Below are positions 1 through 64,000 of a stretch of 64,000 nt of DNA, in pieces. Under the pieces are notes generated by a model. That model was not told where the DNA came from, ran no database searches, and saw only the letters and a list, made by a program, of their open reading frames with translations. A program made the position numbers and the translations under genes. Each line of letters begins with the position of its first letter. Position 1 is the first letter of the stretch. Location of the stretch: NCBI GenBank assembly GCA_001724265.1, contig MEDY01000133.1, positions 1 through 64,000 of the forward strand, written 5' to 3'. Origin of the DNA: Rhizaria sp. SCN 62-66. Taxonomy: Eukaryota.

Positions 1-95
1 AGGCTGGCCGTGTCGGTCTCCGCCACCGCATCACCAAGGAGGACGCCATGAAGTGGTTCCTCGCCAAGTTCCAGGACTCCCAGATCAAGGATTAA
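1..95 (+). CDS. RPL11: 60S ribosomal protein L11 (uL5), 3' end only
   Basis: Frame starting at base 3 reads AGRVGLRHRITKEDAMKWFLAKFQDSQIKD*, matching the eukaryotic uL5 C-terminal motif (G..HRI.KE.AM.WF). Stop is TAA at 93-95. Confidence 0.88.
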   Translation, partial: AGRVGLRHRITKEDAMKWFLAKFQDSQIKD

Positions 96-808
96 GCGCG
101 ATAGCGACGCAGTCGAAACCGACGACGTGATTTTAGACTCGTGTGCTGTCTCGATCGATGTTGTGACCCTTGCGTTGACGACTGCCTGCTGCTTGTTGTT
201 GCTCGTGTTGGGGATGTATATCGGCGTTGATGGGTCTAATTTTGCAATATTGGGTGAGAAACAATACAAAGATAACCAAATTCAACAGTTTTGTTTCGTG
301 GCCTGCTTTTTGCTCCGTGATTTCTATGTTTTCTTCATCTCGCTCTTGCTTGCAAGGCGTCGCCTCAGCGGCTCAAGGAGGCCAGCCTAATTCAACTCAA
401 TTATGTGGACTTAATTCACTGTCAACGCTATCGCCGTTCTTTATCCTGTGGCATTATTTCCTCAACGCAATTGTTTCAATTTGAATCCCGTCATACTTGC
501 GCATATGCGTATCTGGCACGGGTGAATCCTGACGGCTGTGATTTAGTCTCGCGCCAGCCGCGTGTCATCCTTTGCACCATCCCCAGACAACTATGCTTTC
601 GCTCAAGCTTCAACATATCCTACATCACATGTACGCATCAATCATATATCTCTGCCTCTTTTGCCACATCTCTACAGTAATTTATCTTCCTTCTTGAAGC
701 ACCAAGTTTCAAGTTTCGCCCGTCTGCCCACTCCTTTTCGTCGGCACCTAAACCCTTCGCACCCACACTCGCTTTGCAGAGTCGCTGCGACTCTCTTCCT
801 TCACCTGC

Positions 809-2317
809 ATGTCTGCTCCTGCCCCGGGCAAACTTTCCGCTTCCCGCATGGCCTTTGCGGCGACGATCAATCCCATGATGCTCGGCGGCCCCCCTCGCCG
901 CCCCACTGCCACAGCCACCGCCGCCCCTGACAACTCCAACGCGAGCAGCAACAACAACAGCAACAACAGCAACAACAACGACAGCGCAGGCGCCGCGCAG
1001 CCCAACGCGAACCCTTTTGCGGCGTCTTTCACGAGCGGCGTGGGTGGCAGTACTGGCGAGATGAATCACCACACACGTGCGAAGATGGGGACAAAGCGTC
1101 GCCCGTCCACTCTCCCCCGTTTCGACGCGATTGCCGCCTCCAACATTGTCACCAACAACGCCAAGAACAGCAACAACAACAACAGCAACAGCAACAACAG
1201 CGGCGGTAACGACAGCTTCAGCGTGAGTTACTCTAGTGGGAGCATGGGTACGCCGGCCAACAGCAGGGTCAGCAGCAACACTGCGAGCGTCACGGGTAAC
1301 TCGAGTGCCACAAGCACTAGCAATAGCAGCACCACGACGCCCGTGGCACCGGTCGCCGCGGCCACGGTCCCCGCCGCGGCCGCGGTCCCCGCCGCGGCCT
1401 CAGCCACTGCCGCTGCCGCCGCCACGGTCACTGCCGCCGCCCCTGCCACGGTCATTGCCGCCTCTGGTGATGCTGATGTTCCGCATGTGGGTGCGAAGGA
1501 CACGAAGACGAGTGTGAGTCTGGAGGCTTCTGATGCGCCAGTGCATTCTGTCACTATCATTGCCTCCCCGTCCAAGAGCAGCAACAAAGACAACAAAGAC
1601 CACACTAAGAAGGGCTCTGTCATTACGAGTTCTGGCGCGGGGGGTGCCGCGAGTACTGGCGATGTGTCTGTGTTTGTGAGCTCGTCCGATCTCGGCCTGA
1701 ATCTCAACAGCACCGTCAATAGCCCCACGAACGACGACGGCGACAACCACAACAACACTCGCAACAACAGCGGTAAGACTAAGAGCGGTGCCGCAGTGGC
1801 TGCTGCCACTGCGACAACCACGAACAACAACAAGCGTTACTCCGCTCTTGACGATGACTACGCTCCCGCTGCCGCCGCCGCCGCCGCTGCTGCTACCACA
1901 AACAAGGCTGCTGCTGCGAGTAAGACTAAAACAGCTACTAATGCAACAACTGCGTCTGGTTCTGCAGAGGCGGGGACGAGCTACGGGAGTGATATGGACG
2001 TGGTTGCGGCATTGGCGGTGCGTACGCCGGCTGAGTCCGAGGACGAGCCTTCATTCTCGCCCTCATACGCGAACAACAACAGCAGCAACAACAAGCACAA
2101 CGGCAAGGGCAGGGATGCGCACAGTGTCGATGTTGTTGTTTCGTCACCGTCAAGCATGAGTGCGTCGGTGAGTGGGTATCAGAGTAGAGCCAGCTCGCAG
2201 CCGCTGCCGCCGCCGAAGCAGTCGCGCAGTGATGATCACGATGGCGCCAGCTCTGGGGGGGACAAGCAGGAGCAACAGGGCGGGGGATTCTGGTCGTGCT
2301 TTTCGTGCTTCTGCTAA
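809..2317 (+). CDS. Hypothetical low-complexity (Asn/Ala/Ser/Thr-rich) protein, 502 aa, Cys-rich C-terminus
   Basis: Long ATG-initiated ORF with the same codon style as neighbouring genes and AT-rich flanks. Ends GGFWSCFSCFC-TAA. No recognisable domain. Confidence 0.75.
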   Translation: MSAPAPGKLSASRMAFAATINPMMLGGPPRRPTATATAAPDNSNASSNNNSNNSNNNDSAGAAQPNANPFAASFTSGVGGSTGEMNHHTRAKMGTKRRPSTLPRFDAIAASNIVTNNAKNSNNNNSNSNNSGGNDSFSVSYSSGSMGTPANSRVSSNTASVTGNSSATSTSNSSTTTPVAPVAAATVPAAAAVPAAASATAAAAATVTAAAPATVIAASGDADVPHVGAKDTKTSVSLEASDAPVHSVTIIASPSKSSNKDNKDHTKKGSVITSSGAGGAASTGDVSVFVSSSDLGLNLNSTVNSPTNDDGDNHNNTRNNSGKTKSGAAVAAATATTTNNNKRYSALDDDYAPAAAAAAAAATTNKAAAASKTKTATNATTASGSAEAGTSYGSDMDVVAALAVRTPAESEDEPSFSPSYANNNSSNNKHNGKGRDAHSVDVVVSSPSSMSASVSGYQSRASSQPLPPPKQSRSDDHDGASSGGDKQEQQGGGFWSCFSCFC

Positions 2318-2751
2318 ACGCGGCGATCTCGCGCGCTCATGGGTCAGTAGTAAAATATCAATACCTGAATAGTGTGTGTAATGTAAAGTGAAACTCCTGT
2401 ATAGCTTTGATTTTGTGTTTCATTTCGAATAAAGTTCTGGCTTGCCGTACATATAGAGTATCTCAATCCCACCACAAATCGCTTTTTCAAATGGCAGAGT
2501 CTTGCTGACAATCCAAGATGCACGTGTCAGCATCCATCGTCTTTGAGGTTGAACACGGCCGTCGAATGATCAGAATGCAACGAAACACAATATATATTCT
2601 TTTATTGAACACTTTCTCAAAGCAATCTCCTACTTCTCTGCCATTGCGCTCCACTGTTAGGCTTTTTGTACTAGACTCGTGAAGACTCTTTTCTTCGCGT
2701 CTGACCGCCCGACGTTTCGCGTTCTGCCCTCGTCTTCGCGCACCGAGCACA

Positions 2752-4632
2752 ATGCCCGCCGTGTTCTCCCGCTCCCGCGCCCTTGTTGGCGTCCCCGCGA
2801 AGCTTCTGCTTGCGCTTCTCGCGTCTCTTCTGCTCGCTTCGTCCTTCGCCCTCCCTACCACCACAGCGACTGAAGTCGAGCTAGATCCCTCAGCAACCGC
2901 GCTTAACGGCGACGCAGACGCCGACTCTATCGCTGCTGCCGACATCCCCGCGTTTGCGTCGCGTCCCCCGATGCTCCACGTCGACCACAGCGGCACCGCC
3001 CACATCCGCGCTGCTCTCGACGGCGAAGAAAGCGCAGTCGCGACCGTGAAGCCGGCCGCTTGCAGTGCGCCGGATAGCCTTTTCCCCGAAGTCATCAAGT
3101 TGACCCCGTCGTCGTCGCTGACCACGACCACACCCCCCGGCGTTGTTAGCAACTGCATCCCCGAGTCCGCCCGGAAAGCACACGCGGCGGCGGCGGCAGC
3201 GGCGGCGGCGGCGGCGGCAGGTAGCAGCAGCGACGCCGTTGCCACGACCATCGCACCCGAAGACGTGCCTCCTGTTGTCCCTACCGTCCCCGCCGCGGGC
3301 GACACGGACAAATCGAGCGCTATTCCCCCAAAGCCTGATACGGGCAAGCCTTCCGGAACCTGTGACTGCGCCTCGAAGGGCCGCGGGACATGTGACGGAA
3401 CATGTGGAGGTGCACGCGGTGCCGAGTACCGTAAAATGTACGAGTCACGCGTGCACAAGCTCTGTGGGTATCGGCGCGGTACGCGCGGTGCTCACGGTCA
3501 CCCTCACAAGACACCCAGTACTGGGGGTAAGAACGGCGCGGCTGTCGTACCTGTTGATAAGGCTGCTGCCGCGGCCGCTGTGAGTCATGCCGGTGCCAAT
3601 GCGGGTGCGAGGAAGGCTATTTGCGACGGTAGTGCGAGTGCCGACGCCCGTTGCGGGACTATGGACCCTTCTTCGGGCACGGCTGTGACGCCGCCGCCGC
3701 TGCCACCGACCTCTGGCGCCGGCGCGGTCCTGCACCCCGTTGTTGTGGATGCGACGACGGGCGCGGTCGCCACAAGCGGCGGGCTTGTTCCTCTCCCATT
3801 GCGCCCCCCGCGAGGCTCTGGGCCTGGCAACAACCTGCTTGGCAACGGCGACGATGATGAAGATGATGATAACGGGTTTGATGTTGACGGGACGTTCCCG
3901 GAGTGCTCTGTATTGATTTTGAAGCCGGATGCTCTGAGGAGGAAGCTTGTCGGGGAGATCATGGGCCGGGCGGAACGTTTGCCATTGACTTTGCTCGACT
4001 CACGAGTCATCACGCCAACTGCGGGACAGGTACGCTTGCACTCAGCTACAGAATCGCATTTAAATGAATCTAGACATCCACAGATAATAGCTCGGAGTTA
4101 TATTGCTCATTTCATATCTTTACATTATCATGTTACGTTTTTATTTCAAAAGTTTTCATATTTCCGCTCAATTTTACTTTTAAGTGTTTTTATTGAACTC
4201 AATGGAATGCCTTCTCGAGATATCACCACATGATCATGATGTGTCAAGCTATAATCTACAAGATGCAGGCAATAACGCAAACCTTATATGATCCTTCACC
4301 CTTTCTTCATCTCGAATTCATTTTGTACTTTCTTTGTAACTCTTTGTGGTTTTATCACATCACAGGTGACTCGCCACTACGCACACTTGGCCCACACTCC
4401 TTTCTTTGACGAGCTCCTCCGCTACATGACCTCGGGCCCCGTCATGGTTACCGCCTGGGCAGGCCGTGGCGCGATTTCCTCTCTGCGCCGCATTGTCGGT
4501 GCAACTGACCCGGCACGCGCGACCGCGGGTACCGTGCGCGGTGATTTAGGGGCGACTGTGGAGGAGAATGTTGCACATGCGAGTGAAAACACTGCGGAGG
4601 CTGAGCGTGAGGCTGGGATCTGGTTTCCGTGA
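2752..4632 (+). CDS. Nucleoside diphosphate kinase with N-terminal signal peptide and long extension (~514 aa, 2 exons)
   Basis: Exons 2752-4029 and 4366-4632 (intron GTACGC...CAG). NDK motifs LILKPDA, HYAHL..PFF..L..YMTSGP, RRIVGATDP, GTVRGD, NVAHAS, IWFP. Hydrophobic leader KLLLALLASLLLASSFA. Stop TGA. Confidence 0.9.
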
Positions 4633-4699
4633 ATACGTTGACTTCTCATTATGTTGGTACTATATGAGTGCTTTGTGATGATGTTGTGCGTGCGTGCGT

Positions 4700-4726
4700 G
4701 AGAGAGAGAGAGAGAGAGAGAGAGAG
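4700..4726. repeat. (GA)n microsatellite
   Basis: Perfect GA dinucleotide run downstream of the NDK stop. Confidence 0.95.
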
Positions 4727-5493
4727 GCCCGGAAGGGGAGTAAGAGGCTGGGATATGGTTTCCGTGACTATTCACGATGTGAAACTAGTCTAGTTTGTTG
4801 AAATTGTCGACTGATCTCACACACCGTGATGTTCCAACGTGCACTTGGATGACGTTTGATATCGATCAATGAGTGATATCATGAAGTTAGAAATTAATTG
4901 CCAACCAAGGTTGGTGTTCGAGGTCAACTGGATCTTGTTGTCATGACATGCTGATCTGTGCACGTATTGCTATCATAGTCGTGCCAGCAAGATAGATGAT
5001 TGTGTGGACATATGAGTAACGCGCGCGAGAGTCTTAGTTACTGGAGTTGTTTTGCGGTCGTACGTCTGCTTTGAGCGACATGGTGTGTATTGATATGATG
5101 CATACTTCATTATACGTTCCAACACACTGCAAATTTGTCTGCTGCTGCTATGCGTACACACTAGATCAAACAGACTGTAAATAGCGGTAACTAGTAACTC
5201 GCACAGTCGCGACATGATCATAACAAACAACAGAGAATATAGATTACGTTTTGACATTAACAACCATACAACAGCAAAAAATGAAAATTAAACATAACAA
5301 CACTGGTCTACTTATGCAATGCGACTCAGATAAGATCAAGTTGCTACAGGGTACAAATGGAGCGCCTGCTTCACAATTGAACTTAACGCGAGTCCTGTAG
5401 CACTGGACTTCAATCAACATAAGCTTAACATATTATTATCACAATCAAGAAAAATGGGTGGAACCAAACATATCTTCAGGAGTGGCGTTGCTG

Positions 5494-8400
5494 TCACTGC
5501 CGCAGTCGAGCCAACGCCTCACGCGCTCGTGGATACTGACTTGCAGCCCTCTCATACATGATAATTGCCTTTTCCCGATTTCGCTCAACGCCATCAGCAG
5601 TGGCATAGCACAATCCAGCAAGATACTGCGCTCGCAGCAAGTCATGGTTGTTTTCTGCGACTTCAATAATCATTGCAGCACCTTTTCTCTTGTTCACCTC
5701 AACACCGATTCCGCGCATATAGCAGAGTGCAAGCGCAAGCTTGCCTTCCGGCACACCCATTTTTGCGGCCCTGTTGGCAAGCCCCCAGATCTCGATAAAC
5801 TGCAGCCTTTCGCTTATTAACACCGGATATGGCTTATTCTTACTTGCGTCTTCGAGCAACACCATCGCACGCAACGCACGCCTTGCTGCAGCGTGTCCAG
5901 AGCCGCCGTCACTGGCAGCTTTCCACCACCACACTGCTTCGTGAAGGCGGTCATTGTTTTGCAATTGTAACGGAGAGCTCCGCTCCTTTGCGGCGTTTTG
6001 CTCAAGCATCTCGGCGTACAGATACTGTGCGCGTACAATGCCGCACTCCGCTGCAATACTCAGATGTGAGATCGACTTATCATGTTCACCGACATACGCA
6101 TGCGCAGGTCCGTATGGCACTTCGCACGTGGCTGCGCGTACTTTGTGCTTGTGCGCAGCGGCTAAGTCAGGGGCAAGACCAAAACGTCCTCCTTGCAGCG
6201 CATTGCCAAGCTCAAAACATGCCATTGGATCTCCAGCCTCTGCACCGGCCTGCAAACGCGCGACAAGATTGTCCAGGAGAGGGTCCGCGTTTTGGATGTC
6301 GCCAAAGTCGTAGCGCAAAACAGCAAGTGCGGCAAGAGCACCATCAGCTTGAATAGAACCCTCTTTACGGACTGAAATGAGCATGATTTCAGCATTTTCG
6401 AGATCAAGATTAGCGTCTTTAAGCATTCGCTCAGCTTTCTCCGAGTCAACCTTATCAACAGTCATGAACCCATCCTTCTTGAAGTCAATGTTTCGCGAGA
6501 TGAGCCAGAGAGCACAGTTGTACGCCCCCATAGCGTCCCTGTTTGAAAGGTTCATCATGAGCCGATAAGCCTCACGAGGGTTATAAACGCCCCATTCGGG
6601 GCTGCAGTAGATCATCGCAAGCTTGCGCTGGGCTTCAAGATTGCCAAGCTCTGCAGCCTTGCAAATGTCGCAAAAAATCTCATCTTTGCGATCGCAGTTC
6701 CTGATGTTGCTGATTCGATTGATGAGATTGTATGCTTTGTTGAACAGCATTTGTGCATCATCGCAAGGAGGCAATTGCAGCGGCAGCGCAGCATTAGAAA
6801 CAGCATTTTTACCCTGTACCGCGTTTGAAACGAGATGATTCTGATAGGAACCGCGAACTCCAATAATGCTATTCGACAAATGTTGAGCGGCATGCTGCGG
6901 AAGATGAGAGATACTAACACCACGGATCCGCTCTTCTCGCTGCTCTTGGATTGATTCCCGCTGATGCAGATCCGGGACTGGCAGGGAGTCTTGTTCTGAT
7001 AGTCCCGGCGGCGGCGGCACTGATGATAGCTTAGAATCGAGCACAGGCCTTGGCTCCAACGGTTCGTGTGGGAGCTTTAATGGCCGTGGGGGTCGCTGCG
7101 GTCTCGCGTCAACATCTGAATGCACTGGCGCAGGCGGCAAGACAGAGGGCCGGTGAGTCTTGGGAGGTGCGGGTAGGGCGCTCTCTGAGTCACACGAATG
7201 CAACGCAGAGCCCGAGTCCTCCGGCCACGGTGACAGACCACCCAAAGGGACTTGCGACGGCGGTGACTGCCAGTACATCTGCATCGCATTTGATAGCGGC
7301 TGCGTTGTTGATGATGGCGACGCAGATGATGCTGTTGTTGATGATGAGAGCGACAGTGATAATGTGAGCGGTTCCAACGCGTTTCTCGCACGTTCTGGTT
7401 GTGATTGGAGATATTCGTCATCGCCATCTTGATACAAGTCCCCCTGGGCTGCTTTGGAGGCTTCAGCCAGAGGATCGTTGTTCCACCCCCTTCCTAAACT
7501 ATAGCGAGAGTTGCGCGGGGTGGAGCCCAAAATGACGCTGCCTGAGAGGCTCGTCCTCCCAGTAGCAAGATTTGCGACATCAGCTGGAGGATTTGGCAAT
7601 GGGAGAAGAGGAGGGTTGTTCAAGCTTGGCCTTGTCGACCCAGGTGTAACAGGCCTGCTGTGTGCATCAAGCGGCGGCGGCTTCATTTGCCCCGGTTGTT
7701 GCCCGCTCTGCTGGTGTGGCTGTGGTGACGGCGTTCTCAGTACGGCGGGTCCGGTTCCGATGCCAGGCAAAGGAAACCCGCCCCATGGGAGCGTCAGCAA
7801 ACCGCGCTCAGGCCCCTGTGTCTGCCCTTGCGCGAGCGCGTTTGGTGTTTGAGCTCCAGCACCGGGAGCCGCCTGCGGTGGCGGCTGCGGCGTTAACGGG
7901 CGTAACCCATGTTGGGATTGTGACTCTGCGGGTAAAGGTCGCAACGGCGGAGGGTGAGGCTGGCATGGCAACGCAGCCTCTTGACCCAGACTTATAGCAA
8001 ACCTGCGAGACTATGCTGCGGAATGCCGTTTTTTCAGCTAACTAACTAGTTGTTGTTTTTGCTGTTGTTGTTTCAGTTGCTAATATTGCGCTGCCAACTG
8101 CTGTTGATTAGCAATGGATGGTGGCGTTACAAGCGAATGACACCTAACAGTGTTGTTCTGTAAAGCTTCGTTCCTTGCAGAGCTCCCGTCACCGTCTGTC
8201 ACCGCCCGCGGCCGCGTTGAAGCATTGTCGCCTGCTCCATTTAACAGCGGTGTCATCTGCCCAAGCGCGCTGAATTCTTCGTCTCCCGTCTGAGAATGCG
8301 TCTGGTCTGAAACTGTGGCACCCGTGGCTCGGTCTCCTACTTGCGGTTGCGGCGGCGGCGGTGGAATTGACATCGTCTTTGTGTAACCAGGCGTCAAGCC

Positions 8401-10400
8401 ATGGTTTTCAGCCTCACCATGAACAGCAGCAGAAGAAAAAGCAGCAAGATTAGCCGTTGTCAAAGTCTTGTTCATAAGCGTCAACACGTCATTGCTATTG
8501 CTTGCCAGCTTTGTCAGCCGTGTCACCACTTGGTCCACTGTAGGCCTTTTGGCGGGATCGGTTTGCCAACATTCTGCAATCAGTGTCGACAACTCTTGAC
8601 TGGGCGCGGTGTCAGGGTGAAATCTGTTCTTCTCGTCGTAGCTTGCAACATTTAGAGTTGGCCGAATGCCATCTTTGACGACTGTCAGCACAGCAGAGTC
8701 GGGAAGCCCGTCGAACGGACGACAGCCATACGCAATCTCATACAGAGTCATACCAAGTGCGTAGATGTCAGTACTTGTACTGTGCTGTGAAATGGTGAAG
8801 AGTTCCGGTGCCATCCAACTTATCGTGCCCCTTTGAGACAGGGCGGGTGCTATAGCATTAGTACACACGACCGTGACAACGACAGCAACAAGAAAAAAAC
8901 ATCGGGTGTACGGAGGACATTGTGAGATTAGATATCGTGTTGCGAAAGCGTGTTTCAGCAAAATGGTATGTTTCGTTATAAATCAGTGCGCACACTTTGC
9001 ATTTACTAGTCTGGTTTAGCGGGAGACGTACATGTATCACGCGAGAGAGATTGTAACGTGGACTGCAACTTTGCGTTCCCGAAGTCGGTAACTTTCACAA
9101 CAGGCTCCGTTCCTTTGCCAGATACTGCCCAAAGAAAGTTCAACGGCTTAATGTCGCGATGAATAACGCCGTTCTTGTGCAAGACTTGCACTGCAAGTGC
9201 CACTTGCTTTGCAAGCCACACACGGCCCGCTGCTGTGAGCATCTTGTAGTCGGTGCTAGCAAGTAGAGCTGTCAACGCGCCACCATCCATAAACTCAATC
9301 ACGATGGCTAAGTTGCCGTGGTTAACACTGTTAAGGATACTGTTGGCGTCTTCATAGCCGTTGTTACTTGCGTCGATCTGAGCGCCAGCACTATACGCTC
9401 CGCTCCTGACACTACTGTTCTTGATTTCTACGAGACCGTAACAGTGCGTGATAAAGGATGATGACTGCAATCGGTAGTGCACACAGAGCTCGTTCAGGAC
9501 TTCTGCATCCTTGCATAGAATGTCAGCTTTCGCTTTCAACACCTTTAGTGCAACAGCGGTGGTCTCTTGATTGTACTTCGCGTTGGGGTTTGCCATGTGT
9601 TGAGTCTTGTTCGCAGTGTAGAGTGCACGGTAAACGTACGAATAACCACCCTCCGCAAATGGACGCGCAATAACTTTAAAATCAGTGTACGGTATCTTGG
9701 GAATAGTTTGTGACTTCCATTCAATGACTGAGATCCGCCGAGGAGGGGGGTTGACAAGGGCACTTGGACCTGCCTTGTTACAAGCCGCTTCAGGGATACC
9801 CCCAGAACTGCCAGCGGCGCCGCCGTGAGCAGCTCCAGCAAGGTTGAGTTGGCGAGCGTGCACGTCAGCGGGACGAAGGCTTGAACTAACGATTCCAGGC
9901 TATGCAGGGATTGACGCCTTGCGACTAGAGTTGGAGACAAGAATGTCGAACATGAGGTTGGACCGCACTTCCCCGAGCCTGAACCTCAGGTACTGATACT
10001 CATCGTTGATGCCGTTAGCAAACAGAACGCGTGAAAGACGAAAACGGCGATTAATCTTGTTGATGAAATTCTCGCAATCACCAAGAACAAGAACAAAGTC
10101 TTTGAGTGACTTGTAGCAACCATGACAGAGATCTTGGGGCATGCCCTCGACTACTTCTAAGAAAAGGAAACACATAGAAAAAGAGAGTCGAAGTACAACT
10201 GAAGGTTAGAAAGCATGTCATTTTTGCAATATACAGTTCATATGGTTTGAAAGCTCCGAGATATGTGTTTTGTCGCACGCACCAATCAAGACACTGACGT
10301 CCTTCGCCAGTGACCGAGCCTGCTTTGCGTTGTCTTTGTCTCGCTCAAGCAAGGAATATACATCCTTCGCAGCGCCAAGCACGGTGGCAAACGGATCCAT
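5494..10400 (-). CDS. Helical N-terminal domain (MLKL-NTD-like) + protein kinase + Sel1-repeat protein, paralog A (~1532 aa, 3 exons, 4 in-frame TAG)
   Basis: Exons 10400-10283, 10156-9032 and 8849-5494. Kinase motifs VALK, HRDIKPLN, DFG, GTISWMAPE, DIYALG. C-terminal Sel1 repeats (EAQRKLAMIY, ACFELG, AQYLAGLCYATADGVERN). Frame is continuous if the TAGs at 9900-9902, 8080-8082, 8038-8040 and 8011-8013 are read through. Stop TGA. Confidence 0.85.
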
Positions 10401-11542
10401 ATTAATTGTCACCTATCAGTCAGTTTTTTCCTGAAAAGACTCTCTTACAGATATGAAAAGATGATGCGTTTCCAGTTGGCGAGGCTGCTCATGGAGGCAA
10501 AGCAAGTTAACAGACATGGAGAGCTTGTGAGCTTAAAAATAAGTTAATTGGCTATACGATTGTCATAATGTAACTAAATCACTGCTGCGTTGCAATCTAT
10601 CTTATCAACGCGCAAAAGAAACTGCGGAATGGCTCTGTAAAATGCAATCGTATTCCAACTTCCCCCCTCTCTCACACACCTTGGGTCTAGTCTTGCGCCT
10701 TGGTAGTTCGTCAGCGACCACGGTCACTGCAGTCACAGACCGGCCAGTGAGGTACCAGTGACTAGTTTGAGAAGCTGATGACAGCTTCGAGTTAGTTTCC
10801 AAAGTCTCACATCACCAGTATATTTCTCGACGTGAGGTACAGGATTACGTACGTAGACAGATCTCGATCAACTTGTACTCTGAGATAACAGGTGTCACGT
10901 GCCAAAGTCGAGCAGCTTTTGAGTTATTGTCAAAGATGATTTACGGGACGCGGTTACCAAGAATTTAACAGCCAGCAACGGCGCTGAAATTTGTCGCTTT
11001 GTGTATAAATATGATAAGCTGTCGTCTCTAGGTGCAAAGGACTCACGACAACTGCATGCGAAGCGATAACGGTACGTTTGTGAAGCCGTAACGCTCACCC
11101 TTGCAGATTTCTAAAAATGAATTTGATCACAACAGTATACTAGATAAGCTTTGAGGGACGTTTTACCACACAGCAAGTGAGCGAATTAATAAAAATTCTT
11201 CATTGGACGTACACACAGATTAAAACATTGACGATAAAGGACACATTAAAATACGCATTAAAACACACTTGACTTAAAAAAAATACAACATGAAACGAAA
11301 CTCATCATTGCTTTCCACCGAGACATGGGATGACAACACATTAATTGGCACTTATAATAAAACTTAAACACTCGCGCAATTTCGGCATTGCAGTTCAATC
11401 AAGGAATAGTGATAATAAGCCTATGAGCTTCCTGCAAGTTAGACTTAGCCCATTAATGACAGCATTCGCTGCGCGTAACCGCTACAGTGCATCGTCAAAA
11501 GCTTTGGGCGCGTACAACAGAAGCCGTTACAGAACGTGATGG

Positions 11543-14500
11543 TTATGAGTCGATGCCATTGAGAAACCGATACAGCTTGCGCGCGTTATTCTCCCCGACA
11601 CCAGGAACTGTCTTGATCTGTTCCTCAGTAGCCTGACTGAGCGCAGCCAGCGATGAAAACGCGCGCGCAATCTGCGGAGCTGACGCCGGCGTTACACCTA
11701 CGAAACACAAAGATAACACAAAATAACGTTAGAATAGTGATCAGATTTACGGATTCGATTGCGATTATTGCTAATCATGAAATCCGGCGATTCATAGTTC
11801 AGATTTAACCACTTACCTGGAAGTGCTTTCAGGATATCAGTCGCTCGAGTTGATGCCCGCTTGGAAAACGGCCCACCGTCACTGCTCACAGTCGCCACAG
11901 CCAGCGCACGCGCACTACTTGCGCGATTGGAGTCGCTCACTGACGTTCGCGTCGGTTGGGAGTCCACGTCTGTAGTTTCGGCGGTCGCAGCGTTGTTCTT
12001 GTTGGGATTGACTAACCGTCCGATCGCAGAATCTGCAGGAACGCTAACAGTCACACGATTCGCAGTTACACCAGAGTTAGCATTGGCGCTAGCCACGTTG
12101 GCATTCAAGTTGGCCTCCGCGACAGCGGCGGGCACATCCATAGTCCCGCTGTGGGTCGGCAACGGAGGCTCAGGCCGGCCGCGCTTAAGCTGAAGGAAGA
12201 TTGATGACGAGTGTTGAGGTCCCCGGGACCAGAGCTGAACAAGACAACGCGAATATGAACATAAAATGAGGCCAAATGATCGAATCCAAAAAAAGAAATT
12301 GAAAAATTACTCATGCACATGGGTAAAAATAAATCGATACACGTTATGATTATGATTGACAAAACGTTGGATATTTGAAGAACGTACGAGGCGCATTGTA
12401 GGGAAGCGAATCACCAAATCAACCAACAACGTTCCAATTGATCGCGAGTTCAAATTAGGTGTCACCCACGTCGGCCCGCCTGTACTAGCACTGCTGCTAA
12501 CATTCGCACTCGCAGCGGCACTCGCATTTGCATTGGGGCGTTGTTGACCTGCAGAACCCTGGGTATGACTCTGGTTACCCATAATTGTCGACGTTGCTGA
12601 ATTGCTCGGGCTCGCCTCCATCACCACGCCCATATCAGCGTAAAGTGATTGTAAGTACCGCCGAGACAACGCCCCCGCGCCCGCTGTGCCACCGCCCGCG
12701 CCGTACACGGGCACCAGCCCGAATCCACCGCCGGCCTCAGCGTCTGTCTCAATCAATAGTAAAGGGGCGGGGATAGTGCGCGTTAACGTGCGCATTTGCG
12801 ACAATAGGCGCGGGGTGATGTCGGTAATTCCAGGGCCAGGTTGCGATGGACGCAGTGACTGTGACAAATCGGGAAGAGACTTGCGCTCGACAATGAGAGA
12901 CGGCGTGAGCAGAAAGTCACCAATTGACAACGTCGACGGTACGAGCTAAGAGGGCAACCAACAGGCAAAAAAACATGAGCTATTACAAAGGATGTGTTTT
13001 CTTATCGCATGTATCTGATGCATAGTTGGTGTCAAGCAAGAAATAACACATTTCACCAAATTGTAAGTCAACCTATGCTCGACATCAGAACGTACCTCAA
13101 TTCCTGCAGCGTCAAGGGCGGCGGGAAGTTTCGAGTTAAACTCGCGGATATCCACGACAACCACAGGCCTGCGCAGTGCAAGTAGCCGCGCCGCCCATAG
13201 ATCGCTTCCGAAGCCGCCCACTAGCTGGCCGCCACCGCCACCAGCGTCACTGCTGCTGAGAGAAGTGAGAGCTGTTGCGAGTGCGGAGGACGAGGCGTGC
13301 GGACCGAGTCCCCTGAGAGCGTCTGCTTCACTGCCGCTAAGCCCAGCAGCTGCAGCAGCACTCGCGCTGCCCGCATTTGCTGTCGCTGTTGAACCTGGCG
13401 CGACACCGCCACGACGGGTGCTATTTGTGCCGGTGCGTGCGTCCTGAGCGGCGTTGTAGTCATCAAGCGCGCTGCGGGCCTTTGTGCGCTCGAGTAAGGA
13501 TGCGAAAGATGACGCGCCGCGGCGGGCGCTGTCGGCGTCAACGTCGGATCCAATCTCAATAGCAGAGGCGGCCAGTGCTGCAATAAAACGTCATCAAATC
13601 AAATGTAAGAAGTAAAAGTAAGCACATGAGGCAAGGTACATTCAAGAGCCAGTTGATTAAGGGCAATACACCAAACACACAAGAATTCAGATACAGTTAT
13701 AAAAACGATTGTTTGATCTTCGGGATACGAATGTACCGTCGCCATAATGCGTTAGGCTCGACTCTGTTGCCGCTCCAGACGCTGTTGGACTAGCGCTTGT
13801 AACGGTATAGTTAGGGTTCGCGCGTGCGGCCAGCAGCCTGCGTTTGGCTTGAGCTGCAGTCTCCGTCAGCACCATTGTCGCGCGGCACTCGATCAACGTG
13901 TCAAACGCAGATGCCTCTGCAGCAGCAGCACTCGCGACCGCCGCAGCAGCGCTGGCGGGAGCATACGCGTTTCGCTTACTATTCGAGTCGCTAGTCGGTG
14001 CTTGTTGTGCGAGGACAAATACGCGCGGTCGAGCAACGCTCCAGAGTGACTCGACAACTGCAGTAGCGCTTGAGATCGACGACGTCGAGTCACCAAGCGA
14101 ATGTTTCTTGTTGGTAAGCGGGAGAGTGATTTCAAGCTCCCAAGGACTTACAGTCGCGGGTAAAGGGCTTGCAGAGATACTGATGTCGACGGAGTTGTTG
14201 CCTTCGTGCAGCAGAGAAGTTAAGCCTCTGCCTCCAACATGACAGTCGGCAAGCTTGTTCGTAAGGCACTCACAGCAAGAGTCGTAACTACCATTGTCAT
14301 CGCTGATATTACACTTGCAGCGGATCACGAGCGTCACAGTGACGACAGCCGCACCAGCAGCAACGCAGGCTCTGAGATCAACAGTGTTAGTAATATCAGG
14401 TGCAAGCTCAAGAGCCACAGACGCCGGCAAGACAGCAGCACTTGGCAGTGCGTCAAGCGAGTTTGAACATGTCTGTGGGCCGGAAGTGCCTTCTGTAACG

Positions 14501-17500
14501 GCAGTAGCAATAGAGCTAGCTCCACCACTGTTCGCGCTCGTCGAGCTTACAGTATTGTTGTTATTGTTAATCGCAGCAGCAGGGCCGTAGATGCTGTCAC
14601 GCACGCTAACAACGGGGGCTTGATCAGGCACCAGTGCGAATATGAACGTGACACGCATAGTCTTGAAGCTAAGCCGCTCCGTGACACCGCGGTGCGATGC
14701 GAGAAGTGAAGAGACTTTGGGCAGCGCAGAAGAGGTGTACAGAGGTGCTAAGTGACCATGGGCAGTGAGGGCAGTGCGACTGTGAGCAGAGCCAATCAAG
14801 ACCATTGCAATAGGGCTCATCGTGCCGATAACGGTGACATCATGAGTTCTCGCACTTGAGCTCGTGTTATATGCAGCGCTGCTTGCCACGCTTCTAATCT
14901 CATCGTCAGTCATGTTCGTTGCTGTCCGGTCACTGGAGTCCGTCATCTTCTCACTGGCGGTGTTAGCATCACCGTTACTGTTTGTATCATTCACTACAGG
15001 TAATTGGCCGCTGATGGATGACATTGTGTTCGAGACTGAGGGAAGATTCCAGCGCCATGCGCGGCTAAACTTCTGCGTCCCAGGGGGGCACCGGCAAAGG
15101 GCACGCAACGCACTTAACTCGGTACCGCTAACATCAGATGCACCAGATGCACTTGCAGCTAAACCAGAAACGCCTGAGCTTGACACATTTAAAGCTGCGT
15201 TGACTGCATCAAGCTCTGCTTCAGCTTCGGCCTCAGCATCAGCGTCTGCCTCGGCCTCGGCCTCAGCTGCCTCAGCAACTGCTTCCACGAGTAAAGCAGC
15301 GGACGAAGACTCGCGCTGATTGACACTCGGCCGCGTCGGTTGCAGTGCAAAGAGCGGTAAGTAACCGGATGATGTAAGTACCACCGCAGCATCCATCCAC
15401 TTAGATCCCCAGCCAGTAGCGGCGGTTGTTGCGACTGCAGCAGAGGCAGCGGCGATAAGTGACGGGGCGGGGCCTGTAACGAGACTAGGCACAGTCATGG
15501 GCACGACCTTCTCACAGACGTAACGACTGCTACCAACCGCTACCTCAATACCGCTGGCGAGACTGCCCTTATTGGTGTCATTATGCATGTGTGTGAATGC
15601 ACGAGCCTTCGCTTTAGCAAGCGCATCTGTAGCTTGGAGGCGATGTAGCGCATGTGCTGTCAACCAACCGCAGCTTGCGCCAGATCCGCTTGAAACAACG
15701 ACGACAGGAGAAGCAGGAACAGTGTCAGCCGTGCGACTGCTATCAGTCTCATGGATCGCGCTAGTGGTAGAACGTGGGGTACTTAGATCAGCGTAAGTAC
15801 CAGTAGCTGTGTTGCGCAGTCCGGTGATTGCTGTGAATGCAGCGCTGAGTGGAGTTAGCGCCAACTGGCCCTTCGTATGCGCTGCAGCCCAGAGCTCAGT
15901 CGCCCGCAGAGCTGGCAGTGTCGGTGCAGCAATCACGACTGCCGCGGGGACCGGGGTGGTGACCGTGAGCACGGAGGGTAAGAGACGTGAAGGGATGGCG
16001 ATCACGGTCACCGGGATTGCAATGGCACCCACACCGCCGTTGTCGACACTCATAGAGCTCTGCTGAACTGAATGCACTGCACCAAGTTTACTCCACGCTT
16101 TTGACGAGAGCAGCTTTTTGGGCAGTGAAAGATCGATGCCAGGTGAAAACACGGAAAAATGGCTGACGTGGACACTAATCGAAGAAGAGGAGCTTGCGCT
16201 GCCAATGTTTGACGTTGAAACGAATGTGCCACTTTTGTTCTCGGTCTCATTATCATCATCATCATCATCGTCATCGTCGTCGTTGTCGTCGGCGCCAATA
16301 TCGTCGTTATTGAGAGTAGGATCGATCTCGTCATCGCTGGCCTGCACACTGTGGAGGCCGTCATCGTCGACACTGATATCAATGCTGTTCATGTTGTCGT
16401 CGCCATTCTCGCTCGCGCCACCATCATCGTCGTTGTTGGCAACGGCGCTTGTGGTACTTTCAGATACACCCTTGGATTTGGATGACCATGCTGCCTTTGT
16501 CGGGGTACCTTTGCTTTTACTCCTCACCTTCTCGCGCGTTGCACTCACAAAACTCACACCGGCGCTTTTCTGCTGTTCCTCGAGCCTCAAGAGCTGTTGC
16601 TTCTTGTAGTACGCTAACTGTGACTTTTCACGCTCAACGTGCGCCCTTGCCATCTCCGCAGCCGCTGCTTCACGCAATAACCACGTCTCAACTCGCTCGG
16701 CCAACAGGGGCGGCTTAGCATAAATGCCGCCAGATGGGTCGGTAACATAAGCCGCATTGTATGTCCGCAAAGCAAAGAGTTCTCGTTCAATAGCTGCATA
16801 CGGCGAGGAAGTGCTATTGATCGAACCACCGGAGGCAGAGACAGGAACAACAGTCGCAGCCGCTGAAAGCAGCGGTGGCAAACAGTCAATCGAGGGAGCA
16901 GTGCGCTTACGTGAATATAAGCCGCCAGGCGCTGGCGCTGAGCCGGCAGAAGTAGAGGTAGAGCTGCTGCTGGCATGTTGTGTCTGTGGTTGTTGCTGCT
17001 GTTGTTGCTGCTGTTGGAGAAGTTGTTGCTGTTGTTGCTGTTGATGTTGCTTGAGTTGCTGTTGGGGCGCGATTTTCAGGTAAGCCGCGAGCGCTGCCCG
17101 TTGAGCGAGCGGCAACAATGGCGGGATACAGCAACAACGACTGTCGTGACCATAGAAGCGACTGTGACCGTGAGCATCAGACTTGTTTGCTCCGGGAACA
17201 AGGTGGCTGTGCACAGGACAGCGGGATACGAGCTGCGGCAGTAGGTTCACAAGCAGTGCCAGAGACGGAGGTTTGGGTACACCGGCACAAACAGTCAACA
17301 AACCGTTCATATAAGCATCACGCTCACTTGCTGTGGCTGCAGCTGCACAACTCGATGCTGAAGTTGTGGTGAAATGATGCGGAGTACTTAGATTCGACGT
17401 CAACGCCACCTCTTGTAAGTACTGTTCCCAGCGGCGCCGCAGCACGCTGCCCCGTACAGCGTCCACGGCAGATGCGTTAACGCAGTGCGGATTCTGCCGA

Positions 17501-20500
17501 GACCTTGGATCGTCATCGTCGCCACGGTCAGCAGCAACAGCAGCAGAAACACTGGACTTTGACTTGGTAGCACTGAGATTCGCCAGTGCAGCTTTGAGGT
17601 ATGATGAGACTGTACCGAGCGTGCCACCAGAGTTGACTGCGACTATGACAGTCAAAGCACCTGCAGTGCTAACGGCGCTGCTGCTACCAGAAAAGCTGCT
17701 GTTACAATTGACGCCAGCGTTGTAGATTGACGCCGAGGTAAACGCAGCGATGGCTCGTGCGTCTGACTCGTCTAAGTCCCTGGCGTCGCTGTAAGTACTC
17801 TCGTTCTGAGAGGAGTCTTGAGTGGTTTGCTGGTGATCAACTTCGACGTGTCCATGAGGGCCGAGCCGTGTAAGCACCCCCTTAGAGCTCGACGGCGGCG
17901 CGAGCCTGTGACGCAGCCGGTTTAGGTGCTTGATGATGCGCACTGCCCGCTCTGCAGCAGCGGTCGCGGCACTAGCAGCGGTTGCGGCGGCTGTTTCTAA
18001 CGTTGGATCAGTCTCCAACACAGGCCTGAGGACAGTGGCACCGAGACCGAGCGTGCTACTCACAGTCACTTGCGTCGCAATATTGCTCCCAAAAGTCACT
18101 GCAGACACAGTCGTACTGGCGCCGCCACTGGCACTCTCACTTGCACTCGAACTCGCACTCGCAGTGTCATTACTATCACGGTCACCGTCTTCGATATAAT
18201 CATTGCTCTTCCTACCCTTAGTCGCTGTAAGGGTTTTCTTCAGCTGATGTTGGTGTTGTTGTGTTGAAGTCTCTCCGTGCAACTCCGCCTTTGTCGGTTT
18301 CCCAAGATGGCTCAGATCCCAGTCAATCACAAACACCCTTGCCTTTGCTGCACTCAACAGCTCTTGTCCAGCCGATGTCAGAGCCCACAGCCCACCACCG
18401 CCCCCGGGCCGCGCTAGCAAGGGGCCCAAAGTTACTGCAGCAGCGTCAGTTAAACCAATGCCGCCACCGCTGCCACTGCGGCCGTATTTGTAGCCTGACG
18501 ATGTTGACGACGAGAAAGTTAAGCCGCTGCCGCCCTTAGAGCTGGACTGTGCAGAGTACTTGGACGCGCGGGCACGGGAAGACGCTTGTAGAGCTTGATC
18601 AAGCACGGCTAACGGTGAGAAGTTAAGCCGCGTGCTGACACCAACGATACTCACATTCGCGCCAGAGCCAGCGCTCAAACTAGAACTTGGGTTTGCAGTC
18701 GCGCTAGAGCTGCTGCTGTTGTTATTAGCTGGGCTGTTATCGTATGAGATGAGAGTGCTTGTGGTGATGCTAGCAGTGCTGTTTGTGACCGCATTGCCAC
18801 CCCGCGTCGCCGCAGTGCGTGCGTCTTGATAAGCCGATAACACAGTGCGGTAAAAGTCAATAGAGTCGGAAGTGTGGAGGACCGAAAAAAGGTGTTTCAG
18901 AACACAGAGATCGATGAGGCATGCTAATGTGGGCGCAGCAAGAGCGGGTGCCGCGACGATCAGACGACTCGGCAACACTGAAGGGAGCCCGGATCCAGAT
19001 GATGATGACAATGACGACGCTGCTGCTGATGACTGTGACTCGGCAGAGAGAGACGAACTTCCGCCATCGCGCTTGTTGCTTTGAGTGTAAGCGAATGCGT
19101 TGTTCGTCGAGAGTGATGTAAGTACCAGTGCCGTCACAGCACTTAGAATGTCTTCGAGTGACATACCGCCGCTGCCACTGTTAGCACCCTGAGTGTTACC
19201 TACAGTTGCAGTCGCTTGATCAGCAGTGTCTAAGTACCCGTCAGATGTGAGTACCCCAGCTCCAAGCACAGTGCTCACAGTCATTTGACTGCATACGCAG
19301 CCGCCACTGCCACCAAAGCTATTCTCTGCTTCACCACCAGTGCTAGTGGTGTGGGCGCTGTTGTTCACGCTGACGCTGCCCTTGTTCATGGTCACAACCT
19401 CGGTCACAAGTGACTGGACCAGCTTCAGCAGCAGCGCTCGCACACGGACAACGCCAGCCGACTGTGTCGCCGGCACGGATACCACCGCGGCCGCAGCCGC
19501 GGGTCGCAGTCGCCACGCGCCCGCTCCGGCTGAACCATCTCCACTTTGTGCGGCTGTGCTGGAAGTGGAGAGGTGTCCAAGAACCGAAAAAACAGCCACA
19601 CGCCATGACATCGCACCTGCAACACCAGAAGTGAATAATGAGTGAGAGTCAGATTGCGAGCGCAGAGCAGGTGGCTGCGGGCCCGTGTTTTCACTGCTGT
19701 TCGGTGACTGTAGGCAGAGGTTGGCGAGTGCGGTGAGCAAATGGTTGGTTGGAGCAGAGGCAGAGACTGCGTTGCGCACAGTCAAAGGGATACTACTCAC
19801 GGTCGCTTGGCTTGTCACGAGAGTGTACGCCTCCGAAGCGAGAGCTGTGGCAGCACGCGAACTCATGGCATCATCGTCACTTGCACTCGAACTCGGACTC
19901 ACACTCGCACGAGAGCCTGCGTGACGAATGTTCGAGAGATGTGGCGCTAGAGTTGGGGGGCATGACGGCTGCGGCAACGATAGCAGGACTAACACTGCTA
20001 CGAGAGTCTCCAAGACGCTGACTAAGGGGGTACTTAGGTGGCCATCGTTCGAGGTGCCTCCAGGAGCCGGCGTTGCAGCCCGCGATGGCTCAGAGCCTGG
20101 CTGTTGCTGTTGCTGATGTAGTTGTTGTAAGTAGACATGCGTCAACGCAAGAGCGAATAGTTCGACAAGTGACTGGGATTCAAGCGACCGTGAGCGCAAC
20201 CGAGATAACTGCAATCCAGCAGATACGGATGGCTGCGTTGCAAGTGATTGTGCGTGCATCAGAGCTGATGACATCTCGGACTCGGAACGGACAGTGTACA
20301 TCTACTGCAGGCTGCTACTCCTTCCCTCAAACGACTGTGGCGGTGAGTTGGTAGCTGCTCCCGCAGCGTAACCGACCGCGGCTGCGGTCGCCGCCGCCAC
20401 AGACACTGCTGATGTCACCGCGGATGCGACTATGCCAGCGAGCGACGCGAGCCGCTGCGCATGCCAGTGAATTCCTGGCAAAACAGCAGCGCCATATCCA

Positions 20501-21906
20501 ATGGGGGGGCCACTGGGAACAACATACGCTGGCTGTTGCCAACTACTCGAGTCTGTGATGTTAATGCGAGAGCTCGCGCTCGCGTTTGCAGAAGTGTTTG
20601 TGGTGTTGACGGTGGTGTTGCTGAAACGAGGGGGAGTGTAGTCGTAACCACGACTAGTGCATTCCATGACCCACAACGCTTGCTCACAGTCACTCTCATA
20701 CTGCTCCGGATCAGTCACAGTCCGTTCTGACAGATGAGACAGCTCACAGTCAGTGTCTGTCCGCTGCACACGGTCACTCGTCGACTGCTCACGGTCACTC
20801 ATGGCAGTGCCACCAAGCTGAGTGACCATGAGCCCGCCAAAAGGCCGATTAGCATTGGAACTCACACCCGCACGTGTACTTGCAACGACAGTCGTCGTAT
20901 CACTGGCGTCGGCTTTGGTGGCTGTGAGCACGATCGGTGCCTGTTGTAGCAACAACGACTGTAGTGCCCTCGGCCAAACTGACTGCTGCTGATGCTGATG
21001 TGACACCGGTGACTGCGGCCGCGTCATTCCCTCTCCAGACCTCAGAAGCAAAGGGCGCAGATGAAAACCCGCGGGACTCGTGGTCAGAAGCACCTGCGGC
21101 GACTGTGGCCACGCCTGCGCCCTCTGCGGCTCTAGCCCCGCCACCACAAGTGCGTTGAACCGCGGCCACAGCCGAATGCGACTCAACGTCAAAGCCCTGA
21201 GCAGCCTCTCGAGCGCCAGACCGCCGCCGCGGGCCACAGCCAGGGGGTCGTCGGTCAGAGAGGAGACGAAGGCAGAGGCGGGAGCGCGGGTACGGAAGAG
21301 TCGCAGTGCGAACTCGTAGTGGCTACCGCTACTAGCGCCGCTGCCGCCGCTGCCGCTGTCGCCAGCGTTACTGTTTGCACTTGTGGTAGTCGCAGTCGTG
21401 GCCGTAGCAGCAGGAGCGGCGCTCCCGTCGCTCGCGCCATCGCTGGAGGCGGGTGTGGCTGCGGCTGCGGCCGCCGCGGCTGATGCAGTGGTTGGGAGAG
21501 CGATGGTGGTGGAGGATTGAGGGCGCAACAGCAATAGCCCAGTCAAAGCAGCGTAAGGGATCGTGTGCGAGAGGATGTCGACAATTAAGTTGCGTGGGGT
21601 GGTGGCAACAACGCCGCCGGCAAGGTATGCGTGCTGGCGCTCAAGAGGGGTTGAGGACGTGAGATATGTGATGGGTTTTAGCCGTGCAGCTGTTAACGCC
21701 ACAGACAATAACTCGCACTGACTTGCAGTCATGCCGAGCACGAGCAGAAGCGATCGCGGGGTTGCATAGCGCGCAAGGTAGGATAGCAGAACAGCGTCGG
21801 GGGCGAGACCTGTGCCCAGGACGACGAGGGTGTCTGGTGTGGCGAGATCAGAGACGATGGGGGCGAGGAAGCGGAGGGACTGGACCTCGGTCCATAACGC
21901 GCTCAT
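11543..21906 (-). CDS. ERCC4: DNA repair endonuclease XPF/ERCC4/Rad1, greatly expanded (~3260 aa, 5 exons, 1 in-frame TAG)
   Basis: Exons 21906-13737, 13577-13096, 12945-12388, 12234-11817 and 11697-11543. N-terminal helicase-like motifs (YLAGGVVATTPRNLIVDIL, FALRLFR, LWPRF). Nuclease motifs VVVDIREF.SKLP and GDFLLTPSLIVERKS. C-terminal HhH (ILKALPGVT...VPGVGENNARKLYRFL). In-frame TAG at 20302-20304. Stop TAA. Confidence 0.9.
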
Positions 21907-22467
21907 CGGTCCCCAGGATATGCGCTCTTAGGCAGGGATTTTAAAATAGGCTAAGAAACATATAAGATAAATAATCGTGCTAGGTTAGAATGTGATTGTT
22001 TTGAACTCACTGACGGAAGATTGGGCGAGATATCCAAAGGGGAAGATCTGCAACTTAAGGCGGGCAACGAGATCCATCTGATCAAGAACAGCTGGCGAAA
22101 CCACATATGGACTGAATCGAACAGGTATATCTTTACCTATGGAATTAAAACACCCCTATATAAAATAACTGTGTATGGTTGGCTTTATAATCACGGGGTG
22201 GCCATAGAGCAGATATTTATCCTTGTCAAAGACGCAAAATGCAACTCGGAACACTCATCGCAACTCAGGCTACCATGTCACGATCCATGATTGCACAGTC
22301 ATCGCAGTAGCACTAAAACACAAGTCAAATACACTAGAATGCGTAGCTTTGATATTATAATCATTCATATGCAACTCAGCGCATCCGACTTAGGCGTGTC
22401 GTTATCTCGACGGTCACCTGTTCTAGTCATACTCTTTTTCGATCGACTGTTACAGCTCTTCCAACGT

Positions 22468-23613
22468 TCACCGGTTTGCACTGGCGTTGCCCTGGCCCTG
22501 ACCTTGATTGTTGTTGTTGCGAGCAGGGCTATGTGAATCAATGTTAGGCCGCCCACCACCACCGCCGCCGAAACTACCACGGTTCTTATTGCCACCCCTG
22601 TTGTTATGGCCGCCGCCAAAGCCACTGCCACGACGTTGCTGCTGTTGCTGCTGCCCCCGGCCACGGTCACGGTCACCGCCGTAGCCGCCGCCGCCGCCGC
22701 CGCCGCCACGGCCCCAGCCGCCGTCGCCACCCCGGTCACCCCGGTCACGGTCGTTGTCATAGTAACGAGGCGGGGGTGAGCGGGAGCGGGAGCGGGAGCG
22801 TGACCACGAACGGCCGTAGCCAGGGTGACCGCGGCCACCAAAACGCGACGGTGGCGGCGGCGGCGGGCGTTGAGGGTACACAAACGCGACGTCGATCGTA
22901 TTACCGTCAATCGCGCCGCCATTGAGCGCACGCTTCGCCCTGTGTGCGTCTTCAAGAGTCGCCATGCAGATATAACACGTGCCGACGGGAATGCGGAAAA
23001 CAGCCTCGCGAACAAGCTCGACATACTCAACAGTACCGAAATGTGAGAAGATTTCGAAGACGTGTTTATCGTGGACGTTGCGCGTCAGGTTCGTCGCCAC
23101 TAGAAGCCGGGGATTTGGGGAGGTCGAGCGCGAGCGCGAGCGCGAGCGCTGGCGCGGCGACCAAGAACGCGAGCGTGACCGTGAGTGTGGGCGACGAGGA
23201 GGAGGAGGAGACCGTGACCGTGAGCTGCGGCGGTAACCACCGGCACCGGGAGGTGGGGAGCGAGAGCCGCGGCGGTAGCCACCACCAGCGGGGGCGCCGC
23301 TACCGCCGCCGCCGCCGCCGCGAGGAGGAGAGCGGGAGCGGGAGCGAGAGCGGCGGTGCGGGGGTCCTGCGTTGCTACCCGTCGCAGCGGAGGAAGGAAC
23401 TGCACTGGCGCGAGGGGGAGGGGAAGGGGAGCGAGGGCGGCGGTGGTTGGGGGGACTGCGGGAGCGGCTGCGGGAGTGTGAGCGACCGTGGGAGTAGTCA
23501 CGGCGTGCATAACTAGGGGAGAAAGCGTTTGCAGGAGGAGCAGAGCCGTGGGAAGACGAAGGACCGCCAGCGGGACGGGCGGGGGAAGGGTCGCCGGCCC
23601 GAAGCGATGACAT
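22468..23613 (-). CDS. RNPS1: RNPS1/SR45-like SR-rich RRM splicing factor, 381 aa
   Basis: RS-rich regions flank an RRM with NLTRNV...HVFEIFS.FG and LNGGAIDG, typical of RNPS1/SR45. Single exon; stop TGA. Confidence 0.85.
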   Translation of the reverse strand: MSSLRAGDPSPARPAGGPSSSHGSAPPANAFSPSYARRDYSHGRSHSRSRSRSPPNHRRPRSPSPPPRASAVPSSAATGSNAGPPHRRSRSRSRSPPRGGGGGGSGAPAGGGYRRGSRSPPPGAGGYRRSSRSRSPPPPRRPHSRSRSRSWSPRQRSRSRSRSTSPNPRLLVATNLTRNVHDKHVFEIFSHFGTVEYVELVREAVFRIPVGTCYICMATLEDAHRAKRALNGGAIDGNTIDVAFVYPQRPPPPPPSRFGGRGHPGYGRSWSRSRSRSRSPPPRYYDNDRDRGDRGGDGGWGRGGGGGGGGYGGDRDRGRGQQQQQQRRGSGFGGGHNNRGGNKNRGSFGGGGGGRPNIDSHSPARNNNNQGQGQGNASANR

Positions 23614-24343
23614 CTGAGCGCGAAAACAAAAGTGAAGATATCACATCGAAGACGAACGCGTGAGTTAGTACTATTGAAACTACACAATATCAACCTAGCT
23701 TAGTGACTCAATTCGGTGATAGATCCTTAATAGAACAAAGATCCATCGACTGGCAGTCGGTCGAGATCGAGGTCTTTGGGCAAAAACCTGAGAGAGGGTA
23801 GCCCGCTCGCCACCGCGCAGCGTCACGTCTCACGGAGCCATGAGCGTCACGCTTCCATAAACTGTCTGTAACTCGCACAACGAAACGTAGAGTGTCTTAA
23901 ACTTTCGCATTTTAGCATTAATTGTGTTTTTAAATTATGCACATAATAATCACTTACGCAATAACTGTGTATTTGTTGCGATACTCCAACGCAGTTTTCG
24001 GCGCTGACGAGTCACGACGCCGCCGTCACTCTTCCCTCCAATCCCTCTGAAGCGCAACAAAGACAGTGCTTTCCGCTGTCCTCGACTGCCCCTGCTAAAC
24101 CCCGGGTGTGTCTGTAACCCCCATTGCCTGGAGTGGGCTGAATCCACCGACAACAAGCACCTCTTCGCGGCTGCCGCTCAGTTTTGCATTCGTCTCATCA
24201 GTGTTACCTCTGCGTGACTACAGACTGGCCTCACGCTACCAAGCCCCGAGCCAGCGCGAACCACGCTATTTCCTTGCTCAACACTGCGTTAAACTCCGGC
24301 CGTTTGTCTTAAACCGAGCTGTTTCACGCCCCACATTCGCAGC

Positions 24344-27300
24344 ATGTCACTGACTGTCGACTCTTCCCCCCCGCTCCCAACCTCAGCCTCAACCAGCTCT
24401 GCCTCCGCATCAACGTCAGCCTCTGCATCCTCCTCTGCGCCCATGTCCGCCCCACATGCGCTCCCTGATGATGATTTGGATGCGCCAAACGCGGGCGTGT
24501 ACATTCCCTGGTTAACCATCCTCTTCACAGAGAGGTTCAAAGTACTTTTGGACGAAGACGTGTTCGATACCCGCGCGTCCGGCCCTCTACCGCTGCCGAC
24601 GCATCCAACCGTTGCCACGATTATGAACGTTTTTGCCAACTCGCGCGCTGCCACTCGCGCCATTACTAAAACACTATCGTCATTTCCCGCTCTCGATAAC
24701 AACGAAGACGACGGCAACCACAACAACAACAGTCAGGATGCAAGCAGTGACCACAGCAACAAAGACCGCGACAACAGTGATCCTGCAGTTTCCGTTTCTA
24801 ACTCGACTTCGCCCTCACGTGTCACCCGCACCCGCTCACGCGCTACTGAATCTAACTCTAGCTCTAGCTCTAGCTCTAACACATCAAGCACCAGCGCCAG
24901 TGCCAGCGCGAGCGCGAGTTCGAGCAGTGCGAGTGCCACCGCGGATGACGCGGACTTCAACGCGGCGACGGCCACTGCCAACGACACCGTTGCCGCCGCC
25001 GAGAACGCAGCCCCTGGTTCTGCACAGTCTCCGATGAATAGTCTCGTGAGTCAGATGAGCAAACGCGCTCTCGACGGTGCCGCTCAAGGCCTCAGTGCTT
25101 CGCTCGCCACCGGCGTCCTACTCTCTTTCGACCGGTATTTACCGCGTTTCCTGCTGATTGAGACTGAGCGGCGTGCGTTTTTTAACATTTGTCACGCATC
25201 TGGAGCGCGGCCAAGCGACTGCTATGGTGTTGAGCATCTGCTGCGGCTTTTATCGGTCCTGCCAGCGTTGACGCCGCCGTTGCCCTTGAGTGACCGTGAG
25301 CAGCAAGAGCAACGGCGGAGGCTAGCTAATCTCCCGTTCCCCGCATTGCAGCAAGGTTTATCTGCTTCGTCGTTGTCGTCGTCGTCGTCATCATCCTCTG
25401 CAAACAGCACAACTACTGCGAATAACAACACGTGCTTGCTTCTTAGCGGCCTAACTGCTCCAGTCGGCGGCTTGAGTTTCGAGCATGGCTTAACTTCCAC
25501 GCAAGCCGCTGCTCTGGTGAACGCATGGTTTGCAGCTCTTGTGTTGTGGCTTGATACAAACCAGAGTAGTCTCAGCGATACCACCCCTTCGACTTCTACG
25601 CTTGCTACCGAGACTCCCGACACAGCGGAAGCTGCAGCGCGTGACAGTTCTGATACGGCGGCAAACGCACGCTCTCGTCCGCCCAACAATAACAGCAACA
25701 AGAGCGGTTCCTTGAGCAACAGCGCGGCGGCGGGTCCTGCTGCTGATGCTCCCGGTGCGACTGCGACGGCAATCGCTGCTGCGCTGCTCGAGAAGAACCA
25801 GCGCACACGCGACTCCGGCGGCTGCGTGCGGCTTCACTTGCGTGAGATTGTCAAGATTGCCCGTGCGATGTACTACAACGCGTGTAGCACTGCGCCTCAG
25901 TTTGCCCCTGCGACATCCGGCTCGCGCCGCGGCCGCGCCCGAGCGACCGCGAATAATGCAGGGTCCGATTCTGACGCAGACGCTGACGCTGCCGACGGTG
26001 CCGCTGAGGTTGTTGATACTTCTGCTGCTGCTGATGCTGATGCTGAGATGAGCCCTAGCGCCGCCAATGCAAGCGCCGCTGACGCCGCCGCGAAGATTGA
26101 ACCGACGCCCAAGTCCGCTGCGGCGGCGACTGCGAAGACGGACAGCTCTGTGAAGACGGACGCTAGCAGTGGCAGTACGGGACCTGAGGGTGAGCGTGAG
26201 CATCGGCACATCGTGCGTGGACACGCAGTCACTGTCCGTGCTGCTATGGCGGCAACGTCGCTGCAGTCGTTTATCATCTCCGCTCTCGCAAAGCGGGCTC
26301 CAGCCTCTGTTGGCGCTAAGACTAAGAGCAGCGGCAACAACAACGGCAGCGCGGAGGCTGAGGCGATGAAAGATGATGATAACGACGACGACGCGTCGGC
26401 GGCGGCAGCTGCAGCGGGTACAGACAAAGAGAATGCTGAAAATGCGGACAAGAACAAGGCATTACACCGCAAAGTCCGCCTTCCTTCAGGTACGTACTGA
26501 TGTCCAAAACAATTGCGACTGCTTATCATGGAACTTTTTATTCGAAACGTGTTTGATATTTTTAGTGCAACCATATTTTATTTTTTTTAATGTGTTATGC
26601 TTCTGTCTACTTTCACATGTTTATCACTCACACATGGAATGTTACTGTTTTCTCTTGTTTTCTTGCTTTTCACGCATTTTCCGTCTTAGGCGCGACACCC
26701 GATGCGATGATCGACAAGGCTCTCTCTGCCGGCGGCCCCGCATACGGCGCCGCTCTTTGCACCCTCGCCGCCGGTATCGTCCGCATCTGCGCCGCGTACG
26801 CCGCCGCCCCCACCAGCGCTGCCGCCGACGAATGCGTTGCGAAGATTGGCGGTGAGACTGTGCGGGCTGCCGTGCAAGCTGTGTGCCAGCTCTGGGAAGG
26901 GACGGACCTCGATTTGACTGAGCAGGACGGCATTAACGCAGCGTCGCTTCTGCCTACGCGTCCGCTTGCCGCGCATCCGGCTATGTATAGGGCGGGCTCG
27001 AGCGGCGCCGCGAGTGAAGCGACTGGCGGGGACAATCCCGCCACTGACTCAGTGTCTGTGTCTGGATCGGTTAGCGCTGCCGGTTATGCTGCCGCCAGTG
27101 GTCGCCGTGGGGGTGAGAGCGGTCGTGGTGACAAGCGCGCACTGCAGCAGTCAAAGCGCCGCGCGGGCCGTCAGGAAATCGCCGGTGATGATAGTGATAG
27201 CGCTGCCAGCCCTAACAACAGCGACGACGATAACGATGACGATGGCGATGACGACGACGGTGCGGCTGCTGGCAGTGGCAACAAGAAGAGCCGTCTGGCA

Positions 27301-29832
27301 TCGAAAAAGCAAGCCACCCCCAGCAAGACTGACGCCAAGAGTGCTTATTCTCGCAGGGGCAGTCGCTCTAGCAAGCGAGGCCGCCGGGCTGGCAACGACG
27401 GCGGTGGCAACTCTGACAACGACGATGACAACGAGAACAGCTCGAGTGAGGATCAAGAACTCGTCGTTTTCAGTCGTCGCAAGAAGGCGTCCAGGAACTC
27501 GGTTGCCGGGAAGACTGCGGCGGACGGCGTGGCCGCGGATGAGAGTGATCTTACTATCGTTGCAACAATCACACTCACAACCGCGGCGGCGGCGGCGGCG
27601 GCAACGGCGGCGGCGGCGGCGGCAGCGGCGGCGGCGGCGGCAGCGGCGGCGGCGGCGGCAGCGGCGGCGGCGGCAGCAGCGTCGGAGGCGGCGGCGGCGG
27701 GCACTCCGGCCGTGACTGACGGTGCGTCGGAAAAGCCAGAAAACGCCGCGTCAACGGCGAAAGTGCTGCCTACTCCTGACGGACTGTTGGTGCGTGAATG
27801 GACTGTGAGTGGAACTGACCCTCTTGTCCTGAACGCAATCGTGCCGTTCCCAATGCCCGGGGTGATCCTCCCTCGTGTTGTGAAGAAGATGGGTGCGACT
27901 GTCCCGGAGTTGGGCGGTGTACAGTCAACACTGATGCTCATTTACTCACAGCCTGCGATTGTGGCCGCTGTGGCAACTGCGAGTGCGTACGCACCGGTCA
28001 TTGTCAGCTCTCTGTTTCCTTCGGCGTACTTGCCATCGCTTGTGTCGATGACGCCGTGTAGCACCGTGACTGTGAGCAACATTGAAGTGTTTGTGAATAG
28101 CGAAGGCAAGCTTGTTACAAGCACTAAATCGGTGACTCTTGACACGAACCCCGGCAATAACAATAGCAACGCGAACAGCTCTAGCCCGAACTCTAGCACG
28201 AGCGCGAGCTCGAGCGTGAGTTCTAGTGCGATGTCTGACGGCGACGATGGTACGATCATTGATTCTACACGCGAACTACATTTAAGCCGCCGGGCAGAGA
28301 TAGCTGCTGTTGTGCAAGCAAGTCCGTTTTACGGCCCCGGTCGTGGCGGTAACGATCTTGCGACTGCGCTCTGTGAGTTCACGCTTGCCTGTGCGCAGCA
28401 GACGGCTGTGTTGGGTGGTTCGATCACAATCTCGATGGTGCAGCTCGTGTTTGACATGTGGAGCCGCACGAGGGCGGGGTTGATGGCAGACAAGACACAG
28501 CTTTTCTCTCCCAAAAAAAGCAGTGTCTGCATGGAGGCCCAGAATCTTGTAAACCCTCATTTTGACGATGATATAACATCTATGTTTCTGAACGATGATA
28601 ACATCGGTAAGACGATCGATATTGAGAAGATTGCGTGGTTACGTGCTGTCCATGCCGGTTTCGAAACCTCTCACTTGCTCATGAGGTCCCAAATCGACGC
28701 AATGGTCGCTGCGCGCATTGAGATGGCGACGGTGATGCTCCAAGCAGCAGACCATATGCAGATCAAGTTCACGGTCAGTTCCCGCGTCGCCCAACGGGTC
28801 GCCGACATGGGTTTTGCATCCGTTCTCGACCCAGAGTGCCTCGCTACGTGCACTGTTCCGGACTCTGTGAAGCATGACTCCGACGAGCCCGAGGTCATCT
28901 TGACCGCAGCCGAAGCGTCTGAAGTACTAATCAATATGCCCCGCTTGCCGGCATTTGTTCGTGCGGAAAATGTCATGAAGCGTGTTCTTGAGCGGAAGCG
29001 CAAGTGCGAAATGCGCGTGTGCAGTGCTGTGAAGATCGCCCGCTCACTGACGACGGTGCTCGAACGTGCACTGCTTCTCGGGGTTGAGCCCCAGTCTCCT
29101 CCGCTTCTGGAGACGGAGGAGGATAAGTTCGAAGGTGAGTTGAGCGCAATGGAAGACGCAGTGCGTAATATCTCTCAACATTGTGTTGAAAAGGACGCTG
29201 GCACAACGTCTAACTCTTCTTCTACAAGTGCCGTGGTTGGGCGTGCGATTTTGAGTGCAGACTCGAAGGTTCCCTTGAGTGATGCTGTCCGTAAATGCCT
29301 TGATGATGGGAAGCGTCACGTTCTGACAGACGCGATCGAAACCGCTCTCATCATGCCGAACTCTCACTCACACCAGTATCCTGGCATCACTGCCGCATTG
29401 ACAGCACCAGAGGCGCTTGAGTGTCAGACGCTGGTCATGGGGGCGTACTTGGGTATCGACCTAACGACTCCTCTTATCATGCTCGATGCGTTAACGCATC
29501 TCAGTGTTGATGTGGTAGATGCCACACACGCTGCCTTGGGTATGAACTTCGATCCGATGTTCCACACTGACCACAAGAACAACAACATTGTCAATCTGAT
29601 CAAGGAGTCTATCAATCTCGACGTTGCTGTTGGAGAAGAGATGACTGTGCCACCCGCAGTGATGGAGACGCTGTACATGTGCCGCGATGTCTCAGTAGAA
29701 CTTGCGCGCATTAACATGCCATTGAGCGCTGTGCTAGGTATCACAATGCCTCATGAAGAAGACACCTATGCGCTGGCATGTACGGAGCGTTTGGCAAGTG
29801 AACAGGCTGCGCTGGGGTCGACGCAGCAGTGA
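24344..29832 (+). CDS. MRG-domain protein with long uncharacterised C-terminal region (~1762 aa, 2 exons)
   Basis: Exons 24344-26489 and 26690-29832 (phase-1 intron GTACGT...TAG). MRG motifs KVLLDED...LPLPTHPTVATIM and GVLLSFDRYLPRFLLIETER...PSDCYGVEHLLRL. Stop TGA. Confidence 0.78.
27583..27699 (+). repeat. GCG/GCA trinucleotide repeat encoding poly-Ala
   Basis: Long (GCG)n/GCA run inside exon 2 of the MRG gene. Confidence 0.9.
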
Positions 29833-31484
29833 TGTTCCTGTGATCAGCACTACTGTGCAGCTGCTGAGGGAGCACACCGTGCGGCATCACGCTCAGCCAA
29901 TTTGCTGTATCCGCAGAGATGACGAGTGCTGATGCAAGGGACAAGGGTCATGAGGGTGTCGATCAAATTTCCAACTAGGCCGCGTTTACAAGAAAATAAG
30001 TCGGAAAGTAACATTGATTCTTATAGTCAGCCGTACGTACGTATATTTAACTGAATCCCTTGCATCAACAACGCTTTATGCAACGGAGCAAGTTCTGATA
30101 CATATGCAAAGTTGCGTGTCCAGTTAATTTATCTCTATACAAAGTTGTATTTTTACACCATTATGGTCGAGTCAACGTGCATCTCAAAGTGCTTGATCAG
30201 ACTGTGTCGAATCTACAATACATGTACTGTACTATACATGTACAACCAAATTAGTACTAAATTGATCGCCCTGCAGGCACATATCACTTCGTATATACAG
30301 TTTCAGAACCAGTCAGCTGTACATTCGGTTGTTTTGGGACATGTTGTGCGTCGCTATCGAATGTGGTATTAGCTTGCCGTGATTAATGCATGCAGGTAGG
30401 TCTACCACTGTTTACAAGTCCGTCCTCTGAAACATCGACGAGCTAGTGGAACTAGACGCCCCAATGCGAGTGCTGCACGGAAGCGCACAGTGACTGCTGC
30501 GATATGATCGTCTTTGAGGGATGCAATTGCACTAAGATTGAGCGAAACTTCGGTGCATTTCAAATAACTAAGTCCGCATTATTTTGTAAGATACATGTAC
30601 CAGAAAAGATCATCACCGGTCAAGTGAAAACGAAGAGATGAGAGGCGATTGCGAAGAGATGCATTCCCAAGAGTTTAAAGAGAGACGTCCAACATATTGC
30701 CGTTGCGACATAAATCTAAAACAGGAAACAAAAATAGACAAAGCAGATGCAGCCCCCACGCCCGCCCGCCCGCCCGCCTGCCTCCCCCCGTTAACGACGC
30801 ACTTCGCAGTGGGTATTAATTATCACTACACACCGCATCGGCGCTGGTCGGGGATCCACAGCTGAAATGACAGTGAGCAAGGCGAGGAGCGTGGCGGCTG
30901 ATGGCGGTTGAGGCGGTCAAAAGTGGTGTCCTTTTGATGAATACTGACCAGTATTAATATATTAATATCATGTCATCTGCTCGTTCTCTCTGCTCTCAGC
31001 CCCTCGCCCCATATTCCTCTTTGAACTTGCACTTGTTACAGCGAGCTCCTGGTGCCGCTGCTGCCTCTGGTGTTGGCAATGCTGTACAAATGCTGCGACT
31101 GTGAGTCAGTCTGGTGCAGTGCGGCCGACAGTGACTAGCGCAACGCCGATACTCTCAGTCACTGACCCGATCAAGGAGAGGGTGCGCCCGCCGCATGCCT
31201 CTGGCCAGTGCACGATGTCGCCTTCGAGAACAGCAGTGTCATGGGGGAGGTACATCTGTCAAAGGATAATAACATATTTAATAATGTAAACATGTTTTAA
31301 TGTATTATTTACGTTTGACTTTTTATTTACACGGCCAAAAGTTATGTTTCGAGCTCATTAGTACTCTTCAAATGATCCACAGCATCTTAGGTCTTGCAAA
31401 GGAGCGCGTCACTCGAAACATTCCATAAGTTCCCCTCATCAAGAGTGATTCACGTAGTGGAGACATTCAAAGGTGTCAAATAAT

Positions 31485-34400
31485 ATGGAAAATATGCGCC
31501 GTTGTGTGCTGAGCGCCGCTGCGCTTGTTTGTGACGCGGTATCTCATGTTAAAGATCCCACTGCAGCCGTCGAAAAGCTCAAACAAGATGTCCAAGGCAT
31601 CGTCGGTACGCTACCTCGAATCGTGATTGCGAAACATGTGAAACTTGGAAATGTTGAGGCTATACTGTGCGCCATACGTGTTTCAACCTAATACCACACC
31701 CTTTCTGCTCTGTTTCAATCTGACATCTCTTTAGATATTGTGCAAGGCATGAGCCCCGAGCTCAGCGACTCTTGCGACGGCACGCTCAAACAACTTGATG
31801 TCCTCCTTCGGAGTTGTCGCACGTTTCTTATCAACAAGACTATTGGTAACATCCATATTTCTCACACGCTGCGTACCTATGGCGTGAAGACTGATTGTCA
31901 ATATCTGAGATACAGGCTTGGAGAAGTTAGGGCAAATCTCATGTTCATCACCCTACTTGCCAAAGATAACTCAAGCACGAAACCTCCCAGTGGAAGTCCG
32001 TCTATCTCAGGTTCAAGCTCACAGCATGACTCCAACTCTGCCAGCTTAAGTCTGATTGCACTTGCCGTGAACAACAACGATCATGGTGTCGACACTGTTG
32101 CTGCTAGACCGGCCGCAGATGCTGCGGCTGCGGCTGTCGCAGATGATGGTGCCGCCGCTGGTGGTCACGATGGAACAACGATTGTAAATCCCCGCGCGAG
32201 TATCATTAACAACCGGCGACGTTCTGTCATTGTGTGGCAGCAGCCAAACCAGATTCCAAGGCTAAAATACCGTGATTTCGACGTGATTAAACGCACGTAC
32301 GCAAGGGGTGGCTACTCATGTGTCTTCCGTGCGTTGTACACCGAGAACAGGAGCAAGAACAGCAGTCAAAGAAACAGCGATACCAATGACAACAAAATCT
32401 ATAATGCAACAACAGTCCCTGTTGCATTAAAGGTGTTGAACGCCAAGGCTGATACCCTGTACGCCGAAAAAGGAGTCATGGATGAGCTCCGCACGCACTA
32501 TAACCTGCAGTCACCGTATGTAGCCCGTTGCTTAGGGCTGACAGTTGTCAAGAACACATCTACCAAAGCCTTCGCGAGTGGGAATGGCAAGCGCAATACG
32601 GAGGAAGAAAGTGATGATGTGACGTGTGACGATGAGGATGACTCAGACGATGAGGATGATGATTACGACGATGATCACGGACTTCTTAACAAAAAGAACA
32701 ACGGCAACTTAGCCATTGCAATTGAGTTCATGCAAGGTGGTGCTTTGTCGACGTTATTGGCCAGCGATGACTACAAGACTCTCTCCGCGGCTGGCCGCGT
32801 GTGGCTTGCACTTCAAGTCTCTCTTGCTCTGCAGTACTTACACTCGAAGAATACGGTTCACGGCGATATCAAGCCGCTGAACTTTCTCTGGACGGTAAGC
32901 GACGCAGGAACCAAGCCGGTCGTAAAAGTGTCAGACTTTGGTAACGCCAAGTTACATCATACGATGCAATCTCTCTCAGCAAACAAGTTGGCCCTTGGCT
33001 CTGGGGCGGACGCTGGTACGTTATGCAAAAATCTCAGACGAACGAATTGTTGTTACATCAATGTTCTCGAACTTTTGCATGTGTCTATATGAAGGGGACC
33101 ACTTAAAACAGCGTGATAGATTTACTGACGGATTTTACTTCAAGTTGTTGCTCACATCTTCATATTTGTTACTGGTGGTTGTATATTTTTACTCACGCAA
33201 CAGCCACGAAGTCGTCAAAGGGCACACTAAACTGGATGGCGCCTGAGCTTTTCGGCCGCTCCCGTCCCGTTTACAAGACCGACGTGTACGCGCTTGGCAT
33301 GACTCTCTACGAAATTGCATATGGATGTCGTCCGTTTGATGGCCTACCTCCAAGCACAATCGGGCACATCGTGATGTCTAATAACCGTCCATCATTGTTG
33401 CTTGACTACTATGATGGCATGAGTCTACCACTGCTGCTCGAAGGCACAGCTCCGTCTCCCCAGTTTAGTGCGTTGATTGCAGACTGCTGGGACGCGGATG
33501 CAGCAAAGCGTCCTAAAACAAACGGTGTGGTGAGCCGACTCAAAGACATGGTGAGTGACGCGGAGCAGGTGCTGGAGTTGATGAAGACGGTAATCAGAAA
33601 GGAAGCGCGTGAGGCGGCATCGATGTCAGCCCACTTTACCAACACCACCACTGGCTGCATTAACTCTGTTGATAACACGTTTTCAATTGCTACTACGATA
33701 ACCCAAGGACCGATGTTTTCAACACAACCGTCGCCGCCTTCAGACTTAGCAGCTACAGCGGCGCCGTCATAGGACTTGCCTCAGGGCAATCCTCTGCCAA
33801 TTCCAAGCTCGAGTCAGAAGGGCGCTTTATTCTCAGCGAAAACGAATCTTTCTCCGCCCCAGCAACCGTTGCCGCCGCAACCGCAGTCATCTGCGTGGGA
33901 TTCCGACTCTGACACGGACGTCGTCGTTAGCACAAACAGCACCAAGAGCGCAAACGGTGACGGCGTTGGCAAGGGTAGGAGCGTCAGCCTCTTGCATGTT
34001 AGCATTAATGGTAAACCAAACCCTGGATCGTCGACTCAGTCGTCATCCCCGTCGTTACAGTCGCACCTGTTGCCACTACAACAAGCGCATGGGGACCGGA
34101 GAAACACAGTTCCTATCCGGCGGCCTACGTTTTCCGTGCGCCCAAGTCCAACCGCTCACATGAGGGGCCTTCGTTCAGGTATGTTTGGGTACAGCAAGGA
34201 TCGAAAGAGTCCCGGGTGGGACTACAGTATTGACGATAGTGAGTACGACGCCCCGGGGAACGCCACTCTTGTCGGCAATAACAGTAGCAGTCCTTTATCG
34301 CATGCGACTGACGATGACGACTCTTGCCGGAGTCAAAATCAGCGCAGCAACTGGCCGGTGCATCCTTCGAATCAACATTCGTCGGGCGATCACATTTTTG

Positions 34401-35545
34401 ACACTGTTAAAACATATGTCTCAGCCGACATTTATCACTCTAGAATGACGCCCGAGTTTGTGTACGAATGCGTTAACAGGGTTAAAGAGGCTGCAGAGCA
34501 GGGTTGCTATGAAGCGCTTTGTGCGCTCGCTATGATGCACTGCCGAACGGAGTGGGGAATCTTTTCGCTTTCTGATGCGTGTAAAATCAAGAAACGGATC
34601 GCATCTATAAGCGCCACTGGAGCATACGAGAGCGCGCTATGGCTCATGTCGCACGGCACAAACCTTGACGAGGCGAAGGAGCTCCTTGTTAACGCGCGCA
34701 ACGCTGGCCTTTCTCTCGCAGATGGTGCGTTAATCGCTCTCACCGTTATTCAATTTGATGCTGGAAGCATTAAGGCGGACGACCCAGAGATGGTGGACAT
34801 CGGTCCACGCTTACAAGCAGCCGCTGATACAGGCGATTCGGTCTCACTTTACGAGCTGGGACGCGCGTGCTATCTCGGTCGGTTTGGGTTCAGCAAAAAC
34901 CCTGTGACAGCGCATAGGCTTAAGAATATGGCAGGAGCTGCTAAGATTGTCTACGGCCCCGCGCACGCATATGTTGGTGAAACCACAAACGATGAGCTTA
35001 AATTAAGCTTGTCGGCCGAGGCGGGCGTTGTGCACGGGCAGTATCTCTACGGAAAGCTGCTTGCAGATGCACCTAACCGTTCTTCTGATCACGCAGTCTG
35101 GTGGCTGAAGAGGGCGTATGGCAAAGGGTCGCAGGATGCAGGAGCAGAACTTGCGGTGCGGGCTCTTGACTTGCCTAAGCACGGCACCTGTTCGTCATGC
35201 ATTCATTCGTGTTACTACCAGTCTCCGGCGCAAATCATGCAGTTAGCACTCAATGCATCCGAAGCTGGGGTTGCTGCAGGTAAGCTAGCACTAGCGCTGT
35301 GTTATGTACACGGCGTTGGTGTTCCTGTGAACAAGTTGAAGGGTGCGTTGCTCATGATCAACCTTGCAGAGAATAACTTTACGTATGCCAAGGCGCAGTA
35401 TCTCGCTGGAAAGTACTTTGCGAACGGTGTTGGCGTGCAAAAGGACAAGGCCAGCGCCATTAAGATGTTTGAGCGGGCAGAGAAAGAATAGCCCAAAGCA
35501 AGGGAACGGCTCAAGAAGTTGAAGAGGACGTTGTTCTTTTTCTAA
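31485..35545 (+). CDS. Helical N-terminal domain + protein kinase + Sel1-repeat protein, paralog B (~1247 aa, 3 exons, 2 in-frame TAG)
   Basis: Exons 31485-31605, 31735-33015 and 33204-35545. Motifs VALK, HGDIKPLN, DFG, GTLNWMAPE; Sel1 repeats. Shares blocks (QYLRxRLGEVRxNLMF, GNLAIxIEFM, AAGRVWLA, GKLALALCY) and both intron positions with paralog A. In-frame TAG at 33770-33772 and 35489-35491; TAA at 35543-35545. Start codon is tentative. Confidence 0.82.
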
Positions 35546-36509
35546 AACCTTGCCATGGTTGGCGGTGTGTCGCGTGGCAGCTCGTGATGCTAAGGTTTGC
35601 ATCAGTAAGCCAGCAGCTTGGACTGATTACGCTCCGAGCTTGAGTCTTACACTTTCTGTTTCATAACACATATATATAGCTGAATGTGTGATAGCATGTA
35701 TTTTTTGTTGATTAGTCTGCTGAAGCATGATTCGCGCGATTAGAATAAATCTGTGATTCGTGTATTGCTCTTGACTGATCTTGTCCACGGTTGAGTACAC
35801 GGCGCTTTCTGCCGATGCCGGCGTCATTTCGCCCGTCGGCACAGTGTTGATGTATCGAGCTGTGCCGGTTGGCCGGACTAAACGTACCCTGTTGGAACAG
35901 TGCTAATTTGCTCGCGCAAAGTTGTTTCTTCCAGCAAATCAGGCAAATTCGGTTCGTACAACACGTCTATTTTCATTGATTTTAAGCCATGTCCGGTGAA
36001 TCTGCTGGGTGGCGCCGTGACGGTTGGTCGCCTGATATCATGCATTGAAGGAAATCAGGCGACAACGCGCATTAACAATAACATCGATGAATATTACTAT
36101 CTGCTATTCGAGGAAAATATTTTGAAATGTTTCACTTGGCACAGCAAAAAAGGGGGATGCGCAATCTATGACGAGCATACCGGAAAGCTTATCATGTTCA
36201 GCAACTTTACGTCTCACGACAGTGAGATTTTTGACTCTTTGCTCTGGATGACGTCTCTACAGGCACTTAAACCATTAAAGCACACTTTTTCCACGTCAAT
36301 CAAATTGTTTTAAGTGTTTCGAGTATGTATATTACGTCCGATATCAACACGATATGGCTTTTGTTCTAATTATCGACAGCCTGAAACAATGAGGCCCTTC
36401 GCTCGTTGCACTCTTAATAAAGTCGTCAACAATCGCAGTAGCAGTCAGTCACGCGCTCCCGCTTTTACAACACATCACGTGTCCCACATGTTACACACGC
36501 ATATCGCAC

Positions 36510-38447
36510 TCAATCGGACTCGACAGTGATGCCCACGCAGTCGGCAAGCGCGCCCGCCACCGCTGCAAGCACCGTCTCTACAGTCACGCTACCATCGTCG
36601 CCACACTTGCTGTTCACCTTCTTGACGAGCTTGCCCACGGTCACCGCACCGCCCGCCTTGGCCAGCACAGCGACCACGGTCTCGGCCACCTTGCGCTGCG
36701 CACGGTCACTCTTACTCGCAGCGGTGACCGCAGTCTTGGCGGAGTCAGCGTCCGTCGCCAGACCGATCACGACGGCAGCGGCAGCGGGCTTAGAGCTACT
36801 GCTGCTGTTGTTGGTGGTGCTGCTCTGAGCGATGGCGGAGGCGGCGAGCGCGGCCGTCACAGGGGCGTTGTTAAGCGCCTTAGAGAGGCGCTTGGCGAGC
36901 TTAGTGAGAGTCAATGCACCGCCAGCGGCCGTCATGGTGGGTAACAGAACCTTGGTGGCTGCGCCAACGGTCGGGGCGAGGACGATCGTCGCCGTGTCAG
37001 AGCCGTCGGCGGTGTTGGAGGCGCTCTTGCTCTTCTTGCTCGTGTGCTCGACCGCAGCGCTCTCATTCTCCTTCGTATCCTTCTTGTCCTTCTTGTCCTT
37101 CTTATCCTTCTTGTCCTTCTTGTCCTTCTTGTCGTCGCTGTTTGAGGCCGGCGCCGCAGCAGCCTTCGCGTCCTTACCACCGACGAAGCACGAGATGACG
37201 GCACGGCGGAACGTCTGCGACTCTTGGAGAATTTCCTCGCTGCGGATACCAGTGTACTCTGGCACGCCGCCCTTACCCCAGTTCTTAGCCAGCTCTTCCT
37301 TGCTCTTGGCAGAGGGCGCGGCGGCGGGCTTCAGCTTCCGCAGCAGAGCCGCAGTCGCGTCAGCACGGTCACGGTCCTCATCGGACATCGCCTTCTGCGC
37401 CACAGCGGCGCGGTCGCGGCCCGTGGTTTCGACCTTGGTTGTGATCCCGGCGGCCGCGAGGGTGTTCTGGTGTGTGAGACGGTCAATCGCGTCTTGCTCG
37501 GCGTCGGTTGAGCCGAGGCCGCCGCGGGAGTTAGTGTACCCAAGACCAGAGGTACTCATGCTGCTGGAACTGTCCGTGTTGTTGTAGGCGGAGGCGTGGG
37601 ACATCATAGCGGCACCGCTGGCACCGAAGCCGAGGCCGCCGCGACCTGTGTGGGACATTCCCATCATCTGGTTATAGTACGCTTCTTGGTCGTTCATCGT
37701 GAAACCGCTGTTGCGGTGCTCACGGTCACTACTACTGCTCGAGCTAGAGCTAGAGCTGGAGTAGAAGGATGCGTTGTGTTGCGCGACACGGATCGCAGTA
37801 TCACCGAGCTTCTTGGCGAAATAATCAGTCATGCTGACTGTACTCTTGACAACCATGAGGTCCTCGTTGCTGCCATCGCCAACATCGTCGTTCGCATCTG
37901 CATCGTTGTTGCTGTTGTTGTTGCCGGTGGTCTTGCTGGCGGTAGAGCTAGAGTTGGAGCTGCGGCCCTGGATCTCGTTGAGGTGCGTGGAGTAGAGAGT
38001 CGGGTTGCGGGCCTTTGTGAACGCGGCCGTCAAGCGGCGCTTGGCCTTGGCAACCGTAAGCCGGCTTGAGATAGACATGCCGGCGTCAGCCGCGGTCATG
38101 GGAGCCTCAGCCTGGACGCCGCCGTCGCCCGTGGCGGCGATATCCGCGTTGCCGAAAGCGACGCGGGCGAGGATGTCGTTGTACACAGCCTGTGTGGCCA
38201 TCGCATTCTCGTCCTCTTGTGTCGCAGTGGCGCCGATGCCGAGGGTGTCGTTCTTCTTGCGCGCGGTGAGGTAGGAGGAGATGCCGGCTTCTTCCTTGCC
38301 GAGACCTTTGCCCTTGCTCCAGCCGAGCTTTTCCATCATACGGAAACCGAAGTTGGACTTCTCTTCTTCCCAGAACTTGTCGCCGTGGCGCGATGCCGAC
38401 ACGCGGTCGGACTTGAAGTCGGAGCTGGTCTGCACAGCCGACGCCAT
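36510..38447 (-). CDS. PINX1: G-patch protein, PINX1/Pxr1(Gno1)-like
   Basis: N-terminal G-patch FWEEEKSNFGFRMMEKLGWSKGKGLGKEEAGI...KKNDTLGIGA, followed by a KKD repeat tract as in Pxr1/Gno1. First ATG at 38447; stop TGA. Confidence 0.8.
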   Translation of the reverse strand: MASAVQTSSDFKSDRVSASRHGDKFWEEEKSNFGFRMMEKLGWSKGKGLGKEEAGISSYLTARKKNDTLGIGATATQEDENAMATQAVYNDILARVAFGNADIAATGDGGVQAEAPMTAADAGMSISSRLTVAKAKRRLTAAFTKARNPTLYSTHLNEIQGRSSNSSSTASKTTGNNNSNNDADANDDVGDGSNEDLMVVKSTVSMTDYFAKKLGDTAIRVAQHNASFYSSSSSSSSSSSDREHRNSGFTMNDQEAYYNQMMGMSHTGRGGLGFGASGAAMMSHASAYNNTDSSSSMSTSGLGYTNSRGGLGSTDAEQDAIDRLTHQNTLAAAGITTKVETTGRDRAAVAQKAMSDEDRDRADATAALLRKLKPAAAPSAKSKEELAKNWGKGGVPEYTGIRSEEILQESQTFRRAVISCFVGGKDAKAAAAPASNSDDKKDKKDKKDKKDKKDKKDTKENESAAVEHTSKKSKSASNTADGSDTATIVLAPTVGAATKVLLPTMTAAGGALTLTKLAKRLSKALNNAPVTAALAASAIAQSSTTNNSSSSSKPAAAAVVIGLATDADSAKTAVTAASKSDRAQRKVAETVVAVLAKAGGAVTVGKLVKKVNSKCGDDGSVTVETVLAAVAGALADCVGITVESD

Positions 38448-39019
38448 GATGCTTGCGATGCAAGAGAACGCGGAACGGGGGTAACGGGGAGGCGCAAAGG
38501 CGAAGGGAAGGAAGGGGGTGGGGTAGAGCTGCAGGGGAAGGAAAGAGGTGGCACAAGGATGGAGCTGTGAGCGCAAGGACAAGGAGTGGAAAAGTGTAAA
38601 AAGAGAAATTAAAGTGACAGTAGCGCAGCTAACTCTAGCTCTTGTCCACTAGAAATATATGGTCAGCTGGAAGCACACCAGACTCATTTGCGTCGCGCTT
38701 TGTCTCGCATTGCTACCAGTCGTCCCTCGCTGTCTCTCGATTTTTCGGAACCTCGCTTGCCTCCGACCGCAACTCCTACCAACCAGGGCTTTCTTGCAGG
38801 CAGGTCTACAGGCCCGCTATGACCGTCAATACTACTATATCTATGAAATTCGTACTGTGTGCTTTGTTTTTTGTTTGTCACTCTTTTAATTTGCTCTGCG
38901 GGCGCGGTCTTCCTGTGTTTATAGATGTTCCAGTCGACCCACTCGCTCACTCTCCTCGTCACTTCACATCAATCCCTTTTGCACCGCGTTGTCGCCCGAC
39001 TGTCGCCGTCGTAGCCTAC

Positions 39020-39611
39020 ATGTCGATCTCCAAGAGCACTCTTGCGATCTACCGCGACTGCATGCGTCTTATTGGTACGTATCCGTCATATTTCCTCTCA
39101 CATAGCTCTTCTTTGACACAGCCTGCAACATTTTCTCACTCGCACTCACTTGCTCCGGTGCATCGCTACTTTTTTCATCGTTGCTTAGACCACATGGCTG
39201 GTCGCTCTGCCAAGGCTACCCGTGTTCGTGACATTGTGCGCAGCGAGTTCCGCAAGCACAGTCTCGAAACTGAGCCTGAGAAGATCGAGACGCTCCGCAA
39301 CGGCGCCATTCAGGTCCGCTCTACAATCAACTAAACCCAAGAATTGGTGGCATATATTTTAATTTGAGACTTGTAACTCGAGTGTAATGCGACGGCGTGC
39401 AGTATCTATGTTTTTGTTGGGTTTGGGCTCTAATATCTTTTATCTTTATTGTGTTCAACCTCTTTATTTTTTCTCGCAGGGCCTTGCTAACTACCTGACT
39501 GTTGACAGTGTCTCTAAGCTCAAGCGGAAGCAGTTTTCAGAGACCAACACCGCTGTCTCTGGCTCAGGCGCCTCTGCGAACAGCGATGGGAGCAATACTC
39601 AGCAGCAGTAA
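39020..39611 (+). CDS. LYR-motif (Complex1_LYR) protein, ~103 aa, 3 exons
   Basis: Exons 39020-39074, 39189-39313 and 39480-39611 give MSISKSTLAIYRDCMRLIDHMAGRSAKATRVRDIVRSEFRKHSLETEPEKIETLRNGAIQGLANYL..., a LYR pattern (L.YR...R.EFR...D/E...I). Stop TAA. Confidence 0.85.
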
Positions 39612-40414
39612 GCAATGCGCAAGCCTGCATGCTTTGATGAGCTCCCTCATGTTCCAGAAGACATGACTTAAATGTCATGCAGAAACGAAACAGTACATGC
39701 TTCCTATGCTCAAAGGATACGTGTAGTGACATATATATTCGATTATCTAGCATATCACCATCAAATTATGAACATCAGTTCTGTGTTCGCAGCAATACAT
39801 CAACACCCGTAACACCGAAGATTTGAGTCAATTTTGACTCATCGAATCTTTTGTACTCTGGCTACGAACTTACATTGTCCTTGTTTAAGTTTGATGTGTA
39901 TGTGAAATGAATATTCAGCAGCATAGTCCGCTTACTCATAAGCTTATATGTATAAACCAGATCTCGCTCTGTTCTTCAAGCATACCACAATCAACAACAA
40001 CTAACATAATCTCAAACACACAGAGTGCATCCTTCCATCACAATGTCACTTACATTGCTTGCCAGTCGAGTTACTATGACCGCACCGACATGTAGCATCC
40101 ATGTACATGGGCATCTGATTATACTCTTTAGCTGGCACAAGCATCGCAAGCAATCCGAACGAAACTCATAAAATCCACAACACGTTATTCGTGAACGCAG
40201 TACTTACATCACGTCTAAGTATCTAAGTACCAAACAACACCAAAATAGACGACAAAAACGAAAAAACAACAGCAACGACAATCCACAAATGTAGTCTACT
40301 AATTCGCGTAAACAACAACAACAACAAAGGCAATTTTGCTCTCAGCGTTCAGCCTTACATAAAAAGCGACTTTACTTTTACTCAAAGAAGAAACTAAAAG
40401 CTCGTATTACTTGC

Positions 40415-42154
40415 TTACTCGGGCTTAGCAGAAGTAACCTTACCCTCAACCTGAGCCTCCGCAGCAGCAACAGCAGCAGAAGCGGGGGCAGCGGCATCAT
40501 CAGTCTCGGCGACATCATCAGTCTCGGCGGCCTCAGCAGTCTTGGTCTCAGTCTCTGCCTTAGGGGACTCAGCCTTAGGGGACTCAGCCTTAGGGGACTC
40601 AGCCTTAGGGGACTCAGCCTTAGGGGACTCAGCCTTAGGGGCGTCAGCAGCCTTCTCAGCATCCGCGGCAGGAGCAGGAGCAGCAGCGGCGGCGGCGGGG
40701 TCGGCGGCGGCGGGAGATGCAGGGGCAGGCGCACCAGAGAGACTGCTGCTCACTGTCACACCCTCCCCGGTGGCGGTATCGCCATCGACCTCCGCAGCGC
40801 GCTTGGCAAGCAAGGCCTGACGCTCCTCGAGGAAGTTCTGGAAGATGTCGTCATACTCGCCGCCCTCAGCGTTGGCGCCCTTGAAGTTGCCGATGAAGCA
40901 CGGGGCTTCCTTGGTGTACTTACAGTTGCCGCCAAGGAAATCGGGGAGCTGGTCTTTGTCGATCACCTCGAGGAGCTCCTTGGTGTCCTTGCACCAGCGG
41001 ATACGCGACTTGGTGGTGTTGTCAATCCACGGGGACGCGATGGTCCAGATGGCTTTGACGATGAAGCCGGCGTTGACGACGTACATCTTGTGCAGGGTCT
41101 CCGGGTACTTGGTCTGGTCGATGTCGATGAGCTCCTTGATGGGACCGTAGAACTTCTTGGTGAAATGGGAGAAACCGAAGTCGTCGAGATCCATGATGAC
41201 GACGTGCTTGTATGTGCGGCGGCCCAGCTTCTGCGACAGCTTGATCTTGGCGTCGTTCATCCACTCCATCGTCTGGATATGGAGATCAAGATACTCGTCC
41301 ATGGTGAACTTGGCGTGGAGCTCCTTGGGGGAAACCTGACCGGGGCGGTCGATGTAGATGACGTGGCCGTCCTTGGAGACACCGTGCATGCCGTGGGGCC
41401 ACATGCGGATGAACTCCTCGCGGCGCGGGTACGCCGTCGCGGCGATCTCGTCGACCTAGATAGCGAAGCGAGCGAAAAGACAAGAAAGGGATATATAAGG
41501 CGAAGAACGATGAGTGTAGAGATAAAAGAAAGAAATTAGATAGTATCACGCAGTGGTATATGTCTGGGTTGAGTGTCATTGTGAATAGTTGTGTTCGTAA
41601 AAGATGAAACAAGGCGATGAATAAAAATGCATATCGAGAAGGTCTGTTTAGTTGTTTTGCTTCGTGTTTTGATAGATGTGCGCACCTTCTTCTCCTTGCG
41701 CCAGGCAAGGCACTTGTCAATGGTATCGAAGGCCAGCTGGGCGGGGTTCTCCTCGTTGACGTAGCCTGTGATGTCATGTCGACGCAGAAAGCGAACAAGT
41801 CAGAGAGAAAGCAAGAGACGTTAAAAAGAAAAGAGCGATGAGCAGTTCTGGTCAACTTAGGGGCCACATATTACAGGCAAGTTCAGAGTTTAAAGGAATA
41901 GCAGGTTTGCATGTCGAGAGATTACGCCTGTTATTGTGGGGATAAATGTGTTTTAGTTTAAGGGATATCGGCTTTGTGGAGATATGAAGGAAAATAGACG
42001 TACCGCGGATGAAGCGGAGGAGGATGAGCTCGTCCATGCCAGCCTCCTTAATGCGGTCGCCCATCTTCTCGTAGATGTGGTCAAGCTGCTTGCGCTCCGA
42101 GTCGGAGATAGGGTCCGTCTCGGGAATCGTGATCTTCTCGCCCTTCTTGCTCAT
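40415..42154 (-). CDS. Sec14/CRAL-TRIO lipid-binding protein, ~423 aa, 3 exons
   Basis: Exons 42154-42004, 41765-41686 and 41455-40415. Motifs LLRFIRG, CLAWRKE, HGVSKDGHVIYIDRPG, VIMDL, YPETLHKMYVVNA, LPDFLGG. Acidic Ala-rich tail; stop TAA. Confidence 0.92.
40557..40641 (-). repeat. 15-bp tandem repeat encoding (AESPK)n
   Basis: Five perfect copies of GCCTTAGGGGACTCA plus a partial copy, in the Sec14 tail. Confidence 0.95.
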
Positions 42155-42584
42155 GGTCGTGGCTGCGGGGGTGCAAGGGACAAAGACGGGAAAGGGTGAG
42201 GCAAGTGGAGGGTGCTTGTGCGTCAGCAAATCGAAAAAATGGAAACCCGCATGAAGATGGGGGCTGTATGAACATTAATATGAATCACAAAGATAATGAT
42301 ACGTATTCTACCGGAATATCGCGAGGATATACCTAATCAACGCCTGTGAACCGAGGATAATGGCGACTAGAATGCGGCAAGGGGTCACTATTCGCAGAGG
42401 CCAACAACCAAAATCAAAATGTCGACCAGCGAGTCAGTTCCGAAAAAAAGCGCAGACTCCAGCGCGGGGGGTAACGACTAGTAGGCTTTACAAAGTGGGC
42501 TGAAACGACGTGAGCTTTCCGTCAGTAGGAAATTCCTTTCGGCTAAAGGTAAATCGGACGTCTTACCGTTGTAAACGCGGAAAA

Positions 42585-43420
42585 ATGGAGGCGATTTCCC
42601 CTTCGCATATCCGCGAGCTGTCGTCTCTTTTCTCCCGTCTCGACCCGCGCCAGACTGGCCTCTTACTCGCTCCCGAGATCAGCGCCCTGCTCGCCACTCT
42701 GGGCGTCACCGTCGCCCCGCACGAAGTCAAGCCGTTTCTCTCTTCCCTTGGCCTGGGCGGGCAAACGGCGGACGGCGAAGCGAGTCTCACGTTCACAGGG
42801 TTCGTCGCACTGTTGTCCCTTCCCCTCGAGAGCAACGAAGCCCCCTCTGCAGCGCCCCATCTCGCTGCCGCCACGGCTGCGCTTTTCCCCTCCGTGCCTG
42901 TCGCGCTGAGTGACGCGGCGGAGCGGGATGTTGTGCGTGCGTTTGCGTTGATGGATAAAGACGGCGACGGTGCGCTGAACAAGAGCGATTTATTGGCAGC
43001 GCTTGCTGAGCTTGACCCCAGCATCACTCCGTTACAAGTACGTATTTGACCACATGAATGGTGTTATCTCGAAACAAAACTGAACTATTTTATACAATTG
43101 TACCTACGCAATATTTCATCTTAAATCCACCTGCTCATATGTCTGTCATATCTGCTTCATATGCTGTTTTGTCATAGATCGATGAGATGTTACGCGAAGT
43201 TGGCACTGCCATGACGACATCAGCAGCTCAGAACAACGCTGGGGGGAATAGTAGCAATAACGGTAGCTTTACGATGAACGGCAACACCGTGAGTGGGTAT
43301 GGCAACGGGATTAATGGCGGCAATGGGGCTAAGGCCGTGACATTGCCTGTCTTTGCAGAGCTTGTTGGTGTCTCGACCACTGCCACCACAGTGCCAAACA
43401 ACAACAGCAAACGTGTATGA
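42585..43420 (+). CDS. Calmodulin/centrin-like EF-hand protein, ~231 aa, 2 exons
   Basis: Exons 42585-43037 and 43178-43420. Motifs ELSSLFSRLDPRQTG, VRAFALMDKDGDGALNKSDL and QIDEMLREV. Stop TGA. Confidence 0.82.
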
Positions 43421-44307
43421 GTCGACTACGGCACACGAAGCGATTGCGTTGACCGCCAGAGACTGCGACTATTGAGCACAAAGAGGCTCTTAAAGTCACC
43501 ACGGCATCAAGACGCGTACTTGGGCAGCTAGGTCAGTTTTGAGCATATAGCACTGCCAATATGCAATATGTAAACAGTCTGTAATCCTACATGCGGTATC
43601 CATCACATATTATGCGGTCTCATGTCATTGTGCAAGTGCTTATGCGTCATGCAGCTGAGTTTGGAGGCCAGAAGCCACCAGTTACATAGTTTAGAAAACC
43701 TCCGATTTGCAAGGTTATATAGCGCCCACCTTCCGCAAAAATACATTAGCCTCATTGATCTTGCCATGTTCTATATTATAATATTGCCTCGATACGCCTA
43801 GATATTGCTTTAGGTTGCTTAGTGCGTGTTTAAGAGAGACTTATGACAGTTGTGACCCTGACCACTGAATGGTGAGCAGTTGCCTCGGCGGTTGCAAAGG
43901 GGAAGGCCATCGGAGACTGGGCTAAAGGGAGATTGAATTAAACGTGGAACGAATCGAAGCCGCGAGCCAAGACCGTGCTTTCTGATGAGAATGTGTGTTG
44001 AATTGATGTGTGTAATTATAGCATCACAAGGATTGTGTGTCTATAGTGTGGAAATCCCTGCGAGGAAAGACACATGCGATTCGGGGTGTGATCCTTTCGT
44101 CGTCCTTGCTTTCACGTTCTGTATCCGCCCTCCATTGCATTTCTTAGGCGCATGCGCCATCCAGACACGAAATGACTCTGTAGTCTCATTAATCCTCTTG
44201 TTTTATCTTTTGAAACGCATCTCTCGCAGCTACACCACCGCAGTCGCGCCTATCTTCAACACCCAACCTCGCTCGCGCCCCGCTCGCTGCTGTCACACAC
44301 GTCCACG

Positions 44308-47300
44308 ATGAGTGATCTCGAGGCGATCCGCCAGCGCACCGAAGACAAACGCCGCAAGCTTGAGGAGATCCGCCGCAAGAAGGCTCTCCGTGAGGAAGCC
44401 TCTAAGCAGCACGCTGCGGAAGTCCTCGCCTCCTCCGCCTCGTACAAAGGTAAGCAAATCGCTCTCTAACAACAATCGTCTCTAGCTCCGCACAATCTCA
44501 AGCAATCCTTCTCAAACTTAACATTTTGATATTTAGCGTTGCTCCTTTGCTAAAATTTCTAACACGGCTCATACAACATTTGTCTCGCTTTGATCTGTCT
44601 TTTGTCTTGCTTTTCATCTGCATCTGCGCTTCAATGTTACAGCTGAAGAGACCGCCGATGACCTCCTGAAGTCCATCGACGCCCTCGTCGGCGACCAATA
44701 CGCCGCCCCCTCCGCCTCCGTGACCCCCGCCGCCCCCGCTGCATCCACAGCCCCTGCACAGTCAGCTTTCTCCGCACTCATCGCCCATCCCGCAGCCTCA
44801 ACCTCAACTTCGACCTCGACCTCGTCAGTCGCTGCGGCCCCCTCCGCCGCCGCCGTGGCCGCGGCCGTGGCGGCGTCGATCCAGGAATACGTGCCTTCTC
44901 GCGCTGACGCGGTAGTCCTGGCCATCGGTCCCGGTGAGTCCATCTCGATCCCCCCGCAGCCGCGCGCTGTGACGTACTCACAAGAGGTGCAAACCGACTT
45001 GGCAGGAGCGCTGGACCGCGATGTGATCATCGCTGCCGCGCCCTCAGCAGGCGGCGCAGGCGCAAAGTACGTTTACTTCTCTGTTACAGCAGAAACAACA
45101 ACAAAAAACTCGACAAGTCCCAGACATCGTCCTTCTCTGCTCTTGAATATGACTTTAAAGTGGTAAATCTCGCAATAACTGCAGCATGGTGCTGAACTAT
45201 CTTCTGATAAGCGTGTATTAAATGTTTTAAATCGGTTTGTTTAGTATGTTTTGGGAATATTATCATCTCATCCAACTATATCCTGCAAATCATCCCTTTT
45301 CTCTTCTGCTTCGCTCTTTGCTTTGTGCTTTCTTAGTGGTGCCCCAAGAGGCTTCCAGTCCTCTGCCGCAACTGGTGCGAGCGCTGAAGAGGACGAAGAC
45401 CTCAAGCAGCGCGTCGCCCGCGTCCGCGCCCTCGAAACCGCGAACGCTGATCTCCGCAAGACTTCCCACTCTCTCCAGTCACAACTCGAAGCCGCTGCTG
45501 CCAAGAACAGTGAGCTCCAAGCCAAGCTCTCCCCTCCGACCCCCGCGCCCCTGACCGCGGCCGAGGAATCGAAGCTCGTCGCGTCCGAGGCGTTCCGCGA
45601 GTCTCTGTCCCGGTCGCTGAAGCTGGTCGAGCGGACCCTCTGGGCTGAGTCGGCGGGTGCCACGGGGTCTGAGGCCGCTGCGGCTGCAGCCGCGCTGGCG
45701 GCGGATTACACCGCAGACCCGTCCTCAACCGCGCTCATGGTCGCGCAGAGCGGCGGGATCTCGGCTTCTGCGGCCGCGCTGACTGTGGGCGTTGATGGGG
45801 GGGTGATTGGCGAGCCGGCGACGGCGGCCGTGCAGACGGTGCTCCACCTCCCCAAGGTCACTCGGTACGTTTCTCACCTCACTGCATAACGCTTTAAGCT
45901 GACATATCGATACTCTGTAGATACTCATTTGATATTCGTTAAACAATTAAGTATATACTTGCTTTATTTACTGAACTGTTTCGTTTTACTTTACAATATA
46001 CTCATATACGTCTTCTGTATGCCCTTTTTGTCTCTTTGTCAACCCTGTGTCGATCAACATGCACTGCACCTGCGCCTCGCTCACAGTCACCGCGCTGTGG
46101 CCGCCGTGGCGTGGTCCCGCGCCCACCCTGAGCTTGTCGCCGTTGCCTACAGCTCTCTCAACGATCCCCTGGCGCGTGAGCCCGATGGCCTCGTCCTCGT
46201 CTGGAACCGTTTTGTGCCGACGAGGCCCGAGTTTGAGCTCCGGTGTGAGGCTGCTGTAACTGCGATCGCGTTCTCGACCACCGATCCCCGTCAGGTACGT
46301 CCATTTTTTCGTTGTGGTATAGCTCACTAATTTGACCTTGTCTGCAACTTAAAGTGAACTATTTACGTAACTTTATGCGAGATGTAACACTACATCTATA
46401 TCCGTCTTCGCTCAAAATCAATGTGAGCCTCGATGTGACTAAACCTTGTCTTTTACCTTGTTTTTGCGCTGTATTACAACAGGTTATTGGCGGCACTGCG
46501 ACTGGCCAGGTCCTGATCTGGGACTTCCGCGCCCCCTCCGCCCCTCTCGCCCGCTCTTCCCTCGCCTCGGGCCCCACACTCCCCGTCGTTGCCCTGCAGC
46601 TGATTCCTCACGCGGCCGGTGAAGCCGCCGCTGTGACCGTGACGTCTGACGGCCGCGTGTGCACGTGGGCTCTCCGCGACTTGCTGGAGCCGCTCACCCT
46701 CACCCGCATCGACGCCCCGCACAACGCGAACCCGGGCAACGCCATCGCAGGCGCCCTCACCGCCGGGCAGGGCGTTCTCTCGGCCGCTGGCATCTCCGCC
46801 GGCGATCTCTGCGTGACAGCCGCCGCCTTCCCGTCCCGTGACTCGGCCCACGCCGTGCTGGCGGGCACTGAGGAAGGGCTGATGACGCTGTGTAAGCTAA
46901 AGGCCGATGCGCCGGGCGCGTGCGCGGCGTGGGGAAGCACGGCCGCCAGGGGCGCGCCGGTCACCGCGGTCGCATTTCAGGTACGTGTGTGTCGTAGGAC
47001 CGAAAAATAACAAAGCAGAAAGCACCTACGGTTGAAATGCTCTGAACTATGAAATGTTGCTTTGATGTGCCTGTGGGTCGATATGCGGGCATTCCGATGT
47101 TAAACTCAATAATACTGGGGTCAAATTGTTTAGTGTAGTATATTATTGTAAACTAGACTTGTATATATGGATGTAATCTCACAAGATATCACCTTATTGT
47201 TTTTATTTCTCACTTGATTTAGGCACATGACCGTGAGCGCGGCCTGACTTCTGACCTCGTACTCGTGGGTTCCATGGACTGGTCCCTGCACGTGTGCCTC

Positions 47301-48095
47301 TTGGGCTCCGTCCCTCTGACCGCTGACAAGACTGTGACCGCCGCCGCTCTCGCCGCTGCCTCCAAGATCTACTCAAACAACACCAGCAGCAGCAACTCTC
47401 GTATGTCATCTGCGGCCAACAACGCCACTGTCGCCGTCGCTGTGCCCGGGGGCAGCGTCGGTCAAAACCTCCTCACCATCACTGCCGCCAAGGACGCTGT
47501 CACCGCTGCTGCATGGTCACCGCGCCACCCTGCTGCCTTTGCTGCTGCAGATGCCACGGGGCGACTTAACTTCTTCGATCTGCTGCGTGATACCGAGGCG
47601 CCTGTGACGGGGATCACGATCCGCGAACTCACGAGTACTGGTGGCAACACCACCGCGGGTACGACCGGTACCGATAATAATAATAACAACAACAACAGCG
47701 TCGTGAGTGCCCTGGCGGTCGGTGCCATGGCCAAGGCTCTCGGCCTCGGTCCGTCCGCCTCGGCAAGCGGCCTAACTTCCTCCGCCTCGGCGGCGGCAGG
47801 CGGCTTGACTTCCGACGGCGCTGCCCAGGGCGTGAACCGCATCGAGTGGTCAACCGACGGTGCGCATCTGGCTGTTGGCACCACTGCCGGCGCACTGCAT
47901 ATCGTAGCAGTCGGTGGCTCTCTGCTCAAGGTTGTTCCCAAGGCTAGTGAGAGGCTGTCTGCACTGAAGCTGCGCCTGGCGTCTGGCGCGGCGGCGGCGG
48001 CGGCGGCGGAGGCAGAAGCGGACGCGCTTGCAGCGGCGGCGGCGGCGGCTGGTGGGGCGACTGAGAGGAAGGAGGATACCCCGATCGCGGCTTAA
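44308..48095 (+). CDS. Cytoplasmic dynein intermediate chain (WD40), ~890 aa, 6 exons
   Basis: Exons 44308-44449, 44643-45066, 45337-45864, 46087-46294, 46483-46980 and 47223-48095. N-terminal charged helix (EDKRRKLEEIRRKK), LC8-type site TYSQEVQT, and DIC motifs LVERTL, WSRAHPELVAVAY, PDGLVLVWN, GGTATGQVLIWD, SMDWS, WSPRHPAAFA. Stop TAA. Confidence 0.9.
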
Positions 48096-49260
48096 CTTGG
48101 AGAGTTAGGGCAAAGGTGGCTTCGCTTCTTCGTACGATTGTAAGGAGAGAGATTTTGACTGTGTACCGTTGTAATACGCTTTGTTTTGCTGTTCTATTTT
48201 GTTCTGTTTTTGTTTTCTTTCTTGCTCGACTTTTAAGAATGTTTCTATTGTTCGATCACCCTATTTGCGAAGATAGGATTGGCAAATGATCAAGTGTGTT
48301 GGACCGAATGTCTGAGTTGCTGTCGCCTTCGTGTGTCCCATCCGTGAGCAATAACACTTAAATTACGCTTATAAATACATGCATTGGTCCTAATACACGA
48401 AAACACGAGTGTTCTCGAAGTTTATCTGTTGTTTGTGCGATCGTGAGTACTGAAGTGTGAGGAAAGAGTGAATAGCTCAAAGAATACAAACATTTACAAC
48501 GCATCAGTCAAACTTTTTAGACAGATCTACAAGTTATTTTGTACAATTCGAAAGTATTATGAATCTCAAAGCGTGTATACGGCTGCAAAGCATGGACGAC
48601 ATAAGTGTTCTACACTTGTGGTGATGTTAATAAATCGGTGCATATCCGCGGACAATGAACTCATAATGGTAAGAAAGTTGCATTCAGTCTAGTTAGGCAT
48701 TGTTTTATATGTGACGTTTGTGTAGCATCGTGTGATACGCTTATTACGCCGAGATACGTATGATAATGTGCTCAATTTGCGGTTCTTACGTTTTCGCGGC
48801 TCTGACTGGCAGCGAGCTCCTTTGAATCGAAGACGGAGTCGTTGAATGGTTCTATAACTTCCACGATGCATAATATTGTAATTTATATCAAGAATTGATA
48901 TTTCACTTTGGTTTAGTTTGTCACATTGCTATTGACGGTGTTTGCAGTTTGTTCTATTCAAAATTCGACTGTCATGCGCACTTCGCAAGTCAGCAAACTG
49001 GAACAAGCATAATTGCAGCTGTATCGCATCGCCACTGAGCCCCTAACCGAAACTAGATAAGCCCGCCAATATTAATCTATGTATAGAGCCTTTAACATAC
49101 TTGTTGTGTTCTGTAGATATGCTTGTGTCGCTATAGAGAGCAAAATGCGTTTTGCCACAGGCACCACGCACCTCCCTGCTGTTCACCCTCACACGTTCGC
49201 TCACAACTCTCTCAAATCTCACACATTATCCCTATAAATTGATGTTGCCGCTTCTTATGG

Positions 49261-51060
49261 ATGTCGAAAGTCATGGCTGCTGAGCGTATTGCCGTTGGGC
49301 AATGGGTACACACGCTGGAGGCCGATCCTGCCTGGCTCGAGGTCGGTACGTCCCTCTCGAACAAACCCCATAAAACGTTCTCGACAGCCGCATTAAAAAC
49401 GTTTCTTAGCAAAACCGCGTTGCCCAGATATGAGCCCTATAGATTTTATATCTGATAGCATAGTACGTATCTTTAAAGTGCTTATATAAATGAAATAATC
49501 TTGTTTTTGTCTACTTAGAGAACCGTCCCTGGGCGAACGAAAACGCGCGTTGGACCCACTCCGGCTGCGTTGGCTACGATTTCGTTAACTTTGACCCCCG
49601 TGTCAAGATGCGTTTCTTCTGGAACGAGTCTACACAGACGTTGGCGGGCACGGTTGACTGGGACGAGACCACTGAGGGCCCTCCGAAGGGCGCGCACGGT
49701 ACGTTTGAATGTCCACACAAAACAAACTTTATATTCACCTTAATCATCTTGAATTGATCAATTTTTGGGGTATGTGGTGTATTTCTACGTGTGCGTTTGT
49801 GTATTTTTGTTTCATTATTGTATGCCCTAATTTAATCGAGATTATTTCTTGTTTGTTATTTTCATCATGTGATGCTCCTCTAGGTGCCAGTATCATGATG
49901 GTGTTCGATGAGATTCTCGCTTACCCTGTCTGGCGCTCCGGTGTTCCCGCCTTCACCGCAAACGTCAACATTAACCTCCGCAAGATGGTACGTGATCTCC
50001 GCCTCCCTTTTCTGTTGTATCACTGATCCTGGGCTTCTAGTCACATGGCTCCGTATACTGGTTTATCTCACGTCATTCCTGACTTCTTACCGGTGGCTGC
50101 GTTGTATAGGTTCCCTTCAACACTGCGGCCCGCTTTGAGTCCCGCGTTGCCCGCTCTGAGGGCCGCAAGCGCTTCTTGGAGGGCGCTATTTACTCTGCCG
50201 ACAAGAGCATTAAGGTACAAATCGTAGACTTTAACATCTTAAAGATTGCATACTGCACTTAAAATACGATATAACATCAATTGCGTGTATTTCTGCATGT
50301 ATGCAAGATATTTCTCGGAACATTGAGATATCTCGACGTCTTTTCACTTAAATATCGTCCCGTCATCACATTATCATCACTTTTTGATCACTTTTGCGCT
50401 TAGTATGCTGATGCGACTGGTCTCTGGGTCGTCTCGAACGGCATTGGTGGCTCTTTCGCAGTCTGGGGTGAATCCCTTGCTCAAGACGCCGCTCGTAACG
50501 CTTCCACCCTCACAATTGCTCCTAGTTCGAATACTGTGACGGATTCCAGCGCTAGCGCCGGTGCCGCTAGCGTCAGTTATGTGATCACTGACCCTGCTGC
50601 CCGCGCTTTGTCGCATCCTTACGCGCCCTCCGCCGCCACAGACGCCGCCCCCGGCCGCATTGCCCAGCTCACGCACGCCGAAGCCTCGGCCGCGGCCTCT
50701 GGCGTCGCGCCCACGGTCACTCAGAATGGCGGCAACAACCCCTCCGCTGGGGCCGCTGCGACTGCGAGCGGAGCGGCTTTGCCAGTGGCAGCGGATGGTG
50801 CGGGCCAGTCATACCGCCACTGGGTGTCCCCACCGCCGCCGCGCGACCGCGTTCTGCCTTTTTCCCGCGCTTCCCCGGCCGCTGAGAGCTACATCTCGGC
50901 CTACGAAGCCGCCGCGAGGGAGACGGAGCGTCTGGCGGGGCCGGCCGGGTTGTTTGGCCGGGCGGTCTATCGCCAGGCGCTGCCCCCGCCGCCGTCAGCG
51001 TTCGCGGTTGCGGGGGGCAGCGCAGGCGCGGCGGCGGACAGGCTGGTTGCGCGGCTGTAA
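49261..51060 (+). CDS. HotDog-fold acyl-CoA thioesterase (THEM4/PaaI-like), ~376 aa, 5 exons
   Basis: Exons 49261-49345, 49519-49698, 49884-49987, 50110-50214 and 50404-51060. Motifs EGPPKGAHGASIMMVFDE, FTANVNINLRKMVP, EGRK, YADATGLWV. Start is tentative; stop TAA. Confidence 0.82.
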
Positions 51061-52562
51061 GTGGCGGGATGAGCGCAGTCTTGCATGGTAAATCAGGCGT
51101 TGAGAGAGGGAAAGGAAACTCGTCGTCGTGAAGCATGGAGGGGGGTGGATTGGCGTGTTGGGCAAGAACAGAGTGGAAACGTGATGGCTGTATGGAATAA
51201 ACAGCGCACTATTGTGAATATAGAGCTGTCTCGGTGATTGGTAGTGTTGTTTAAGTTTGACATGTGAATGGGAATGGGTGGATATTCTGCGTTTAAACGG
51301 GCTAACAGGTGTTGAGCAGAGGAGCAAGTCACTCAAATAAGTAGGAATATGCACGGCAATATGATATCTGGTACTAGTACCACTTTTGTAGAAGTAATAA
51401 AAAGAACAACAGAACGCATGTCCGAGAAAGTGGGATGTTCAAGTGACACTAACGTGGACAGTGACAAGGTTTTGATTGGAGGAACGATCGTTAGTAACGC
51501 ATGCACTAAAGCGCGAAAAACGGCACCATGCTCTGATAATACGCGCAATGAACAAACAAAATTGCATATCCTGATAGAACAGACAACGATACATCTTCTG
51601 CCGGAGGTTGCAATGTTGCATGCGTCAGGTTGACAGTGTACGAGCGCAAGAAATAGCTTGCACGTAGCAGGAGCGAAGATGGCGCGAGAACGAATAATGC
51701 GTGAAACACTGCATGGATCGGCGTTCTTTGTACCTTGTGACGCATTTAAATGCGCAACACAACCGGTGGTTTCTTGCGCGCGTGAAGGATGCACGACTCT
51801 ATGATTTCGTAGTCAGGAATATCGAGAAATCTACCTGTCACCGGGAGTGCTCGCAGACGCGGCAGTTATCTTGAGCAATTTTTGCCCGGCAAATCTCAAA
51901 ACATGCGTGACTCTTCAGTGAAAGAAAGTTACAGAAAATGGTGATTCAATGCGGTGTCTGTCACAAGTGCGTCGTGAAATCTCATTTCATGTCATTTGCA
52001 GAGCGCCAAAACGAATTGAAGTCGCTCTTCCCAGTCAAGTGTCCATGTACAGTTCGTGCGATGCGGGCAATCGCCACCATCACTTTTTGTTTTCTGCTGC
52101 CACACTCGGCGGGCGATTTGGTTCCCGCCCTGATATGCGTCGTAGAGCGCGATTATATTGCTGATTGTGCAATGATTAGTAGCTGGTGTTGTCTATGGAA
52201 CAGAATTTACTGCACTTGTATCTCGTCGGTATCGGTATTCCTTGATCTTCTTGACCCAGTCCGAGAGTTGAGCTTCCTTGCCCGAGCACTTTGTTAGTTT
52301 GCCTCTACGACTTTGCCACGGCGGCAACCAACCATCATTAAGTGATGCTCATTTTCTCCCCTGTCTTTCCTATCCCCGCGCACATGCAGCACGACAAACT
52401 GCGCAAACAACCGCGCTCACCAACCCTCTCGGTGCTTCCGTCTGCCCCAGCCCCAACTTCCATCCCGACTTGCGGTGCAATCTTTCTTTTCACATTGATC
52501 TCCCACCGCGCGGGCGTGCTACCTTTTGCTTCTCACGGCTAACCCCGGCGTGTTTTAACGTC

Positions 52563-53022
52563 ATGGACCGTAAGTCCGACTCGGACGCGCTGCGCGACGC
52601 ACGCAGCCTCCCAGACTCTCGCGACTAGACTGCTCGAGAAGCTACGCTCCACACCCATCCGCCCACTGCAACTCAGCCCCCGTCGCCGTCTCCACAGCTG
52701 CAACAGTCGCAGCAACCACCACCGCGCCGTGATGCGCCGCCCGACGACCCTTCTGCCGCTGGCGCTGCCCCTGCCGCTGCTCCTGCTGCTGCTGTTGTAG
52801 CGCTTGGCGGTGATCCTGGCTCTACTGGCAGTGCAGCTCCGGTGGGAAAGCAAGCCGTCACGACAACAACTACGGTGACGGCGACTACGCCTGCACTGGT
52901 GGTGGCGGCCGCGGCGCCTGTCGCAGCAGCATCCGCCCCTGTTTCTGCAGTTGCTGCGCACGCTCCCATCGCTCACGCTCCCGTCGCGGCTGTTGATGCT
53001 GCTGCTGCTGCTGATGCTGCTG

Positions 53023-53083
<61 letters not shown>

Positions 53084-53338
53084 GGGGACTGCATCGGCGA
53101 CGTCGAGCCTCGACGTAAGCGCGGCTGCGTCAGCTGCTGCGACTCCGGCCGCCGTCGCCGCCACCACTGCCGCCGACTTCGCCGCCACGACTGACAGTGG
53201 CGCCGACAGCGCGCGCGCGAGCGGCGCACCGAGTATGCGCGCCAACAACACGGCCGCGACCGCTGCGGACCCGGCTGTGGCGACGACGACGGCTAGCCCC
53301 GGTTCTGCTGCTGCGAACGTCCACAACAGCAATTACCA

Positions 53339-53370
<32 letters not shown>

Positions 53371-56300
53371 CGTCGCAGCGTGTGGGGGCGGCTGTCCGTT
53401 CCCACAGCGCATCAGCAAGCGCTCCGACCACCGCAGCAACAGTCGCTGTATCAGCAGCAACAGCAACAGCAACAGCAGCCGCGAGCAACATGAGTGTGAA
53501 TCATGCGCACATGACCAAAGCGTCTGTGCTGACTCCTGTGTCCGCGCCTGCGCCTGCGCCTGTGGGCACTTTGAGTGACCCTACGGCGGAGGCAACGATG
53601 GCTAAGGCTCAAGCGAAGGGGCAGAGTGACGGTGTGATGACACCGCAACAGCAGGATCTTATCAACCAACGGCACCACAACTACATCTACTAGTACGTCA
53701 GCGTCTCTTAAATAGCGTTCTTATGTCACAATAATATTTTAAGGGCTCTTTAGGCGAATGCAGGTTGCATTTTCTTTAGTAGGCGCGAAAGCACGTGCAC
53801 TCGAAACCACACTTTTAGAACGTGTCTTCGATATCAATCGATTATGTTGATGTATTCTTGTGTTAGTGTATGATTATCTAACAACATTTGACTTCACGTT
53901 GATATTTTTTCATATATTTAGCTTTCGCACCCGTCTGTGCCCTGCTGCCTCTGCGGCCGCCGCTGCCGCCGCTGGCTCTGGCTCCAACTCTGTTGCCGAC
54001 GTCATCGGTTGCCCCTTGGACCGTAACGAGTGCTCTGACGCTCATACGGTCTACCACTTACGCAGGCAACCCTTGCTCGTACGTCGTCACCGATTCGATT
54101 CTAAGTGCTTCACTAGTCAGCAGCTAAGTGAACCTCGACTTGTGACTCCACTTAAGTTTGACAATCACGTTCTCATCTTTCTGAATTAATTTCTTTGTTT
54201 TTGTGTTTATTAATTGCAGGACTTGCGGTACGGCCAGTACCCGCACCCCTTGGGCCCCGCCGCCCCGCTGTGGTCTTACAGCGCCGTGCCCTGCCTCTTC
54301 TTCTCTCTCACCGACTGCCCTTTTGGCGCCCACTGCCCGTTTTCACATCGGGCACAGCTGGAGTCGGCGTATCACCCCAGCGTGTTCAAGTCGCAGATGT
54401 GTTCCGCGCCCTTAGACCCGCTAAGCACCCCCTTAGAAGGTCTAAGTACTGGGCACGGTGATGCTGATACCAGCAACTGCGGGCTTTTCTGGTGCGCTGC
54501 CTATGGTAAGCATTGCTCCAAGGCCCACAGTCCGGCTGAGCTCCGTTTCCCTCCCAACACCACCACGGGTACCCCCGCTGGTACTGGCACTGAGCCCGCC
54601 GCGGGTTCCAGCGGCAGCGGCAGCGTAAGTGCTTCCTCTGCGACTGTTGCTGCCGCCGCCGCCGCTGGCACTGCTCCCCAGGGCCACTCTGACTGTCTCC
54701 CTGACCCTCCCCAACACCGGACACTGCTGCAAGCCGTGCGTGAAGTCCTCTTCCGCCGTCTGTTGACCGACAGTGACCGTGCTGCCGTGAAGCGGTTCGG
54801 ACATCTCAGAGGCCGTGGCGAGTGGGCGAACGTGCGCCGGGCGCCGGAGCTGGCGGATATCTACACAGCTGCACTTGCCACCCTCAATCTCAACAGTAAT
54901 AACAACAACAATAGCAACAACAACAGCAACAACAACAGCAACACCAACGCTAGCTTGATTCCTACTGCAACGATCCCTAGTAGTCACACCCTGGGGGGTG
55001 TTTCGAGCAGCAACAGTTACCAGCAACAGCATCAGTACCAGCAGCAGCAACTGCAACAGCAGCAACAACAACAGCAACAGCAGCAGCACAACATCAGCGG
55101 ATCCTTGCAAAACGCGAGCGGGTTAACTTCGAGCTTCGCGACAATGGATGCAAACAGCAGTCGCGCGAGTAGTCGTCCTGACTCGCGTCTAAGTGCGCAC
55201 AGTCACCAGCACTTACCCTACCACGTCCAGCAGCAGCAGCAGCAACAGCAGCAACAGGCTGCCGGCAACGCTGCTGTTGCGGCTGCGGCTGCTCACGGTC
55301 ACCCTGCGAGTGCTTCTGGCGGCTTCGGTCAGCATATGCTGCACAAGGTGCCGTCTTTCGGCTCCCACAGCCACATTCACAGTCATACTGCGTCCCCTGC
55401 GCACGGTCACAGCCATGCGCACAGTCACCCTGCCCACGGTCAGTACGCACCGCCTCTGGGCGCTGACAACGTGGCCGCTGCTGCTGCGTATCAGCAGCAG
55501 CAACAGCAGCAGCAGCAGTACCAGCCGCATTATTACCTGCCGCCGCCTTCTTCGCAACAGCAACAACAACAGCAGCAGCATCCTCAGCAGCAACAACCGC
55601 CGTCTCAGCCACCGGCGCAGTTGCAGCGCCATCAACCGCTGCAGTTACACCGGCGTACCCACAGTCACTCGTCCACGAGCACCAACGCGAGCACTTCATC
55701 AGGCGCCCACGGTCACGCTCACGGTCACCCTGCTGCCCACGGTCTCGGTCATCCGACTGCTCACGGCCACGGCCACCCAGGTGGGTATCTGTACCCGCAT
55801 CCTTCCGCTGGCTCTGCACACGGCCACCCTGCTGCTCACGGTCACCCGGCGGCTGCCCACGGTCACCCGACTGCGTACGGCCACTCCTCTGTGCCTCAGA
55901 GTGCGAGTGGTCCCACTGGTGGTCGTTTGCGGTCTGCGGCAGCGTCCGCGGCCGACTCCCGCTCTCTCGTGCACCTCATGAGTACTGCGACACACGTGGC
56001 CAGCGCGCACGCCGATGCTGACGGACCAGACGCAGATGCTGCGGACGTTCCAGACGCCGGCGCTGAAGCCTCCGCTGCCGCTGCCGCGGCCGCTGCTGGT
56101 GCTGGTGCAGTTGCGCCAGAGAATCCTCCAACACCCGCCACTGCGACGATCATTGTCACTGGTGCGGACCACGAGTACGCTCACGGTCACCCGGGTACTT
56201 CTGCTGCTCACGGTCAACATGGTACTCACGGTGCCCACGGTCAGCCGCCGAGTGCCGCGGATGCGTACAGTGCGATGCTAGCTGCGTCTAAGGGTGGCGC

Positions 56301-59300
56301 CACGGCGGGTACTTACACGGAAGTAAGTGGGGCCCAGGTGGCGCCGGTGTACTTACACCATGCTAGCGGGTACTTACAGCACCCTCAGCAGCAACATCAG
56401 CAGCAGCAGCAGCAGCAGCATCAGCATCACTTGCAAGAGTATCCGTACAATGCAAGTCACAAGGGCAGTCACATTACACCCAACAGCAATCCTGACTCCA
56501 TTGCGTTCGTGGCTCCTGCTCCTGGCTCTGGCTCCGCTGCTGCTAGTTCTGGCTCTGGTTCTGCGACGTCCTCGGCGAACGCCGGCGCTCTCAGCGGCGG
56601 CAACGGCCACCATCGGCGCCACAACTCTGCCGCGTTTGCATTCCATAACAGCGGCGCGAACAGCTCTAACTCGAGCGCGAATTCGAGCATGTACGTGAAC
56701 AACGCGAGCTCGAGCGGCGCAGTTGTCGCCGCCGCTGTTGCTGCAGCAGCGCAAAGCCGCTTCATTAGCCATAGCCGCAGCCACAGCCAGAGCCAGAGCC
56801 AGGGCCAGCCGTTTGCTGGCATGGGTACTCATGGCGCTTACGGTCACTTGTCTGCGCACGGTCACTTGCAACTCTCGCGCGGGCATACGCCGAATCTGAA
56901 CAGCAGCAGTCTAAGTACCCCCTTAACCACTGCTGCGACAGCGCCCTTAGACGACATTGAGCTTCGGAGTATGTCGATCGCAACTCTGCTCGCCAACGCG
57001 CGCCACCATCTAAGTAGCACTCCACAGGGGACACACACGAGCCCTGCGGCGACGGGGGCGAATGGTGCTGCGACGACCACTGTCAGTGTCAGTGTGCAGA
57101 GTAGCGGTGGCGCGGTCATGACGATGGGCTGCAACCGGAACAACTGCTCGTGCTGTAGCGATGTTCCACTCTCTTCTGAGTCAGCAGTGCCTCAGCCGAC
57201 AACTGCGACGACTGCGACAACGTCGACTGTTTCTGTGCCTGCTCTTGTGCCTGACAACAGGAACAAGACTACGATGGCGAATAACGCCAACAACAACGAT
57301 ATTAAGAACGCCAACATCACCACGATTACTACCACGGCCGCAACCAACGCCACGGATGATACCGGCGCTGCGGTTGCCGTTGGCAACAACAATAACAACA
57401 CTAGCAACAACAACACGGCCCCTCGCATTGCTTCTGACGCTGTGATTGCTTACAAGACTGAGACTAAGCCTGAGATTACCACGACTAAGGCTGATACGAC
57501 TGAGACTGTAACTGTACCTGAGCCTCCTACGAACGACAACGAGATTGAGGCTCTGATTGATACTTCAGCGACTGAGACCAATCCGATGATTAAGACGGAT
57601 TCTGATTATGTCTCAGCTTCCGCCTCTGTGTCGGCTCCCGCGACTTTAACTGCAACTGCAACTGTTCCTGTGTCCGTGACCGTGCATGTGCCTGTGACCA
57701 CACCTGTTGCTGCTGACGGCAACGTAGCTGATCCTATTGATGACCCTGTCTGTACCTGCAACTCTATCGACAGCACGAACGCTGCTGCCGCTAACGTCGG
57801 CACTGCTGACTCGGGTGTTTTCAACGACAACAACACCATCAAGACTGAGTCGACGACTGTTCCTGAGGCTGAGACTGCAGTTGCCGCTGCAACCAAGCCT
57901 TCCGAGGCTGAGGCTGAGACTGCGATCGAGACTGCAACTGCAACTAAGACTACTAAGGCGGAGACTGCTGTTCCTCAAACGACGGACAAATGCAGTTTAG
58001 TCGTCGAGACTACTACTGACCCCGACCTAAGTACCCCTGTGGCGGCCGCCACGAACAGTCAAAGTACCTCGTGCGCCAACTCTAAGTGCATCCTGCGCCG
58101 TTTGCAGGATTGGCAGTCCCGTGAGGCGCCTGTCCACTTGGAGGTGATGCTCCACTACCAAACACGCGTGTGCAAGGGGTATTTAGACGGCGGCTCCTGC
58201 CCCTTACCGGCGTCTGAGTGTTTCGACACGCACGGCCCCGTCCCCTTACGCAGGGTTCCACGTATAAGTGCTTCAGGTAAGTACAACTACTACCCCGTCC
58301 GCTGTCGTCCACACAGGACGGCGCTGCTTGCTCTCACGCTTGCCAACAACAAGAACTCCGCCTCAGCCAACGCCAGCGCTAACTCAAACGCCACCGCCAA
58401 TGCTCACAATGCAAGTGCGAACGTACATAGTGTCGATGCGGGGAACAGTTTCGGCGACAGCCATAGTAACTACCACCAGCAGCACAGCATCAGCGACTCG
58501 GTCGTCAGTGGTCACAGCACAGCCACACTGTACGCGGCGAGTAACAACATCAGCGCTGTGTCGGCCGCGGCGGCGTTACTCAAGAACGTCAACGGCTGCG
58601 GCGGCGCCGACTGCACGCACGCGCACAGTGGCGAAGAAGTCGTCTACCACCCGTCTAAGTACAAGACGCAGCTCTGCTCTAAGTACCCCCTTACCGTCGG
58701 CGCGGGGCCTAAGTACCTCCTGAGCACTTCTGATCACACCGCGGCTGAAATGTCGACCGCGAATGTAAGTGCCGAACATCTGAGTACCACGGACCACCAC
58801 GCGAGCAATGTCCACAATCCTAACAGCACTATCATTGGCAGCGCGGAGGTGACTCCCGTTGCCGGTGTTCACAGTTCTAGTCCCAGCGCTAGCCTCACTG
58901 CTGCCGAGATTGTCATGGGCGCTAGCGCTGACTCTGCCGTTGGCTCCGGTTCATCTAGCTCCAGCTCCAGTTCTAGCTCTGGCTCTGGCGCTGCTGCTGC
59001 CCCAGGCGCGGACGCTGACGCGGGCGCGGGCGCTGGTATCAACTCTGGTACTGGTGTCGGGTCTGGATGTGAGCGTTTTGGTGGCTTTTGCGCCCGCGCC
59101 CACAGCCAATCCGACCTCCGCTCCCCCGTGCTCGACTTGACTCTGCTCGCCAAGGCCGCTGCGAGCGCGCTCAACGCCGCCAGCGTCGCGACAACGGCCG
59201 CGACGGCGACGGCGGCGGGATGCGGGAGTCCAGCCAACAGCATCAAGACCACGCGCAGTGCCACCGCGAAATCGGGCAAGAAGCAGCAGGATAAGCAGCA

Positions 59301-62300
59301 CCCTGGTGCGACGACCGGTGGTGGCGGCCGCAGCAACGCGTCGGATACGCATATCAACAACGTTCTCGGTGAGATCACTGCGAGTGACCGTGCGAGTGTG
59401 CCGAAACAGTGGCATGAGGCGCATTGGTGGTCCTTTGTGTGTCCGCCGTCGCAGCGGGAGCAGGAGCAGCATTACTACATGTTTCACTATAAGACACGTC
59501 CCTGTGCTGCGTTTAAGCCGCCTTCCATCCAAAACAACGCCAACGCTGCTGCTGGTAGCACTGACAATAACGACAGCGCTATTGCTACTGCAACTGAACG
59601 CGAGCAGCAGCAACAGCAGCAGCTGCCGCCGCAGCAGCAGTGTTACTGCTATGGCTTCGGCTACCACCGCGACGAGGAACGCCGCCGTCCTCCTTTCCCC
59701 CACGCCACTCCCATCCCGTGCCCCAAAGTCAAGCCACCTGTCGCCCACGGCGCCGCGGCCGCGCAGGCCGGCGGCGGCGGTCCTCAGGTCGGTGGCCAGT
59801 CAGTGTGGGGAGCACCTGGGTTCAGCCCCGTTGACGGCACGTGCCACCACGGAGTGAGCGGTGCGGGTAGTCTGAGCGGTGTCATCACGAGCAGTGCGAG
59901 TGGTGCTGTGTTGCACTCGATTGCGCCTGTTGCTCCCCCTTCTGCTGCTGCTGCTGCTGCTGATGCTGATGACCAAAAGCGTCCGGACGCTGTGGCTGCG
60001 GACATTGAGACTTCTGCTCCTGCTGCTTCTGCTGCTGTCCCTCCGGCGACCACGAATCAGATACAGAGCCAGTGTGCATTGGCGCACACGTTCTTGGAAG
60101 TCATGTACCACCCGTCGCTGTACAAGACGACTCTGTGCTCTTTCTTCGACGCGACGAACCCTGCCCGCGCACAGTGCGTGTGGCGTCGCCGCTGTGCGCA
60201 CGCGCACGGCTACGGCGAGCTAAGGGGCAAGGAGGCGGCTAAGGGGGAGTGGGCTGCGTGGGTAAGCGCGAGTCTAAGTAGCCACGGTCACACTGGGAGC
60301 GTTTCCGGTGTGAAGAAGAGCGTGGATGTCACCACGGGTACCACGGGTTCTGCCGCAGCCGCCACCGCTGCTTTAGAACCGGTGATGGTGCCTTCTCCAG
60401 CTGATGCCACCAACGCCAACTCCTCTGACTCGGTGGCTGTGACCACCCCGACCGCGCCTTCCGACGCCGCCGTCGCGCCCACCGCTGCCAAGAGCACGAT
60501 CCTCGCTGCGCCGCCGTCGCCCGCCCTCTCCAGCCGCACCGGTCTGCAAGCACAACAGCAGCTGTCGAGTGCGGCAACGTCGGGCGACGCGGCGGCTGCG
60601 GCGATGGCGATGCCCCGGTCGCCGCCGCAGAGCACGAGTAGGCCGCCGACCAGTTCGACCGCGTTTGTGCCCAAGGGCGGCGGTGGCAGCGGCAGCAGCT
60701 CTGCAGGCGCTGCAGCTTCGGGTGCTGCAAGTTTAAGTGCTTCCCGCCACCAGTCGTCTAAGGGTCACGCCGTGCCGAAGGGCGGTGTGCCACCTGCACT
60801 GCAGATCAACTCGCCCAACAAGTCGCCCTCGAACCTGCACTTACACTCGCATCTGCAGCAGCCCCAGGGCCAGCAGTCGCATGGGCAGGGGCAGGGGCAG
60901 GGACAGGGACAGGGGCAGGGACAGGGACAGGGGCCGCCGCCGCCGCTGTCGACGCGTACCGTGGGGTACTTCGCGTGGGGATTGACTCATGGCAGTCAGC
61001 TGCCCCAGTCACAACCGCAGCCTCCGCAGCAGCACCATGTCGCTCAGGGGCACTTACAGCAGGGGCACCTACAGCAGGGGCACTCCCAGCAAGGGCTCTT
61101 ACATGCGCCGAGTCAGAGTCACCTCCACTTACACGCGCAACCACAGCAACAACAGCCGCGGGCGCAGCAGCCGCAGCAGTATGTGCATTCTAGCGCTCCT
61201 GTCCCTGCCCCTGGTCACGGTCACGCTGCTCCCCACGGTCACCCTCACGCTCACGCTCTCGGTCACGGCCAAGGCCCCAGCCATGGTTATCATCCGAGTG
61301 ACCCTGCTGCCGCCGCCGCCGCTGCTGCTGCCGCCGCTGCTGCTGCTGCTGCGGGCGGCGGCACCGTCTACGCCCACGGTAACCCGCACGGCCACCCTCC
61401 CCATATTGGAGATCCGGGGGTTGTCGGCGGGACCTACATCGCTCCTGGCGGCGCTACTTACATCGCCCCCGGCGGTGCTACTTACATCGCCACGCAGCCT
61501 GGCCAGCCGCCGCACCACGTCCAGCACGTGTACTTCTCGCACCCGCCTGCTCACGGTCAGTACTTACACTACCCCCCCGAGCACTTACACCCGGCTCACC
61601 CAACCTCCGCACACCCACACCCACATACGCTTCAACATCACCCCTCTCATCAGCAGCAGCATCCGCATCAGCAGTACGCAGCGCCCTTGGCAGCCGCCGG
61701 TGTGTCGTCCAGCAGCGATAGCGGAGCGACGACCCCTGTGCCAGTGATGCAAATGCCGGTGATGGCGTACGGCGTGCCGTATCCTGCTGGAGCCCCGCCG
61801 GTGTCTGTGGTGTCGCACGGTCACGGTCACTATGTGCCAGCGCACGCCCACAGTCTCGCTCACGGTCACCCTGCTGCAGCCTTGACGGCGGCCGCCCACG
61901 GCCAGCCTGTCATGTTAGCGCATCCGCCGTCGCAGCCTCAGCAGCAGCAGCAGCAGCAGCCGCAGCAGCAGCCGGAGTATCTGCACTTGCCACATCAAGT
62001 CGTGCTGAACCACCAGCAACTGCAGCACTTGCAAGCGCAACAGCATCAACAGCACGCGCAACAGCAACAGCAACAGCAGCAGCAGCCTCAGCCTCAGCCT
62101 CAGCCTCAGCCTCAACAGCAGCATCAGCGGTATCCGCAAGGACAGCAGCAGCAGCAGCAGCCGCCGGGGGGTCAAAGCGGCAAGAAGCAAGGCGGCGGCC
62201 GTGCCGGCGGACAGCTGGCAGGCAGCGCTAGCCTCAACACCAGCAGCGCCACTATGCGCTCTCTGCCACCGGCCCCGTCGGCCGCAGCGCCGCCGATTTC

Positions 62301-63336
62301 GCGCTCGCTCGGTTCCCCCAAGACTAGCCAGGCGGGTCTCGCGGGCGCTCACGCCAGCTCCTCCTCTGCTGCTGCTTCTTCTGCGACTTCTTCTGCGGCG
62401 GTGAATAGGCCGGTGCAGCATACGCTCTCTAAGCCGCCTCTGCTCACGGTCTCCACGGTCAGCGGCGGCGATCCTTCCGCAGTCACGGCCGACGACGACC
62501 TCACCGCGAGCGCCGCACCGCAGCAGCCGCAGCAGCAGCAGCACGCAGCCACGTCCGGCTCAGCCGCGGCGAGTGCGCTGCCTATCGTGACTGGACTGGG
62601 GACTCAGGGCCTCGTGTCACCGGCGACGGCGTTAAGCGTGGTGCATCGTCATATGTACCTGTTTTCACCGACTCAGCCGTCGCAGAAACCGCAACAACAG
62701 CAGCAACAGCAGCAGTAGCAGCAGCAGCAGCAGCAGTATAGCGCTGCGGGTGTGTCGTCTTCGTCTCTGTCTCCGCATCCTCGCGCACATTTACACTCGC
62801 ACGCGCACACGCAGAATTCGCACTCGTACTCGCAGCAGCAGTCATACTCGCAGCCGCAGTCGCAGCTTTCGCCGCCGCCGCAGCAGCAGCAGCAGCACGT
62901 GCATGTAAAGCAGTCACAACATCAACAACACCATGTATATTCTCACTCGCAATACCTACACCCTCAGTATCCACACCCTTACACTCATCCCGGCCAACGG
63001 CAACAACAGCAGCAACCGCAGCAAGCGCAAGCGCAGCAGCAGTCGCAACAACAGTACCACGGGCACGGGCAGCAAGGGCAGGGACAAGGGCAAGGACAAG
63101 GGCATGGACTGCACCAACAACACCAGCGTGCCGTCAACTATAGCAGCAATCCGAGCAACATGAGTGCTCTGGGTGGTGCAAGTGGTTTGGCTGGTCGGCG
63201 TCCCTATAATAACAGCAACAACAACAATTCTAGTCAGCAACAACAGCATGCAGCTTCAACGAAGGCTGTGGCTGCTCTCTCAACGACGACGGCGACGTCG
63301 ACGACAGCAACGCCCTCTAAACAAACCCAACAGTAA
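52563..63336 (+). CDS. Unkempt-like multi-CCCH zinc-finger RNA-binding protein (~3467 aa, 3 exons, 2 in-frame TAG)
   Basis: Exons 52563-53692, 53922-54078 and 54220-63336. Repeated Unkempt-type motifs Y.(F/Y)(R/K/Q)TR.C, H...RR.P, C..(A/S)H...E..YHP..(Y/F)K(T/S)..C, C..AH....LR. Q/H/A-rich spacers. In-frame TAG at 52626-52628 and 62716-62718; TAA at 63334-63336. Confidence 0.83.
52995..53083 (+). repeat. (GCT)n trinucleotide repeat encoding poly-Ala
   Basis: Long GCT run in exon 1 of the CCCH gene. Confidence 0.9.
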
Positions 63337-64000
63337 CAGCAACGACAGGCACCGCAATAGCACATACAGACACATAAACAGTTCCGGCGAACTGAATTGT
63401 GTTACTATTTATTGCGTGTCTATTTATTCCACGTTTCCCCCCTTCTTAGTTGTTTGCTTGGATGGTGTGATCCCGCTGTGTCTTTCGTGCTTTTGTACAA
63501 AAATAACGTCTTTTGTTTGCGTAACAAGACTGGTTTTTTTGTTCTTTGGTCGTAAAATCACGATTTTTGATTGATTCAAAATTCATTTTTCTTTTCTCTT
63601 TTCTTTTCGTCTACCTTCGCTACCCCATATGTGTTTTATGTCTGCAGTGCAGCTGTATAATGCTTATCACTACCCTTGTCGACGTATCACGCGTACAATA
63701 TGTTCCGTTTTAACTTTTATTTTTGAATGCAAACGTGCTTAGTATCACATAACCTTAATCGTAACTATAACTCAAGATTTACTCACACACAGTGCTTGAC
63801 ATATCCTGCGTATTACTGCTTAACACACAAGAACAGTCTCACGTGTGTATGTAAATCCAATTTTCTTTTCCTTTCCCCCCTCTCGCCCTCTGTTTTTTGG
63901 TTTGTCCTCACATCTTATACTCTTCGTGTTTTTTTTCTTGTCATAATATTTTTTCACGACAATTTACCACTTTCTTTTTGTTTCTTCATATGCCTCTATT

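Follow-up and report, generated by a model that had tools for sequence, protein, structure and literature searches.

The window, by which we mean the whole 64-kb stretch of DNA that was analysed, belongs to a contig that is at least 64 kb long and carries about 15 genes, with a GC content of about 0.55 and conventional introns, a make-up that we take to be unlike ciliate macronuclear DNA. Its probable source is the nuclear genome of a non-ciliate microbial eukaryote present in bioreactor and wastewater metagenomes. Four long genes in the window, two protein kinases, an XPF/ERCC4-like gene and a CCCH zinc-finger gene, are interrupted by TAG codons in the frame of the flanking ORFs, five of them on the minus strand (9900, 8080, 8038, 8011 and 20302) and four on the plus strand (33770, 35489, 52626 and 62716). 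All nine coordinates and frames agree with those of the original prediction.

The kinase A gene (5494–10142, minus strand) was recognised by Pfam matches to Pkinase and Sel1 and by paralog alignments. It consists of an N-domain, a protein kinase domain split by one 182-nt intron (8850–9031, GTACGT...YAG), a long Pro/Ser/Gln-rich linker and Sel1 repeats, and ends at the TGA at 5494. The first TAG (9900–9902, minus strand) lies at the junction of the N-domain and the kinase domain, with 297 codons open behind it. The N-domain upstream of it aligns with kinase B (P0192), with P0193 and with L001, a related kinase from another metagenome, and in these three the N-domain runs into the kinase domain uninterrupted, unlike in kinase A. 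The other three TAGs (8080, 8038 and 8011) fall within 72 nt at the boundary of the kinase domain and the linker (8011–8082, minus strand), the one at 8038 within a short TTAG repeat. They are followed by 13, 8 and 838 open codons, respectively, the last of these stretches reaching the Sel1 repeats found by Pfam. Codon-usage scores fail to show 7000–8010 as coding, and the coding support for this stretch, like that for the stretch after 62716, comes from ORF length, composition and homology. In the relative P0043, the kinase domain, linker and Sel1 repeats lie within a single uninterrupted ORF. For the kinases, the closest homologs with a named source come from fungi (Mortierellomycotina), whose proteins that carry both Pfam domains likewise join them with no intervening stop.

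Kinase B (31749–35545, plus strand) is a paralog of kinase A, with 39% identity to it after the intron (33016–33203 in kinase B), and reaches its TAA at 35543 after two TAGs have been read through. The first (33770–33772, plus strand), with 221 codons open before it and 572 after, separates the kinase domain from the linker and Sel1 repeats. The second (35489–35491, plus strand) lies in the C-terminal tail motif [Y/H]-P-x-A-x-x-x-L, 17 codons before the TAA, and these 17 codons align with the conserved tail of the family down to its terminal FF/FW. The residues P, A and L after this TAG are invariant in six alignment rows; the kinase A reference and P0042 share one sequence, which leaves five different proteins. 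Six residues after 35489 are identical between kinases A and B, and all six are encoded by different codons. The sequence past the TAGs is under protein-level constraint.

The giant XPF/ERCC4-like gene (11543–21906, minus strand) has an 8.2-kb exon and four short 3' exons encoding the nuclease and HhH2 regions, and ends at the TAA at 11543. When phmmer was run against the PDB, residues 17–210 of human XPF matched 20305–21927 (E 4e-14) and residues 707–763 matched 12310–12945, placing the N-terminal domain upstream and the nuclease domain downstream of the in-frame TAG (20302–20304, minus strand). This TAG divides the N-terminal helicase-like domain from the remainder, with 541 codons open before it and 2204 after. 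The original prediction was right about the TAG but had understated the gene, which is longer than the two ORFs that it named and continues through four introns to the final TAA.

The giant CCCH zinc-finger gene (52563–63336, plus strand; weak Pfam CCCH matches) consists of exon 1, extending to about 53689, a small exon and a main exon, separated by two introns with GTACGT donors, and ends at the TAA at 63334. A frame-specific codon score backs exon 1 and the main exon. One TAG (52626–52628, plus strand) lies 21 codons past the sole upstream ATG, with 354 codons open behind it; the next in-frame Met, as read from the translation, comes only about 250 codons downstream, and 52629–53378 scores as coding in the frame of the gene. 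Support for this TAG is only moderate because the start codon is inferred. The other (62716–62718, plus strand) is set in (CAA/CAG)8-TAG-(CAG)6 near the 3' end, with 205 codons open to the TAA. GC is 0.565 over 62719–63336 and drops to 0.373 past the TAA, the codon-usage score of this tail is not decisive as to coding, and the support for this TAG as a sense codon is likewise moderate.

With intron models applied, the four genes comprise 8,826 codons, among which there are nine TAGs, no TAA, no TGA and no frameshifts, as had been predicted; if the interruptions were random nonsense mutations, an all-TAG outcome for nine of them would have a probability of 0.0014–0.0035. The claim that the same frame continues past each TAG, mostly into a long ORF, was also borne out, with 8–2204 open codons past the TAGs versus only 1–36 past 15 putative TAA or TGA gene ends. 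Median GC over the next 150 nt is 0.59 after TAGs and 0.42 after TAA/TGA ends (Mann–Whitney p = 3.5e-4). An unbiased scan of long-ORF pairs also returned TGA junctions at 1400, 3445 and 38067, which we rejected as artefacts antisense to real genes. The sequences 3' of the nine TAGs (CCTGGA, CAACTG, CTGAAA, TCTCGC, ATGTAC, GACTTG, CCCAAA, ACTGCT and CAGCAG) have no common motif, in keeping with the predicted lack of a single read-through signal. At least seven of the nine TAGs sit between segments that must form one protein.

The use of TAG is rare, as predicted, at about one per 1000 codons in the four genes. Base composition would lead one to expect 98.6 TAGs rather than nine, a depletion of about 11-fold, and CAG (360), TAC (129) and TAT (77), each one mutation away from TAG, are all common in these genes. 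All TAG sites within the 64-kb window fall in long genes, in their linkers, tails or low-complexity stretches. The depletion, together with the lack of TAG in the short, better-conserved genes, shows clearly that the codon remains disfavoured.

Among 15 putative gene ends in the window, eight are TAA, seven are TGA and none is TAG. The claim that all genes end at TAA or TGA therefore stands for all 15, but only 11 are well supported; the other four (the NDK-like ORF, orf26566, the EF-hand gene and orf50404) either lack a clear fall in GC past the stop or have a possible splice donor there. The absence of a TAG terminator is weak evidence on its own, being drawn from 15 ends of which 11 are well supported (0.8^11, about 0.09). 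ARAGORN found no tRNA genes within the window, Rfam gave no matches there, and the 64-kb window contains no eRF1 gene.

Two sets of contigs, X2 and X4, come from independent assemblies made in other studies and years. The TAGs at 20302 and 33770 are present in contigs of both, and that at 35489 is present in an X2 contig. No other letters occur at 33770 in the X2 and X4 contigs, and no variants are listed at 20302, 33770 or 35489. These three TAGs are not assembly errors. ORFs bounded by the TAGs are found on 4–6 contigs. In the polyA RNA run X8, short contigs flank 20302 (21214–21475 and 19365–19659), and none of the contigs listed bridges a TAG. The related locus L001 shares the intron position and GTACGT donor of the kinases and has an in-frame TAG of its own within the conserved N-domain, which a single tblastn HSP (E 6e-22) spans. 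A second TAG in L001 is followed nine codons on by a TAA and then by AT-rich sequence.

The explanation that best accounts for these observations is that UAG is very probably a sense codon in this organism, with termination at UAA and UGA only. This core claim of the original prediction is upheld by domain continuity, homology past the TAGs, the exclusion of introns, the specificity for TAG, the independent assemblies and the lack of TAG ends, within a scope of the 64-kb window and one 2.6-kb relative (L001). A tRNA that reads UAG, whether with a CUA anticodon or by efficient near-cognate pairing, would insert an amino acid, and the release factor eRF1 would no longer recognise UAG well. The rarity of UAG and its placement in linkers and tails suit a young or inefficiently decoded codon.

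We could not establish the further claim that UAG encodes Gln (equivalent to table 15), the argument for Gln being one of context alone. Even the Gln-rich contexts hold only in part: the (CAG)n run at 62716 and the Q-rich stretch at 8080 agree with the description, but Tyr and His are also abundant in the tail that follows 62716. Aligned residues are available from two columns only. The TAG at 35489, the sole one inside a conserved motif, aligns with Y in kinase A (TAT), P0049 and P0068 and with H in P0043, and the TAG in the N-domain of L001 aligns with Asn, Asn and Thr. In our own judgement, which was not computed, Gln comes close to an even chance, Tyr is a possibility that we rate below Gln, and any other residue is improbable. 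A less likely reading is that UAG does not stand for Gln but either encodes Tyr with UAA still a stop, or lacks a dedicated tRNA and, with an eRF1 blind to UAG, is decoded ambiguously by the near-cognate tRNAs for Gln and Tyr. This reading is in line with the 11-fold depletion of TAG, with the discordance of the two aligned columns and with the conserved [Y/H] position at 35489.

The best surviving alternative, although a very unlikely one, is that UAG is a leaky stop. Near-cognate tRNAs, usually those for Gln, Tyr and Lys, would then read it without a tRNA(CUA), giving mixed residues and both kinase-alone and kinase–Sel1 forms. The scarcity of TAG and its restriction to linkers and tails would agree with this, as would the discordant columns (Y/Y/Y/H versus N/N/T), the three TAGs crowded into 72 nt of kinase A where the kinase domain meets the linker, with one near the same place in kinase B, and the L001 TAG nine codons ahead of a TAA. 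However, four successive leaks in kinase A, one of them ahead of the kinase domain, would yield hardly any complete protein, XPF would be left without its nuclease, and the 0/15 TAG terminators in the window would be odd were TAG still terminating. Nor do the nine 3' contexts share a read-through motif. Programmed read-through, for which we looked for a shared 3' signal and one site ending the main ORF, was rejected, as the contexts differ and some sites precede catalytic domains.

Less probable still is that premature UAG is corrected in the mRNA by A-to-I editing, which would turn it into UGG (Trp), as Fusarium and Neurospora do in their sexual stage. Fungal editing prefers a U before the edited A, making UAG a preferred target, and the first example of such editing, PUK1, encodes a kinase and has two UAGs in tandem (PMC4817773, PMC11156358). 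Here too the interruptions are TAG only, never TAA or TGA, the kinases have their closest named homologs in fungi, and Trp would suit the aromatic Y/H column at 35489. Yet nine sites in four of about 15 genes are far denser than the 71 such pseudogenes given for the whole F. graminearum genome (PMC10776026), and Trp is a poor fit to the N/N/T column and to the site in the middle of a polyQ run. By any match obtained, the organism is not a filamentous ascomycete, and runs X5 and X8, whose depth at these places is not given, list no G at any of the TAGs.

The possibility that the TAGs lie inside unrecognised introns, a multiple of three in length and spliced from the mRNA, was one that the original prediction had named as able to overturn it, and we consider it highly improbable. 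The 11 confident introns are 119–238 nt long with a GC of 0.32–0.43, eight have a GTACGT donor, and every one contains TAA and/or TGA. The nuclease region of XPF shows that genuine in-frame introns do occur: three of its introns measure 159, 150 and 153 nt, one ending with the in-frame TAG at 12946 and one containing the in-frame TAA at 12307. Candidates of plausible length also exist at 33770 (GTGAGT, 222 nt) and 52626 (GTAAGT, 231 nt). However, no TAG site fits the pattern of the real introns, and no in-frame candidate spanning any TAG has a GTACGT donor or a GC below 0.48. The candidates have a GC of 0.48–0.68 and lack in-frame TAA or TGA, and the one at 33770 (GC 0.52) would remove a stretch conserved in kinases A and B. 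The TAG at 62716 lies within a pure CAG/CAA run with no GT, that at 35489 is inside a conserved motif, and those at 8080, 8038 and 8011 have no strong donor. At 20302, the flanking GC (0.67 and 0.52) is unlike that of introns; the sole nearby GTATGT donor would give a 226-nt intron that is out of frame (counted by hand), and the in-frame candidates with strong donors, at least 510 nt long with a GC of at least 0.56, were also rejected.

Pseudogenes, recent nonsense mutations, or sequencing or assembly errors are equally improbable: TAG is one step from the common CAG, TAT and TAC and kinase A has four of them, but frameshifts, TAA and TGA are all absent from the 8,826 codons, nine TAGs out of nine have a chance probability of at most 0.0035, protein conservation persists past the TAGs, the same TAGs recur in assemblies of other studies and years and TAG-bounded ORFs on several contigs, and the relative L001 likewise has an in-frame TAG.

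It is the rule in nuclear codes, with few exceptions, that UAA and UAG are reassigned together. The few UAG-only cases are Iotanema, the rhizarian exLh, some phyllopharyngean ciliates and one oligohymenophorean (PMC5304391, PMC11687900, PMC10553269). In the fornicate Iotanema spirale, UAG encodes Gln and the stops are UAA and UGA (PMC5304391). As in our case, UAG alone is reassigned in a non-ciliate while UAA and UGA terminate, and the first UAGs after coding regions were judged to be sense with true UAA or UGA stops after them, a parallel to kinase B and the CCCH gene (PMC5304391). The differences are that the residue here is not fixed as Gln, that TAG is rare (9/8,826), and that the organism has a GC-rich nuclear genome with 119–238 nt GTACGT introns and no fornicate link that we found. 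In exLh (Sainouroidea), the same paper gives UAG as Leu, with 384 UAGs in 71 genes, only UAA (56) or UGA (15) as stops, and avoidance of UAG in ribosomal protein genes (PMC5304391). This is again a UAG-only reassignment in an uncultured non-ciliate known from mixed sequence data, and the free-living or coprophilic habit of sainouroids is a plausible habitat match; but UAG use in exLh is high, and our columns (Y/Y/Y/H and N/N/T) do not suggest Leu. The UAG-only ciliates (Phyllopharyngea), which were mined from metagenome assemblies and include two genomes with suppressor tRNA(CUA) genes, resemble our case in that UAG alone changed, UAA being kept as the preferred stop. In contrast to our organism, their UAG use is widespread, and UGA is a common stop here (7/15 ends).

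In Mesodinium, UAA and UAG both encode Tyr (PMC11687900). Tyr for UAG would suit the [Y/H] column at 35489, but both UAR codons changed there, whereas TAA ends 8/15 genes here. As in the restorative A-to-I editing of filamentous ascomycetes (PMC4817773, PMC10776026), UAG rather than UAA or UGA interrupts intact genes, including a kinase; unlike our case, the correction there is to UGG at the RNA level and in the sexual stage only, and the aligned residues here do not favour Trp.

UAG-only codes are a test bed for the changes in release factor and tRNA that separate UAA from UAG, and ours would add a further independent case that is GC-rich, intron-bearing, non-ciliate and recurrent in wastewater-type samples. 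No paper describing a UAG-only code in a non-ciliate eukaryote from wastewater turned up in the full-text literature, supplementary files aside. Rare TAGs in unconstrained segments look like early codon capture. If UAG were Tyr with UAA a stop, this would be the first such nuclear code; if it were ambiguous, a non-ciliate lineage would offer a living example of codon reassignment at its 'unassigned or ambiguous intermediate' stage. Gene callers that assume the standard code would split or truncate proteins of this organism, and the database entries P0004, P0191 and P0042 are standard-code fragments of its proteins. Against plain sense use, the trio of TAGs that kinase A has within 72 nt, the one near the same boundary in kinase B and the near-terminal TAG in L001 may mark a regulated read-through site.

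All nine in-frame TAGs of the original prediction lie where it had placed them, each in frame with the open reading frames on either side: at 9900, 8080, 8038 and 8011 in kinase A (5494-10142, minus strand), at 20302 in the XPF gene (11543-21906, minus strand), at 33770 and 35489 in kinase B (31749-35545, plus strand), and at 52626 and 62716 in the CCCH gene (52563-63336, plus strand). The accompanying statements that these four genes contain no in-frame TAA or TGA and no frameshift also held: with the intron models applied, their 8,826 codons include nine TAG, no TAA and no TGA. Had random nonsense mutations struck these genes, the probability of all nine being TAG would be 0.0014-0.0035. The best explanation, and in our judgement a highly probable one, is that UAG is a sense codon here and that UAA and UGA are stops.

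An unbiased six-frame scan for stops flanked in both directions by 150 or more open codons returned four TAG, three TGA and one TAA. The three TGA junctions are antisense artefacts: real genes lie on the opposite strand, which has a far higher coding score. TAA 12307 and TAG 12946 were rejected as read-through, both falling within real, frame-keeping introns in the nuclease region of XPF. The three TAG junctions that remain are 20302, 33770 and 62716, all of which had already been named.

Genes in the window were predicted to end at TAA or TGA, and this is what the 15 putative ends show (eight TAA, seven TGA, no TAG). The frame closes within 1-36 codons after these ends, against 8-2204 open codons after the TAGs, and the next 150 nt have a median GC of 0.42 after the TAA/TGA ends versus 0.59 after the TAGs (Mann-Whitney p = 3.5e-4). 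By this GC criterion, 4 of the 15 ends are insecure (those of the NDK-like gene, orf26566, the EF-hand gene and orf50404), which leaves 11 good ends. The second EF-hand ORF ends in a TGA that is overlapped by a potential GTGAGT donor (43410-43425, plus strand), so a further exon may exist and this terminal stop is uncertain.

The two kinases are paralogs. In their family, a conserved helical N-domain is followed by a Pkinase domain, interrupted by a single intron whose position is conserved, and then by a disordered linker, Sel1 repeats and a short tail. TAG 9900 separates the N-domain of kinase A from its kinase domain, and the same two domains share one ORF in kinase B (P0192), in the protein P0193 and in the metagenome locus L001. 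TAGs 8080, 8038 and 8011 of kinase A, together with 33770 of kinase B, separate the kinase domain from the linker to the Sel1 repeats; in a relative, P0043, the kinase C-lobe, linker and Sel1 repeats form one unbroken ORF, and kinase and Sel1 domains are also joined in proteins from Mortierellomycotina. These fungi supply the nearest named kinase plus Sel1 proteins, which are distant: three of the four matches have 29-35% identity over 13-14% of the query, and one has 62% over 5%.

The family C-terminus carries the motif [Y/H]-P-x-A-x-x-x-L and, after it, a short tail; TAG 35489 of kinase B falls exactly at the [Y/H] column. The 17 codons after it align to the family tail, including the final FF/FW. 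Six of the residues that follow are identical to paralog A (P, A, R, E, L, L), all through different codons, and the match has therefore been kept at the protein level rather than being left over from a recent mutation. TAG 35489 is the clearest of the cases within coding sequence.

A scan of a metagenome collection with the kinase alignment gave 80 loci, and tblastn assigned L001 (691-2360) alone among them to the kinase family; the collection yielded nothing from the window's own organism. L001 shares the intron position and GTACGT donor of the window kinases. It has an in-frame TAG inside the conserved N-domain helix, and a single tblastn alignment (E 6e-22) passes through it. Nine codons past its second TAG comes a TAA, with AT-rich sequence beyond; L001 lacks the Sel1 repeats and is a short form of the kinase. 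TAGs just after the kinase domain occur in three family members: three within 72 nt in kinase A (8011-8082), 33770 (plus strand) in kinase B, a few alignment residues off, and L001:2328. This clustering may be fortuitous, the linker being unconstrained, or may hint that short and long forms are regulated.

In the XPF gene, the ORF preceding TAG 20302 matches residues 17-210 of human XPF (E 4e-14), and an exon far beyond this TAG matches nuclease residues 707-763. The gene has four introns, followed by an HhH2-like last exon ending at TAA 11543. With XPF domains on both sides, a functional XPF needs TAG 20302 to be read. Long inserts rich in Ala, Ser, Thr and Gln bring the homolog to ~3,000 residues, roughly three times the length of the human protein. 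Of its four introns, three have lengths divisible by three (159, 150 and 153 nt); in two of these, XPFi2 and XPFi3, the frame is open for over 200 codons both before and after an in-frame stop, so that they mimic read-through. The TAGs at 12946-12948 and 11698-11700 (both minus strand) are the final triplets of introns, where they form the YAG acceptor, and were set aside.

In the CCCH gene, TAG 52626 lies 21 codons past the only upstream ATG and is followed by ~250 Met-free codons that score as coding in that frame. TAG 62716 sits in the context (CAA/CAG)8-TAG-(CAG)6; the frame then stays open for 205 codons, with a GC of 0.565 up to the TAA and 0.373 beyond it. We place both TAGs within coding sequence with moderate confidence. 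The stretch at 62719-63336 (plus strand) is a Gln/His/Tyr/Ser-rich low-complexity C-terminal tail, where long open runs in each of the three forward frames make ORF length alone weak evidence. Our composition-based codon score tells sense from antisense in ordinary genes and fails on the Pro/Gln-rich low-complexity regions 7000-8010 and 62719-63333, and a synonymous-only score is underpowered because codon bias is weak. Neither was counted as evidence for these two regions, and the scores for the Q/H/Y-rich tail after 62716 are not decisive. Another in-frame TAG near 53690 (53687-53692, plus strand) straddles an exon end and its GTACGT donor and is not read-through.

The same TAGs recur in independent assemblies. 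Contigs from two sequencing runs, X2 and X4, differ from the likely source sample in study and year; the TAGs at 20302 and 33770 are present in both runs and that at 35489 in X2, with no variant listed at these sites. An X4 contig crosses the kinase B intron without a gap and so behaves as DNA. ORF fragments bounded by TAGs are recorded on four to six contigs. All four runs were compared as contigs, X8 being RNA and X5 being labelled RNA and flagged as probably DNA; no piece listed for X8 or X5 spans a TAG or the kinase B intron.

TAG is very rare in the four genes (9 observed versus 98.6 expected from positional base composition), making up ~1.6% of Gln-type codons or ~4.2% of Tyr-type codons, and is confined to linkers, tails and low-complexity parts of long genes. 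These data do not distinguish full reassignment from leaky termination at UAG in which no dedicated tRNA takes part; we regard the latter as improbable, and it would be the more interesting variant.

The assignment of UAG to Gln, the second half of the original prediction, is unproven. TAG 35489 aligns with Y (TAT in kinase A), Y, Y and H, and the N-domain TAG of L001 with N, N and T. By BLOSUM-style reasoning, these two columns would favour Tyr or His, whereas the sequence context would favour Gln: the polyQ at 62716 and the Q-rich stretch at 8080 suggest Gln, with TAG one C-to-T change away from CAG. Tyr and His are abundant in the tail after 62716 as well. With two alignable columns, we tentatively put Gln first, see Tyr as a possible but lesser candidate, and consider any other residue unlikely. 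Leu, as in the rhizarian exLh, and Trp, as expected from editing, would match the columns poorly. Fusarium-like editing of UAG to UGG would likewise leave TAG-only interruptions, but the aligned residues fit it badly and the scale described for Fusarium in one account, 71 genes per genome (PMC10776026), speaks against it; we think it very improbable.

Removal of the TAGs by small introns, which the original prediction had itself raised, fails for both candidates of plausible length: one over 33770 (GTGAGT donor) would delete a stretch conserved between paralogs A and B, and one over 52626 (GTAAGT donor) has a GC of 0.68. Among all frame-keeping GT..YAG pairs spanning a TAG site, none has a GTACGT donor or a GC below 0.48, and there is no strong donor for 8080, 8038 or 8011. 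The 11 confident introns are 119-238 nt long, with a GC of 0.32-0.43 versus ~0.55-0.6 in exons; 8 of the 11 have GTACGT donors, the others being GTACAT, GTAAGT and GTGCGC, and every one contains TAA and/or TGA.

With UAG as a sense codon, the code of the window is a further member of a rare known kind, the UAG-only change. Accounts of this kind describe UAG as Gln in Iotanema and as Leu in exLh (PMC5304391), and as Leu once and Gln twice in phyllopharyngean ciliates (PMC11687900); in one oligohymenophorean ciliate, UAA and UAG are described as encoding different amino acids (PMC10553269). The contig is not ciliate-like, to judge from its long multi-gene layout, GC of 0.55 and introns of 119-238 nt. 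A literature search covering full article texts turned up no published case of such a code among non-ciliate eukaryotes of wastewater.

The 64-kb window has a GC of ~0.55 and ~15 eukaryotic genes with spliceosomal introns, and runs from several studies, covering bioreactors, wastewater and activated sludge, repeatedly contain its sequence. These features mark it as a nuclear contig from an uncultured microbial eukaryote. Scans of the window for tRNA genes and Rfam families found none. Besides the kinases and XPF/ERCC4, the recognised genes encode RRM, MRG, G-patch and CCCH proteins and a Sec14/CRAL-TRIO protein (40415-42160, minus strand), the last read from its ORF translation and backed by homology search. 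Putative EF-hand, LYR-like and dynein-intermediate-chain-like WD proteins were read by eye from ORF translations alone. Named Sec14 homologs are from plants, with 33-41% identity, 41% being the maximum. Metagenome relatives of this gene have 79, 66, 59 and 48% identity and lie on contigs of up to 178 kb, the longest being that of the cluster member P0041; with identities reaching 79%, related species or genera exist in public data. The host may be tied to a known lineage such as Sainouroidea. Its introns (8850-9031 and 33016-33203, for example) have an unusually uniform donor consensus, GTACGT, a narrow length range and low GC, features that could aid host placement.
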